Below, one piece after another: positions 1 to 64,000 of a DNA stretch of 64,000 nucleotides; the stretch's first letter is position 1, and every line of letters begins with the position of its first letter. Under the pieces are notes generated by a model. The model was given only the letters and a program-made list of their open reading frames with translations, made no database searches and was not told the origin of the DNA. Made by a program: the position numbers and the translations under genes. Location of the stretch: positions 1 through 64,000 of IMG/VR virus record IMGVR_UViG_3300012979_000032. One strand, given 5' to 3'. The DNA is from a virus. Its lineage: Duplodnaviria; Caudoviricetes.

Positions 1-180
1 ACTATTATTATAGTAAGAATAATTATATCTAGTATAGTAACTATAATTAGTTCTTGTACCGCTAGTATTATAATATGAATAGTTATATCTAGTATAATAT
101 CCATAGTTAGTTCTTGTTCCACTAGTACTATAGTAAGAATAATTATATCTAGTATAATATCCATAATTAGTTCTATTTGC
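1..180 (-). repeat. 60-bp (20-aa) coding tandem repeat, consensus GTRTNYGYYTRYNYSYYNTS, >=3 copies
   Basis: Lines 1, 61 and 121 align at 60-nt period with mostly synonymous differences. Confidence 0.9.
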
Positions 181-2346
181 ATACCTAGTGTAATAAGAAT
201 AATATCCTCTTGTATATGGGCTATATCTAGCCGCATTCCAACGAGCTGCACGATAACTGTATCTATAATAACCAGTAACATAAGAGTGTCTAGTAGTACC
301 ATCATATCTTCTAGCACGATAGCTATAAGTGTAATAGCTAGAGACGTAAGAAGGATATGTAACTCCATCGTATCTTCTAGCACGATAACTATAAGTGTAA
401 TAACTAGAGACGTAAGAAGGATAGGTAGCTCCATCGTATCGAAGAGATCTATAACTATAAGTATAGTAACTAGAAACATAGGAAGGATAGGTTACTCCAT
501 CATATCTCAAAGATCTATAACTATAAGTGTAATAACTTGATACATAAGAAGGATAAGTTAATCCATCATATCTCAAAGACCTATAACTATAAGTGTAGTA
601 GCTAGAGACGTAAGATGGATAAGTTAATCCATCATATCTCAATTGACGATAACTATAAGTATAGTAACTAGAAATATATGAACCATAAGATGCTCCATCA
701 TATCTCCATGTTATATATGTATAAGTATAATAACTAGATACATAATAACCATAACTCGCTCCCTCATATCTTAACTAATTATAACTATAAGTATAATAAC
801 TAGAAATATATGATGGATATGAGAAATATTCAAACCTAACTTGGTTATAATTATAAACATAATAACTCGATACGTACGCAGGACGAGAATAATACTCAAA
901 ACGTAATTGATTATAACTATAAGTATAAGAACCTGCGATGTATCTCCAATCATATGCTAAACCATCATATCTTAATGCTCTATAGGTATATCCATAATAA
1001 CCTGAAATATAAGATCCAACTCTTGAACCTTCGCTGCGAGCAACTCGATAAGAATATGGAATATATCCTGCAATATATAGTTGGTAACCTTCATTAGTTC
1101 TACTATACGGACGCAAATAATAAAAATATGAGACAATAACTTGGTATGTATATGTTCGGTAATAAACGTATGCTGGAGAAGTATAATAAGTAGTATATCT
1201 TGAATAATCTAAATAATATTTATAATAATAATGTCCAGTATGATCTGCATAATATGATCCTAGATAATGAGCATAGGTAGATGCTCGATCAATATAATTA
1301 TAACTATATCGCGAAGCATACCAATATCCAGCCATAGTTTGCCCCATCCAATTATCCCAGACATACATATAATAATTCAAATAAGAAAATTTTGAAGCCG
1401 TATATGTATAATAATATGCATATCCCCAATGACGATTATAAAGATATGAAGGAATCCTTACATATACATAAGACTATGCATCTGAATTATACATACTCAT
1501 ATAATAAGCATATAACCAACGATATCCACTAATATATCTATAACTTCTATAGTGAGCATGCGGACCTGTTATATAATAGGCAGTATAACTATATTGATAA
1601 TATGTATAATAATTATATGCTTCTCGATCTCTTCGGTATCCCGTCTGCGGCGATGAAGGTATGTTTTCCTATCTATAAGCATAAGTCCTATAATAACTAG
1701 ATACATAATTATAATAGGAATATGTAGTTGAATATTGATATTTATATCCATAAAAATAACCGTTAGCGTATTGGTTACTTGGAGTATAGCGCGGCGCAGA
1801 AGCTGCAACTCTCGTATCAGTTGAACTTACTGCAACTTTGATATTACCAGCTTGTCGGTCTCCAACGGGCACAAGAGGAACTTGACCTGTTTTTGTACTT
1901 GATACATTGACTTTTAATTTTTGCTGACCTTCAACAGATTCATAAATAGGATGCTCTTTTACTGAAGTGCCATCAAAAATTTTTAATGTACCGATTTGAT
2001 TTCCACCACGAAATATAATGCTATACACAGCACTATAATCAACGCCACCAACTTTCGCACCAAGAGAGGAGGCAATAAATGGATCATATCGGACACAAAT
2101 TCGATAATAAATTTCTTTGGCATCAGTACCTAAATCTGTAAAAATGCCTTTTAAATCACCAGATTGAACAGAAGAAATTACTCTGCCCAAAGACTTCCAT
2201 GAAGAATCTGCCACATATTTATATTGGATTTCATAAGAAGTCTAATGGGAATTATAAATTGAATCTGTATTTTCCCAAGTGACTGGAATTGAAGATTGGG
2301 TGCGGTCAATCTGTCCTGTTCGTGGACTTAATATATTAATTGCCAT
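1..2346 (-). CDS. Tyr/Ser/Arg-rich tandem-repeat protein with FN3-like N-terminus (partial, >=782 aa, runs off left edge; code 15)
   Basis: ATG at 2346 after GAGAGGG RBS. Frame is open to position 1 except TAGs at 2242, 1669, 1474 and 775. Joins track ORFs 1669..2214 and 775..1380. N-terminus VTWENTDS..(Q)TSYEIQYKY..SSW resembles an FN3 strand pattern. The distal ~590 aa are about 30% Tyr. Confidence 0.85.
245..1000 (-). repeat. 66-bp (22-aa) coding tandem repeat, consensus YVSSYYTYSYRSLRYDGxTYPS, about 10-11 copies, degenerate at the ends
   Basis: Manual translation shows the repeating unit. The DNA copies differ mainly at wobble positions. Confidence 0.9.
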
Positions 2347-2380
2347 ATTTTACCCTCTCTTTCTCAACTTTCATAATTAT

Positions 2381-2409
2381 ATTGTAGCAAAAAATTTAAC
2401 AAAAGTCAA
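2381..2409 (-). promoter_or_regulatory. sigmaA/sigma70-type promoter TTGACT-17-TACAAT with extended -10 TG
   Basis: -35 at 2409-2404, 17-nt spacer, TGn, -10 at 2386-2381. It lies 35 nt upstream of the ATG at 2346. Confidence 0.75.
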
Positions 2410-3206
2410 GTTGAAATCCAAATATGACCAGCGATAGAAGAAGTATAAGTGGATGGTTTTACTTCAAGAATAATACTACCTGAAACCTGGCCACCTTGAA
2501 TATAATCACCAGTTAAAGTTTTACCGACAATATTATTCCATCTATAACTACTTGTACCCAAATTAAACTTATCTGTCGCTCCTGGGATAGCACCCGTAGA
2601 ATTAACTACTAAACCACTACTTCCAAGAGTAGCAGAACTGCCTGTACAAAATGCCAATGAACCATTTGCTGGAGCTAATAAATAATTATAGCCAGTGCTA
2701 GCAAATTTAATACTTGGAGTCCCCGTTGTATTAACCATTAGAGCATTTGTATTTAAATTTCCGCTTGTATCAACATAAACCGTATCATGAGAATAGGTCT
2801 AAGCAGTCGTTGCTTGGCTAGTAGCGCCCACTAAGAATATTTTACTACTTGTATTAGTGGATCCAGCACTCTTTTTAGCTAAAGCAAGTTCATCTGCTAA
2901 TCCATCGATATTACTGATAATATGATTATGGCTATCATCTTTTACCTGTAAATCAATATCTGAGATGTCTCTAGCGCCATCAAAGCTAAAACTGCCCTCA
3001 ACATCTCCCGAATCAAAAGAAATGGTAATGGACTTTTTCCATTTCGTTGCTTCATCTGCATATTTGTTAATTTTTAAACGAGATGTTGAGTCATAATCAA
3101 CGAAAAAGTCAGCAGCATCGTCTCCCGTTTTCTTTACATATGCCCAACCTTCAGTTTTTACCGCAGGAAGGTTGCCGGCACCTTTTAAAATTTTAAATAA
3201 AGCCAT
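2406..3206 (-). CDS. Tail fibre-like / minor tail protein (266 aa; code 15)
   Basis: Joins 2799..3221 and 2406..2738 across one TAG (GATSQATTA-Q-TYSHDTVYVD). C-terminal NLGTSSYRWNNI motif is typical of fibre proteins. Ends in TGA. Confidence 0.7.
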
Positions 3207-3247
3207 ATTATAAAACCTCACTTTCTAAGCTTTTGGTTTTCAATTAC

Positions 3248-3293
3248 CTATTATTAATAGGCTTTAAATCAATAAATTTTTTCTGATTTGGCC
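3248..3293 (-). promoter_or_regulatory. Putative phage late-promoter motif, copy 1 (GGCCAA...TATTAATAATAG)
   Basis: Same 46-bp architecture as four other intergenic copies. Confidence 0.6.
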
Positions 3294-3301
3294 TATATAA
3301 A

Positions 3302-3334
3302 CAAAAATAAGGGGAAGTGCTTGAGCACTTCCCC
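3302..3334 (-). terminator. Rho-independent terminator
   Basis: 10-bp perfect stem GGGGAAGTGC/GCACTTCCCC followed by TTATTTTT on the minus strand, just after the stop at 3341. Confidence 0.85.
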
Positions 3335-3340
3335 AAAAAT

Positions 3341-4027
3341 TTAAATATCAATCCAATAGATGTTCCAACGTTCATCTTGTGAAATTTCATTCATTTTCGC
3401 AATGAGCTATTCATAAGCCTATGGAATATTATTTCCCATAGTAGAGAAGCTAATAAAACCTTTTTTATCTAGTTCCTCTAAAGTTGAACCCATCATTTCA
3501 TCAACGGCTTTCACAAAAGCAGTCTCATTAAAATCATTACCCTCTAAAATTTTACTTTTCGCAGGTTGAGTGTTTAAAACATAAGAGAATTCAGAGTTAT
3601 TGTATGGCGAAATTTGGAAAAATTTTAAAGAATAAGTAATAATTCCTGCCTAGGCGGTTGCTAAGCCTTCAATCAGCCAAGGAACAATAATACGGTCTTC
3701 CCTAGATAAAGTTTCTTTATCAGTAAAAGGAACCGCGAACAAGCCGCTTTTCTGATTGCGACCATTTTTATCAGCACTGACAAACTCAACTACACAATTC
3801 ATAGTAGATAAATCTACATTATCGTGGAAACGGTCTAAAACAAAATAGACCGTTTCCGCTCTGTGGTCAGTTGCCACACTTAAAAATTCTGGAGCCGTAA
3901 TTGATCTGGTATGCAAATCTACACTAATCATTTGCTCAGAACTAGGTAACAATAGCGCCGTTGTTGGAGGATTCTGGTCTTGAATTTTCCACAGCAGTTT
4001 TGCATATTCAGCTGAATTTGTGACCAT
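3341..4027 (-). CDS. BppU-like baseplate/upper tail protein, short paralog (228 aa; code 15)
   Basis: Track ORF 3650..4027 extends through 3 TAGs to TAA at 3341. Motif VDLHTRSITAPEFLSVATDHRAETVYFVLDRF..VDL. Confidence 0.6.
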
Positions 4028-4047
4028 AATTCATTCCTCCTTTTTTA

Positions 4048-6315
4048 TTATTGATCGTTGCGGTTGAAAATCATGAATGGAGAGCACATTACTTCAACAT
4101 CTTCGTTATAGGTATTGGTGATGATACAGAAGTAAATACCGTTCTTTTCAGGAATAAACTCATTTGTAGTAGCACCAACCTGGAGCAAGTCAGCAGGCCA
4201 ATTAATGGATCCCTTTTCATCAGGCTCATAAACACCCTTCATAGCTTTTACAGCGTCTTCTCTATCAACAGAAAGATCCTTTCCTTCTTCTTGATTCCAG
4301 ACATACTGATACCATTCATAAGTAAACTTATCCATATATCTTTCATCAACGAGGTCAGGGGTAACCATTAAGCCCTTCAAAGAACCATCTTCAGCGTTAT
4401 ACTGAATAGCAGTCTGAAGATTTGGCTTAGCATCATCGGCAATGTTAAGATCAGTAACAGCAGCGATTTCGGTGCCGTAAGCATCCTGACCACTAATAGT
4501 TACAGAGAACTTAGAAGGCGGCATGGTGATACGATAAGGCTCAGAAATAACCTCTTCACTTGCGGAGTTATTCAAATGACCAACGATACCACACTTATAA
4601 TATCCTTCACGAGTAGCGATAATATCCTTAGTTGCGGCAAAGCCATCATCAGTCCATTCTTCAGCCTTTAATTCTTCAGCAGTAGACTTAACATTAGGAT
4701 TAAAATACCACTTGTAGCTAGCCCATTCCTGAGAGCCATCGAAAGGATAAAGAGGATCTTTCTTCTCATTATATTCTACGAAAGATGGAGGTAAGATATC
4801 TTCATCTAATTCAGTACCAAAATCATCCATACCAGCAGTTAAGGTAACTTTATAGAGATGATCTTCAGGGTCCTCTTGCAATTTCTTAGCAGGACTTTCA
4901 ACATGAACCTTCTTAGGCTTTACTGGAGGGAAGACCAAAATGAATTCGGACTTAACTTGCTTTTCATTAGCACCAGCATTAACTTGAGCTACAAACTGAT
5001 AAATACCAACAGAAGTAATTGTCGCAGTGAAGTCGATACGATAAACAGGAGCAGCATCATCTTGCATAGCAAGGATTTCGCTCAAAGAAAGTACCTCGTA
5101 GCCTTCAACTCCGCCTTCTGGAGCAGCAATTTTATTATAATAAATGATGCCAGGGATGCTTTCTACGCCGAGCTCCTCTGCCTTATCATTACGGGCGATG
5201 ATTTCTGCCTTAGCATCTGCAATAGCAATCTCTTCATACTGAGGCCAAGCAGTCTCTAACATGAAATTTTCATCATATGCTTTGCGCTCTTCATCAGTCA
5301 TTTGAGCATATTCGTCTTCACGAAGAACTTCACGGATAGCTCCATCTGCAAAATACTTATACTTAGACCAGAAAGAACCAAGAGTGAGACCGTCACCGTC
5401 AACATAAACACCAGCAGATACATTTACGCTGCCAGTTGGATTCTCTGGATCAGTAGAAATATATACAACAGTTGCTAAAGGTGCGCCTTCTGGACGAGTG
5501 ATACCATCGCCAGCATAATCTCCGATATCTTCGCCAATGTAGAAAATAACAGGAGTACCAGGAGTACCATGATTAGCATGCTCACTATTCTTAGCACGAG
5601 CCTTAATAACATCAATGCTGTCATCCTTCATAATATAATCCTTTTTATTCAGGATATCTTCCAATAGGATGTCAATGTCCATATTAACCTTGATGGTCTG
5701 GACTAAGGTGGATAAGCTGAAAGTAATACCGGAAGTGCCACTAGTATCTTCAGCTCTATAGAAACGAACAGCAAACTTAACGTTACCGTCCTTGGGGGTT
5801 ACTTTAGAGCTTACTGGCCAACCGAAAACGATCTTACCAGGGATAAGATCAACATCTTTGCCGTAAGGACGAGAATAACCTTTTTGTCCGTCTGCATTAA
5901 CCCATTCAATAATAATATCTTGTTCATTCAAGTCAGTAGCATCGTAGTATCTATCAACTTCAAAGAATACGATTTCAGCAACGTTATCGCCACGAACGCC
6001 AATACCATTTTTCTTAAAGGCTTCTGGGACAGTAATAGTTCTTGTATTAAGATCAATCTTAAAATTCTCTTCATCAAGAGGAAGTTTAGTAAACTTTAGC
6101 TCATTTTTATCTACATCGATAGCAGTTAAATGCTTCATGTAGCTAAAATACTCAGCCAAGTTTGTAATGGTAAATTCTGTCGGCTTTTCCTGATAACCTA
6201 AAGTAGTAAGCTGCTCATGAGTAAGAGAATCAAAATATTCTTTTAATCCCTTGACAGCTTCCTTATATAGGACAGTATAGTCATTGACATATTGACCCTT
6301 AACATAAGTAATCAT
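4048..6315 (-). CDS. BppU-like N-terminal domain protein with Ig-like C-terminal modules (755 aa, no TAG)
   Basis: Intact ORF. IDLNTRTITVPE..GVRGDNVAEIVFFEVDRYY..DL motif. C-terminal Y-x-WY...G-x-Y-x-C patterns are typical of Ig-like folds. Confidence 0.65.
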   Translation of the reverse strand: MITYVKGQYVNDYTVLYKEAVKGLKEYFDSLTHEQLTTLGYQEKPTEFTITNLAEYFSYMKHLTAIDVDKNELKFTKLPLDEENFKIDLNTRTITVPEAFKKNGIGVRGDNVAEIVFFEVDRYYDATDLNEQDIIIEWVNADGQKGYSRPYGKDVDLIPGKIVFGWPVSSKVTPKDGNVKFAVRFYRAEDTSGTSGITFSLSTLVQTIKVNMDIDILLEDILNKKDYIMKDDSIDVIKARAKNSEHANHGTPGTPVIFYIGEDIGDYAGDGITRPEGAPLATVVYISTDPENPTGSVNVSAGVYVDGDGLTLGSFWSKYKYFADGAIREVLREDEYAQMTDEERKAYDENFMLETAWPQYEEIAIADAKAEIIARNDKAEELGVESIPGIIYYNKIAAPEGGVEGYEVLSLSEILAMQDDAAPVYRIDFTATITSVGIYQFVAQVNAGANEKQVKSEFILVFPPVKPKKVHVESPAKKLQEDPEDHLYKVTLTAGMDDFGTELDEDILPPSFVEYNEKKDPLYPFDGSQEWASYKWYFNPNVKSTAEELKAEEWTDDGFAATKDIIATREGYYKCGIVGHLNNSASEEVISEPYRITMPPSKFSVTISGQDAYGTEIAAVTDLNIADDAKPNLQTAIQYNAEDGSLKGLMVTPDLVDERYMDKFTYEWYQYVWNQEEGKDLSVDREDAVKAMKGVYEPDEKGSINWPADLLQVGATTNEFIPEKNGIYFCIITNTYNEDVEVMCSPFMIFNRNDQ

Positions 6316-6344
6316 ATCTTAAACCCTTCCTTTTCTTTTAAATT

Positions 6345-6376
6345 TAGGAGAGAGAGAACCATTTCTCTCTCTCCTA
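6345..6376 (-). other. 14-bp perfect hairpin in the leader of gene 4048..6315
   Basis: TAGGAGAGAGAGAA-4 nt-TTCTCTCTCTCCTA. There is no U-tract on the minus strand. Confidence 0.7.
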
Positions 6377-6379
6377 GTT

Positions 6380-6425
6380 CTATTTATTATAGGTTTTTAA
6401 TTATGTAGAATAATTAAATTTGCCC
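6380..6425 (-). promoter_or_regulatory. Putative phage late-promoter motif, copy 2 (GGGCAA...TATAATAAATAG)
   Basis: 46-bp fixed spacing, with a perfect TATAAT at the -10-like position. Confidence 0.6.
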
Positions 6426-6623
6426 TTAAACTTCTTTCCACTCTGCCAACTCATCTTCAGGAATCATGACAGTGGAGCAAAAGTTTTTACCATCCTTGGT
6501 TAGACGTTTTCCAGCATCCGCTACAAGACGAAGCTTTCTAGTATAATAAACATCTTCAAGATGGACGGGACTTTCAATGATACCGTTAGTACCCAAATAG
6601 GTATAAAAAACAGTTTTAGTCAT
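6426..6623 (-). CDS. Small hypothetical protein (65 aa), possible fibre-associated chaperone
   Basis: GGAGG RBS and intact ORF directly downstream of the giant LRR-containing gene. Confidence 0.7.
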   Translation of the reverse strand: MTKTVFYTYLGTNGIIESPVHLEDVYYTRKLRLVADAGKRLTKDGKNFCSTVMIPEDELAEWKEV

Positions 6624-6635
6624 TTCAATTCCTCC

Positions 6636-9600
6636 TTAGCCTTGAGTAAGAATTCCATCGCAATTATAAGTGTAATCATTTGGAATTCTGGTAAGTGAAC
6701 GTAGGCGCTGTTTGATTTCTTCTTCCTGATTAGGATCATTATAATAGAAAATAATGCTAGTAAAACCACCAGTATTTTTATTATTTATGAATGCATTAGC
6801 AGACAAATCAATGATTCTAGTAGGATCTCCTTGGCCACCAAAGACTAGGCGACTAAAGGCAGGCTTAGCATAAGCGAAAGCAGCATCGCCGATATTAGTA
6901 ACTGTACCTGGAATAGCAATTTCTTCTAATCCACCGATCATGGAATTAAATGCATTCTGTCCAATTATCTGCAATCCTTTTGGCAGTTTTAAAGACTTAA
7001 GAGCTGTCTGATAGAAAGCATACAATTGAATACTGGTAACAGTTGCTGGGAACTCAAAATACTCGAGAGAAGTACATTTACCGAAAGCGCTACTATAGGC
7101 GTCAATACCAGTAATAACTTCTAACTATGCGCCACGCTCCCAGAAAACATGAGTAAGAGCAGACTGGCCGTAGAAATCACGAACCGCAAGAATTAATCTG
7201 CCTTTTGGATCTCTAGCTGGTAACGTAAGTTTTCCAGCAAAACTTACTCCAGGAGCAGGACCAATGCTTGCGCCTTCCCCGAAATCAGTGTAGCTGAACA
7301 AGCTATGGTTAGCTACATTATCATAAACACTTACTCGCTTATAGCAAGCATAGAATTTATAATTCTTAACTGCTCTTAATTGAGAGAAGTCAACTAATTT
7401 CGCTTCTTGGACATCATTAACAACACAAACGCTAGAGTCTTCTGTCCATCCTAAGAATCCATAAACCTCTTCTAACTCTAAGGAATCATCTGAATAAGAA
7501 GGAATTACCTTAGAATTTTCAAGGGTATAGCCATAAAGGATTGGGAAAACATCAACAAGATGTTCATCAGTATCTCCACCGCTATAGAATCTCATTTCAT
7601 AAGGATGCTTTTCGAAGAGAGCATAGAAAGTATAATCTGTACCCAACAAGGCTGGTTTAGCATTTTCCCAAGCCTCATCTTGCTCTTCAGCAGTTGCTTT
7701 AGCATTACTGATTAAATCTTTCGTCTCTAAAGAAGCACTCCAACCTAAGAAATCATAATTTGGTTTTTCAGGCTTATACTTTCTGTATGGGTTTTCAAAC
7801 CAACTATCTCCCGCGATTTTTTGAATACTTAGTTCTTCAGTTTCGCCATCGCTTACATAACTATAAGTTCCTAAGTAATTTCCATCATCGTCGAAATCAG
7901 GTAAAATGAATTTACCAGAAGTGGCTTTATTGACCTTAGCACAGAAAATATTGAGTTTCGGGAAATTCTTGATGATTTCATTCTTAATTGTTAATTCATC
8001 AATAGCATCAGCATTATTAACGTAAATCGTACCACTTAAATCAGGAACTGCGCTATTTTCACTAGGTCCAACTAGCAATGGCTCAGAAATAAACTCTAAG
8101 AGCATGTTAATGTCAGTAATAACATTATCATTCTTAGAATCATAAGCCTCATCAAGCACATAAATTTCACCATTAGCAACTTCCAAATCGAATGTTGCAA
8201 TATTATACTCATAATCTTCTAAGCCGTAATGTCCATTATCTTTCTTATAAGTGCGGCCAGGATCATACTTATCATCTTTAATTAACTGAATATATGGAGA
8301 CCATTTAACATCAGTTAATTTAATCTTGGTATAAGCAGAAGTATTTCTGAGACGGTTTTTATAATACTTTGTAACTAACTTATAGCTATCATAGCCAAAG
8401 TAGTCGCCAGTAATATTAAACTGCGCAATAGAAGTAACTTCTTCAGTGTCAGTGCCCTGAAGGTCAGTTAAACCTTTTACGAACAAGCCTGGCTCAGCAA
8501 TGATTTCACCATTGGCGCTTTCCTTTGTAGGAGTAGTATAAGAAGTTAGAATCTTATTAAGCAATCTTGCTTCAACCAATTCAAGTTTAGTTACTGTTGG
8601 AGGCAAATAGAGGGTATTAAGTGCTACGCCAGGAGCAAAAGTAACATCAGTTAAATTGGAACCAGTAGCACGGAAATTCTCTAACTTCTCACTAGCTGAG
8701 AGGTCTAGAGAAGTAGAACCATTATTCGCAGTATTAATAGTAATATTACAGAAGTTCATTTCTTTGAGAAGGGGCAATCCATTCGCAGAGAAAGAAGGTG
8801 GGTTCATTTTATTGTTATACCATCTAATAGTTTCACCATTTTCAGTTACAAGATTGTTTTCATTATCGGTCATGAGTGCATCGTGACCTAGTTTCAAACG
8901 AGTTAGCTTATTTGCGTCACCCTCAATTTTGAATTCAGTCCAATACATTTTACTTAAGTCGCCAAGATCTTTCATCTGGTCAATACCATAAACATACAAT
9001 AACTGTTCCTTGTAGTTATCACTAGTCTTGAAACCAGCTTCGATGGAATCAATATTAAATCTCAATGGAGTACCAGAGAATTTCTTAGATGGCCAGTTCT
9101 CATTATCTCCGCCGAAGGTGACATAAGAGTCATGAACTGGAGTTACAGTCATCCAGTATTCAGCGTCGAATTCATGAGTTTTAATAGTTTCAGCGCTATC
9201 AGCCCAATAAGAGCCATCTCTTGGATCGACCCAATGGTCAGAGATGTTACTATTGTTAGCCTGTACACGTCCCCAGAGACGTTGAGCGCCTCCACGAGCA
9301 AAATTACCTACATTCAACCAAGAGTCAATATAAGTAATACGATTAGACAAGAACTGACGACGAGACAAGGATCTGTCGCCTTGCAAAGCATACAAGTAGT
9401 CCGTACTTTCTTGCACAAACTAACCACTACCATTAATACGTCCAGTAGTACCATAAAGCTCAGAATCAGGAGAAACAGTTTCAGAACTACCTCTCTTATT
9501 ATAAATTGTTAAGAATTTATAATACTCATCTAAGTTCAAAGCAATCAATGGGCGCTGACCAGTCATAGCGTAGTTCTTAGCGCGAACATTTTTATTTACT

Positions 9601-12600
9601 CTGCACTGCCAGCCGCACTCATCTGGATCTGCATTATACCACTTTTCGATAACATTCACATCTTTCAGTAAGCCCTTTTTACGAGGATTATCGCCACCAA
9701 CAGCGCTGGAAATTCCAGTTTCGCCCTTGAGCTGACGATATTTCTGTAAAATGTGAGTGCTCTTAAAGTTAGTATAGAAGTTATTCCAAAGGACACTATC
9801 AGAAGTAGAGTAGTTACCAGCCTCACTTGCATCAACAGAGTAAGTGAAGGAAGGAATACCAGTATTATTAATACCAAGCTGAGTATCTAAGTCATAGAAG
9901 ATTGGATACCAGATATATTCTCCGCCTTCTTTTAATGGACCCCAAGAAGCCATCATGCAGTTCTTTCCGCGAGAGTCATAACATTCAAACACTTCTGTCA
10001 TAACAAAATAAGTTGATAGATACTCAATATCGAAGTGATCAGTTAATTCAGCTTTAAACTTATCATTACGATATTCTTTAGTGTCATATTTATGAATATT
10101 ATTACCATATTGCTTAGTAATACCAATATAGTATTTTTCCTTATCGGCCTCAAACTCTTCAGCAGTTAAATCAGTAACACGAGTTACAGATTTATTAACT
10201 TGAGCAGTTGGGTCATAAGTATAATACTCTATGCCAGCATCGTATGTATCTTCAGCAGTGCATTGACGAACAAGGCGATCAGCTTCTTTCGCCAACATTG
10301 CTTCATCAACAGTGATGAGATAATATTCCTGAGCACTATCAAAAGCGTCAGCACTTAAAGCGTATTTTCCATTAATATTAATGTAATATTTATTAGGAAC
10401 ATAAGCTTCAATATTTACATTTGCGTGATTATAAACAGTCTTTCCAAGAGTATCAACACCCTGCTCATAATAATCAGTGTTTTCGTCAAATGCTGATTCA
10501 GGGTCTAAAACGTACTCTCCATCTTTATAGACGTAGAAAGTGTTTTGCTTCCAGGCTTTTTCACCAACGGTAGTCTATTTTACTGGCTGGCCCTGATTAG
10601 GAACCTAGTCAGTGCAAGTGCTCCATACCCACTGACACAATTTCTCCCAATTTCTATAATAGTTAGAAATGATCTGTCCTCTATGGACGACATTATCAAT
10701 ATCTAAAGTATTTTCAACACCCTCACCGGGCTTAGGGAATGCGTCAAGAGCATCTTCGTATTTATCTGCGTTCTTATCTGGATCATAAATATAATCCATT
10801 ACATCGCCACCTTCATGATAGCGATATTCAAAAGAGTCGCAAACAATAGGAGCGCTACCTTTAGCGTTGGTGCGATAACCGGCAGCTTCATCATATGCAT
10901 TATTGGCACGAGGAGTAGCTAAGAAGCTTAGTTCCTTACGTCCTTCAGGATCTCTGAAAGAGCAATAAGTTCTACTGTTATCGGAGAATTCCCAACATTC
11001 GGCAATATTACGAACTCGCTCATTGCCTAAGAAGTTAGCAGTAATGGTCTTATCGACCTTGAATCCATAAGCTTCATCAGAGCCTTTATCCAATAGCATA
11101 TTGTAACGTCCAATGTACTGATAATTATCTGCGCTCTTCTTGTGGAAGGCTAAAACAGGATAACCGTCAATATTAGTACGTAAAGAAGATGTTGGCGGAA
11201 GTTTTCCATTTTCATCTTTAAAGGCTTTCGCAGCGACATAATCATCTAATGGATGCTTACTATAAGCGTTGTGAGCCAAACGGCAGAAGCCACCATTATA
11301 AGAACCGGAAGACTCCATATAGTCAATCTTCATAGTAAATTTAGTGGTTCCGACGTCATAGTTATTCATATAGAACCAATCAGTATGACAAGGATTGTCA
11401 ATTGTTTCAGTGGTATTCTCATCAATAACTTTTTCAGCCTCAAGAACTTCGCCATAAGTTAAATAATCATCTTCGAAAGGACCAGCATTCATCCAGAAAT
11501 TAACCTGATCATCGCTGTCCTTGAATTTGAGTTTATAGTTACGACGAGGATAGAACTCAGAAGAAGTACCTTGAACAGACATAGTTACATTATCGCCAGT
11601 AAAAGATGGGCAGTGATGTAAATAATACTGTCTAACAGCTTCAACTTTGACATCAGCACTATCATCTGCGGAGCACAAGCCATCGGCAATAGCCAATTCT
11701 TCAAGCGCACCAGAGCTATACGCATAATCCAATCCGCTGTTCTTAAAAGTTACTCTTCCAGTAACATCATTAGCTTTACTGTAAGGAAGCTCGCTATCGT
11801 CAGAATTAGAAGTATCGAAAATGATATAAGGCATAATATATTTATGTGGATAGAGGCTATTATATCTAATAACGCCGCTTTCAGTGTCAGAACCTAATTT
11901 CAACTGATACTCTTGGATGGCGGTATTTTCAGAAGCGATTTCGCACAAATCATAAATATCGATGTCCTTAGTATCAACAGCATGATTCATAACAATGTCA
12001 TATACATTAAGAGCAGTATTGTAAACACGGAACTGATAAAGGTCAATATCACAGTATTCTGAATTAAATTTAATTCCTTCGCTAGCAATCTTAAAAGCAT
12101 TCTTTACAGTAGAATTAATAGCACCAGTAAGCATACCATTGATATAAATATAAATACGCTTATCAGTATCAGAATAAACCATAGTCAAATAGATCATTTC
12201 GTTCTCTACGTAAGAAACGGAAACTGTATCAGTACCATTAGAGAAGAAAGCGTCTTGAGATCCGAAACAGAAACCAATAACGCCATTTTGATCACCAGAA
12301 TAATAGCCACAAGCAACCTTACTCAAATTAACCTTCTTATAAACATAGTCAAATTCTAATTCATCATAAGACTTGCCAATTGTTGGCAAATAGTGAGCTA
12401 GGAAAGAGTCATAGTTATTATATTGCTTCTGATTTTCATCAGTAAAAGCAGCATAATAATCACTATCTTCTTTATAACGAGTAATATTCTGAATCAAAGG
12501 AGTATAATCTTGAACATTGCGCACTTTAAATTGTGCTTCATAGGTCCAAGAAGAATTAGTCTGAGAACCGCCGGCCAAAGTAGTATCTCCAATAGGCAAA

Positions 12601-14204
12601 ATAAATTCTGCGCCGTTAGAAATTCTTAAACAAGTATGACCTTCGCTATCAGGCTTCCATCCATTATTATACCAGTTAAAGTTATTAAAAGCAGCAGTGA
12701 CATTTACGCTTTGATTTGTATTTTCATAGTTCCAATATTTACGATTTGAAACAGATTCTTCATTAGAGCGACCCTTAGCTTCGAATAAAAGACGTAAGAA
12801 ATCTGGCTTTACAATTACCATTTTTCTATTTGGATCTTCTCTAACTTCGAACTCGATTTCTCTGCGTTCTTCATTATCACCGATGCCGCAAGAAATAGCA
12901 TAATAGTTTTTCATGCCCAAAACAGCGTCGGTAATTTCGAAATAATTAAATCCAGTGTAATTGGAAGAAGGAACTTCGCGAGTTGGGCTAGCAGTTGGTA
13001 AACCATCTTTCCACAATCTAACAGTAGTAGTTTCAGTTGCTGTTGGATCATATACAAGGAAAGGAATACGAATATCATCATAGTTCAGATAAACGTCTTG
13101 ATACTCGCCTAGCCAAATAATCGGCTTCGTATTTGAAGCTTCGCTAATAGCGATTTCCATTTTAATAGGAGGAACGCTCAAAGCTCTAGTCCAAACACCA
13201 TTTTTTACAATGGCCTGGAATAATTTAACCTCAATTAAATGAGCTCCGTGACCAGTAATTGCTTTTCCATTCTTATCAACCGTTGGGAAAGTATAAACTT
13301 GGGAAGAAGCATCGGTTGGTTTTAACTACTGGCTATGAATTAAAGATCCATCAATATAATAATCAAGAATCTTATCCATGTTACCAGTTACGTTACATTG
13401 AACAGTAACTTTATCAGGCTCGAAAATCTTTAAGTTGGAGAAACTTGCGGCCTTAGTTAAAGTCAATTCAGAAGTAGAGAAATCTACAAATTTTGAATTA
13501 GCTTCTCCGCCGTTAATACCACTTGCGTATAAAGTCAAACGAGAAGTGGTTGAAGGTCTTAAATAACTACCAAAATCTAAAGTTGAAACTTCATTATGAT
13601 TAACGTAGAAACCAGGGCCATTGTAATATACAATCCATTGGCTTCCGCGCTTTTCGGCAAGCTGCCAAGTAACAGTCAATTTATCATCCATTGGGCTACC
13701 GTCACTTTCAGTAGCTGAAGCAACAGTAAATTCAATAGAAGCATCCTGACCATTAATTAAGTTGATGTTGTCAGGAGTTTTAATCGTGATTTTTGCGATT
13801 GTTGCAGTGGGCACTCCGCCACTACCGCCTCCGCCGCCACCAGCAACTGCTAATTTCTAACAATACAAGGTAGTTTCATCTTTGTTATGGACTTTGTAAA
13901 AAGTGCCATCATTGTTGAAGACCAAATCATCAATAGCAATTAACTCACTAGGATCAACCAAATGGTCCTAAATAGACAGCAAGAAAAATGTTCCATTAAG
14001 GTATTCGGAATCTGGCTTTAAATCTGCTGGAGCTTTACCGTAGTGAATTGCTACTCCGCTAGCGCCCATTACAATTCTATCTGTTGAATTAACGTCATAG
14101 TAAATCTTGCCAGTATCAGTAGCAAAATAAACTTGACCTTCGTTTTTACTCTGCTCTTGGATACGAGCGTCAATACCACGCGCGATTCTGAATTTAGTTG
14201 GCAT
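6636..14204 (-). CDS. Giant virion-associated protein (2,522 aa; code 15): LamG/ConA-like, CotH-kinase-like, InlB B-repeat-like and BspA-type LRR domains
   Basis: Six track ORFs share one frame and are separated only by TAG. Kinase-like motifs QGTSSEFYPRRNYKLK, YIGRYNM, DSRGKN and WYPIFYDLDTQLG. Repeats PEKPNYDFLGW and YGFLGW. C-terminal FPATVTSIQLYAF, LPKGLQIIGQNAF and IPGTVTNIGDAAF LRRs. Confidence 0.8.
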
Positions 14205-14234
14205 ATAGCTTAATCTCCTTTCTATCTTTTCTAT

Positions 14235-14278
14235 AAAAAAAATAAAAGGGGAAAGAGAGACATAAGTTCTCTTTCCCC
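14235..14278 (-). terminator. Terminator-like hairpin with U-tract in the leader of the giant gene
   Basis: GGGGAAAGAGA/TCTCTTTCCCC stem followed by TTTTATTTTTTTT on the minus strand. Confidence 0.7.
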
Positions 14279-14290
14279 CTCTAAATCTCT

Positions 14291-14336
14291 CTACCTTTAA
14301 TGAGAATTAAAGATTAGTTCTTAAATGGGATTGTCC
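14291..14336 (-). promoter_or_regulatory. Putative phage late-promoter motif, copy 3 (GGACAA...CATTAAAGGTAG)
   Basis: 46-bp fixed spacing. Confidence 0.5.
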
Positions 14337-14342
14337 AAAAGA

Positions 14343-16073
14343 TTAGAACGTTCCCCAAACAAGGTTAATTTCCATGGTGCTAGTACTATTGCCCTCAATC
14401 TTCAAAGATCCAGACTTAACCTGATTCTTCATAGTGATAGAGTCAATTTCTCTGTTACCAACAACTAAAGTCAAAGTGTCACTGGTGGTTGCAGTATAAA
14501 CACCGCTACTTTCAGTTACAGTGACTGTGCTGGTAGTAGTACCATCAGCAGGTTTATCGAATTTCTCGGTTGGTACAGTAATAGCCTTTTCAGCAACGGT
14601 CTTTACGTGACCATACTTATCAGCTGTTAGAGTGCCAAGAGCTACGCCTGCGAATAATACGTCGTCGCTAGTGCCATCTGCAGCAGTGGCAGTAGTGGTT
14701 GAAGTAAATCCAGAAGTAGCATGAGAAATGGTGATAGTCTTTTCTTTGTTATCAGTACCTGCTAAGGTCTGAGTGGTTTTAATAATGTCATTGGTATTAT
14801 TATCGCCTGCGCCAATAACCTTATAGCTTCCTAAGAATTCTTCTACTTGGCCAGTCTTATTGGTGAAAGAAATCTTATTGTCTTCTCCCAGACCAACTTC
14901 AACAACAGTATTAGAATTATAGTTATCAACACGAGTCCAAGTTACAGCATTAGCAGCGATGACACCATTAGTTTCAGTGCCAGTGGCAATGAATAGAGTG
15001 CCAGCGTCATACTTTACAGCAGTACCAGTAGCAGTGAGTTTAACTGATGCAGTACCATCAGACATATAAACATCACCAATCTGGACGTTAGACTGTGGTA
15101 ACTCTTTTACGGTAGCGCCAGTAGTACCAACAGTTCCTCTATAGACAAGAGCATTCAAATCGAGCTTAGTGTCATTGATGATCTTATCGACTTCAGCAGC
15201 GGTATAAACATCAAGAGTGGCTACACCATTCTTAAAATCGACAGTTTTCTTCTCGCTAGCGTCTTTACCAACAGTGATTTTTGGAGCAAATTTAGCAGTA
15301 ATCTGAGCACCAGTCTGCTTCTCCAAAATAAGAGTGAATCCACTATCGTCCTCTTGGAAGGTACCAGTATCTTTCAGATCAGTGCCGTTAATGTTATTGA
15401 CTAAATCAGTACCATCAAAGGTAATCTCTTTGCCGGACTGAGTGATCTTAAGACCGCCAGAAGATTTCAAAATTACAGATTCTGCGGTAGTAGCAGAAGT
15501 AGCGCCAGGAGCCTTATAGGTTAAATCAACATTAACAGCATTCTGTTCGCCGCTAGTGCTAAGGCCATAGTCTCCAGTAGCTACGCTAATAGCCTTACCA
15601 GAATTAGAAACGGAAACTTTGTTGCCGCCCTTAAATGTTACGGCCTCGGACTGGATTTGGCCGCTTTTATTACCCTCTTGAGTAATAGTTGTTACGATAG
15701 AAGCACCGCCAGTAACGGCATCAACATCGTTAGAAACAGCAGTTACAGCAGTGTCTGGGTTAATTTGAACCCAACGTCCGCCGCTCCAAGTAGCAAGAAT
15801 GTTACCATTAGTGATATAGTAGAATTGACCAGGAATTGCATTTGAAATACTGGACAAATCAGAAACCGAAATAACACCCTAATTAACAGGAGATAAACTG
15901 CCATCGTCATTACCGATATATAGTCGGTGAGTGTCAGTTGTTAAATAGAAAGTACCTTTAGTGGCAGAAGCTAAAGTTTTTAAGCCACTTTCAGTACCCA
16001 TTCTAAAGCCAACGTTAGGAGTACCAGTAATAGTAGCAGTACCCGCAACGTATCCGCCTTTAATGTCAGCCAT
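14343..16073 (-). CDS. Tail fibre-like protein, Thr/Gly/Ala-rich (576 aa; code 15)
   Basis: Joins 15879..16073 and 14343..15857 across one TAG (SPVN-Q-GVI). N-terminal KGTFYLTTDTHRLYIG resembles an Mtd-like attachment motif. Contains a DKYGHV fibre motif. Confidence 0.7.
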
Positions 16074-16099
16074 ATTTTTTCCCTCCTATTATAAAAATA

Positions 16100-17050
16100 T
16101 TAGACAGCTGCCTCTTCAGCAAGATAATTCCAAGTTAAGAGCTCACGTAAAATAGTGATAGCATTTGCATTTTCTTTAATATCATCTGCATTGGCTTCAA
16201 TAGCTGCAGTATTGGCAAGAACATCAGCAATAAGTCCATTATTTTCAGTGCCAATAATCTGAACTAAGTTATCGATGGCATTAGCATTTGCATTAGCCTT
16301 AGTCTCTAGATTTTCTACTCTATCTACCAAGCCAGTATCGGCAGTGTTCAATAGTGCTTTCAAATCAGAAACATCTTTAATTAAATCAGCTGCATCAACG
16401 CCGCCAGTGGCAAGATTATCACCATTACCCAAAATCCAGTCAGCGATTTCTTTTAAGGTGTCAAATGCACCGTCGGCTCCAGCAACCAGATTAGCCACTG
16501 CAGTTGCAGCCTCATCAGCCGCAACGTCACGCATGGTTAGATCAGCATCGCCACCAATAATTGTGGTAACTTGTTTTCCAAGAGAATCCACTTTGCCTGA
16601 TAAAGTACCAACAGTTGTTTCTAGTTCGGCAGTAGGATTAGCCCACAAACCGTTACCTTGCAAGAACAAGTTTTGCTGTCCCTGCTTAGGTTGTGGAACT
16701 AGACCGCCCTCGCCGTCTGCTTCAACAGAAGCGCCTTCCATTGGCTTTTCAGCGAAATCATAAATATTTTGATTTACCCAACGTTCACCATTATGGACAA
16801 GGATATCATTTTCGCCAAGGTCAGTAGATAAAGTTACGTCAACAAGGCTCTCAAGAGCAACGCCTTCCTTAACGCCAGAAGCGATAAGAGTGTTACCTAA
16901 GTACAAACTACCTTTATCAGAACCGTCATCAATAACAAAGTACAAAGTATCGTTATCAACAGTTCCAGCGGATTTTAAGCTACCCCACAAGGTACTATTT
17001 GTACGCACGAATTTTACATAGCTATTAGATGGAAAAGGTTTAAGTGCCAT
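16100..17050 (-). CDS. Fibre/coiled-coil structural protein (316 aa, no TAG)
   Basis: Intact ORF. AGGAGG spacing favours the ATG at 17050. GEGGLVPQP..FLQGNGLW and AFDTLKEIADWI motifs are common in phage fibres. Confidence 0.7.
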   Translation of the reverse strand: MALKPFPSNSYVKFVRTNSTLWGSLKSAGTVDNDTLYFVIDDGSDKGSLYLGNTLIASGVKEGVALESLVDVTLSTDLGENDILVHNGERWVNQNIYDFAEKPMEGASVEADGEGGLVPQPKQGQQNLFLQGNGLWANPTAELETTVGTLSGKVDSLGKQVTTIIGGDADLTMRDVAADEAATAVANLVAGADGAFDTLKEIADWILGNGDNLATGGVDAADLIKDVSDLKALLNTADTGLVDRVENLETKANANANAIDNLVQIIGTENNGLIADVLANTAAIEANADDIKENANAITILRELLTWNYLAEEAAV

Positions 17051-17099
17051 ATAAATCATCCTCCTTCTTTTAATATTAAAAAATTATAAATATAAGTTA

Positions 17100-17130
17100 A
17101 TGGGCTTCGCCCAGCAAAGACGAAGCCCAT
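17100..17130 (-). terminator. Hairpin, probable terminator
   Basis: ATGGGCTTCG/CGAAGCCCAT 10-bp stem directly after the stop at 17136. Confidence 0.6.
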
Positions 17131-17135
17131 CACTT

Positions 17136-20100
17136 TTAGATGGTTAAGCTATTCAACATAGTTTCTAAAGCTTTTACTTTAGTAAACAAATCTTGAATAG
17201 TTAATTCCTCTGCGGGAACATATTCAACATCAATAATTTTTTCTCCAAGAGCCGTAGCTAAACCAGCATCGACTTCTTCTTGTGTCGCCTCATGAGATTC
17301 TTCTGCCACTTCTGGAGTATAAATAAAGGTTTGTTCAGAACGAATCGCAGATGCATCTAAAGTAGATAGAATACTGATTGCTTCTTGGACTTTAACTCTT
17401 ATTTCAGGAGAGCCTGGAATAATATTTTCACTGCCATCCTCCAAAGTTTCTACTTTATCTAAGACTGCTTCTTTATAAAGGAAGTCTGTATCTTGATTGA
17501 TATTTCCTTCAATTGGAGCGTAAATCTCTGCAGCTATTGCGCTTTGCTCATCAATAACATCTAACAATACGCCATGAGCTTCAGCTACCGCAGCAGACTA
17601 TTCTTGGATAGCTTCAGCTAAGCTAGCGTCAGATTTCAATAAAGCTTTATTCTGCTCTCTAAGAGTTTCTCTTAGAATAGCAACTTCTTCATCAATAATA
17701 TCTTGTAAAACCTAATGGCTTTCTTCCATTCGAGCATAGTTATTATCAACCTGCTCTTGGATATCATTGGTAGCGATGTCTAAAGCTATCAAAGCTTCTT
17801 CAAGAGTCATATCTTTCTTTAAGTAATGACATTGTGTATCATCGAAATCTGTTAGCAATAAGCCTTTGATTTTAGTTGGAATTAAAACTGTCTCAGTGGA
17901 TTTATCTATAATATGTCCATTACTATCTAAAGTGTAAGTTTGCATATTAAAGGTTTCTCCAAATTGTGGTTCTTGCTTACCAAGAGCAAGAACACGAGAA
18001 TCAGCCGCAATCTTCATTTCGTCATTAGTATGCGTAAATGTGATTTTATCCTATTCAACTGCTGGCTTTAACCAAGCATCTCCGTAGAAAGTGAATATAT
18101 CATAAGCATTTTTCGCAGTCGAGATATGCGCAGTATCTCCAGTGAAACTTTGGAATCTCTAATATCCATTTGGTAATTTAAAATTTGTATAAGTACGAGA
18201 AATTAAGTGACCAGCAGGATCATAACCCACATTTGCGAGAATCGGACCTAAAACATTTCTACCGTTTTCATCTGCGGCCATATCCATCACAACAGTATCA
18301 TTTATCGGGTTTTCCATTTCATTTCTTGCCCGGTGAGCTATCGTAATGCTATTTTCAGTATTGTCAGTTGTAAATTCAATCCACTTATTTTTTGCTTTTA
18401 ACGTTAAAGTGTCTTGAGTATTTTTTGCAACGACATTATCATTAGCAACCACTTCATCTTGAGATTCAATCTCTCTACCATCGTTTGTAGCTGAAAGAGT
18501 TTTAAATCCAAAAGGTAAAGTGACAGTTTCTATATTTTTACCTACAACATGGCCAGTCGCATCAACAATTGGAGTATAAAGATCAATTTCATCAATCGCG
18601 GGATCGTTCATATCAGTTTCAAAATCAGTATCATAAACAGCAGTAAAATTATGTTTAATTGTTAGCTTTGGATCTTTATAATTGTCATCAGTGTCAATGT
18701 CAATCCACATATCCTCATTATCAGGATCTGCTTGAGTATTCTTAATTACGACATCTTTCCCACCATGATTTACTGCTGAGAATTCTTGTTTAGTTGAATA
18801 ACTAACTCCACGCATTCTGCCAGTATTATCAACAATCATTAACTGACCAGGCTTTAATTCTCCGATACGATGAATAATATCATTTAACTAGTTCAAAGCT
18901 CCTTGTAAAGTTGCGTCGTCACGAGTTAAATTATCATCTTGCAACATCCATTTGTTTAGTCTCAAAATTAAACCATGCAATGTATTGAAAGTAATATCAA
19001 AGCCTTTTAATTCACTTAACTCCCATGCGTCTGTTCTAGTGGCTAATTCAATACCGCTATCTGCAGGTGGATTCTGCGCCAACGGCCAAATTGCACCCTT
19101 GTCATAGAAACCATTTGGATCATTTAGAATATATACCTAAGGATTGCGATAATATTCCCGTCCAGGAGTGAAATCTGGTGATAAGTCCAAAATAAATTTA
19201 CCATTTTCATCTTTATAATAGTATTTATTTGGGAAATAGATTTCAGGCACATCACTTAAGCTAGAAACATAATATTTCTAATCTCTTATTAAAGTACCGT
19301 TATAAACAAGATAGTCATTGGCATCTGCATCGTATTGATAATAAATTTCATTGGCCTTTCGACCAGCTGCAATTTCTACATCAGTTACTAGTCTCTTATT
19401 AACCATATTCACAGTCCAATAATCTCGACCTGGAGTAGGATCTAATCTATTATCAATCATAACACTATTCTCATATGGACCATCAAGCTCTTGATAATAA
19501 TATCTATTGGGCTCATACCCTAACTCTAAAAGACGAATGGTTAATTTATATAAATCAGCAATGCTAGCATAATTTTTAGCTGTTGCGATTTCATCAGACA
19601 AAGCTGAGATTGAACGGAAGCCTTCTTCTTCAATGCCGCCGGGTAATAATGTTTTATAATATTTATAAATATCTTTTGGTAGCGGCTCAACATGGATCTG
19701 TACTGCGTCAGCAATATTAACAACATTTTCAGCTGAACTCAGAATTAATTCAACAACTTCTCTAAAATACAAACAATTTTCTTCAATAATAACATCTGTA
19801 TCTAAAGTTAAGTATTTTACATACTCGTCTTTAAGCAAATTGCCATTTAAATAAGATTCTTGAGTTTTATCTGCTTCCATGTATAATTGATAATAAACAC
19901 CAGGAGAAGAACTAATGGTTTGTTCATCAGTAAATAACTCATACTTTTTGCTAATTACATAATAATTTTGAGGTACGCCTGATCCCTATGCGAAGCTTGA
20001 AGTCGCAAATAACATTGGGGCACGACTTTCAGTCTAAGCTTGCGTGAAAGCTTCTTCTGTCATAGAGCAAGTGCGTAGAGTCAAATAATAAATCATACTG

Positions 20101-22367
20101 CGATCAGTAATCTTGTCGAAGTCTCCTGATTTTAATTCAGTTGCCTCAATTACATTATAAGCTTCAGAAGTAAAAGTTATCGGATCGAATAAGCGTACGC
20201 CAGAAGCCAATCTATTTTCAAAATCTTCTTCATCAATAATTTCTGGAGTAATTGGATAAAAATATCCAGCATAATATTTATTTGGAACATAATAAATAGA
20301 ATCGGCGTCTAAGATTACTTTTTCCGCTTCAATATCATAATATATTTGGTTTAAATCATAATTTTCATAGGTTTTAATATATTTTACGTAAGGAGCTTTT
20401 GTGATTGGATCTCGGAAGGTATCACCAGTTCCTTCATCTTTTTCTCGATATAAGAAATATTTTCCAGGCTCATATTCAGAGCGAGTAAAATGGCGAGAAA
20501 GATTTTTATTAGAAGGAACATTTACACCCTGAACATATTCACGCTCTGGTCTGAATGTAGCTTCTTGAATATAGTCAGGAGTAGTTGAATTAGTATCAAC
20601 CCACCAAGAATTATTTTGATAATCTTTCCAATCTACCAAATCAACTTTTTCATGTGCGACTTCACCTTCGATTTTTTCATAAGTGTAAGTACGCTTTTTG
20701 AAATAATATTTTCCAGTAGTAGGATTATAGTAAATATAATCTTCATTAAGGTTATCAACATCGTCTTCTGGATAATCATTAGTAATAATCATACCCATGA
20801 TATCCTGTACGCTATTAATAACACCAGCTAAAGTATTTACTTCTTCTGGATCATAAGTATATCCTAACCCCTTATCATCTGTTCGGACTAAACGCAAGCC
20901 TTCTTTTGCGAGAACTTTCTTAGCATCCTCCCAACGAATAACTAAATTTCTTCTAAGTCCTTTGCCATCATATGTGGTATTTAAATCTTCTCCACCGTAA
21001 ATCAAGTCCCATACATCAGCAATTGTATCGCCAATACTTGGTAACAATACTGCTAGCTCATTGACATCCTCTTGGACGATATTCTGATTATCGGTAGTGT
21101 GAGTAGGATATAAATGTCCACTAAATCCAGTAGGTGTTAATGAAATTTCATCAACTAATGGATTTAAAGTTAAATCACGATTTGTATATTTATAATCCTT
21201 ACTATGAGTGATGTATTCCTTATCAAAACCTGCTCGGTTAAAATAAATAGCTCCATCAATACTGGATTTGGTTTTTTCCCAAGAACCGCGGATAGAAGCA
21301 TTCCCCGGCGCGTCAATATTTTCTTTCAAATAATAATTTGTATAATTATTATCTTCATACAATGTATTAATCCATTGAGTTTTTTGATCACTTGGGTATT
21401 CAATAGTGTTAGAAGTAGCAACAATTTTCTATTCAGTACCATCGTTAATAATACTACCAGAATAATCCAAAGTAGGAAGCGTTATATTAGGATTAGCACC
21501 TTTGATACGGAATCCCCAAGTGGGTTGCATATGTAATTTATAATAAATATTGGTACTATCCTTATCGAAGTGAGGCATGATTGGAGCTAAAGTTGGAGCC
21601 TCTGCTGATACGTCTAAAATAGGAACAACACTATTCAATTCAGCAATCATTACATATTTGGGCTAACCGCTCACGTAAGTCTTTTGCCAAACAGTAGAAT
21701 CATAACCTCTTGCAGTAGTATATTTACTATTATCAACATTAAAGTTTAATAAATAGTTAGAGTCATCAGGAGAGATAAGATCATTATAATTTGCTTCGGT
21801 ATAAGCACAGCCAATAACCCGCTTACGAGATGCTACAGGGTCTAGCTAGAACTTCTTTTCTTTGTAGTTATATAATAAATTATAAGTTTCTTTCTCTGCA
21901 TTATTGCCTTCAGCGATTCTAAAGTACTGCAATTTTGACACAGAGCCAACCGTAATATTATCTTCCAGATCATATTTAACTCCGATATTATCATTAACAG
22001 AGCATACAACAATTGCCTTCGGACGCAAAAAAGTCTCGACGACATCTTCTGCTTGAGGCGGGTCTGCCGCTAAATTGACTGTATATGGTTTTAATTCAAT
22101 CAAATAACTGGTTGGGGTTGTAAAATCTCCATTTTCTGGATCATACGTTTGTCTCTCTGGCGGAGGCTGATATAGAATGCCATCAAATTGAATTACGCGC
22201 GGCAAGAAGCTCTTATCAATTGGACGTTCATACTCAACTAATACATATCTGCCAGCATAAACTCCATCATTTTTAACACTAGCATCCATCGTATATCTAT
22301 TTGGATAAATACGGTCAAATGACATAGAGGTTCTTTGTACATTCGTAATGTGTCCATAGAATCCCAT
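17136..22367 (-). CDS. Large tail/baseplate-associated structural protein (1,743 aa; code 15)
   Basis: Eight track ORFs in one frame. The intervals, translated by hand, contain only TAG. TAATG overlap with the upstream gene. DxxGH fibre-like motifs near the C-terminus. Confidence 0.75.
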
Positions 22368-22735
22368 TATTTACCCCCCCTTCGGTCATCATATAAAATA
22401 TCTATAATAATGTAACCATCCTCTGCATCGTCAATCGCTCCAAGAGAACGGCCATCAATTTGTAGCGTAGATACTTCTACGCCATCTTGCATATCTAATT
22501 CGTAAATACCAGTAGAGCCAATAATGATTGGATCTTCTGACCCGTTTAGATAAAACATCGTGCCAGGCAAAGTCTGAATGCCTAGCTAATAAAATGGATA
22601 ATACTCCTTAAAGACATCACCATTGGCAAAGCCTGCGGCTCCGCCGACACTGATAAAAGCGTCGGCGGAAGGCTCATTGCGGTCTTCAGAAGCATTATTT
22701 TGGTAAAAACGAAATTGATGTACTGCTTTCGCCAT
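22367..22735 (-). CDS. Small tail-associated hypothetical protein (122 aa; code 15)
   Basis: AAGGAG RBS and ATG at 22735. One TAG in (Q)LGIQTLPGTMFYLNG. Ends TAA. Confidence 0.75.
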
Positions 22736-22751
22736 AAACTCCTTGACCTCC

Positions 22752-25700
22752 TTAATATAATCTATCAACTGCTTTAATTGCATTAATAGTCATGGAACCT
22801 TTTGGATCAAGTGGAATAGTTAATTTATTTACTACATATTCACCATTAATATGACTATTATCGTCTCGAATCAACACTCTGGTATTCGGCTCTAAATGAT
22901 AAATAGGTAAGGTTGAAACAGTAATTGTTTCTGTACAATAAGAGTATTGATATAGATATTCATCCAATACATCTTTTGCCGATTTTCCCTAACTACTTAT
23001 AGTAAATAAATGTTGCAAATATTTAGGCACTTGAGCATATGCGTAACCAGTAGGTTTATTCCATGCATCGACTCCATTGGAATATTCTTCCCATTCATCA
23101 GGATGTAAAAACAATACTCCTGGGGTCTCTCTAAAATAAATGGCTTTTACATCTTTATCATTTACAGCTTTTGGCCTATCTCCAATACGCTTGACACTAT
23201 AAGACTCGATTTCTCCTTCAGTATCTAAAAAGTCGAACCAGAAAATTAATCCTTCTGGATTTGTCAATAGGTCAGCTTTCCAATATGGAGGATCATCCTC
23301 TTTAGAATTAAATTCTTTAATATCACTTTTTAAATAATAAGTTCCTTTAGGATCAAATTCAAGAGCTGGATGAACTAAAGGCTCATAAGTGTAAGAAGTA
23401 TAGCAATAATACCATGGAATAGTTTCCAATGCCGCTGCTAATTCTCCAAGATTATTACAACTTCTGACTTTCGTTAAACAAATTGTTTCCAAATCTTCGT
23501 TTGTAATATTTTTATCACAAGCCACTTGTCGATCTGTACTAGATCCACCATTTGGATCAGACTCATTAATAGTGTATTTTCCGGTAATTTTAACATGATT
23601 TCTATATTCAAACCAACAGCCAGAATCTCTTAATTGTGGCTTCGAAATTGCAATAGAAGTACAGCATTGCTAAATTCCACTCTTTACTCTATTATAATAC
23701 CATGGACGAGATTCATAATCTCCCTTTGTAATACCTGTTGGTGGTGGATAATAAGTACCTGTTTTATAGAAGTTATAAAGATTGGCTCTATGGAAAGGCT
23801 CTAATTTATGAACAAGAATTTTCTTATCATGTGCAGTTCTTTTACAATAAAGTTTTGGATCTTTTGTTTTTGTCCTTAGTTCTCTTCCTGTCGCAGTTTT
23901 TTCATAATCGCCAATTTTATAATAAGTTTCATCATTATTAATTGTCTCTGTGACAATTGGAACTGGCTAAATTTTTACATCCTTAACATAATAATATTTA
24001 CCTGCTTTTTTCCCTCGGTTAAATTCTTGTTCAGTAAGCATTAAAGCAATAGTATATGTATCACCAGATTTAGTATAATAATCTATATTATCATAATAAA
24101 TACTATTTTCTGTACAAGCTTCATAAACAGGAGCATCATAAAATAAAATTCCTTCGTCTCTTAAAGCCTCATATTCTATTTTTGTAATTGGTTCAATTTC
24201 ATAAGTGCATTCATAATCAGGATCATAAATTTGTCTCCAAAAGCCTAGCATATCAATATAATACTGCTCATATCCAGTCGATCCGCTTGGATAGAAAGTT
24301 GGATTCTGTTCTCGAATGGCAGTTGTTAAACTAATTTCTCTATCGGAATTCGCATAATAAGCCTTTTTATTGTTTTCAAATTTTTCTCTGGTAATAATAA
24401 CATCTTTATCATCAGCAACCTATTTAGCCTTTAATAAAATGGTTTTGGGATTGCTATTATCTACATTACCATACTTATTATGGTCTAAAGCCATTTGATA
24501 AATTAATTCTCTCCAATCAGTTTCATAAACAATCTAACTACCAAGTAATAACCCTTGGCCTCCATTTTCTTTTAAATCTTCAGCTGGAACTTGCGGCTTA
24601 TAGAAATAAGCATATCCTCCATAATATTGACCATTCTCTGAGAAATAATTTAACCATTCTGTATAAGAATGAGCGCAACCTCCATGAGTACCCCAATATG
24701 TACCATCACCATGAAAAATTACATCATCAATTGCAAAAGTCTTAGAAGGATGATTTTTCCATAAATCATACTAAGCCTGCGGGACGACTGAAACTTCATT
24801 TGTGCCGCTTGGGGTCACTTCATCTCCATTTGTAACAACATGGGCTCTAATAGGACAATATGCACCTAGATTCTTAGTGGGGACTGGTAAGCCACTAAAT
24901 TCCCAAGCTTTCGCCCAGTCTCGAACTTCCCACCAGTCTTCACTTAAGCCAAAACGAGAAGGCTCTTTCTAGTACCCTTTGCCTAACAATTGAAGCAAAC
25001 CAGATTGTTTATCTTCTTCTACTTCAGCTTCTGTTTTTGTTGTATATGTAGTCAAACCATCTACTGTAGTATAATAAGTTGGTTTTTTGTCAATTGCATA
25101 GCGCATATGAATTGGTAAGTCAATTCCTGTTGCACCTTTTTTAGTTCCCCAAATAGAGAAATCATTCTTCACATTATTTAGCGCTGGAGCGTTAGAAAAA
25201 GAAGAAACTAATTTACTGTTATATAAAGAATAAGTGTAGTCAGAAACATGAGCTGCGCTTTCTGCCCACTATTCTTCTCCATTATTAGTTAAATTATTCC
25301 AAGAGGTATGAATATAAGTTCGCTTCTTTTGAAATACAAACTGCCCATCTAAATTATAGAAATATTCAAAATTGCCAAGCATAGATACAACCTTGTCTAG
25401 CATTGCCGTTAATCCATCTCCAACATTAAGTACTAAATCAGAAACATAAACCAAATCAGTAATGCGATAGCCGCAAGTCATACCATACTCAATGCGAATA
25501 AGCTAAAATTCTTTTCGCTCTCCTGTTTTTTCATCTACTGAATAAACAGAAGAACCTCCTTCGGAAGCCTGAGATGTGAAATCATTAAGAGTTTTAAATT
25601 TAAAACCCTCCATGCGGCTCAGCTATTCAATAGTTTTCATATTGCCTTTATATTCATACATCTGTTCTTTATTTACAGTCATATTAGAAATATCTTCTTT

Positions 25701-26348
25701 ATCTACACTGTAAATAAAATACATTGGTTCTTCGCCTCTATAAGTTAAGAGTTCTAATCCCCATTCATCCAAATCATTAATAATAATATTGTGATAAGGC
25801 TCATTAGCAAAAGTATGAACAGCTTCACGAATAATATAATGTAAAGGCAATTTTCTTTTATAGTAACTATTATATCCGTTTTCTTCTTCTACAATATCAA
25901 AAGCATAAGATAATGCAGTTAAATTGCCACCTACGTCACCGTTAAGCAAACACATCTTATCTTTCCCTTGGATTGAGATTGTCGAAGAAGCGTTATTAAT
26001 ACTAATATTGAATGAACTTAATACAAAAGTGCCCTATGGAAACCATACAATTTCTCCATACTCAGTAGGATTAATGAAATTTTTCATTCCAATAGACACT
26101 CTAATTTTGGTATTAAGACACCACAAATATTCATTTATATCTAATCTCTAGGAAATTAAATTTAATGAACAGGAACGCCTTAACTTGGAAGCTCCATCTA
26201 CAGAAATGGAGCCTCCAGTAACGCGACCTTGAATCTCATCAATTGGGTCCTCTTCCAGGGTTAAAGCTAAAATTTTAACGTATAATTCTCGTTGCTTATA
26301 ATTATCAAGTTGTTCTAAAAAAATATTGTCAAGAAGATAATTATTCAT
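22752..26348 (-). CDS. Tail hub/tip-type protein (1,198 aa; code 15)
   Basis: Seven track ORFs in one frame. N-terminal EIQGRVTGGSISVDGASKLRRSCSL, EYFYNLDGQFVFQ and C-terminal PIYHLEPNTRV..GEYVVNKLTIPL are typical of baseplate-hub-like proteins. Confidence 0.65.
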
Positions 26349-29106
26349 TTAAATTATTCTCCTCTCTATAAGCTTGAACTTTCTCTTCAAGTTCATGCAA
26401 ATAAACTTCATTAAGTACATGATAATCTGTAGCCATTGGAAGAATTATACTATTTGTAGTCGTTAATTTTTTACGCTCTTCAACATACCGCTCTTTGGCA
26501 GTTTCTACTTCTTGGCGGCGATTAGATAAAAGTGGATCTTGAGTTTCAAAATTGTAAGTAGATTCTTGCATTTGATAACCAATATCCATTAAAACCCCAG
26601 GACCAATTTCAATATTAGTAATATCTTCTAGTCCTCGATAAGTCTAAGAAAAAACATCATACATGTTAATTGTATCATTATCAATAAGGACATTATATAA
26701 TTCCATATCATTGAAACTAGTAACTCTGCAAGTCCTAAAGTCATTTTTATCTATATATCTTCCATGGCCTTGCTTCCAGTAGTAGAGATAAGGATCTACA
26801 TATACATATTTTCGATTTTCCATTAAATACTCAGGAGTTTCTTTAAAACTATTATCAAGATAGTAATCTTCATTATCAATATCTAAATAAGTATCATCGT
26901 ATTTTTGGCCAGGTTGCAATTTCGCGCCTCGGACATAATATAATTTATATAAATGTAGTACATTCAAATGTTGAAAAATCTCTTCTACTGTGTACCCGAT
27001 TCCACCATGCAACTCATCTTCTTCTGTTAAATAAAATAATTCTTTCTCTTCATTAACGTACAGAGGATGGATTTCTCTTGGAAATAATTTAATGTATTTT
27101 ACTGCCAATACACTATGCTTGATGTCAGCCAAATAATTAAAGATATTCTTATAACCCTTTTCCCAGTAAGCATTGCCAATAAATTGATGACCAACTCGTT
27201 CAATGATAGAAACATCTTCAATAAGGTCGAAACTACTCTTTACCCATCCTTTATATCCAAAATGGAAGCTTCCTTCATAATGAATAATACGATCTCCAAC
27301 TTTAGCAGGAATCGCCACATAAGAAAAGGGCTAATCAGTAGTAAAATGATATGAACCCGTTGCTCCAATAAAAATTCTATTGCAGCTAATCGGAGACTCA
27401 CCGACTAAGAAATAAGAGCCTGGCGCCATTCCTTCAAAAGTTAATTGATAAACTTTTAATTCAGATTCAATACCAAGATTCATACCTTTATTAATTTGGA
27501 TAAGATCTTGAGGATGATCTGAACTTGCGTTTTTCTCAGCGATCTCTCTTAAATCCACAGTCTTCCAACGCATGGTCTATGGAGTAGTCATTTCAGGAGC
27601 TAGAATTCCAAAAGACACCAAAGAATCATATGAACAAGGTGCCATTTCATAAGCATTACAGTTAAATGTATGTAACATTCGACCCAGCTAATCCATTGGA
27701 GAAGCAGTAACATTCATAAGTCTTACAACAAAATTTCCTTCAGAAGGAGAACGATATAATTTAATACCACCATTATTTAGCCATGATAATACTTCTGTTT
27801 TAAAAAGTCGTTCTGCTCTAATATTATCAGTAATTAAATCTCTCATTGGGTATCTTTTATTATCAAAAGAATTATAAGGAAGTTCAAGCTCATCTTTAGT
27901 CATGAACTATTCAATACTATCCATCTAATAAGAAATTAGCCCAGATATAGTTAATTCTTTATATGAGACAGATCCATTTTTAATAATAAAAGGATATTTA
28001 CTACCGATAGTTTCAGTTTTTTGCTCCACTCGATTTTCTTTAAAAGTGCTAACTTTAGGATTAAATTTTACGACTAGCTGGCGCTATCCGTCATATAAAA
28101 ATAAATCCTCAAAATCAGCTACGACGCTATTAGATAATTTTCGTTCTGAATATACCTCATTGCTATTATATTGCTACAAAGCATATTGATAAGTAATGCC
28201 TTGCTCAACAGTGTAATCTTTAAATAGTACGCGATTTGGATATTCAGACTACAAAGCGAATTTTTTCATTGGCTCCCATTTATTAGGAGTTTTACTTGAT
28301 GCACGAGATAATAAAAATAATCCAGAAGCCAATTCATCAACATCTTGCACTAAATTGACTTGGATGGTTCCAGTTTCAAAATCATTTTCAACTTCAAGAT
28401 GAGCCTATAATACCATTGGTCTTAGTCTTCTCTAGTATAACTTATAACGTGGAGAAGAACGTACCATGCCATTAGATGTTGTTACCGAATATTCAATATA
28501 ATAAGGTCTATCGATATCAAGATCATCATGAAATTCAAAAGTATCGGTTGCTTCATAAGGGCTAACATCACCATGAGCATTATGCAAAATTTCACCAGTA
28601 TCTTTAATTATATTATAGTTTTCATCATATAAATAAAAACGACTTGAATATAATTTTTCACTGGTATCATAAGTAGTAGTATTATAAACGCCATCTTTTT
28701 CATTGTATGAAGCTTGTCGATATATTCCCGTATAAACATAATTATGATTATTTGATTGCGCTGTAGTCAATCCTTCAATTTTAACGGTTGGCTCAGAAGT
28801 AAATTTTGCAATTCCAACAGTAGAAAAATAACCAACTTCTTTATCAAGACCGACATAAGCGAGTTGAATTTTATAAAATTCTCCCAAGGCTAATTTTAAA
28901 TTTGAAACAGAAAATGTAGCCGGAGATGAACATCCACTAATAGTAACAGTTCCTATCGTAGATCCATTAATTTTCTTTACTTTTAAAACCAGTCCGTATA
29001 CTTCAGTAACACTTACAGCTCTACTCATAGAAAACGGGACCTCAATTGAGGTCCCGCTAAAGGCTGGAATTGTACCCGGTAAGACTGGTGGATACAATTT
29101 AGCCAT
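26341..29106 (-). CDS. Distal-tail/baseplate-like structural protein with FN3-like segments (921 aa; code 15)
   Basis: Five track ORFs in one frame. DYTVEQGITYQYAL(Q)QYN, ETIGSKYPFI and WLNNGGIKLYRSPSEGN motifs. Ends TAA, overlapping the next start. Confidence 0.65.
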
Positions 29107-29108
29107 AA

Positions 29109-29288
29109 TTATTCCTCCTCTACAACTGGCGCAACTGCGTTAGCTGCGGCAATCGCAGACTCAGACTCGACAATCTTTTGTAAAGTCTGGATGCACTGCA
29201 CCATAGCAAAAGAATTTTCTCCATGAGTATCAATAAGCATTAAAGTATTGATTACTCGATTAAGTAGTTCCATATTTTGATTATTCAT
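29109..29288 (-). CDS. Small hypothetical protein (59 aa)
   Basis: GGAGG/GAGGAG upstream of the ATG at 29288. Overlaps the stop of the upstream gene. Confidence 0.65.
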   Translation of the reverse strand: MNNQNMELLNRVINTLMLIDTHGENSFAMVQCIQTLQKIVESESAIAAANAVAPVVEEE

Positions 29289-29676
29289 GCTCCTCTTCCT
29301 CCTCAATCATAAAATTAATCGCCGCCAAATCAACGGGAGTTATTTCTAAAGATTCTAAAAGACTTATAGGTAATTTTAATATTTCTACTTCGCTCTCAAA
29401 AGAATCTAATACCTATCTTGCTTTTAAACACTCTTCATATTTTCCCTCTTGGATTTGGAATGACCCATCATTATTTTGCAAGGCTTGTCCGTTAGAATCT
29501 AAAACCAAATAATCAACAATAAAATTCCGCTCTTGAATTAGGTAAAAATCAAATTCTTTTTTTAAAGACAATAAATTTCTACTTAATAAAAAGCTAAGTT
29601 TAAAAGGTAATTTGGTTTCAGATAAATTCTAAATTGCAATGTATGCATCAGAAATTTGTTTAAAATTTAATTTCAT
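29281..29676 (-). CDS. Hypothetical protein, DUF1617-like (131 aa; code 15; absent from ORF track)
   Basis: AAGGAG RBS. MKLNFKQISDAYIAI(Q)NLSETKLPFKLSFLLSRNL...ITPVDLAAINFMIEE. Two TAGs, ends TAA. Confidence 0.7.
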
Positions 29677-29704
29677 TTAAAAAACTCCTTTTTCCCCAAT
29701 ATTT

Positions 29705-32700
29705 TTATACCCAAGTTAATGTCTAGGTTACACCATTAACAACTCGTGTACTTCCTGCATGATATTTAGTGCAAGTCGCATCACTCTTTCCCTTGGAATA
29801 ACCATTTGAATAGGCGGCCGCTACCGCGTCGGTATAAAACTTAGTAGCGGCCATATTAAAAGTTTTTTTACTTGTTGCTCCAGCTACAGTGATAGAAAGA
29901 GTTATTGTTCCACCACTCTCTGAAAATGATACACTATCAGAAGAAAAAATTGAAGCTGCATCAGGAGTACTTGCCGTGCCAGCAGGGGTAATTGTACAAG
30001 ATAACTTTCCTTCCGAAGCAGTAATCGTAGCTGGATGGTAATGATTAATAACGGCATCTGCGCATTCTAATAATGCGAATCCAACGCCATTCATGTCTCC
30101 CCAATAAATCCCTAATCCATTATTAGAATTCGAACTAGAATTACCAGTAACTATGTCATTTGCAGTAAATACTGAAGTTTGTGCCTCAGTTGCTATTGAT
30201 ACTGTACCAGTTAAATTACCGTTTTTAGTTCTATCAGCAGTTATAGTACTAGTATAGTATTTAATTACGCTGCCCTCTCCGCCTTTACGAGTAATCTCAA
30301 GTTCATCTACTAAAAATACTCTTTTATCAAACTATTCACACCAACTCATAATATCAGAAATTGCTGCATTAGCTCTTTTTAAGGCTTTTGCTGCTAAATT
30401 ATTCACTTCTTTGATGCGCTAATTGAGTGCCATAGTAATAACTTTAACAACCCAATCTTGGGTTGCCACAAGATGCCAGCCATCATTGCTACTACCATCA
30501 AAACCCGTAAAAGACTCTTTAAAGAAAATTCCATTATCAGCGAAAATACTTCCCCAAGGATATGACATAGTGCCGAGTGAAGTGACTGTACCACTTCCTG
30601 AATAAGTTGGTCGCCAAACAATAAGAGAACTACCCAAAGAAGAAGAGCCCTATGCTGTTTCTAAAATAACTCCTAATTTTAAGGAGCTGTTGTCATCACT
30701 ATCATCATACAAATGCCATGAGTTTAAAGCACCAGTAGAAAAAGATCCTGGGGTAATAGAAGTCGTGGCCAATGTAATTAATTCAACCTTTTGAGCCGTA
30801 TCTTCTCCAGTATCAAAATCTTCAAAATCAATATTATTTAAATCTAAAGTACCGGCAGTTACTGTTTGCGTGGTAACACTTCCTATTACAGTCTTTCCTA
30901 AGATACGATAATCTGCAATCCATAATTTTCCTTTCATCTCTTTATTTTTTATAGCACCAAGCCTAATGAAAGGAACTCCATCATCTGAATTATCAGAAGG
31001 ATTTCCTGACCACATAATAACTTCACCTAATCGAGAAGCAATCATATCTTTACTAATCTGCCAACCGCCAACAATACCATTACGCATATCTATCCAACCG
31101 TTTTGTAAATCAATAAAAGATCCTTGCTGAGCAGGAGTATCGTTATAACTAACTGGTTCTGCTGCCACTTTTCCTTTATTATTTAATTCCCAAACATTCC
31201 ATCCCGGAGGGATTGTTTGACCATTAAGACCAGCTGGATATTCACCAAATTTAATTTGAACATTTTTGCCAATGGGCTTTAAAGCATTTAATCTAGCGGT
31301 ATGAGTGCCGGTAATATTATATTTACCATCATAATTAGTAGATTGAATATATTGACCATCATTATCAAAATAAATCATTCCACGTTCATATGGTAAAGAT
31401 GTGTTTTTAAACTCACCTTTTGAAGCATCTGGCACCTCTTTATTTTTATAAATACCAGTAAATAATTTAAATGTAATGGTTCTAGGATCTGGGTCATTTT
31501 CAGTTGGAATGTGAATCTTTTTACCATTTTTCCAGTAATCATCCATTTGACGTTCTTTGGTATCAATTACAAAACCGCCCATTGGGCCAAACATTTTTAA
31601 GCTTGAACTAATGCCATCTGAACCATCCAAATCAATTTCCATACCTTGCTATGGTCTAATAATAGGCACTTCTCCATTGTGTCCAGTACCCAAATATTTA
31701 AATGAAGGACTAATACCATCACTATAAGCACCAGATGAAATAGTTCCATTATTACCATCAAACCAAATTCGACCATGACCAGCTTTACCAATAAAAGCAG
31801 TGCCATCAATATTAAAACCAAAACTTTGATCGCTTTGATGGAAACCATATAACCCCAAACCATTTTGATTATCTTCAAAAGCTTGAGTAATATCACCCAT
31901 TAACACGCCAGAAAAAGTATTATTTACATCTTTAATTCCAGCGCCAACCATCGCTGCTAATATTGTACCATTTTTTTCGTCGATTGTCAAGCCGCCATCC
32001 CATTTATTTAACATTGCAGAACCATATTTATTCTACATAATTAAAACTGGCATAACACATACAATATCATTATTAGAATCTCTTCCATACACACAGAAGT
32101 TTTCTGCAATACTATTACCTAAAATATACATATCTAATGGCTTTAATAAACCAGAAGGAGTTACTGTAGGATAAAAGGATTCAATTGATCTTGCTTCCGC
32201 TTCTGGCTTACCATCGGAAGCACGAATGCGAGCAGACCAAGTAATGTTTGGCACATCTTCCAAAAGACTATCTAAAAGACGATAAGGATCTTTATAATAC
32301 TTAGCATTTGCTCCATTTCGATCATAAATAACTCTATTAGCACCAATAACTTGACGATAATATTTTTTAGCATCAATATCATTTGGTCTTGGCGTGATAG
32401 TAGGATTTTCAATTTTTTGAGTGCGCTTTAATAACTTCTTTTTTACCATTGGAATTGGTAAAAAAGTTTTTAATTTATCATCACGAGTATTACCAGTGGG
32501 AACCTTATTCCCCTCTTCATCTAATTTATAATCTCCAGCGACTTTACCAAGATCTTGTAAGACTGGATCAGCGTCAATCTCCTCTTGTGTGTAAGTCTCA
32601 AATTCATAAACAATTTTATAAGGGACTTCAGCTTCAATAACTAAATAAAAATCTTGACCGCTTTTATTAAAGCCCTCTTCTTCTGTGACACCTTTCCACT

Positions 32701-35338
32701 CTAAGATCATATTCTATCCGCCAGAAGAATGAGGAGTTAATTTAAAAGGTTGTTCAGGAAATTCTTTATAATTAACAAAATTATAAGATACCGGATGAGC
32801 AAAGCCGCCTCCTTCTTTTAATTCTGTAAAATAACCTTCAATTAATTTATTATTATAATCATATAATTCAGGAACAACAATTAAAGCTCCCGGTCCAGAA
32901 AGTTCTGAAACGATATTCCCTTCTGTATCTTCACTATATCTGTAAGTTGTAATACTTAAAGCACTTGCAGGTATATCACTCTTAGAAGCGCCATCGTCTC
33001 CTTCAATTTCAAACAATCTCAAAATAAAAGTAGAATCTGTACCATTAGTACCAGCGATGCCAAAAACCATATTAGCATGAGCTTTTGCTACAGTATCGCC
33101 TTTTACAATTCTACAGTAAATGAAATTATTAGTTTCCATCTAAGTATAATAATCTTTAATTCTGAAATTTTGTCGAGCATACATATGATGTTCTGCAATT
33201 AAAGCTTCTTCATCAATTTCAGTTTTATCTCGCTGAGGACGGCGTTCAATCATACAATATTTACCAAGAGGAAGTCCAACATCATTATTTGCGTCTTTAA
33301 CTTCAATATCCTCTTGGACGTCATATTCTGAATACTCAATACCATTAACGGGCGTAGCAATCATAGTACTATCCAATGGAATATACCATGTAATGACCTC
33401 AGTATCATCAACTTCATATTTAAAGTTATCTTCTCCGCTACCTTCATGAAGAATACCAGCTAAAGTCCGATAAACAGCTTCACAATATCTAACTTGATCA
33501 GCTTCAGCAGTATTTGTAATTAAACCAGAATCCTCATAAATTAAATACTGGCCTTTTAGTCCACCAGGGTCAACAAGAATCTGCAAATCTGCAATTGTAT
33601 TATCTGTATATTTTTCTGGATAATAGGCCAAATTTGGGAAGACTAACTCTTGACTTGTAATATGTTTAATTTCACTGCGCATCTCCGTATAAAGAGTTAA
33701 TGCAGTAATCAAATCGCCATATTCTTCATCACTTATCTCTCCATTATTTTCTTTACGCAAAGTATTGATTTTACTTTTTCCTGCATTTAATGTCATTGTA
33801 CCATCCATAACATCGTATAAAACGTCTTGACATTCTTCATATGCTGCGCTTGCATTATCATTATTTGCAATTACTTTAAATTCATCTGTTAAAGCAAACT
33901 GTGCATTAATATAACGCTCGCTTGGGACAGATACAACTGCCTTAAATCTCAATGACGGAATTGTTGTATTATTAGTCGGAGTAATAAAAGTATATTTAAA
34001 TTCATTCTTTGGTAAGAAATTCTCATCCAAAGTACTTGCAATTTCAATCCAATTCTTATCTGCAGATTTATAACCAGTATAGCGGCTAGCTTGTTCAGCA
34101 CGCTCATTGCGCTCTGCTAAAAGTAATTTTAAACGTTCTAAGTCAGCTTCTACCTAATCTTTTTGAGTAGCTGAATTCTAATAATCTGGATCGTCTTCCG
34201 CAATATTTTCTAATCTTTCAGTTAAAATCTTCAAATCTTCTTCAAGCTCTTTTATTTCTTTTGCAACGGAAGCAATGTAAGTACTATCATACTAAAACCA
34301 ACGGATATCGGCCTTAGTCTCTGGCTGAGGATATTTATCGGTATTGGCCGCACCAGTATATTCTGGGTTTCTAGGAATTTCTACATAATCATCAACAACA
34401 ACGGCACTTACACCTTCTGCAACATGAATCCATTTCGCTTCAATAGTTTTCTCTTCGCCTTGAGCAGATTCACCATCAAAAGATTGCTCATCAGAAGTAA
34501 AAATTCTTAAATCATCACCATCAAAATTACTAATGTCGTATCCAACAGAAACATAAGGTGCTTTCATAAAAATATTTGATGGAATTTTTTTACCATCTTC
34601 AGTTCCTGGAGCTTTTGTGCCATCAGTTAAACGGAAATTATTTCCTTGGAAAAACGTCAAAGATAAAGATTTAATTTCCTCAATAGCACTAATATCTAAA
34701 AGAACTTCTTGATTATAAAAAGTTTCATAAAAATACGGATTACCATACATTTCATCCGTTGTTAGCTAAAATGGAGTAAGTTCTCCAAGAGCGTTTTCAA
34801 CAATTAAAGCTAATCCATAATCGCCGCTCATAATATCAGCATCAGCAAGCCAAGTTTTAAATTGGGCTTTCAAAGCTAAGCGATCAAAACCTCGTAAATT
34901 TAAATTTTGAGCTTCCCAAATAGTAATTGATTTTTCTTTCTCATAATTTGCCGTCAATTCCCATTGAGAAGCACTTAGAGAAGTAATCAAATTACCAGTG
35001 ATATCAAGAAAACTTTCCATAGGATTAATATAATTATAATAAGCGTCGCCATCTTCAATATATTTACCGATAATAATTTTATTTTCGGCTGAAGTGTCTC
35101 CACGAGGAATTGTTACATATACGCAATCATTGCGTTGATAGCTGGTATTTTCAGAATGGGCCTAAAACTTATTCGTTTGTTCAGCACCAATTTCAGCTAC
35201 AGTATAAATTCCTTTATCTGCCTAATCAGCATTCACAATTACTGCTTTAATAGTAGTATCATAATTAAGGCTTTGTAGTCGAGCACTAATAATCTCATCT
35301 ACAGCATTAAATAGATTTTCAGTAGCTTGATTTGCCAT
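29705..35338 (-). CDS. Central tail spike/tip-like protein (1,877 aa; code 15)
   Basis: AAAGGAGG RBS and ATG at 35338. Nine track ORFs in one frame. Gly-rich beta-repeat region (GFNIDGTAFIGKAGHGRIWFDG, GIVGGWQI). First gene after the TMP. Confidence 0.7.
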
Positions 35339-35362
35339 AAAAGGCCTCCTTTCTCTCTTTAC

Positions 35363-35408
35363 CTATTATCTATAAAAGTTAGCATTTTTTTATTTATCAT
35401 TATTGCCC
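35363..35408 (-). promoter_or_regulatory. Putative phage late-promoter motif, copy 4 (GGGCAA...TATAGATAATAG)
   Basis: 46-bp fixed spacing, located between the TMP terminator and the next RBS. Confidence 0.6.
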
Positions 35409-35409
35409 A

Positions 35410-35445
35410 AATAAAAAAATAGGGTAGAGATTTCTCTCTACCCTA
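35410..35445 (-). terminator. Rho-independent terminator after the TMP gene
   Basis: TAGGGTAGAGA/TCTCTACCCTA stem with GAAA loop, followed by a T-run. Confidence 0.85.
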
Positions 35446-35449
35446 AATT

Positions 35450-38400
35450 TTATACCTTTCTATTAGCATACTGAGCTGCCAAATTAACAAGGTCGCCAAA
35501 AGCTTCCTCAATTTGATTCTTATCAGTAACTGCAGGGAAGCTGGCTTCAATATGAACTTCTTGTTGTAAAGTTCCTTGATTTCCATTAACGCCAGAGGAC
35601 ATTAAAGAAATAAAGCCGCCTGCAGATGCTAAAGCATTCAAATCAATTACGCTAGCAATTTGACGTAAGATTCCAACAGAAGCAAGCATATTAGCAGTAT
35701 CTTCTGCGTTAAGAACGAGTTCCTTCTGATGCAGATAAGCAAGACGTCCTTCAGATCCCCATGCACCAGTATATCCACCAGTGTCATAACCTTCTGGATT
35801 CTCTTGGCGCTCCCTTCTTCTTGCTTCAATTTCAGCAAGCACTCCGGGATCAATATCTAGATCTCCGATTTCGCCATAAGCGGTTAAGAAGTCAAGTAAT
35901 ACGCCTAACATAGCATCAGTTTCAGCTTCCATGGTAGCCATAGCCTAAGAATAATTATTTACCATGTTAGTTACTGCGTCTCCAATAGAAGTGATCTGAC
36001 TGACAATCTCAGTTGCGGCATCAGTGATATCATCAGCAGCATCTTCAGCCTCTTGAGTTGCTGCTTGAATATTACCCAGTAACGCAGATGCCAAATCCTA
36101 AGTTTCAACACCCGCTGCTGCGTTCGCGGCCGCAATTTGTTGTCTCATTGTAGAGTAAGCAGTAACAAGACGTCCAATCAAGCTTTCTCCAGATGGATGC
36201 GCAGGATCAGAACCAAAAACAGCTTCATTAAAGTTCTAGTAGAACTCTTCTTGAGATTCAAATCCGCTGACTTGAGAAAGAACTGTCTAATTCCATTTAG
36301 TAACATAATTCTGTTCCGCAGATAGCTTATATCCAGTATATTTACTAAAGTTAGTCCAATCTTTCTCATAGAGTTCTTTATTGTTACCAAGAACTTTATT
36401 CATTTCACTATTATAATACTCCATTTGAGCAGTATAATGTTCAGTAATGCGCTGGACTTCGGCTTGGTACTTTTCTTCAGTGTCGTAAATTGTAGTATCA
36501 ATCGCCGCAATTTCACTTAACATCTGAGAAGAAAGATTAGCCATATTTTCGCTTAAGCCAGTGATATATTCATCATTTGCTTTTTGCATTTCATATAGTC
36601 TATCAGCATAATCAGACTCAGCTTTAGCAACAGCATCTTCATCCGCAGTATATACGTAGTTATAGTTACCTTCAGAATCACGTCTCATAGTTACTTGGCT
36701 CTTAGCATTTTGGACTTCATCCAATGCAATTTCTGCCATTTTAAGATCTAATTTCTTCTGGAGATAATCTAGATCGTAAGCACTTAGCTCCTAATCACTT
36801 TCAAGTAAATTATTAAGCTCTTTCTGATATTTCAGGAGTTCTTTTTGTGCGCGTACATTAGAGGTACTATCAATCTTATCAGTGAGATCACGAGTCATTT
36901 TAGTGAGTTGATAAATCTTTTCATAATCATCAACATAATTTTGATCTCGTTCATTTACCTTTGCAAAAGCATCTTCAAGTTCAGACAATCCTCCGGCTAA
37001 GCCACCAGACATCATTTCCCCAATATCTCGGACTGCTGCTTCCATATTGCTTTGGAAAGCGTCGGCAGCTGCCTGGAGAGCCTCTTCCCAGGAGGAGAGG
37101 AAAGCTTCTTGAGCTTCATTCATATTATCTTGTGCGGCTTGGTAAGTATCTTTAGCAGCCTTTAATGCAGCAGCATCAATACCGCCTTCGGCGTAAGAAG
37201 CCTGCGCAGCTTCATAGGCAGCCTTGGCCTCATCATATTCAGCTTTTACTGTGTCATATTTAGTTTTATTGGTTTCAAGCTTTGCAATAGATTGAGCAGC
37301 AATAGCATCGTTAATACTCTTTAGCATAGTAGAATTAAATCCACTCATGGTTCTGCCAGTTAAGTCAATAATATTTCTATAAGTTGAAGTAATAGCTTGC
37401 GCATGTTCAACAGTAGAAATATAACGATCCATATCAGCATTGAATTCCTCAAATGCATTAGCCATATGTTCGATAGAATTGACCATTTGCTCAGACATTT
37501 GCTCTGAAGCATCCATTAATCCTTCCATAATAGTTTGAATTAATTCGATATCTCCAGATTGCATTCCTGCATTAACGAGATCCTCTGAACTGATATTTCC
37601 GTTCATTAAGTCTTCTGCTGACCAAACAGTTCCTTCTGGACTATAAGCTTTAAGCAGATCATCTAAAGCAGATTTATGAGCATCAAACTGAGTCTATGCG
37701 ATATCCATTTGTTGGCTCATTAATCCAATAGCCTCAGCTGCACTATAAGCATCGTCTTCAATGCGACTTAATTTATGTTCAAGATAGCCGAGTTGAGCTT
37801 CAGTTACTTCAAGAGCGGTATCAAGTTTGGTTTGAATCTGTCCGATAATATTATCATGCCATTCATTTAAGAAATCATCATATTCCATGCCAAGATCTTC
37901 AAGAAGCTCCATTGTTTCTTCATATTGTTCAAGAGCTTCTTTTGGATCATCAATTAAAGTTTGTTTCAAATAATCTTCATAACCAGAATAGTATTCGCCA
38001 TCTTTGTTAGTCATATCAGAATATTTTTCATCTAACTCTTCTTGAGCTTCTGCTGACATGTTATTATATGAATCAATTGCTGCATTATATTTATCAATTT
38101 GAGAACTTAAAAATTCATCATAATTATTGACATTTCCGTTACCATCAAAAGTCCAACCTGCTGATAAGGCAGCAGATAAGTCTTTCTTTCTCCATTCTTC
38201 TGCTTGGCGCATTTTTTCTTCAACAGCAGCGATTTGCTCTTTAAGAATCTTAGACTCCTATTGCATTGCACTAATGCGATTTTTGCCCCAAGCACGGTCT
38301 TCTTCTTTATTTAAGCGTTCATAGGCATCAGCTAAATCGTCGATAACATTATCAATTTCGTGGTAGCGTTCAATATTATCTTTTTTATTGATTTTATTAG

Positions 38401-41400
38401 CTCGACGAGGATCTCGACGGCCACCGCCGCCTCCTCCACCGCCGCCTCCACCTCCACCGCCGGTACCAGTTTTTTCGGCGCGCTTGGTGAAATTAGGAGA
38501 ACTTCCCCCACTATTTTTACCTTTCGGGACTTGCACAGAATAAGTTGTGGCAGTACCATTTTCAACGTCTTCATTGACTTGGTCAATTGTAATGGTTTTT
38601 GGTTGTCCATCTGCTCCAAGGACAGTTACTGGAACCGGAGAGGTGCTAATATGCTTTTTCAAACCTTCAGCATCCATTTCGACAGTTTCAAACTCTAATG
38701 GCTCCACGTCATAACCCAACATATTCATTGCATCATTTGCAATAGCTACGGCTTCCTCAAAAGATTTTCCTGAAGCCATGGCATCGCTAACGACTCCGCT
38801 CCAGAATCCATTTAAGGTTGCATAGGCTTCATCTGTCCCGGTAATAACATCTCCAGCATTAAAATTAAGTTTACTAATATCATCAGCCAGTCCTGCCAAT
38901 TCTGCTCTAGCTTCACCGAAGTTCTTTTTTAATACATCTTCCGCAGCTCTAGACTGTAATTCATCCAAAGCTTTTTGCCCTTTTTCTCCAGCATTTTCAG
39001 CAGCAGTAGCTATTAATTCAAGGTTTTCTTCATTCTATAAGAAACTATCACTCAAAGCATTGGCTTGCTTCTCAGTCAATCCAAGGACATCTTTATATCC
39101 TTTCCGTAAACCTTTAGCTGCTTCTATCTAGTCTTCCATAGAACCAGTACCATCTTTTAAAGTTTTTGCCCACTTTTTACCGTTAGTGGTTAAATCTTTA
39201 AAGCCACGCTCCATAGCCTTCAGCTAATTGGCATATTCGCGCTAAAGCTCAATAGCCTCTTCTTTAGTGATATTCATTTCTTCCATCATTTGCTAGACAG
39301 ACTACATACCGCCATCAGAATAATCGGAATCTCCACCCTCAGCAACCATTTTTTCAATGTAAGCATCCTAATCTTGAATACTGGCAAAACCAGCGTCTTT
39401 AGCTAATGCCAAACGATTATCTGCCGCTACTTGCTTTCCAGTAGTGCCATCAGCAGCGTCATCAATTACTTCATTACCAGTTTCATATCCTGACGCGCGT
39501 GCATAGGCATCAGCACCAGGCACTGTGGCCATTACAGTCTCTTGAGTATCGCCTTCTCCACGTACCCAATTACCATTAGCGTCTTTACTATAACCCATTT
39601 CCGTCATAGTAGCATCATCATAGGAAAGACTATAACTACCATCAGCATTACGCTTATACCCTTGTAGTGCCATATATTCATCAGTTTGAGCCTAATTAGC
39701 CATTTGCATAAGAGCTTGTGCAGCTGCCTCTGCAGCTCCTGTTAAAGTATCTAAAGAAACAGCTGATAAATCTGCACCTTCCGCTAATCCAAGAGCGCTT
39801 CTAAGCTATTCTTGTTCAGCAACAGTTAAAGATTCAATACCAGAATCACGAGCCTTCTCTAAAACACTTAATTTCTCTTGCTCTTTCGTTATTGCCTGCA
39901 TATTTTCAGCAGTAATCTAACTTGCCATTTGCTAATTCTTAGAAGTGGTTTCAGCCATAGCACCTGCCCAAATATCATTAACAACGGTCTAAGCATCAGT
40001 TTCTTTACCTTCTGCAATTCCAAAACCGCCTTCTTGAGTATAAGACAATAAAGAAGAATCGATTCCTAAAATGGTCGCCAATAAAGCTCCCATAAACTCA
40101 GGATCATTTGTGAATGTAGCCGCATCAGCGTCGGTTCTATGATAAACTCCTCTGTCGTCACGAGTTAATAAACCTTTTTGTACTAATACATCTCCTTCAG
40201 CCTAAGACATTGTAGCCAATTTTTCTGGAGTAAGATATTCATCAATAATTCTTCCTGGTTCTGCTAATAACTTAGGTAAGAGATCAGCATTTATATTAGA
40301 CATAAATTCCTACGTGGTAGTTGTCTATAAGCCGTAAGCTCCATTGGTTGCTGAACCAGTCCAGTCTAAATAAGCCTAAGCTCCACTTGCTTTATAACTA
40401 TTTAGATCAAAAGGATTATAATTGAAATGTGACATTGCAGACCGCTTATCTTCACCAGTTGCTGTCATCCAAGACATAATCTATTCAGTAGTAGCTCCGG
40501 TATTGGCAGGATCATTAATTAAAGCTAAATAGGTATTCTTTAATCCCTCAGCATCATTTTGCATCTAAGACAGTAAAGAAGCACTTTCTTCATCCATTAA
40601 TGCTAAACGGGCAGATGAAATTGCTTTAAATGTAGATACCCAAATATCATAAGTCTACTGAGCGGCATTTTGTTCAGAAGCAACTACACCAGCAACGCCC
40701 TCTATCATGATATCCTTAATTTGTCCCCAAGTTTTTGCAGCAGAAGCGCTTAGTAAAATACCTTCATTATCAATAACTTCTTGCATACGAGCAGTAATTT
40801 CAGCGCCAGTAGCATTATCTCCTAGCTCTTGAATTACACGATCATAAACATCTGCTAATATACCACGCTAATAGTCACTCATACCTTCAATGGCATTAAC
40901 ATCTTCGTTAGCGATAGTTTCCCAATAGGTATGCATATAGTCATCCATCACAGCATCTTGGTCAAATCTTGGCATGTTAGCCATACCTTCTTGCCATTCA
41001 ACTATAATTTCATCAGTAATATTATTCGGATCATAACCTTTAGCAGTTAACCAAGCCTAGCTAGGATTATTTAGATCATATACACCATTTGTTTGAGACA
41101 AATATTGTCCATAATTATTATACCATGACAGGGCATCTGTGCCACCTTCAGCATTTGAAAGTGTACGTCCCATAACACTATTATCATAATGCCATAGACC
41201 ATCTTCTCCTCGAACCATAGCACTCGAAGGACTAGTATCAAATTCAGCAAAGTCTGTTAGCATTGAAGCTTTTACAAGATCTCCAATACCGCCAGCTTTT
41301 ATTTCAGAGAAAGCTCCTTCTGCGGCAGCTAAAGTAGCAGCTGCATAAGAAGTCCAATCGCCAGGGTCTGCCCCAGCTAGACCATCTCTAATACCGACTT

Positions 41401-44400
41401 CAACACCATCTACAACATCATGTCCAATAGGAATCATTAAACGAGAAGGGGATTGAGTCTAGTAAGATTCTCTTGCGGCAGCTTCAGTTGCTGCTGCAGC
41501 CGGATTCCAATCTCCAGTATCAAAATTAGCCAATCCTTCGTTAATGCCAGCAGTCACGCCAGCGACAATATCAGTACCGATTTGTTCCCAATCATAAGCC
41601 TAAAAAGCAGTTTGCGCTTGAGTATAAGTCGCATCCGCTGCTCCATCAAAAACCTCCTAATCAGTAACAGTTTCTATAACTCTTTCTGAAGATGGGGCTT
41701 CTGGTAAAGGAGTTGAGGAAGAAGCTAACTCATATACACCATCTGCATTTTTTGTAACTGACTCATTTGCTTCAAGAGCTCCATAAAAAAGAATTTCATA
41801 TTCTGCTGCCAATTCAGCATCATGCTATTTTAATTGCTCAATAAAAGCCTGAATAGCTTGAATCTAAGCTATATCTGCGTCAGTCTAAAAGTTCATTTGA
41901 CCAATGGCGTCAATGGCCAAACCCATTTCTGCTCGTCTCTGTGCAGTCGCACTATCTAACCATTCTTTAGTCTTATCATGTGTAACTGTTTCAGTACTTT
42001 TCCACCACAATGCTCCAGTCTCATGAGAAGTATCATAAGTTCCTGTTGCCTGTTGCATCATTTCTTCAACATTACCAGAGTCAAAATCTCTAATAAATTG
42101 AGCTGAAGCAGTACCTGCATACTTTTCTCGTAAAGCCTATTCTCTATTTTTCTTTAGATTCTCTTCATAATTAACTGTAACAGTAATTTCAGTATCTTTA
42201 GTTAAATCAGCATTTTTTCCTTCCAAATAATTAACAACTGCAGTCATATCAACGCCAGTTTCACTAGTAAATCCTCGCAGTTCTTCGGCAGTAATTGTGC
42301 TTTCAGTTCCATCGGAAAGAGTTACTGTAATAGGATAATCATTTGGCAGTGCAGCTAAATCTGTTGCTAAATTATCAACTTCACCCTAAATAGTGCCTAA
42401 ATTAGTTGAGAATGTTAATTGTCCAGCATTTAGCTAAATGCCATTTACAGCAGTAGAATCTGTATATCCACTTTCACCCTCAACATCCATGGTTACTTCG
42501 CCAGAGTCATTAGAGCTTAATCCATATCTAGCTAAAGTTTCTTCAATCTAGCCAAAATCGCCTTCATATTTAATAGTTTTTCCATCAAGACTAATCTTAT
42601 CTACTTCTAACTATAAGGCGCTTTGCTAACCTTCTGCCCCCCCAGCCAGTATTAATGAAATAGTTTTAGATCCAGGAGTTCCGCCAACAATAGCAGTATA
42701 CTATTCAGTATAATTACCATTAGTACCATTAAATGTAATAGTTTTTGTAGCCCCATCGGCAGTGCAAGAGGTATAAGTATCTGTATAAGTTTGGCCTTCA
42801 GTTCCAATAAAAGTAATTGTTTTAGTTTCATTATCAGCGGTGCAAGACTCATATGTAGTGGTATAGGTCTATCCTTCTGTACCAATAAAAGTGATGGTTC
42901 TTGTTGCTCCATCGGCAGTGCAAGCCAGAAATTCAGCAGTATACTATTCGCCATCAGTTCCCAAGAACGTAATAGTTCTTGTTGCCCCATCAGCCGTACA
43001 GCTTTCATAAACTGCCTAATAAGATTCACCCTCTGCTCCAATAATTGTAATAGTTTTTGTCCCTGGATCTTGAAGAATCTTAATTTTTCCTGCAGCTTCT
43101 TCATCATTAACTTCTGGTGTTAAAGTAAAAGATCTATCTTCTGTTAAAGAATCAATTTCATCATATACACTCTAAGCAATATCAACAGCTTCAATAGATA
43201 GTAAACTATTATATTCTTTAGCTTTTTCATTATCTACCGCCATTCCAGCAAAAGCAGCTTCCATTGCAGCAGCTGTCTTTTTGCGGATAGCATCGGCAGA
43301 ATCATCATCGTTTAAATTTTGTAAAATAGCCTGGATTCTTTCAGCACTAACTCCAGCTTCATATAATGATGTTTTTAGATCAGCAATATTCTCAAAACTT
43401 AGAGTATCAGCAGATTCTAAATTATCTCTTATAGTGCTCATTGCATCAGAAGCACCAGATTTTTTAGTATTCCAAATTTCATCTTGGGCTTCTTTTGCGG
43501 CTATTGCTTTTTCTCGAGCCTTAGAATAGTAATCATCCTCAGCCTATCGCTTTTCCATCATTAAAGCTTTAAATGCCGCAGAATCTTCTGGATATCCAGC
43601 AATTCTAGCATCTAGCCATCTTGAATAAGCTTGATAAGAAGCTTCATACCACTCTTCATCGGACATGCTTAAATATTCTGTATAAAGATTTGGATCAATT
43701 TCTTTTAAAATTGTTAAATCTTCCGCAGTCATGCTTGCTCTGTTGGAAATCGCTTTTTCGAAGACTCCTTCATATTTAGCAGCCTCTCGCTCTAATTCAA
43801 TAACTCGTTCAAGAACGGCTTCGGCTTCCTCAATACCTTCACCGCTGGCTAAAGCCTCCTAATAAGCTTTCACTGCCTCTGCACAATATTCATATCCACT
43901 AGCTAAAGCAATTAATGATTTAGAGTAAGTCTCTTGACTAATAGTATTATTAGACAACATAGCCTACAATTCTTCAACAGTTGTAGCTGTAGAAGCAATC
44001 ATTTCTTCCAATTCTTGAGTAGCCACTGCCATCTATGCTGGGTCAGTTGCTTTCTAAACGAAATCAAATAAAGTTTCTAGTCTAGAAATATCTCCATTTT
44101 CGGCTTCTGCAATAATTTCATCAATTATTTCTCCAGTATATCCAGCATTGGCAAGCATGGTTCGAAGAGCCTCATTCTTCTCATCGGTATATAAATCTTC
44201 AAACGCTTGAGCCGCGCCCTCTCTATCAGCATCATCCCAGTTAAATTTGGTAACAGCTTCAATGCCAGCAACATTTTTATAAGAATCTAATAATTCCTTC
44301 TAATCTAAAGCCATTTGTTTAGTGGCTTCTCGCATTGCTTCTGCATCACCAATGAATTTACGACTTCCATCAGCCTATAAAGTAAAGAAATCTGCATATG

Positions 44401-47400
44401 CTTTATTAATTTTTACTAAAGTATTATAATCTTCTTCGCTAACAATATCACCAAGTTTTAAATCTTTTGTAATTCTTGCCATTGCAGATAAATTATCTTT
44501 TAGTTTAGTAAAATCTGGAATTGCTCCAGAAGCTTGACGCATTGTAGTAATAAATTCATCCCATTCGCCAGAAGCTGTATCAATGGAATAACCCATACCT
44601 TCAAAAGCAGCTTCAAACTGTTCAAATGCATCATAATCAGACCAATCGATCTAAGAAATTTGATCTAATAAAGCTGTTCTATCCTCTTCAGAAACATTTG
44701 CTTCTTCAAAGGCTTTCTCAATACCTAAATTAAGTTTTTTACCAATTTCTGCAATAGGACCTTTTTCTAATTCATTTATTGTATTGTCGAAATTTTTAAA
44801 AGCATTTAATGACATGCTTTCAGACCAATCAAGATCTCCACCATCAGCATACTCACGATAGAATCCACCACTACCTTTATGCTCTTCTGCCAACGCATTC
44901 CATTCATCGACATATGCTTTACGCATTTCTGCTCGCTTAGCCTTAGCGTCAGCTAAATCAACAAAACCTAAAGCTGTTAGCTGATCTTGAGTAAGAGCTT
45001 CCAAATCGGCGTCTGAGAAACCATTAATTTGGTCTCCTGTCATGTCATTCAAATTACCACGAGAACTCATTGCAGCAATTGCTTGCTAAGAATCCTTAGA
45101 TATTCCTTCAATCTTTCCTTCTCGCAGATCAGTATAAACCTAACTTAATGTTTCTACCTAAGCATTTACAGCAGCATCGCCTTGACTAGATTTATACCAA
45201 GTTCTTAGCATAGACTCAGTAACTTTAAAGTCTTCAGTTACATGTCCATCATCTCCAATATAACTATAAGTAAAAGAACCATCATCATTATATTGAATAT
45301 CTACGCCCTATTTTCCAGCAGTTAAAGTAGCTGCATATTCTTGAGCCCATTGTTTTCTAGTCTCTGCATCAGTAGTAGAATCAAATTTATCTCCAGCCGC
45401 TGTTGCCGCTTCAGAATAAATTTTTGAAGCTCTGGCGCTAACGTCAGCTTGAGCATCTTCATTAACTATACTATTATAAATTTCATTAGCATTTAAAACG
45501 TTCTGAGCCGCCAATTTCATGGCATCGTTTAATTGCTTATTGGCTTCAATAGTAGATTTAACTATATTTAGAATAGATTTTTTATAACTTTCGCTTTCAC
45601 CTGTAAACTATTTATCAATTAAATCTTTTAATGCAGAGTCCGTCATGGTGCCATTACTGTCTTCAAACTTCTTAACGATAGCATTAACTTTATCTTTTTC
45701 AGCTTTATTAGTTTGCTCTTTTACTTTATCATAAGTAAATAACCCGCCAAGAAGTCCTCCAACACCTCCGATTAAAGCGCCTGCGATTCCTCCAATAATA
45801 TTACCAAGACCTGGAATAATAGTTCCTAAAGCGGCTCCGCCCCAAGCTCCACCTGCGGCTCCAGCAGCAGCAACACCTGCCGCCGTTGCCCAACGGCCTT
45901 TATCATTACTCTTTGTAGCAGCATCTAAATCTGCTCTTGCTCTTGCACTAGCAGCTTCAGCTTGTGCCAAATTAGCAGCTGATTGAGCTGTTAAAGTTTC
46001 TTGTAACTTATCAGACTATGCTTGATCTATTCTCTTTTGTCCATCTTTAGTGAAAGTTATTTCACCATTTGTGCCAATGGTATAATCCTAACCTTCCATT
46101 AATCCAAGACTATTAATTAACTGTAAAGCAGCTTCATTCGTTTGAATTAAAGCTTCTTTCCATTCATCAGTACCAGCTATTAAAGAATCTAAGGTCTAAC
46201 TTCCATCTTTATAGGAATCAAAAGTTGATAATAAATTATCATAACTCTCTTGAAGAATTTTATAATTTTCCTATAATGCTTCGGCGTCTGCTTGAGCCTA
46301 TTCTGCTGCGATTTCTTCTTTTCGATAAGCTTTATCAATAGCATCTAAACCAGCAGTTAAAGCAAAACCAGCTAAATAAGCAACACCACCTAAAACGCCG
46401 CCAGTAGCAAACGCTGACACAGCACTGCTCGCAACAGACATAGTACTAGTAATTTTCTAAGCAGTACTTGCGCTTTCATCGCCTAAAGTGGCCATTAATG
46501 TAGATGCTTGAGATAATCCGGCGCTAAATGACATAACAGCCTAAGAAGCTTTTTGCATTCCACTAGCAATTTTTGCGGCCTTTTCTTCGCGCATCTGTTC
46601 CATGGCTCGTCTTTGAGCCTCTTGCTCCTGAACTGTTGTCGCTTGAGTTGGAATTTGATTTGTACGCACAGCTTCTTCCCAATCAATCATGCCCTAAGCT
46701 TCGCCATGTGTTCTTCCTGCTCCGACGTAATCCTCTAATGCATTACCCGCCTCAAGATCTGCTCCTTTAGCTCCGTCAATAACATCTTGGATTTCTTTTT
46801 CAGCGGCGTTAGCAGCATTTACAATTTTCTATAAAGCTTTTTCAATATCTTCAATTTTAGTAACAGTACCTTCGCCAAAAGTCTTATTAATACTAGCCAT
46901 TAATTGAGTACGACCACTAACGTCATCGGGCGACATCTGTTTTAAAGCACTCGAATATTTATTTGCCATTGTGGTCTAATAAGCAGCATTAGACTATTTT
47001 TGTCTCAAATCTAAAAGACCTTGTACGCCATTGGATGCGCTATATCCCTCTGCTCTAGATAATATCCAATTAGCAGCTGCATCATTACTACGCACAAAAG
47101 TAGTACCATTTTTTCTGGTTCCTTTTTGAGCAGACCCTGCACGAATTACATTTTTAATATCAGCTGTAGAAGATTGTTTTTCAGCTTTAGCTAAAGCTTC
47201 TTTTTCTTGTCTTAAAGCTAATACTGCTGCCTGCTCTTCAGCCATGGCAGTAATGTCAGCCTAAGCTCTTGCTTTTTGAGCTGCTGTTAAACTACCTTCT
47301 GTAGATATCAATTGCTGTTTTGCCGCAAGCAATTTACTAGCAGCTTCGACAGAATAATATTCAGCAGAATCTTTTTTCCCGCTAGCCTCCAATTGAGACA

Positions 47401-49102
47401 TAGTTTTTGCGTAACCTGCTTGAGTATTCTTTATTTCCTTCTCAGCATTTACTTGAGCATAACTTTTAGTTTTTCCAGTTAATACTCCTTTTATTCCCGC
47501 GCCAACTTTGCCCAAGGCATTTTTTCCTTCAAACTAACCTGCCCAAGTATTTAATTTTAATAAACTATCACTAATACCGGACGTAATCTGCTAAGAAAAT
47601 ACTTTCGTAGCAATCATTCCGATTGTGCTTAAAATACCTGGTAACCCACCGAAACCATTAGCTAAAGCTGTTACCGCTTTAGTCACGGCAGTAATACCAT
47701 TAGTCATTTTAATAAAGCCTTTATCGTTCAAAAGAGTGGAAAATAATTCCTCTACCGCGGCTTTGCTTCTATTGGCTGCAGCCTCCCAAGACTCAGCATA
47801 AATATCTTGCTGTCTTTGCAAAGACCCATCAGCACCCTTGGCAGTATTCAAATTCTATTTCATACTGTCCCAATTATCCATCAGAGAAATAAGGGTTGTA
47901 TACTGTCTTACTCCACCAACCGTTTGAGCCAAAGCAGTTTTCTGCGCCATAGAAAGATTCTACCACTTTCCAGCTAAAGACTCTAAAATAGTATCCATAT
48001 CTCGCATATTGCCAGTAGCATCTAAAATATTAACTCCAACTGTTTTTAGAGCACTAGAATATTTATTAAGATCAACACCATCTTCCAAGGTTTCTCCAAG
48101 AGATAAACCTTGTAATCTTGAGAAAATAGTTCTTAGTCCAGTACCAACTGTATCAGCACTTTGACGAGTTTTAGAAACAATCGTTGCCAGTGCACTAGTC
48201 GCATAATCGTAAGACAATCCAATTGTTTTACCAATTGACGCAAATTTTTCCAGACCAGCCGCAATTTCTTTTGTGCTAGAAGCAGTTGTTGCACCAAGAG
48301 CAGTCATAACATCAGCATAATGTTCCAATGACTTACTACCGTCATCGAAGTTATTCCAAATTGCTGTCATATAAGAAGAAACATCTTCCATATTTTCTTT
48401 AGTAACATTCGCCATTTTTATAACAGCATCAGTACGCTTTTTTACTTCAGCATCGCTTAAACCCTGTTGATAGAAAATCAAAGACGCTTTTGCATAAGAA
48501 TTTGTCGTTGTACTTAACTTTTGCGCACTTGCATTAGCCGCTTGAGCGAACTTCGCCATTTCAGCCGCGCTTTGACCAGTAACAATGCGAATATCATTCA
48601 AAGAACTATTTAAGTTTTTTGTATATGAAATAGCATCTGAAATAGCTTTAGTTACTCCCTAATACATCGTTGCAGAAATTTGGTACTAAGCAGTATTCTT
48701 CAATGTTCTAGCAAAAGATTGAACTAATCTATTTGCAGTTTTTAAAGGAACTTCTGTGTGAGCAACAGCAGTTGCCAAAGACATAAAAGCCTATTGTCCG
48801 GCTGTACCTGCTCTTAAAAACTAAGCACTAATTTCATTAACAGAAGTGCCGGCCTCGCGAAGATTTTTATTTAATACAGATAAATCTAATTTATTTGTAT
48901 TTTGATTAAAAGCCCGATTTAAGCTTGACTCTAAAACTTTGGCGTTTTGTACCGCTTCATTTAACCCAAAATCTTCAAAGCCTCTGGAAGCCTAAGCCTT
49001 GCGCAAATTAGTTAAAGATGCTTCTAAAGACGAAATAGCTTTTTTAGCTGCGGTAATATCAGCGTCAATGCCCAATCGCACTTTTACTACATTCTCGGCC
49101 AT
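35450..49102 (-). CDS. Tape measure protein (4,550 aa; code 15)
   Basis: AAAGGAG RBS and ATG at 49102. Seventeen track ORFs fall in one frame, and the gaps checked by hand contain only TAG. TP901-type TMP core (NDIRIVTGQS..., TRQSADTVGTGLRTIFSRL). Ala-rich helical repeats, a GxxxG hydrophobic segment and a C-terminal YDTGGYTG..HQKELVLN motif. Confidence 0.85.
42700..43060 (-). repeat. 78-bp (26-aa) Cys-containing repeat inside the TMP, CTADGAT[KR]TITFxGTxGxxYTxx[YF]x[SA], 4-5 copies
   Basis: Manual translation of the TMP frame. Confidence 0.8.
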
Positions 49103-49166
49103 AATTCTATCTCCTTTCTCTCCTCACGGTAAAAAATAATGAGGGTAAATAAATTACCCCCATCCC

Positions 49167-49212
49167 CTATTTTTTATTAAAATTATATTATTTTTTTTAA
49201 TTACATTAGCCC
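49167..49212 (-). promoter_or_regulatory. Putative phage late-promoter motif, copy 5 (GGGCTA...AATAAAAAATAG), upstream of the TMP
   Basis: 46-bp fixed spacing, followed by a weak hairpin at 49141..49161. Confidence 0.55.
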
Positions 49213-49727
49213 AAGTTCTTCATTACATCCTGCAACAAGGTAACATCTCCAATATTGGCTAAATCTTCTTGTAGTTTATTAATATCAAAACTTGTTTCGT
49301 CATAATTGTTGCTTAAGCGCTCCAATACTCCCATAATTGAGCTATTATAAGTGTAAATTGCCGTTACGCATTCAGCAGTATTCTTAACTAAATATTCATA
49401 TTCATGAGAAGGAATTGCGCTAAAAATTTTATCAAAAATTTGATTTTCTTCAAGTAAATCATATAGCTTAGCCGGATCTTCACGCTGTTTCTCTGTAAAA
49501 GCGAGATTAGTATATCTAAAAACAATCTCTAATTTTGTAAATATTTCAATTTTTACCGGATTCGCAAAATTATTCGCATCAGCAGCCCAATTAATTACAG
49601 AACTAATTAAATCTAATTTATCATTAATTGGCAAATATTGCTTAACTTCAATTTCCTGATCATTTATAATAACAGTCTTAACAGAATTATTCATCTTAAG
49701 ACCAAGTTTAGCAAAAGTAGGTTTCAT
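49206..49727 (-). CDS. Hypothetical protein (173 aa, no TAG), possible tail assembly chaperone
   Basis: AAGGAG RBS before the ATG at 49727. Sits immediately upstream of the TMP. Confidence 0.7.
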   Translation of the reverse strand: MKPTFAKLGLKMNNSVKTVIINDQEIEVKQYLPINDKLDLISSVINWAADANNFANPVKIEIFTKLEIVFRYTNLAFTEKQREDPAKLYDLLEENQIFDKIFSAIPSHEYEYLVKNTAECVTAIYTYNSSIMGVLERLSNNYDETSFDINKLQEDLANIGDVTLLQDVMKNLG

Positions 49728-49763
49728 ATAATTATCTCCTTTCATCTCCACTCTGATATTTAT

Positions 49764-49792
49764 ATTATATCAGAAAAATTTTCTTTTGTCAA
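49764..49792 (-). promoter_or_regulatory. Perfect consensus sigmaA promoter TTGACA-17-TATAAT with extended -10 TG
   Basis: -35 at 49792-49787, -10 at 49769-49764. Confidence 0.85.
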
Positions 49793-50841
49793 GTTTGCTA
49801 GCGAAGTATATCTAATACTTCTTCGACTTTTTTCTTAACCTCTTCTTTTCCGCCCTCTATTTCTTTTGGAATAAAGTAACGATTCAATAATGTTTTTAAT
49901 CTTGTCTAAGTACGTTTAGAAACAGATCCATCGGATAACTGCTAATCATATAATTTTAATACCGTCGTCAAATTATAAATAATTTCTAAAATTGCATTAA
50001 CAGCAATAATTTGTTCATTTCTATTCTTTGCCTGAACCCATCGTCCATCAATTTTTAAGTCACCTTGTTTCGTAGCACGAATATTATCCATACGAGTATT
50101 TCCTTCAAATAATGGTTTTAAAGAATTTTTAATTTCAAAACCATCACTATTATAATATTTATCCAAAAACCATTCCCATAACCATCCTTGATTGAATAAA
50201 ATCATGTCTCCTTCATAATTATAATATGTAGTCATTGTTCTAGATTCTCCACCACTCCACATGGCGTATACATTTTGGTCAATATTATTTTTTTGATACA
50301 TAGCATGTCTTTTACTCATAAACCAATCTGCGCTATGATCCCATATCTTAGAAGTTTCCGATAGCTATTGAATTCTTTGCCATTGCTTTAAAGCGCTAGA
50401 ATTCATCTATCTTTTCTTTTGAGCTTCAACTAATTTTTTTTCTAAGGCATAAGTTAAACCAACCGCATCTTTAGACACCATAGTCAGCTCCTGTAAAACT
50501 TCATGCTCAGGAATTAAAGCATTCGCATTATCACCGGTAAAATAATAATCAATAGGTTCATCCATTAAACGATGACGTATTAGAAAAATTAACTAAGCTC
50601 CATATACCATATACTATTGATACGTATCTTGACTTAAAGCATCTTTATTTCCAACTAAATAAGATCTAGTTCTTCCAACTCTCTAAATTTCAATGGTGCT
50701 TGTAAATTTTTCACATAAGCCTAAAATAGTTTTTAAGAGCATCTGCTTTGACCTGCGTTTTGGCATAGATTGAGTTAAAGCAGCATCTGGTAAACTTTTT
50801 TCTAATATATGTCGTAATTCAAGCTCTAAATTAAAATCCAT
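49789..50841 (-). CDS. Hypothetical protein (350 aa; code 15) with a possible PD-(D/E)xK-like motif
   Basis: AAAGGAG RBS and ATG at 50841. Includes track ORF 49942..50319. Several TAGs, ends TGA. Contains QGDLKIDGRWVQAKN. Confidence 0.7.
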
Positions 50842-50867
50842 TCTTTTGCCCTCTCCTTTCTCTCAAA

Positions 50868-50908
50868 ACAAAAAAAATAGGGGAGGGTTATCGAAATAAC
50901 CCTCCCCT
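50868..50908 (-). terminator. Rho-independent terminator after the tail tube gene
   Basis: AGGGGAGGGTTA/TAACCCTCCCCT 12-bp stem followed by a T-run. Confidence 0.85.
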
Positions 50909-50924
50909 TAAATTAGAACTTAAA

Positions 50925-51941
50925 TTAGTTCCAAGTCAAAGCATCATGGTTCTCTTCATGAGCGGTGCTATGACGATGGAGTTCCTGAGTCTCTGCAGTC
51001 TTAATGATCTGGATAGCAGCAAGAACCTTCTTAGAATGATCGAATCTGGTATAATCCGGGAAAGCATCCATGGTGAAAGTGAAAGTGGATGGGTCACCAG
51101 AAGAAGCCATAGTAAAGGTGAAGTTAGACTGAATCTTGCAGTTAGGAATAATAAACTCTGCAGGCATATCTACACCACGCTGATCGCGGAACAAAGTAGA
51201 AGCCTCAAGATAATAGTTACCACCGAACTTATCAGGAGTAATCTCAATCTGCATGCTTCCATCACCCTGACGCTCAACATAATAATCAACGATTACACTG
51301 TCAAACTTGGTATGATCGAGAACGCCGTTATCAAAGAAAACCTTATCAACAACATAGCGATGGGTTTCGCCCTCAGCAGCAGAACCAAACTCATCATAGC
51401 AATCATGATTCATGAGATAAAGAGCATTTTCAATAGTGCCTTCAACCTCATCATCAGCAGCAAAGTGAACAGGAATGTAAGGCTCAGAAACAATTTCGTC
51501 GTCCTTAACAAACATTACATAAGCCATATTTCCACGGCCATCGCCAGGAAGATAAGGCTTTTCACTAGTCTCAATGTAAATAACATTGTTAGCATTAACC
51601 TTAACCTTGCTAGCATCAATAGTTTCAGAAATGTGCTGATAGATTGGCTGCTCATCAGCATCAATCAAGCCAGCACCAGAAAGAATCATGAATCCTTCAG
51701 GAGAGATGAGAGCATCTTCCATGGTGAAGGTAACAGTTCTTTCACCCTCCCAAGCTACTAGACGGCTATTACCACGACCACCCTGTGCATAAACAGTGGT
51801 AGCTGCACCTTCCATACTGGAAGTCTTCAAAGTATCAAAATAAATTACGGGCTCATTAGCATAGAAAATCTTCTTGCCGACCTTCATAGCACTCTTAGCC
51901 TTTAGTACTACGTCACAAATTTCGCGTACACCGAACTTCAT
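50925..51941 (-). CDS. Major tail (tube) protein (338 aa, no TAG)
   Basis: Intact ORF. VYAQGGRGNSRL and IIPNCKIQSNFTFTMASSGDPSTFTFTMD motifs. High-expression codon bias, own terminator, and position upstream of the TMP. Confidence 0.75.
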   Translation of the reverse strand: MKFGVREICDVVLKAKSAMKVGKKIFYANEPVIYFDTLKTSSMEGAATTVYAQGGRGNSRLVAWEGERTVTFTMEDALISPEGFMILSGAGLIDADEQPIYQHISETIDASKVKVNANNVIYIETSEKPYLPGDGRGNMAYVMFVKDDEIVSEPYIPVHFAADDEVEGTIENALYLMNHDCYDEFGSAAEGETHRYVVDKVFFDNGVLDHTKFDSVIVDYYVERQGDGSMQIEITPDKFGGNYYLEASTLFRDQRGVDMPAEFIIPNCKIQSNFTFTMASSGDPSTFTFTMDAFPDYTRFDHSKKVLAAIQIIKTAETQELHRHSTAHEENHDALTWN

Positions 51942-51963
51942 ATAGCAGTTCCTCCTTTAAAAT

Positions 51964-52695
51964 TTAATGAAGATTTTTCATCCAATTATCTGGTTGAGAT
52001 TCAGGCTTGCCACCCGCAAGACGAGTGCGCACATCAAGATCCCAATTCATATAAAGCTAGTATCTTTCCATTAAATCATACAACTAATACATTGTACAAT
52101 TTATCAGATCCTCCATAGACATTGAATGAAGTCCAACAGTAAGGATTGAAAGATATTGGCTAAATACGCTGGTGTTCGCTCCTCCCTTTTGTTCGGCCAC
52201 ACGTTTGCGGCCTCTCATTAATTTATCAGCAATCTCTTTTGCTTTCGCGTCGGCTGGATTAAATGCGGTCTAATCCATAGGCCCCGAGCGCAAACAAAAT
52301 ACATCTCTAACAACTTCTTGCAATTGTTCAAAATTACTTTCATCAACAATTAAGTTATTATTATCTCGATCTTTGAAAATTAATGACTAAGGAGAGAACA
52401 TTATAGAATAATCAGGGAATAGCAGCTTTAAAACGTCTTTTACGCATTTCTTTTTATCTGCCATCTCTTTTTCTCCTATCACTGTCATAAATATTTGAAA
52501 ATTATTGATAGTGTCTAAAACACTTTTGTCCTATACGAACATAGTTTTATGGAGCGCCAGCGTTTGCGCTCCTACGAAAAAATTTGTATCGCCTAAGTAA
52601 GAAATTTCTTTAATTGACGGTTGATGAAGAACTAACTAGCACTCAGGAATTGGAATATCAACTCCCGTAATAAGTGCCATTCTTAAATCAGCCAT
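51964..52695 (-). CDS. Tail assembly/chaperone-like protein (243 aa; code 15; absent from ORF track)
   Basis: MADLRMALITGVDIPIPEC(Q)LVLHQPSIKEI...CTMY(Q)LYDLMERY. Six TAGs, ends TAA. Fills the gap exactly. Confidence 0.75.
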
Positions 52696-52696
52696 A

Positions 52697-53278
52697 TTAC
52701 CTCAAAGATGAATAAAATTCAGCTTCAAGCTTTGCCTACTCTTCTGGAGAAGTCATAGGCTTCTTGTCCTCTTCGCCATGAATTGCAGCGTACATTAAAC
52801 ATAACCCGCCGTATTCATCAGTTAATATAACCTGGGAACAACCAACAAACTCTAACTCGCCAATTCCGGTTAAATGTTTGCCATCAAACATTGAATCAAT
52901 TTCAGCCGCAATACGATAAGGACGCAATTTAAAATCATGCATTTGCCATTGATCAAAATGACAAATAATATCAAATTCAATAATATTATCTCTAAATTCT
53001 GGATTCGTTCTATTCGGAGTAAAATTATCAAAATTGACAATCACATAACTCAAAACAGAATTATCGACATATAACTTTGGAACAATTTTTATATTTTTAT
53101 TTACCAACCCAAGTGATTCATCTTGTGTTAGATTCGGCCTTTCCATTGCGTCTTTTGAATTATAAAATAACAAACGCTTAAAACGTTCATTTTTTAACAA
53201 TTCACGAGTAATTAATTCCATGTCTTTTTCCACAGATAGAAAAGAGGACTTAGGTCTCTTTACTCCATCAATTCTCAT
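52697..53278 (-). CDS. Tail completion/terminator-like protein (193 aa; code 15)
   Basis: Track ORF extended through one TAG to TAA at 52697. IEFDIICH..LRPYRIAAEID motif and neck-gene position. Confidence 0.6.
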
Positions 53279-53296
53279 AAAAAAACTCCTTTACTC

Positions 53297-54457
53297 TTAA
53301 AATAATGATTCAACCACAATAGTTTTTGTGATGTCACCATAACTAATTTCAAATTGCCCGCTATGTGATTTTTCCCAGCGCAATTGAATTTGTCTATTGT
53401 CTTTAGGATTTACACTAAAAGTTAAAGGCAATTTATCTGGTTTAATTGTCCAAGTGCTGGTAGCTGGACCTTGATACTTATAAAAATAAACTCCATGAGG
53501 CTTAATGAAAATATCTCCAATAATACGCTTAGTACTTGGATCTTCTTCATTTGGATCTTCTGGTTTATTAATAAATGCGCCAACCATACCATTTTCAACA
53601 TCATCTTCAGTTTCATTGGCATAATATTCAACTGCTGTAACCTCGAGGATTCCAGGAGTAGAAATCCAATCTGTCGCTTCCACTCTCCAGCATACGTTTG
53701 GAGCGCCAGGCTCTATATTCTACAAATAAAATTTAGAATACCGTTTAAACTGTTTTAATGTTTGTTCAGTACGTGGCATTAAAATATGTAAACTATAATT
53801 TGGATTATCAACAGAAATCTAATGCTTTTGGATATAATCAATCTTAGTTTCAACTGGGCCACGAATTGCAGCATATGTAGAATGAATTCCTTCTTCATCC
53901 TCCCAGCTAATTTCATAAGAACACTTTCTGATTTCTCCTCTAAAATAAGCAATTTCGTTCATATCCTATAAATAAATTAACCAATGACTGCCCGTGCCAC
54001 ACCATTCAAATACATCGCCAACTCCAAAGCCATATTCATAAGGTATAGAAATAATCTTATCGTCATAATCCATCTTAGTCTTATCCGGATTAATTAATGC
54101 ACGCACCATTGGATAAGGCTATTTTTTTGCCCAGTCCTCATTCGGACCTACATTTTTTTGATGGACTTTACGCACATTAGCACCATGGTATGAAAAATTT
54201 AATACTCTATCAAGAGTGCGTTTTTTATCAGCGACCATGCGGCTTTGCTGATCAAAACCTCCATGAATATGTAAGCGAGGAGCTAAACTACTATTTGCAA
54301 TAATTGTCGGGTCAGTTTTTACAACCTTACCTTCATTCCATTCGACGGTATTAAGATCTCCCTCTTCGATGGTGTACTGATGATGTGTTATCATTCCCAA
54401 TCTATTTGCCATAGAATTTAAGCAAGCATTGCGACGTTTTAAAGTTTCATCAACCAC
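53297..54457 (-). CDS. Head closure / head-tail joining protein (386 aa; code 15)
   Basis: GTG start with AGGAG. Joins 54119..54457 and 53297..53683 through 4 TAGs. VGDVFEW..HWLIYL motif. Confidence 0.6.
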
Positions 54458-54755
54458 GATTTAGCTCCTAGATCAGATTGATACACTCAAATACTGTCTT
54501 GCGGTATAGCTCAAAATTCATTTCCTTAACGCGCAATCCTTCAAGCTTGCTTAATAATTGAAGAAAAGTTGGACACATAATGAAAATTTCATTCAGTCCA
54601 ACTACTTCAATAATAACGGTTTCAAGTTGTTTTTCCCAATTCTCTTCATTCTCCCGCATCGGAATTAATTTCCACATCTAATTAGTTAAGCGGGTAATAT
54701 TTTTACTAATAGTTTCTTCTGGAAATTTTAAATCATATTTATCAAGAAGGCTCAT
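54450..54755 (-). CDS. Hypothetical protein (101 aa; code 15)
   Basis: ATG at 54755 overlaps the upstream stop. Two TAGs, ends TGA overlapping the next start. Confidence 0.65.
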
Positions 54756-55344
54756 TGTTGCCAGTCCTTAAAATAGACCAGTTAGAACGATAAATTCCAT
54801 CGTCACCTAACTTACGTCTTTTATATAATCTTTGCATATGGAATGATTCTCTATGAGCTTCATTTAATAAGCTTAACAACTTAGATAAATGGTTAGCTTG
54901 TGAAGTCATTTTAAAATCAGATCCAGAATATTTCATACGGGTATTTTCAATAGAAGAAACTTGACGTTGAATCCAACCGCACTTCATAAGAAGCGCAAGA
55001 ATATTAATTTCTTCAGAAGTCAATTCAACATTAAATGAAGATAATTCAACTAAAACATCGGGAACGCCATCAATATTGGGGTCATCCTCAAATCCACTAT
55101 TCCAGATAATACCAATAACAAAATCGCCATCAGTGACTTCATCTTCTGGAATTACAGCAGTCTCAATTGTATAATCAGTGAGACATTTTCTAGGAAATTC
55201 AAAACCAGGAATAGCATCTATTAGAAGTCTTTGCAAATCCTTAATGGTATCCTGAGGAGTTAACTCCATGTACATATCATCAGTAATTTTTTCGAGGAAA
55301 CGATTGTAAATGGTAGAAAACTTAGTTCCAGTTTTCTGCTCCAT
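54742..55344 (-). CDS. Head-tail adaptor-like protein (200 aa, no TAG)
   Basis: Intact ORF. TKFSTIYNRFL, LTSEEINILA and SQANHLSKL motifs. Located downstream of the capsid gene. Confidence 0.6.
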   Translation of the reverse strand: MEQKTGTKFSTIYNRFLEKITDDMYMELTPQDTIKDLQRLLIDAIPGFEFPRKCLTDYTIETAVIPEDEVTDGDFVIGIIWNSGFEDDPNIDGVPDVLVELSSFNVELTSEEINILALLMKCGWIQRQVSSIENTRMKYSGSDFKMTSQANHLSKLLSLLNEAHRESFHMQRLYKRRKLGDDGIYRSNWSILRTGNNEPS

Positions 55345-55357
55345 TTAAGTCCCTCCC

Positions 55358-55948
55358 TTATTCGTTTTCCTGAGCGGGCTTATCCTTTACTACTACCTTA
55401 TAATTAGGAGCAGTTCTACGGCCAGTCTGAGCAGCAGGCTTTACGCGACGCTCAGCGGGAGCCGCAGACTCGGTAGCAGCTGCCTTTTCCTCAGCCTTTT
55501 CAGCCTGAAGATTGGCAACAGCCTTATCTACATCAAAGCCAGTCTTTTCCAAAAGAGCCTTACGCTTATTATAGTCTTCCAAAGGAAGAGATACTGACAT
55601 AGTCTTAATCAAATCAATAACACCCATTGGGGCAAAATCCAAAGCATCCAAGAAGGCATCAAGAGAACCATGAGTCAGCAAATCACGAATCTGAGTTTCA
55701 GACATGTCGTATTCAACTTCTCTACGAACATTAAGATTATTAGTAACGGCTTCATCTACAATCTGTAGGAACTCTTCAAGGAGAGCATGGCCGCCGGGCT
55801 GATAAGTCAGCTTCTCAAGCTCGCCAAATGGGATCTTCTTAGTTTCACCAGGCTGGAATTCACGACGTAGATTAGTTTCCGGAATACGATAAACTACCAC
55901 GCTAGAACTTCTGTTTTTAACATTATACATAGTATCAGATGTAATCAT
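55358..55948 (-). CDS. Hypothetical head-associated protein (196 aa, no TAG)
   Basis: AAGGAG RBS favours the ATG at 55948. Intact ORF directly after the major capsid gene. Confidence 0.7.
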   Translation of the reverse strand: MITSDTMYNVKNRSSSVVVYRIPETNLRREFQPGETKKIPFGELEKLTYQPGGHALLEEFLQIVDEAVTNNLNVRREVEYDMSETQIRDLLTHGSLDAFLDALDFAPMGVIDLIKTMSVSLPLEDYNKRKALLEKTGFDVDKAVANLQAEKAEEKAAATESAAPAERRVKPAAQTGRRTAPNYKVVVKDKPAQENE

Positions 55949-55974
55949 AATTTCAAATCTCCTTTGTCTCATTT

Positions 55975-56013
55975 AATAAAATAAATGGGGGAGAGGGAGT
56001 TACCCTCTCCCCC
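55975..56013 (-). terminator. Terminator after the major capsid gene
   Basis: GGGGGAGAGGG/CCCTCTCCCCC stem followed by ATTTATTTTATT. Confidence 0.8.
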
Positions 56014-56021
56014 TAGTAAAA

Positions 56022-57134
56022 TTACTGAATTACGCCAGAAAGACGTCCATCATAAGTGGCAACCTTGCCGGTAATGCCATCAAGCTCCCAAGTAGCCATC
56101 TTGCCAAGTAGAGAAGTATCTACATAAGCACAGACGTTGTTAGCGAGCATGCAAACTACGCCAACCTTCTTGTAAACCTGAATCTCACGAGAACGATCAT
56201 AACCAACATAGTCATCAACAATGGTGCCACCCTCGAAAGCAATCTTAACAGGCTTTCCATCAGCACCAGTTGGGATAACCCAAGCATAGCCAGGATCAAT
56301 TACCTTGCGGGTATTGGTCTCGTCATCGAAGGACTGCTCCAAGATAACAACCTTGGTGCCCTTGTACTGAGCCAAGCGACCAGTGTTCCAGAGCTCGGTC
56401 TTCATGGCCTCGGTGTAGCGCCAAGCTTCCTGAGGAATCATGCGAACAGCGAACTCATAAGTGCAATAAATGGTAGGAGTACCATAAGCAGAAGCGATCA
56501 TAATCAAACGATCCATAGCAGCCTCATCGAAACCAGCGCAAGCAACGCGGTTGGCAGGAGGAAGCTGATTTACAGAAGCCTTCAAAGCAGCGGCAACTTC
56601 CTTAGCGATTAGCTCGTCCATACCTTCCATAACAATCTTGGTGACCTCAGCGAAATCGACGCGTCCATCAAGGAACTCTTCGAATCCGATCTGAGCAGCG
56701 CCACCGATTGCGCTGGTACGTACTTCAAAGCTCTCGCTCTCGGAAGGACCGAGCTTGAATACTTCGTAGATGCCAGCCAAGCCAACGCGAGTAATGAACT
56801 GCTTAGCACGCTGACGAGTATTGTTTAGAGGACGACGGAAAACAGGCTTGTCGCCCTGAGCAAAGGTCTTAACCTCAGCGTATTGGTCATAACGCTGCAT
56901 GATCTTCTTGGGGAGAATTTCATCAAGAGTCTCCTCGATCATGGAATAAATCAAATTCTTATTCTCACGGAATAGAGAATAAGTTCCAGCAAGCTCATTG
57001 AGTTCCTTACGGAGGGTCTCATTCATAGCCTCATAGGTAAGGTTCTTGCCTTCAAAACTATAGGAAACAGGAGCAGAAGGATCAGCCTTGGCGACCTGCT
57101 TCATTAAAGCAACCAAATTAACTCTATCTAACAT
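56022..57134 (-). CDS. Major capsid protein (370 aa, no TAG)
   Basis: Intact ORF with strong codon bias. Size and position (after protease and accessory genes, followed by a terminator) fit. GRLAQYKGTKVVIL resembles the HK97 P-domain pattern. Confidence 0.75.
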   Translation of the reverse strand: MLDRVNLVALMKQVAKADPSAPVSYSFEGKNLTYEAMNETLRKELNELAGTYSLFRENKNLIYSMIEETLDEILPKKIMQRYDQYAEVKTFAQGDKPVFRRPLNNTRQRAKQFITRVGLAGIYEVFKLGPSESESFEVRTSAIGGAAQIGFEEFLDGRVDFAEVTKIVMEGMDELIAKEVAAALKASVNQLPPANRVACAGFDEAAMDRLIMIASAYGTPTIYCTYEFAVRMIPQEAWRYTEAMKTELWNTGRLAQYKGTKVVILEQSFDDETNTRKVIDPGYAWVIPTGADGKPVKIAFEGGTIVDDYVGYDRSREIQVYKKVGVVCMLANNVCAYVDTSLLGKMATWELDGITGKVATYDGRLSGVIQ

Positions 57135-57153
57135 AATCTTCTCTCTCCTTTCC

Positions 57154-58107
57154 TTACTTAATTCTCATAATCTTAACGCCCTTTTGGTTGTCAGGCATAG
57201 TGTAAACACGAACAACCTGCCATTCCATGTCGCCGGTACCAACTTCGAGGATACCCTTAGCGCCAGGAGTTAGAACGTCGCCAACCTTGAGTTCGGTGGC
57301 ATTGATCATATTAGTAGTCATAATATCGCCGACATTGGTCTTGAATACACGAGGAACCATAGCGGTACCCTTTGGCATTCTCTTCTCGCGATAAATACCA
57401 AGACGCTTCCAAGGATCATTGGTGAAGCCCCACTCATAGTAGTCTTCAACATCCTTAGTTACATCGTCATACTCATAGGTTACAGGAATCTGAACCTTGG
57501 TCTGACCATTCTCATCGATCTCGTACTCTTCACCATTGTAGGTAAACTTACCATCAACGATATTGCAACGAACTTCGCCGATATCGATGGTCTGGAACTC
57601 AGTAGCACCAGTCTCAGCATTGCGGGTAGGATTGTTAGCAACAAAGTAACGAGAAATAGTCATAGAAGTGTTGCCCTTGTCATCCTTACCATTCAAATAC
57701 ATACCATTATGATACTCAAGCTCAGGAGTCTCCCAATCATAAGGGGTATAAATACGAGCCTGATAGTCATCCTTAATCATAGCAAATTCGCAGTCCCACT
57801 GCTTGCTTCCATCAGGATGGTTGCGATAGAGCTTGATCTCATTATAAACAAGCATCCATTCGCCCTTGCCTTCGAAATTGACTTCGCCGATACCATTATC
57901 GTTAGCAGCATAGTCATACTTTACGAACTGGCCATTTTCCAAAATATCAATGTCAGCCTTGGCAGGTAGCTGAGCATAAATCTGAGCGGTTCTTTGAGCA
58001 GAAAGGTGATTTGGCTCAACCTGACCATAACCGAACTCTACATAACTAGCCTGAGACTTCAAACCAATGCGCTCTTGACTAGCCTTCAAAAAGTCCTTGA
58101 AATTCAT
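57154..58107 (-). CDS. Capsid decoration/auxiliary protein (317 aa, no TAG)
   Basis: Intact ORF with strong codon bias, between protease and capsid genes. GYGQVEPNHLS..ILENGQF and PRVFKTNVGDIMTTN motifs. Confidence 0.6.
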   Translation of the reverse strand: MNFKDFLKASQERIGLKSQASYVEFGYGQVEPNHLSAQRTAQIYAQLPAKADIDILENGQFVKYDYAANDNGIGEVNFEGKGEWMLVYNEIKLYRNHPDGSKQWDCEFAMIKDDYQARIYTPYDWETPELEYHNGMYLNGKDDKGNTSMTISRYFVANNPTRNAETGATEFQTIDIGEVRCNIVDGKFTYNGEEYEIDENGQTKVQIPVTYEYDDVTKDVEDYYEWGFTNDPWKRLGIYREKRMPKGTAMVPRVFKTNVGDIMTTNMINATELKVGDVLTPGAKGILEVGTGDMEWQVVRVYTMPDNQKGVKIMRIK

Positions 58108-58128
58108 AGTCTTTTCCTCCTTAAATTA

Positions 58129-59739
58129 TTAGTTTAATGATTTCGCAGTGTCCAAGACAGCCAGCACCCAAGCTGGGGTGTCTTCGGTCTCATGGTTATT
58201 TAAACTATAAACCATAGGATCATGTTCATCCTTATCATCATCAAGGTTGAAATTCACCTTATTGCGAACGCAAATAACAGAAAGCTTTGCTTCGATATCA
58301 TCCAAAGAATAAGTATCAATGTTAGCAACAACATCAGCCTTATCTTCGTCAGATAACATATAGAATCTCTCAATCATAGACTGCTTTTCCTGGCGCTCTA
58401 CGGAGAGCTTGAACTCAGTCAAAGTAGCAACTTGCTGCTCTAACTCAGTCTTAGTATTAGAAAGGGCATCAAAGTCAGCCTGAAGCTGAGCGAACTTAGA
58501 ACTTAGCTCTTCGTACTCTTCAAGAGAGAAGTGCTTCTTCTTTTTCTTCTCATCCTCATCATCTTCCTCTTTATCCTCTTTATCATCAGCGTCTTTCTTG
58601 TCATCAGCTGGGGCATCTTCTTTCTTTTCGTCTTTATCTTCCCCATCTGTCTTATCTTCAGAATTAGAATCATCAGATTGGTCCTTTTTGTCCTCATCTT
58701 CTTTTTCTTCTTCCTTTTTCTTTTCCTGCTTCTTATACTCGGTCTCAAAGGCTTCAACATCAGCTAAAGCGAACTGAGGCTCACTTGCAGGAACATAAGT
58801 CTTGGTTACTTCTACAAGCTCACTGACAGGCGCCAATCCATTGGTTTCATCAACAGAAAAATCGAGTCTGAAGTACTTCATAGAAGTGCGATCTGCGAGA
58901 ATGGCAAATTTCTGGCCACCCTCCTCAAACACACCATCAATGGAATACTTAGAGCACCATCTCTCCTCACCAGGATAGGTCTTTTCAATATAGCTGTAGA
59001 GAGCACTCCATAGAGAGTCACCAATTTCTACTGCATATCTAGTAAACACTTGTGCTCCTCCTTCATTTTTTAATAATTCTTTGAGCTCATCCATCATTGA
59101 GCGCATTTGCTCCATAAAACTAGGCTCAAATGAGAATGTCACTTCCGGCTTTGTAATGCTTGAGCCCTCGAAACAGGGTTCGCATTCTTCACCTAAAATA
59201 CAAAGTTTAGATATAACACCTTCGTTAATAATGAAAAATTTGGGTTTTCCATTATCATCTTTCGACCAGGTTGCATCTAATGTATTTTCATCTAATTCCA
59301 TAGAATGATTATTTCCTTGGGTTAGGATACGAGCGCATTCTGGGTACTGCCCGGTCCATAAATAACCTTCAGTGCATAAATATTCTCGTTCAACTTTATC
59401 GTCATCTAAAAACCATTGGAACCACACTCTGGCGTTTTCGCCAACAAAGCCATATGGCCGTGTAGTATCTTTGAAAGTCCATTTACCATTAGAAATGTCG
59501 ATTGAACGATTATGCTCCTCAAAATCCTCTTTACTTTCGTTATAAAACCCAACGATAGGATTACCAGGTAAACTATTGGCAAGCTGCTTAGCCGTTTCTC
59601 TGGTAATCACACTTCTATTACGATTGGGTTCATCACTTACATAACACACCTTGATCTAGCATTTAGAAATTAGAGGATTCAAAGGAGTAATTTCTAGGAT
59701 CTCACATGGAGGTCCAAGAGGGACACTCTTATGTCTCAT
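58129..59739 (-). CDS. Prohead protease-scaffold fusion (536 aa; code 15)
   Basis: GGAGG RBS and ATG at 59739. Single TAG at codon 28 (NPLISKC-Q-IKVCYV). NRNRSVIT, EEHN, HSMEL and CILGEECEPCFEGS motifs. Acidic/Lys-rich coiled-coil C-terminus. Confidence 0.75.
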
Positions 59740-59751
59740 GTTACTTCCTCC

Positions 59752-61404
59752 TTACTTCATTGATTCTAAATTCTTAATAGTCTTTTCACTCTTTTGACCA
59801 TCTTCCTTTGCTGGTCGACCGGCCGCCTTCGCCTCGCCGCCATTGGAAGAAGCATTCCCTGATTTATCTTGAGTTTTAGACTAGATGGATTGTTGATTTC
59901 CACCCTTGCCAGTTAAAGTTTGTAATCCTTCGGCATTCATAGTACTACTCTACATAGGTGGTAGCATAATCTCACTGAGATGCAAGAACTCATTTTCAAA
60001 CTTCGCAGTATGAATAATTGAGCTTTGTGAATGTCCAAGAGCAATCTGAGGTAACATCTTAGAGTAACCAATTTGAACTTGTTCTTTGTACATCTTAGAA
60101 AGTTCTCTGTAATTATATTGAGTGGTTTCAAGCATATAGAATTTAAAAACCATCTTACGCTTGCTTCCACTCTTTTTCTATGTTATTCTATCAAATAACA
60201 TATGGAACTAGAATAGCAAATCTCGAATGGCACTTTCGTCATCAAGGATGGAATATTGCAAAGATAAGTTACCATCTGAGTTAAACAAATTCTTTGCAAC
60301 ACCGAAAGAGTTATAAACAGAACGTTCAACTTTTTCCAAATCATCCTTGGTGGTTGCCGTATTAGAATCAGCAATATCTTCAACTGCAACATCAGCGAAA
60401 GTGGTTAATACATCGACGCCAACCGCACGAGATAACATTTCAACCGCATTATTATGAATATCACGAGCTTCATCTACGTCAAAGATTAAGTCACCATTCT
60501 TATCACGAGGTAGCTTCTGAATTAAAATCTTCAAAAGCTGTTGCATTTGTTTGCGTCTATCCAAATCTTGAGCTTCATCTAAATCTAATAGCTGAGGAAT
60601 CGCAGAGATAAATAATGGCATTTCGTCATTATATAAATTAAACTTAACAGTACAATTAGGATCAAGCACATACCAACAACCGTGGCAGTTATCTCGATTC
60701 ATTAAATCATCTGATTGAAGTTTTCCACTCTTATACTTTACATATCCCTCTTGGAAATCTTTGGGGAACATTTTTAGGACTCGCATTCTATTCTGCGTAT
60801 CTCTGAACTGTTCATCAAAGAACTTCATATTAAATTCGACTACTGGATTCGTGCCTTGGTACCAACGAGAACGGCAATATCTTACAGGAAGCTGTTGAAT
60901 CAAAACACCATTAGGTGATTCAATCAAATAACCATAATAAACGCCATTCTTAATGACCTCTAAGGCAATCTGGCCGCAAAGTCTCTTAATGTGACTATTG
61001 TCCAGATAATCTAAAATGGATTCGAACTCTTCTAATACTTTCTCTTCCTTTATTTTCTTATCCTTTACCTCTGGAACTACGTACCAATCATAACGATAAA
61101 GATAAGCAAAATAATTACATACTCGAGAATAAATGCCACTAGTTCGATAGAAGTAATTTGAGATATCTCTTAATACAGGCAAGTTCTTTTCGTATAAAGC
61201 TTTCATAATAAATGCCTTATTACTATACTGGCGATTAACGGATTTATGGTTTCCCAATGCCATTACCGCATCATCTAAGACTTTAGTGCCGACTTTAATT
61301 TTCCCATAATCTAAATGAGGCGGAACTTCCATCTAAGGCTAACGAGGATTATAGCCAGTAATATTAAAGGATTTAGAATGAATCTCTTGCTGACGATCGC
61401 TCAA
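59752..61404 (-). CDS. Portal protein (550 aa; code 15)
   Basis: AGGAGGTGA RBS and TTG at 61404. Joins 60208..61332 and 59950..60153. Ends with GRPAKED..SEKT and TAA. Located after the terminase gene. Confidence 0.75.
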
Positions 61405-61424
61405 ATTTCTTCACCTCCTTAGTG

Positions 61425-61790
61425 TTACCAATTTTTCCCATAAGCTTTCTCCATGATATAGTCATAGTTAATGAGGTATTCATCAGTATATGGGATTTCT
61501 ATCAATTTAAAATCGTGCAAAGCGCAGAATCTTCGTTTTTTATTATCATTAAATTGCTGCTAATAAAAACCTTTCTTTCCGCCAAACTTCGCACTTGGCT
61601 CATAATGCTATTTGCCTTGATATTCAATTATAAAATCAATATTGTTATCATCATCAAACACAACGAAGTCAAAACGAAGAGGTCTTCCATTCGGGCTAGA
61701 GAGTCCTTCAAAGCTATATTCCATTTTGAAATTAAGCTCAGCTTCTGTTAAAATTTCTTCAATTTTTACTTCTCCTCTTGACGCACGCAC
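61425..61790 (-). CDS. Small PD-(D/E)xK (Vsr/DUF559-like) endonuclease (121 aa; code 15)
   Basis: SRGE..IEEIL, LRFDFVVF, IIEYQGK(Q)HY and D..KRRFC..LIEIPY motifs. Two TAGs, ends TAA. Confidence 0.75.
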
Positions 61791-61807
61791 AAAAACCCCT
61801 CCTTTCG

Positions 61808-63535
61808 TTAATTATAAAAACGCCATTCTTTTGCGTTAAATTTCTTCTTCTTTTTGTTTGATTCTTCTTGTTTAATATAATATAATCCGTATTCAAAAGC
61901 AGAAAATTTATCCTTTTTAATACCTCTATTAGCTTGACGCAAAATGATGTTAACTCCTTCATTTTCTTCACGAAGGTTCATCATTTCCTCTCTTAATATG
62001 GAAGTTAGAGTAAATGGTTTTAAATATTCTGCCCTTTCCTCAGGTTTCATATTTTGACCAACTTTAGTACCGAGTAACTTAGTCTTAGCTACGCGCTCGT
62101 CAATCAAAAATTTAACCTTACCAGAAGACATCATAGACTGGGCATTAGCATGAGCTTCAGTATTGATCGGCGCATTTGCTTTGATAATGTACATAGCATC
62201 TTGTTCACACTCAGCACTACGATATTTTTTATACTCACCATCTTGATCGTTATAAACGCCAAAATCTGGGAAGAATTCATTTGTATCTGGATCAGTTTGC
62301 TTTTTAACCATGTAATCAACAAGTCCAATACCAAGACCATTTCCGTCGATAACCAATCTGCGAGCATTATATTTATAGAATAATTTCTTCAACCAAATAG
62401 CCTGCTCTTCAAAGTGTTCATCATTTTTAGTATAAATATTTACTAACTGGCAGATACAGGTTCCCTGCGGCTGTGGGGTGCATTTAAATACCATACACAC
62501 AGAATCGCATCCTTTACGACCAATATCAGCAGATAGAATATAAAAACTTTGTTTTCCGGCTCGGCCAGACTTCTCATATTCTGGCTATTTAAGAATTCTA
62601 TTTCGATCAAAAACCTCAGAATTGAAGAAAGCATCTTCTACAGTACCAGACCACTTAGACTCATATTCTCGCTCAAAAGCTACTTCATTGAAGGTACCGT
62701 CCATTTTTAAGTCCTTAATAAAGTTCTTATCCAAGAGCTTAACTAAAACTGGAATTCTATAAGTACCACCCATGACAATAGATTTTTCGGGCTTTACAAT
62801 TTGCCACACTAAGAACTGAATTAATTTGTCGTAAGGGAATGTATTTTTAAATCCTGCGGTGGTGATATAAAGTTGGCTCTTATTCAATTGCTCTTCTGGA
62901 TGAGTAGAGCCATCCATACACATACGAGAAATATTCATGGTGGGAATAATAACCTGAGATAGGATATCTCCATCAACGCCGACACACTCCTCAATAACTC
63001 CGGCATGACGACGCTTACCACGAGAACTCTCTCGCGCAGCAATGTTATCAAAATAAGATCCACTCTTAAATACGTATTTACAATAATCTTTACCTTCAAG
63101 AGTTTTACCTCTTGACCAGTCAATTTCTTTATTAAAAGCTGGAATGAGAGTACAAATTTCCTGTACTTTTTCTTTCATAATTCCAGCAGCCTGTTCCTTA
63201 CCACCAGAAGTAACGAACAGCTTACATTTTGGGTATAACACGCATCGGATCATCAAAACCATCATAGACAGAAAGGATTTTGAATAAGCACGTGGGAATA
63301 CCGCATACATATATTGGTGTCGCATAGCGGCACGTAAAAATACTCTTTGATAAAAATAAAATTTAAAGTTTTGCGGGTTGCCGCAAGTTAGCAAGAAATC
63401 TATAAACATATCAGGGTACTCACGCCAAAAAGCGATATATTCTCGCATCTGGGGAACAATCGCTTGAATGCGCTCTTCTGAAATACCAACTTTTTTTCGT
63501 TCTTTACTTAAATTAAGTAAGTCATCTAATGCCAT
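61808..63535 (-). CDS. terL: Terminase large subunit (575 aa; code 15)
   Basis: Walker A-like PRAYSKS, SSRGKRR, Walker B VIEE and ITTAG. Nuclease domain SADIGRKG, IDGNGLG and KDKFSA. The two track ORFs are joined by a single TAG at 62585. Confidence 0.9.
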
Positions 63536-63537
63536 AC

Positions 63538-64000
63538 TTAACTACCTTCTTTAATATGCCGCATAAGCTCTTCATCTGAAAGTTCTTCTTCCTCGATAAA
63601 CTCTCCGAAGTCTTCAAAGTCTTCATCTTTGAGTTCATCAAGATTTTCATATTCAAGCTCTTCTTCGACATCTTCGTCTTCTTCTTTAGATTCTTGCTCA
63701 ACCATTTGTTTAACCGCATTTTCAATTAAGTTACCGAGATTCATTTCATCAACAACAAGAGAGTGAGTATAATTCTTCAAGTCCATTAGAGTCTCATCTA
63801 CTCGATCATTTGGACCACCTGTATAATAACGAGGAATAAATCCTTCTTTCTCGCAAATTACAACTAATTCACCAATCGAATCAAGATATTCACCATTCTC
63901 GGCTTTGTTCTGAGCGGCGGTAAATTTACCAGATTTCATAAGTCCGTCATACATCTTTACCATTTTCTGCGCTGCATCAACATCGCCAATATCAAGAAGT
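63538..64000 (-). CDS. Protein upstream of terL with acidic C-terminus (partial; possibly terminase small subunit)
   Basis: Frame is open to the right edge and ends TAA 2 nt before the terL start. Confidence 0.55.
   Translation of the reverse strand, partial: LLDIGDVDAAQKMVKMYDGLMKSGKFTAAQNKAENGEYLDSIGELVVICEKEGFIPRYYTGGPNDRVDETLMDLKNYTHSLVVDEMNLGNLIENAVKQMVEQESKEEDEDVEEELEYENLDELKDEDFEDFGEFIEEEELSDEELMRHIKEGS

What the first reader, a model, noticed from the sequence alone, without database searches (positions are those of the whole stretch)
1..64000. Stop-codon reassignment: TAG encodes Gln (code 15), with internal repeat controls
Seen: every in-frame break checked in the fragmented genes is TAG, and all reconstructed genes end in TAA or TGA. 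Two repeat arrays give the amino acid directly. In the TMP, FIGTEG-TAG-TYT (42869-71) aligns with FIGTEG-CAA-TYT one 78-bp unit later (42791-93). In the Tyr-rich gene, YSYN-TAG-LR (775-77) aligns with YSYN-Q-LR and YNYN-Q-VR. TAG also sits at expected Gln positions (EYQGK-Q-HY, SKC-Q-IKV). Established: TAG-to-Gln recoding is known in gut phages such as Lak and some crAss-like groups. Inference: this is a recoded phage on a probably standard-code Firmicutes host, needing a suppressor tRNA encoded outside the window.
Basis: partly seen in the sequence, partly recalled or inferred. Interest (0 to 1): 0.8.

Follow-up and report, generated by a model that had tools for sequence, protein, structure and literature searches.

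The report
Phage late genes read TAG as glutamine
This is about half of a roughly 190-kb uncultured tailed phage that writes its virion genes with the stop codon TAG meaning glutamine and keeps its early genes free of TAG; the pattern is real and well supported, but it is already described for gut and rumen phages.

Summary
All window genes lie on the minus strand. Read with TAG as sense, 33 ORFs cover 98% of that strand, against 89 fragments and 74% under table 11. TGA-sense gives no gain.

The 31 late genes hold 187 in-frame TAGs, 178 of them in the window and 79 in a 4,550-aa tape measure. Every complete late gene ends in TAA or TGA.

Glutamine is supported by comparison, not only by the two repeat examples. 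At 31 TAG positions, 25 standard-code relatives carry Gln at 59%. That equals the rate at the phage's own CAA/CAG positions (background 4%). Log-likelihood is -57 for Gln and -98 for the next residue.

The contig is only 52% complete and has no tRNA, release-factor or GlnRS gene. All six recoded relatives with tRNA arrays carry one Gln-like tRNA(CUA). Synteny places that array just past the contig end.

The plus-strand early arm (47% GC) has no in-frame TAG in 49 genes.

This matches the published code-15, late-gene recoding model (Borges et al.; Phass-1 group). It is a new member of a known kind. This scan has noted TAG recoding on much other DNA, and on this genome's other window.

The parts
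35450..49102 (-). Tape measure protein gene, 4,550 aa, 79 in-frame TAG (31% of its Gln-type codons), stop TAA
   Evidence: ORF. TAG counts. PHROG tape-measure hits, E 9e-66. Homolog is one open 3,093-3,228-aa frame in five standard-code relatives. Repeat example verified.
1..2346 (-). Tyr-rich repeat protein gene, runs off the contig start, 4 TAG including 775-777
2406..3221 (-). Late gene, 271 aa, 1 TAG, stop TGA
3341..4027 (-). Late gene, 228 aa, 3 TAG
4048..6315 (-). Late gene, 755 aa, no TAG despite 21 Gln codons (P=0.005), CAG-rich
6636..14204 (-). 2,522-aa virion-module protein gene, 7 TAG (TAG-poor, P=0.006)
   Evidence: Alignments to four standard-code relatives cover 96-99% of the gene.
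14343..16073 (-). Late gene, 576 aa, 1 TAG
16100..17059 (-). Fibre-like gene, 319 aa, no TAG
17136..22367 (-). Tail-module gene, 1,743 aa, 12 TAG
22367..22783 (-). Late gene, 138 aa, 1 TAG (Gln in standard-code relatives)
22752..26348 (-). Tail protein gene, 1,198 aa, 12 TAG
26341..29106 (-). Tail-module gene, 921 aa, 11 TAG
29281..29676 (-). Late gene, 131 aa, 2 TAG
29705..35338 (-). Tail-module gene, 1,877 aa, 14 TAG
49206..49751 (-). Late gene, 181 aa, no TAG
49789..50841 (-). Late gene, 350 aa, 8 TAG, stop TGA
50925..51941 (-). Virion structural protein gene (phrog_2729), 338 aa, no TAG, all 9 Gln codons are CAG
51964..52695 (-). Late gene, 243 aa, 6 TAG. Four sit where Gln is the majority in 17-22 standard-code relatives (invariant at two).
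52697..53278 (-). Virion structural protein gene, 193 aa, 1 TAG
53297..54457 (-). Late gene, 386 aa, 4 TAG
54450..54755 (-). Late gene, 101 aa, 2 TAG, both at (near-)invariant Gln columns
54742..55972 (-). Two late genes (200 and 204 aa) with no TAG
56022..57134 (-). Probable major capsid gene (assigned by position and abundance-type codon usage; phrog_4088), 370 aa, 47% GC, no TAG, 12 of 13 Gln codons are CAG
57154..58107 (-). Head-module gene, 317 aa, no TAG
58129..59739 (-). Head-module gene, 536 aa, 1 TAG at 59656-58, where 24 of 25 standard-code relatives have Gln
59752..61404 (-). Portal gene, 550 aa, 6 TAG
   Evidence: phrog_2739, E 2e-77. Columns.
61425..61790 (-). Small gene, 121 aa, 2 TAG (61608-10 and one more). 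Gln in 25/25 and 24/25 standard-code relatives.
61808..63535 (-). Large terminase gene, 575 aa, 1 TAG (Gln in 19 of 25 relatives)
63538..64000 (-). 3' part of a 401-aa late gene that continues to contig position 64743. Its 3 TAGs lie beyond the window.

Best explanation
The window is the late (virion) arm of a large tailed phage that uses genetic code 15. In its late genes UAG is translated as glutamine instead of ending translation.

Shown here:
- TAG is the only stop codon found inside the late reading frames.
- TAG never ends a late gene.
- TAG sits where standard-code relatives have Gln, as often as the phage's own CAA/CAG codons do.

Inferred: It would have a tRNA-Gln-type acceptor end and be charged by the host's glutamine-charging pathway. 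It would lie in a tRNA array a few kb past the right end of this half-complete contig, as in recoded relatives.

The divergently transcribed early arm (plus strand, contig 65.9-92.9 kb, 47% GC) has no in-frame TAG and stops on TAA or TGA. It can therefore be read by an unmodified standard-code host. Full-length virion proteins can be made only after the suppressor is expressed. This is the published 'code switch gates late genes' model.

Within the late arm, TAG use falls as gene GC rises. The genes that look most highly expressed (capsid and its neighbours) avoid TAG altogether.
For: Coding density: 74% under table 11, 98% under TAG=Q, no gain for TGA.

Stop usage: 187 in-frame TAG in 21,442 late codons. 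TAG makes up 22% of Gln-type codons. Stops are TAA 26 and TGA 4.

Homolog columns, head region: at 31 TAG positions, 25 standard-code relatives have Gln 59%, equal to the 59% at the phage's 169 CAA/CAG positions. Background Gln is 4.2%. Log-likelihoods are Gln -57.0, His -97.8, Lys -97.9, Glu -106.6 (first version). Gln is the majority at 20 of the 31 positions and invariant at 8. The aligned Gln codons are mostly CAA (249, against 129 CAG), which is two changes away from TAG, so this is not mere mutational adjacency.

Homolog columns, whole late arm: at 85 TAG positions against four standard-code genomes, Gln is 39% versus 46% at the phage's own Gln positions. Log-likelihoods are Gln -198.9 and next -266.9.

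The tape-measure homolog is one uninterrupted frame in standard-code relatives.

Relatives: of the 81 related loci, 56 are recoded and 25 standard. In-frame TAA or TGA is at most 1 per locus. TAG matches Gln in nine separate recoded lineages.

Suppressor: one tRNA(CUA) in each of 6/6 recoded relatives with arrays, none among the 34 tRNAs of standard-code G006. All have U1 with a weak or mismatched 1:72 pair plus G73, and they align with the phages' tRNA-Gln genes.

Synteny: the array starts 1.4-9 kb past the homolog of the contig's last gene in 16/19 relatives.

Early arm: homologs are found only in plus-strand frames. Its 49 plus-strand genes have 0 in-frame TAG. The 48 complete ones stop at TGA 25, TAA 22 and TAG 1, and that one TAG is followed at once by TGA.

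Spearman correlation of gene GC against TAG share is -0.75, p=1.4e-5.
Against: Three recoded relatives that are 82-92% complete have no detectable tRNA at all. One of them lacks the array at the syntenic site (L198).

There is no protein-level evidence. Timing of expression (early versus late) is inferred from gene content and strand, not measured. The host and its genetic code are unknown. In the divergent tail genes many TAG positions fall in variable columns, where the residue cannot be read.
Confidence: 0.9

Rival explanations
1. TAG is read as Gln, but this phage carries no suppressor of its own. The reader would be supplied by the host (a resident suppressor tRNA or a natively recoded host), by a co-infecting phage, or by an unknown tRNA-independent read-through.
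For: No tRNA in the contig. Recoded relatives G001 (92% complete), G014 (87%) and G002 (82%) have no tRNA hit. Borges et al. found suppressors in only 35-40% of recoded phages.
Against: The contig is only 52% complete and ends about where relatives place their tRNA array. The window's own portal clade includes G011, which has an array with tRNA(CUA), and standard-code members with arrays. The complete absence of in-frame TAG from 49 early genes argues against a host that already reads TAG.
Confidence: 0.08
2. TAG encodes a residue other than Gln: Glu, Lys, pyrrolysine, Tyr, Trp, Ser, Leu or Ala. ARAGORN labels the relatives' CUA tRNAs 'Pyl', and three of them are 89-93 nt long, like class II tRNAs.
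For: The ARAGORN label and the long variable region. This scan has reported phages that read TAG as Ala or Glu, so Gln cannot be assumed.
Against: Column likelihoods reject all alternatives by at least 40 units. Glu is 5%, Lys 8% and Tyr about 0% at TAG columns. Lineages with long suppressors still show TAG matching Gln at the same rate as their own Gln codons. The acceptor ends are Gln-like, not Ser- or Leu-like.
Confidence: 0.02
3. TAG is a true stop. On this view the genes are decayed or fragmented, or the TAGs are sequencing or assembly errors.
For: Under table 11 the region looks like 89 fragments.
Against: All 187 internal stops are TAG and none is TAA or TGA. No late gene ends in TAG. 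The frames stay open for up to 4,550 codons. The residues flanking TAG are conserved with relatives. Fifty-six related loci from many samples show the same pattern.
Confidence: 0.01

Closest known systems
TAG-to-Gln (genetic code 15) recoded gut and rumen phages, as surveyed by Borges et al. (bioRxiv 10.1101/2021.08.26.457843): Lak, crAss-like, Agate, Sapphire, Garnet, Topaz
   Same: In-frame TAG aligned to Gln. Recoding concentrated in structural (late) genes. Early genes compatible with the standard code. Low GC and a TAA-dominated stop set. Phage suppressor tRNA(CUA) in relatives. Genetic code differing between close relatives. No phage aminoacyl-tRNA synthetase.
   Different: I could not test membership in any of their named clades, because their sequences were not at hand. 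No RF2 gene was found here or in five relatives, whereas RF2 is reported for a few Lak and Agate phages. Here the early and late arms also differ by 12 points of GC.
Phass-1 group (proposed Phassvirus; Babkin et al. 2023, PMC10607447; OQ749652.1, 136 kb, TAG in 41 ORFs, three suppressor tRNAs)
   Same: It is the nearest named phage by portal among GenBank phage records (37% identity over 94%, E 3e-89). It also comes from gut viromes, is also TAG-recoded, and also has suppressor tRNAs.
   Different: It is only distantly related. The window's family (52-68% portal identity, 81 loci) is a separate, larger-genome group (130-200 kb) with 18-39 tRNAs and a 3.1-4.6-kaa tape measure.
Proteomically validated code-15 crAss-like phages (Peters et al. 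2022, PMC9523058)
   Same: The same reassignment, there shown at the peptide level.
   Different: An unrelated phage order infecting Bacteroidota hosts. No proteomic data exist for this phage.
E. coli supE (glnV) amber suppressor: tRNA-Gln with anticodon CUG changed to CUA (recalled textbook knowledge)
   Same: The relatives' tRNA(CUA) genes have tRNA-Gln-type acceptor stems. One shares the acceptor stem of the standard-code relative's tRNA-Gln(CUG) except at position 66.
   Different: Here the suppressor is phage-borne and supports hundreds of sense TAGs. Three lineages add a 15-19-nt extra hairpin.

Membership tests
Code-15 (TAG=Gln) recoded phage | Conserved genes are interrupted only by in-frame TAG, never by TAA or TGA | tested here: met
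   187 TAG in 31 late ORFs. Alignments to relatives run through the TAGs. Relatives have at most 1 in-frame TAA or TGA per locus.
Code-15 (TAG=Gln) recoded phage | TAG columns align with Gln in homologs that use the standard code | tested here: met
   Gln 59% at TAG columns and 59% at the phage's own Gln columns, against a 4.2% background. Log-likelihood gap over 40. For 85 positions across the late arm the gap is 68.
Code-15 (TAG=Gln) recoded phage | TAG is not used as a terminator | tested here: met
   Late genes: TAA 26, TGA 4, TAG 0. Early genes: TGA 25, TAA 22, TAG 1, and that TAG is followed at once by TGA.
Code-15 (TAG=Gln) recoded phage | Phage-encoded suppressor tRNA with anticodon CUA (common but not universal: 35-40% of such phages per Borges et al.) | tested here: inconclusive
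   None in the 92.9-kb contig by ARAGORN or Rfam, but the contig is 52% complete. Present in 6/6 recoded relatives with arrays. The array is predicted to lie past the contig end.
Code-15 (TAG=Gln) recoded phage | Recoding concentrated in late (structural) genes, with early genes readable under the standard code | tested here: met
   Twenty-three of 31 late genes carry TAG. None of 49 plus-strand early genes does. The plus-strand coding of the early arm is shown by homologs.
Code-15 (TAG=Gln) recoded phage | Gln inserted at UAG, shown at the protein level | not testable with these tools
   Needs metaproteomics or an isolate.
Phass-1 group (proposed Phassvirus and its divergent relatives) | Placement inside the monophyletic group defined by Babkin et al. 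from hallmark proteins | tested here: inconclusive
   Only a pairwise portal match of 37% identity. No joint tree was built.
Agate clade of Borges et al. | Terminase phylogeny placing the phage with the Agate reference genomes | not tested
Genome size and rumen/gut-type sources are compatible.

The most novel reading that the evidence does not exclude
This phage, like three 82-92%-complete recoded relatives that show no tRNA gene at all, may carry no amber suppressor. TAG would then be read as Gln by something supplied in trans (host, co-infecting phage) or by a mechanism not yet described. Alternatively, its missing suppressor may be the unusual 'two-armed' kind seen in three relatives. That kind is a tRNA(CUA) whose variable region carries a mini-hairpin. 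The hairpin shows the UCUGA core of a tRNA-Gln(CUG) anticodon loop, possibly as a decoy for the glutamine-charging enzyme.
Probability: 0.15. Interest if true: 0.6.

Novelty: new member of a known kind. Interest (0 to 1): 0.3.

Why it matters
Practical value: under table 11 this phage is annotated as about 90 fragments, and its 4,550-aa tape measure, portal and terminase are missed or truncated. Reading TAG as Gln restores a normal virion module.

Scientific value: it adds a well-controlled case to a known phenomenon. The family holds 25 standard-code and 57 recoded members (56 loci plus the window). The portal tree needs at least 4-7 code changes, and the window's nearest relatives use the standard code. 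That makes the family a good natural series for studying how recoding is gained or lost, how TAG spreads with falling GC, and why abundant virion proteins stay TAG-free. None of this changes the current picture.

Tried and rejected
- Internal repeats as a systematic read-out of the amino acid: only 6 TAG positions fall in repeats and the aligned residues are mixed.
- Pfam on 33 different proteins: confident hits only for FolD and an HD domain, so profile-based Codetta-style inference was not possible. I used relatives instead.
- My first gene list for the right arm took minus-strand ORFs with in-frame TAGs at face value. Homology showed these are antisense shadows and that the real genes are on the plus strand.
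- Pyrrolysine, despite ARAGORN's label for CUA anticodons: rejected by the columns (Lys 8% against Gln 59%).
- Chimeric assembly as the cause of the 35%/47% GC break: rejected. The right arm is syntenic with G006 (172-194 kb, then 3-8 kb) and G004, and G004 shows the same GC step.
- Host identification through the phage FolD gene in bacterial genomes: no hit.
- Closer relatives exist.
- Sigma-factor identity of the first late gene: the PHROG hit is strong (3e-51). Pfam gave nothing and Foldseek gave nothing. VIA-align gave only Z 6.3-7.0 matches of residues 212-311 to sigma region-4 domains, within the noise range for helical proteins. Inconclusive.

Full report
**What the window is.**
The window is the first 64 kb of a single 92,914-bp IMG/VR virus record. 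CheckV rates the record 52% complete. Genes run off both ends. Every credible gene in the window is on the minus strand.

PHROG profiles identify a large terminase (61808-63535), a portal (59752-61404, E 2e-77), virion structural proteins and a tape measure (35450-49102, E 9e-66). Pfam was almost silent. This is the late, virion arm of a large tailed phage.

**Check of the observation.**
- TAG at 42869-71 and CAA at 42791-93 occupy the same place in two successive 26-aa units of the tape measure.
- TAG at 775-77 matches CAA at 907-09 and 841-43 in the Tyr-rich repeats.
- The SKC-q-IKV and EYQGK-q-HY sites are at 59656-58 and 61608-10.

Opening TAG raises the cover of the window by ORFs of at least 100 aa from 0.74 to 0.99. 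Opening TGA gives 0.76. On the minus strand alone, 89 fragments with a median of 140 aa become 33 ORFs with a median of 351 aa, covering 98%.

The 31 late genes (contig 1-65889) hold 187 in-frame TAGs in 21,442 codons. Of these, 178 are in the window and 79 are in the 4,550-aa tape measure. The 30 complete genes end in TAA (26) or TGA (4) and never in TAG.

The repeat 'controls' are weaker than stated. A systematic self-comparison found only six TAG positions inside repeats, with mixed partners.

**Which amino acid.**
A scan of IMG/VR with the portal protein returned 80 related loci at 52-66% identity, each with 10-kb flanks. One GenBank fragment was added.

Counting in-frame TAGs in the aligned genes splits them cleanly. 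Twenty-five loci have none. Fifty-six have 3-64 per roughly 4,700 aligned codons. In-frame TAA or TGA is at most 1 everywhere. The standard-code relatives can therefore be used to read the TAG columns.

At 31 TAG positions in well-aligned context, those relatives carry Gln at 59% (weighted per position). At the window phage's own 169 CAA/CAG positions they carry Gln at the same 59%. Background Gln is 4.2%.

I built empirical substitution profiles from the same alignments. The log-likelihood of the TAG columns is -57.0 for Gln, -97.8 for His, -97.9 for Lys and -106.6 for Glu (first version). Gln is the majority at 20 of the 31 positions and invariant at 8.

The aligned Gln codons are mostly CAA (249, against 129 CAG). 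CAA is two changes from TAG, so the match is not a by-product of the single CAG-to-TAG transition.

I then fetched the tail regions of four standard-code genomes. This extended the test to 85 TAG positions across the whole late arm. Gln is 39% there, against 46% at the phage's own Gln sites. Log-likelihoods are -198.9 for Gln and -266.9 for the next residue.

The tape-measure homolog is a single open frame of 3,093-3,228 aa with no stop in five standard-code relatives. The giant ORF is therefore not an artefact of reading through real stops.

**The rest of the contig.**
GC jumps from about 35% to about 47% near 66 kb. My first ORF lists there suggested minus-strand genes with TAGs. Homology says otherwise. 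The strong matches to relatives G006 and G004 are all in plus-strand frames without TAG, for example 60% identity at E 1.6e-89.

The arm holds 49 small plus-strand genes. They have no in-frame TAG. The 48 complete ones stop at TGA (25), TAA (22) and TAG (1), and that single TAG is followed at once by TGA. This arm is therefore readable under either code.

Out-of-frame TAG is also scarce on this strand. There are 44, against about 80 expected from codon shuffles.

The order of homologs in G006 and G004 matches the contig, and G004 shows the same GC step. The contig is therefore not a chimera.

Another (e1-5959386) describes a TAG-bearing Rep-like gene in the low-GC island at 88.7-89.4 kb. For that gene I saw only the ORF with 5 TAGs and weak winged-helix hits.

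**Pattern within the late arm.**
TAG supplies 22% of Gln-type codons overall. Its share falls with gene GC (Spearman -0.75, p=1.4e-5).

Eight late genes have no TAG and mostly prefer CAG. They include the probable capsid gene (56022-57134, 47% GC), its neighbour 57154-58107, and the structural genes 50925-51941 and 55358-55972. This fits two readings. One is avoidance of a less efficiently decoded codon in the most abundant proteins. The other is TAG arising from CAG under AT pressure. I cannot separate them.

**How TAG is read.**
The contig has no tRNA (ARAGORN; Rfam). It has no RF-1/RF-2 domain and no GlnRS/GluRS core. Five relatives, four of them recoded, also lack release-factor genes. Five recoded relatives lack synthetase genes.

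Relatives do carry large tRNA arrays.
- The standard-code genome G006 has 34 tRNAs. None has anticodon CUA, but it has Gln(UUG) and Gln(CUG).
- Each of the six recoded genomes with arrays (G004, G005, G011, G012, G013, G015) has exactly one tRNA(CUA).
- All six have U1 with a weak or mismatched 1:72 pair and G73. They align with the phages' tRNA-Gln genes. As I recall, these are acceptor-end identity marks of bacterial tRNA-Gln.
- TAG matches Gln at the lineage's own Gln rate in nine recoded lineages, whatever form the suppressor takes.

The homolog of the contig's last gene (91504-92913) is followed by a same-strand tRNA array in 16 of 19 relatives. The array starts 1.4-9 kb downstream.

I therefore infer that this phage's suppressor lies just beyond the contig end. 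This is inference, not observation. Three recoded relatives at 82-92% completeness show no tRNA at all.

**Evolution.**
On a portal tree of 82 rows, the code state needs at least 7 changes, and at least 4 are forced by well-supported branches. The window sits in a supported group of 25 rows, 16 standard and 9 recoded. Its nearest portals are standard-code (L001-L005, up to 68% identity).

**Comparison with what is known.**
Borges et al. (bioRxiv 10.1101/2021.08.26.457843) already report the following:
- TAG=Gln in many gut and rumen phage clades;
- recoding focused on structural and lysis genes;
- early genes readable under the standard code;
- low GC and TAA-rich stop sets;
- suppressor tRNAs in only 35-40% of such phages;
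- different codes among very close relatives.

Peters et al. (PMC9523058, abstract) showed code 15 by proteomics in crAss-like phages. The nearest named phage by portal is Phass-1 (37% identity), itself described as TAG-recoded with three suppressor tRNAs (PMC10607447).

This finding is therefore a new, well-documented member of a known kind. The scan has also recorded TAG recoding in many other genomes, including cases read as Ala or Glu. That is why the explicit rejection of Glu and other residues here matters.

**Limits.**
- There are no protein or expression data.
- The host is unknown. A search for bacterial FolD relatives found nothing.
- Closer relatives, with 84-91% identical FolD, exist on ENA/Logan contigs, several of 195-201 kb.
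- Gene starts are approximate.

Noticed in passing
L088:662-750 (-), L183:170-259 (+), L184:8104-8196 (-): In three recoded relatives (G005, G011, G012) the tRNA(CUA) is 89-93 nt long. A 15-19-nt insert in the variable region contains UCUGA, the core of a tRNA-Gln(CUG) anticodon loop, in what can be drawn as a 7-nt loop on a 2-3-bp stem. The rest aligns with tRNA-Gln. This resembles the 'two-headed' Gln suppressor that the scan noted on other DNA (e1-5495868). TAG still matches Gln in these lineages.
   Followed up: partly
Records behind L024, L032 and L041 (handles G001, G014, G002): Three clearly TAG-recoded relatives (176, 172 and 143 kb; 92%, 87% and 82% complete) have no tRNA hit at all. 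One lacks the array at the syntenic site (L198). How they read TAG is open.
   Followed up: partly
L184:1750-1821: The TAG-recoded relative G012 also carries a tRNA with anticodon UCA, which ARAGORN labels 'SeC'. This is a possible opal suppressor in a phage whose aligned genes show no in-frame TGA.
   Followed up: no
L082:1789-2889 (-), which is contig 64789-65889, just beyond the window: The first gene of the late strand (366 aa, 6 TAG) matches phrog_5767, annotated 'sigma factor', at E 3e-51. It ends in a CxxC...CxxC zinc ribbon. Three of its TAGs sit at Gln columns invariant in 24 standard-code relatives. If it is a late transcription factor, its own synthesis needs the code switch. The fold evidence is weak (sigma region-4-like, Z 6.3-7.0).
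   Followed up: partly
window 35450-49102: The tape measure is 4,550 aa here, against 3,093-3,228 aa in standard-code relatives. It contains 26-aa tandem units. By the usual rule of about 0.15 nm per residue (recalled), this would imply a very long tail, unless much of the protein is not length-determining.
   Followed up: partly
contig 65.9-92.9 kb (L082, L083): The early arm is 12 GC points richer than the late arm (47% against 35%). TAG is depleted on its coding strand in all three frames: 44 seen, about 80 expected from codon shuffles, about 310 from base composition over the three frames. The recoded relative G004 shows the same GC step.
   Followed up: partly
L083:5507-5512 (contig 83507-83512): The only early gene ending in TAG has TGA as the very next codon. 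This tandem stop terminates within one codon under either code.
   Followed up: yes
L082:2978-3874 (+), which is contig 65978-66874: A phage-borne FolD gene (methylene-THF dehydrogenase/cyclohydrolase) sits at the junction of the two arms. It is TAG-free. Homologs of 84-91% identity lie on metagenomic contigs, several of 195-201 kb, which are probably complete close relatives of this phage.
   Followed up: partly
window 4048-6315 and 6636-14204: These two large tail-module genes are significantly TAG-poor and CAG-rich compared with their neighbours (P about 0.005 each). They may have been acquired recently from a standard-code relative, or they may be under different expression constraints.
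   Followed up: no

Follow-up and report, generated by a model that had tools for sequence, protein, structure and literature searches.

A member of an undescribed family of tyrosine-rich phage proteins, encoded in a variable tail-fibre slot, and its possible modification by dedicated enzymes

Results

The tyrosine-rich gene and its recoding

The stretch of phage DNA analyzed here (the window, 64,000 nucleotides) begins at base 1 of a linear contig of 92,914 bp. When TAG is translated as Gln, a single open frame of 782 codons lies at its left end on the minus strand and reaches past the contig end (Table 1). Joining and comparing the two ends of the 92,914-bp contig revealed neither terminal redundancy nor a Tyr-rich frame at the far end, and no tRNA was found in the contig. 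The frame contains 197 Tyr codons and no TAA, and two of its four TAG codons show cleanly, from within the gene itself, that this phage reads TAG as Gln: at the aligned position of codon 35, at least 90% of 42 family members (described below) have Gln, and codon 524 stands opposite CAA, also Gln, in three paralogous repeat units.

The phage shares several of its features with phAss-1, a gut siphovirus of the Phassvirus group that recodes TAG to Gln and whose suggested hosts are Clostridia (PMC10607447). Both have TAG as Gln in late genes and a very long tape-measure gene, and their portals are related (37% identity). A crAss-like origin was considered and rejected, the portal being related to those of large Firmicutes siphoviruses and of phAss-1. 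The phAss-1 paper describes pectate-lyase-type fibres and does not mention a Tyr-rich protein (PMC10607447).

Table 1. Features at the left end of the window (positions in the window; residues and codons of the Tyr-rich protein)
Feature	Position	Strand	Basis or remarks
Tyr-rich protein gene	1..2346	-	starts with ATG (2346-2344); 782 codons or more; 3' end lost at contig end
Conserved N-terminal module, residues 1-193, two predicted tandem Ig/FN3-like beta-sandwiches	1768..2346	-	AlphaFold
Irregular Tyr-rich zone, residues 194-444	1015..1767	-	composition
22-aa (66-nt) array, 12 units, residues 445-708	223..1014	-	six near-identical core units at 289-684
20-aa (60-nt) array, cut by contig end	1..222	-	Tandem Repeats Finder and protein register
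In-frame TAG (Gln), codons 35, 226, 291, 524	2242-2244, 1669-1671, 1474-1476, 775-777	-	
Sigma-70-like promoter TTGACT-17-TACAAT, extended -10 TG	2381..2409	-	consensus match only; overlaps stop of upstream gene
orf271, short fibre-like gene, 271 aa, one TAG	2406..3221	-	ends in HIWIST; weak match to tail fibre PHROG 19602
Intrinsic terminator	3311..3334	-	10-bp stem, 7 GC pairs, T run

Position in the tail module

The gene had been placed at the end of the tail module, and this position is correct. The order orf319-orf576-orf2522-orf755-orf228 is maintained in 41-47 related phage loci, and orf271 together with the Tyr-rich gene takes the place of the diverse long fibre genes that fill the same variable slot in related phages. 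The terminator splits the conserved tail block from the unit of orf271 and the Tyr-rich gene. The promoter-like sequence of the latter is followed by a GAGAGGG ribosome site; matches to the promoter-type consensus in this AT-rich DNA number 37, against 28 expected. Among 47 syntenic relatives orf271 is specific to the window phage. The gene upstream of a family gene ends in [ILCM]WI[ST][TAE] in seven of eight loci, and in the window, too, the Tyr-rich gene directly follows a short fibre gene whose product has WI[ST]T at its end, so that orf271 is the probable partner carrying the Tyr-rich protein. From gene position alone, we infer that the protein is located in the virion.

The neighboring 2,522-aa tail protein (6636-14204) bears a CotH kinase-like domain (Pfam, 25.7 bits versus a cut-off of 23.8, with the segment scanned alone). 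An LRR_5 domain is also present in this protein. The Bacillus CotH kinase and its Ser/Tyr-rich coat proteins provide a model by which the Tyr-rich protein might, by analogy, be a substrate or partner of the CotH-like domain. The Pfam match is real, both genes lie in one tail module, and Ser, Thr, and Tyr abound in the Tyr-rich protein, but the two genes are not co-inherited. None of 42 related phage records with that CotH-bearing protein, 20 of them at least 90% complete, has a family member, in a search whose positive control worked. Conversely, in one locus with a family gene (L002), the tail-module proteins of the window, the CotH-bearing one included, have no match near that gene. We regard this pairing as very improbable.

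Composition, repeats, and selection

The first 190 residues of the protein have an ordinary composition. Residues 191-782 (592 residues) are 31.4% Tyr, 13.7% Ser, 9.1% Arg, 8.4% Thr, and 5.7% Gly, with 0.5% Lys and 1.2% Glu (1.7% together); they thus combine at least 25% Tyr with very low Lys/Glu. These values agree with the original prediction of at least 590 residues at about 30% Tyr, rich in Ser, Thr, Arg, and Gly and poor in Lys and Glu. The protein register also bears out its proposed succession of an irregular zone, a 22-aa array, and a 20-aa array, with seven Tyr in each unit. Tandem Repeats Finder reports a 66-nt period with 7.7 copies (299-804) and a 60-nt period with about three (1-203); the 22-aa consensus is LTYPSYVSSYYTYSYRSLRYDG and the 20-aa unit is GYYTRYNYSYYSTSGTRTNY. 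The irregular zone is collinear with that of a close relative (P0217) at ~82% identity, and cannot be aligned with those of two other members (P0082 and P0083) past the first ~50 residues.

Divergence between the core 22-aa units is mostly synonymous, as had been claimed: pS is 0.59 versus a pN of 0.13, giving a dN/dS of ~0.12, where a value near 1 would speak against selection on the protein. Because of this ratio and of the conservation of the family, the reading of the gene as a non-coding repeat that is open by chance, or as an artifact, is excluded. This is a real gene, subject to purifying selection, and the earlier observation of a Tyr-rich repeat protein stands. The proposed alternation of Tyr is a different matter. 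Tyr at lag 2 has an observed/expected ratio of 1.06 in the window protein and 1.09 across the family, and YY is depleted, which weakly supports alternation; strong alternation is not borne out.

Predicted structure

AlphaFold, with a 42-sequence alignment, predicts the N-terminal module at a pLDDT of 93.4 as two seven-stranded beta-sandwiches of FN3/Ig-like fold. Foldseek matches this model to Fab, IL-22R1, and phage tail proteins of FN3 or J type. The probability is 1.0 for Fab, IL-22R1, and the phage FN3 proteins; the TM scores are just 0.3-0.45 because the query has two domains. In sequence searches, the fibronectin type III profile (PF00041) does not match, no Pfam family matches the Tyr-rich protein at E ≤ 0.01, and the ESM Atlas, queried with P0004, yields only weak FN3/Ig_J leads. 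The FN3-like character that had been assigned to the N-terminal part is upheld by the predicted structure, with the sequence-level PF00041 match absent.

The repeats are predicted with much lower confidence. The single-sequence model of residues 430-782 has a mean pLDDT of 56, falling below 50 in the 20-aa array. At this confidence, the tail model aligns by VIA-align with right-handed parallel beta-helices (Z 16.6, rmsd 3.6, 286 residues), among them lyases, phi29 gp12, PfbA, and tailspikes, and shows one coil per 22-aa unit. The 22-aa repeat, as modeled, most likely folds as a beta-solenoid, and the earlier suggestion of a beta-solenoid fibre gains low-confidence support from this model and from the variable fibre slot. 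The predicted helix, with ~22 residues per coil, resembles those of phi29 gp12 (PDB 3gq7), HK620, LKA1, Klebsiella depolymerases, and PfbA (3zpp). Unlike in these tailspikes and beta-helix adhesins, to which the protein has no sequence relation (4-10% identity), each coil of the low-confidence model would carry about seven Tyr.

The 22-aa unit also resembles BspA-type leucine-rich repeats (LRR_5, PF13306), which share its period, its register-locked Leu, Thr, Pro, Val, and Ser, and the LRR core positions, occupied here by Tyr. Its score against the BspA LRR profile has a z of 3.9, a level reached by 11 of 5000 shuffles; phmmer E-values for this resemblance are inflated by repetition. Pfam LRR_5 does not match the window protein (P0001), and the AlphaFold model is closer to pectate-lyase-type helices than to LRR horseshoes. 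Homology of the two repeats is, on these comparisons, suggestive only.

A family of Tyr-rich phage proteins

The original prediction had recognized no family for the protein. This remains true of the libraries, as no model of Pfam, PHROGs, or NCBIfam matches it, but a family does exist, as yet unnamed. A phmmer search with the window protein gave 79 matches, with E-values down to 3e-156, and ~50 sequence clusters combine the N-domain with a tail at 27-36% Tyr. The proteins are 300-800 residues long with folded N-domains; the complete member in L056, for instance, has 436 aa. Identity in the N-domain is 77-94% among close relatives and 25-50% across the family, and the window is matched at E 4e-71 by a profile of one family alignment (A1). 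A regular repeat is missing from most members, and the tail sequence drifts while ~30% Tyr is kept in every lineage. The C terminus carries a further signature, a YxYxY motif, which 34 of 40 members have within 14 residues of their end, as compared with 22% of internal windows (p 2e-17). Two members (L007 and P0044) end in SYNYSYY plus four residues. The C terminus of the window protein lies beyond the contig; RYNYSYY, which matches the family motif, is present in every 20-aa unit, including the last ones seen. By sequence comparison, the Tyr-rich protein is a member of an undescribed phage protein family: a literature search found no description of it. There was no match by tblastn in 50,697 phage records, whether the query was the complete protein, its N-domain alone, either of two further members, or the rSAM described below. 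Pattern scans of IMG/VR, run with P0001 and with the subfamily alignments A3-A5, and a first scan of genome contigs were likewise negative.

These properties bear on whether the Tyr-rich part is a folded fibre at all. It could instead be a non-globular, low-complexity sticker, whose Tyr and Arg contacts would drive an amyloid- or condensate-like assembly serving as glue or scaffold in tail or fibre assembly, or in virion clumping. Conservation of composition and not of sequence, the lack of a regular repeat in most members, the low AlphaFold confidence, and the weak lag-2 alternation of Tyr are all consistent with such a role. Against it, purifying selection acts on specific positions within units (pN of 0.02-0.1 between core units), the irregular zone is collinear between close relatives, beta-formers are abundant and Gly, Gln, and Pro scarce, the 22-aa period suits a solenoid coil, and the C-terminal motif is conserved. 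We consider a sticker improbable.

A radical-SAM, UPF0489-like, and GT8 operon in relatives

The protein had also been proposed as a substrate for modifying enzymes encoded beyond the left edge. For the family this is well supported; the window's own downstream side lies off the contig. In L007, L056 (the same as L058), L057, and L059, the Tyr-rich gene is followed by a radical-SAM (rSAM) gene, a ~205-aa UPF0489-like gene, and one or more GT8 genes, spaced by gaps of 18-95 nt and then by overlaps of 1-4 nt or a 1-nt gap. Pfam scores are 49 bits for Radical_SAM and 47 and 45 bits for Glyco_transf_8. The sample comprises four distinct loci from three divergent subfamilies, two of them found via the rSAM gene itself, and the linkage applies to loci, other than the window, whose downstream DNA also carries a close rSAM gene. 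A search starting from the rSAM found a family member upstream in three of three loci. The rSAM proteins share 64-74% identity across loci in which each N-domain has only 25-29% identity to the window protein.

The operon rSAM (~318 aa) has a CX3CX2C motif and eight invariant C-terminal Cys, which are SPASM-like; the Pfam SPASM model does not match it, and every NCBIfam maturase model falls far under its cut-off. Because its nearest solved relatives (viperin, MoaA, BlsE, CteB, and PqqE) include nucleotide/sugar enzymes and peptide maturases alike, the rSAM might make a sugar and not act on a protein. One operon locus also contains a GHMP sugar kinase. The unnamed rSAM clade comprises 573 clusters. 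A wider linkage of rSAM homologues to Tyr-rich genes mostly failed: one of six more distant homologues in Clostridia genomes (L061) follows a Tyr-rich gene, and a 44% identical homologue in a related phage (G012) lies inside an unrelated multi-rSAM cluster.

No rSAM, GT8, or UPF0489-like gene is present in the 92.9 kb of the window phage (~52% of the genome). The operon is likewise absent from L002, a 14-kb record without an rSAM, which has convergent DGR and fibre genes instead. Nor was an oxidase, peroxidase, or laccase seen in the loci examined, which, together with a probably anaerobic habitat and probable hosts of anaerobic lifestyle (a Lachnospiraceae MAG, and the Clostridia suggested in PMC10607447), makes a peroxidase-crosslinked dityrosine coat scarcely credible. 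Apart from frequent YxY motifs, which would suit cross-linking, we found nothing in support of this earlier idea.

Discussion

We propose, with a probability of about one half for the reading as a whole, that the protein is a tail-fibre-tip protein with a docking N-terminal module and a Tyr-rich working end, the latter probably modified by dedicated enzymes. The conserved tandem Ig/FN3-like module probably docks onto the short upstream fibre ending in WI[ST]T, and the fast-evolving C-terminal part, at ~30% Tyr, would be the working end. In the window phage, this part has grown into the regular 22-residue repeat, most likely a beta-solenoid. Since four other loci have radical-SAM and sugar-transferase genes after the family gene, chemical modification of the Tyr/Ser/Thr-rich part is probable. 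Of its dedicated enzymes, the GT8 could O-glycosylate Tyr and/or Ser/Thr, and the rSAM, with its SPASM-like auxiliary cysteines, might introduce a cross-link or perform other radical chemistry, with the UPF0489-like protein alongside. The outcome would be a tip for adhesion or host recognition, modified and resistant to proteases. By analogy with the four loci, the window phage itself may encode such enzymes.

The overall architecture recalls that of phage tailspikes and fibres, which likewise sit in the tail module and join a conserved N-terminal attachment part to a variable distal part. Unlike in tailspikes, the N-terminal module is a predicted tandem Ig/FN3-like pair, and no catalytic groove can be inferred. 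An alternative reading is that the solenoid is an unmodified receptor-binding or generally sticky tip in which a ladder of exposed Tyr, with Arg, Ser, and Thr, binds the cell-wall glycans of the host, and that the relatives' enzymes serve another target, such as a sugar made or attached elsewhere. The beta-helix model and the 22-aa period, the variable fibre slot, the pairing of a conserved N-module with a hypervariable C-terminal part, as in receptor-binding proteins, and the missing operon in L002 and in the 92.9 kb of the window phage are all compatible with this idea. It accounts less well for a tight, overlapping operon after the family gene in three divergent subfamilies. Moreover, ordinary receptor-binding proteins change from one fold to another, whereas this family holds to its Tyr content despite sequence drift, which suggests a constraint on composition, as for an enzyme substrate or a material. 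An unmodified tip thus seems unlikely to us, although it deserves weight.

Modification of the Tyr-rich part would have precedents of several kinds. Tyr is a known target of several radical SAM/SPASM maturases, and the anaerobic sulfatase maturase acts on whole proteins. Glycogenin self-glucosylates on Tyr, and GT8 enzymes extend glycans on serine-rich repeat adhesins. Firmicutes S-layer proteins bear Tyr O-glycosylation (PMC2943079), and phage-encoded glycosylation of virions is found in mycobacteriophages (e.g. PMC11256854). As in GT8 protein glycosylation, the operon couples GT8 gene(s) to a surface-type protein rich in Tyr, Ser, and Thr, within the tail modules of phages or prophages; the relation to glycogenin holds only at the level of the GT8 family (47 bits), and the GT8 genes are known from the relatives, not from the window. 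Among RiPP systems, we compared those of StrB, WgkB, RrrB, PqqE, and CteB (PMC10114670, PMC11851443). The likeness lies in the dedicated rSAM gene, found directly after a repeat-rich, Tyr-rich ORF in the four relatives. The difference lies in the candidate substrate, which is not a short leader-core peptide but a 300-800-aa protein of the virion module with folded domains.

More specifically, and tentatively, we suggest that ~30% Tyr fibre tips are matured by the rSAM/SPASM-like, UPF0489-like, and GT8 enzymes, for example through Tyr cross-links and Tyr-O-glycosylation. This would be RiPP-type chemistry on a whole virion protein, shaping host recognition or persistence in the gut, and the window phage would provide its largest and most regular scaffold. 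The window by itself sustains the more modest claim of a real, selected, truncated family member whose enzyme partners are out of view.

If our reading holds, a family of phage proteins of gut and rumen type, sizeable and so far without annotation, is here named and delimited, one with ~30% Tyr over 100-600 residues, an extreme composition that current domain libraries miss. With the rSAM/UPF0489-like/GT8 operon, the idea that enzymes mature a phage virion protein would then become open to direct test. It would be new, if true, for a structural protein of a phage to undergo radical-SAM chemistry, or for a fibre to carry Tyr-linked glycans, and this would bear on host range, on evasion of immunity or proteases, and on the annotation of a very large unnamed rSAM clade.

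Results

The Tyr-rich gene and its genetic code

The window forms bases 1-64000 of a linear 92,914-bp IMG/VR contig that is ~52% complete (CheckV). The large genes, all encoded on the minus strand, stay intact only if TAG counts as sense. No sequence is common to the two ends of the 92,914-bp contig, and no Tyr-rich frame occurs at its far end; thus, the 3′ end of the Tyr-rich gene is simply missing. In the encoded protein, residues 1-190 have an ordinary composition, and residues 191-782 contain 31.4% Tyr, 13.7% Ser, 9.1% Arg, 8.4% Thr, 0.5% Lys and 1.2% Glu. Twelve 22-residue units, six of them near-identical core units with 7 Tyr per unit, span residues 445-708 and are followed by 20-residue units, also with 7 Tyr each. 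The original prediction of a very Tyr-rich tandem-repeat protein is thus borne out in nearly all details (composition, both arrays and open frame), as is its claim that the repeats differ mainly at synonymous sites: between core units, pS is 0.59 versus a pN of 0.13 (dN/dS ~0.12), and there are no TAA changes among the 197 Tyr codons. The frequent alternation of Tyr that it described holds only weakly, with a lag-2 O/E of 1.06 in this protein and 1.09 across its family. The gene is real, and we give almost no weight to an artefact, or to a dityrosine coat. A near-consensus promoter is predicted ahead of the gene (see table) and is lacking in the neighbouring genes; the promoter-bearing gene nonetheless has a TAG at codon 35.

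Two internal controls in the alignments show that TAG is Gln in this phage. The TAG at codon 35 aligns to a column where at least 90% of 42 family members have Gln, and the TAG at codon 524 corresponds to CAA in three paralogous repeat units. This is in accord with the phAss-1 gut siphoviruses, a group that likewise reads TAG as Gln (PMC10607447) and to which the portal protein of our phage shows a distant relationship (37% identity); assignment to the crAss-like phages was rejected. The tape-measure proteins of phAss-1-group phages are ~3,150 aa (PMC10607447); the window has a longer candidate (see table). In a complete 197.7-kb TAG-recoded relative (L067), three radical-SAM-like genes are clustered, one of them 44% identical to the fibre-linked radical SAM gene described below, and no Tyr-rich, GT8 or UPF0489-like gene lies near that cluster.

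Coordinates of features in the window and at loci of related genomes
Sequence	Position	Strand	Feature
Window	1-2346	-	Tyr-rich gene: single 782-codon frame, ATG start, GAGAGGG ribosome site ahead, runs off contig end
Window	2381-2409	-	Predicted sigma-70-type promoter of Tyr-rich gene, TTGACT-17-TACAAT with TG, overlapping upstream stop
Window	6636-14204		ORF of the 2,522-aa protein
Window	9651-11804	-	CotH-type kinase domain, PF08757, 25.7 bits, over cut-off only when segment scanned alone
Window	35450-49102	-	ORF of 4,550 codons (79 in-frame TAG); probable tape-measure protein of extreme length
L002	2026-5781	-	Convergent DGR set past Tyr-rich gene: reverse transcriptase (PHROG 1423, E 4e-93), DUF4376 tail fibre, tail protein
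L007	3960-4640		Short fibre gene with twin-arginine-like start
L059	5208-5900		Short fibre gene with twin-arginine-like start
L059	9833-16492		Cassette adjoining flagellar genes (FlgK domains)
L061 (G110)	2-1294		Membrane protein ending in long Tyr/Ser/Asp repeat
L061 (G110)	1492-2547		Radical SAM homologue
L067 (G012)	88000-105000		Cluster of three radical-SAM-like genes

A family with a shared N-module

An exhaustive phmmer search against 1.84 billion representatives returned 79 matches. About 50 share the N-terminal ~190-225 residues and have a total length of 300-800 residues; in those that extend far enough, the tail is 27-36% Tyr and 1-7% Lys+Glu. By these alignments, the Tyr-rich protein is a member of a family, not an orphan. 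Nothing matching the protein was found among Pfam, PHROG or NCBIfam models, so the original statement that no family could be recognised stands for these. In the literature searched, we found no paper describing the family, and a phage record collection contained no matching record. Close relatives are encoded on 148-kb and 176-kb contigs.

The aligned tails indicate rapid evolution. Two members (P0082 and P0083) have N-modules 82% and 77% identical to ours and tails that cannot be aligned with it past the first ~50 tail residues; in a closer relative (P0217), the irregular zone is collinear at 82%. Regular arrays are confined to a few members, and their units differ (9, 11, 13 or 22 residues). 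Of 40 members, 34 have a YxYxY motif in their final 14 residues, compared with 22% of internal windows (p 2e-17); the 20-residue units at the cut end of our gene carry it as RYNYSYY.

The remaining ~25 matches are cellular BspA-type LRR proteins, aligned to the 22-residue array in locked register. The unit scores z 3.9 against an LRR column profile (11 of 5000 unit shuffles reach it), and the Pfam LRR_5 model does not match the protein. We take this resemblance to hint at a solenoid-type repeat and do not infer homology from it.

Position in the tail module

We found the conserved tail block orf319-orf576-orf2522-orf755-orf228 again in 41-47 phage loci of IMG/VR, where diverse long fibre genes follow the orf228 homologue. 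Because the window's phage has instead a terminator, orf271 and the Tyr-rich gene at this place, the gene sits in the variable distal-fibre slot. Of 8 loci with a family gene, 7 encode directly upstream of it a short fibre-like protein whose C-terminal end is [ILCM]WI[ST][TAE]. These proteins are dissimilar to one another apart from this end, which suggests that they and the family proteins form a conserved docking pair. At three loci (L006, L007 and L059), the short fibre gene has a twin-arginine-like start, MTR[RK]DFLKKIG and then a run of hydrophobic residues, which is odd for a phage fibre.

The tail block also offered a candidate modifying enzyme. Residues 801-1518 of the 2,522-aa protein, scanned alone, exceed the Pfam CotH cut-off of 23.8 bits, and a genome-level scan agrees. 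The Tyr/Ser-rich protein as substrate of this CotH-like kinase is nevertheless very improbable, as a family member occurs in 0 of 42 related phage records with this CotH-bearing protein, 20 of them at least 90% complete, in a search whose positive control worked. The 2,522-aa protein also has a C-terminal BspA LRR_5 domain, and its homologues are in conserved synteny in 47 IMG/VR phages of 75-400 kb.

An enzyme operon in relatives

At a metagenome locus (L007), a radical SAM gene (rSAM) comes next after the family member. With this rSAM as query, IMG/VR yielded three loci (two distinct ones), all with a family member directly upstream (N-domain profile E 1e-35 to 1e-66). With the family protein of L007 as query, species genomes yielded a contig of a Lachnospiraceae MAG (L059) that has the same gene set. 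Since flagellar genes adjoin the cassette there, this set is a prophage end and gives the host family for one family branch. The order is constant: Tyr-rich gene, rSAM (~318 aa), a ~205-aa gene and GT8, with a second GT8 and a GHMP kinase added at one locus (L057). The gap ahead of rSAM is 18-95 nt, and later junctions are 1-4-nt overlaps or 1-nt gaps, except at the extra L057 genes (26-nt overlap, 10-nt gap). Pfam scores are 49 bits for Radical_SAM and 47 and 45 for Glyco_transf_8; the middle gene resembles UPF0489 weakly, below cut-off (E 0.005 and 0.01).

The rSAM proteins are 64-74% identical between loci, where the N-domains are each 25-29% identical to ours. CX3CX2C occupies residues 10-17, and the C-terminal half has eight invariant Cys, ending CX2CX7CX3C, in a SPASM-like pattern; the Pfam SPASM model does not detect it, and the proteins fall in an unnamed clade of 573 clusters. 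The linkage spans three divergent subfamilies, though not every locus: at L002, a convergent DGR and fibre genes take the place of the operon. Distant rSAM homologues (30-44% identity) generally have no linked Tyr-rich gene; five have no such Tyr-repeat neighbour, and the sole exception (L061, in a Lachnospiraceae-family genome) places a 33%-identical rSAM after a membrane protein unrelated to the family with a SYDSYS-type repeat tail. This pair, which Cys-rich and U32-peptidase-like genes accompany, could be the cellular equivalent of the Tyr-repeat/rSAM pairing. The 92.9 kb of our contig contain no operon gene, and the downstream side of the Tyr-rich gene lies beyond the contig end, where the window's phage may carry one.

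Predicted structure

AlphaFold, with a 42-sequence alignment, predicts residues 1-193 at pLDDT 93 as two beta-sandwiches that resemble Fab, IL-22R1 and FN3/J-type phage tail domains, in agreement with the FN3-like N-terminal part first proposed. Residues 430-782, modelled alone, are all-beta, with a mean pLDDT of 56 and a regular core at 60-78. This model aligns to right-handed parallel beta-helices (Z 16.6, rmsd 3.6, 286 residues aligned; VIA-align), among them PL6 lyases, phi29 gp12, the PfbA adhesin and many tailspikes. A coil in such helices is 22 residues long. Given this alignment and coil length, yet a mean pLDDT of 56, a beta-solenoid is a reasonable but not secure reading of the array. 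A non-globular sticky or amyloid-like assembly protein seems unlikely to us.

Discussion

We think it about an even bet (roughly 0.5) that the protein is a fibre-tip component whose Ig/FN3-like N-module docks onto the short fibre encoded upstream and whose distal Tyr-rich part, probably a beta-solenoid, serves as a scaffold for enzymatic modification. In this reading, GT8 would glycosylate Tyr and/or Ser/Thr, as precedents suggest: glycogenin self-glucosylates on Tyr, and GT8 enzymes act for serine-rich adhesins. Tyr-linked glycans also occur on S-layer proteins (PMC2943079). The rSAM would add radical chemistry in the manner of SPASM maturases, which act on Tyr, Trp, Arg or Lys (PMC10114670, PMC11851443). 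Alternatively, the same solenoid could bind a receptor through an unmodified Tyr ladder, a possible but distinctly less probable reading.

As a kind of protein, a solenoid-bearing distal component of the tail fibre is already known. What is undescribed is the family itself, together with its composition and enzyme operon; if the modification is real, the protein would be categorically new.
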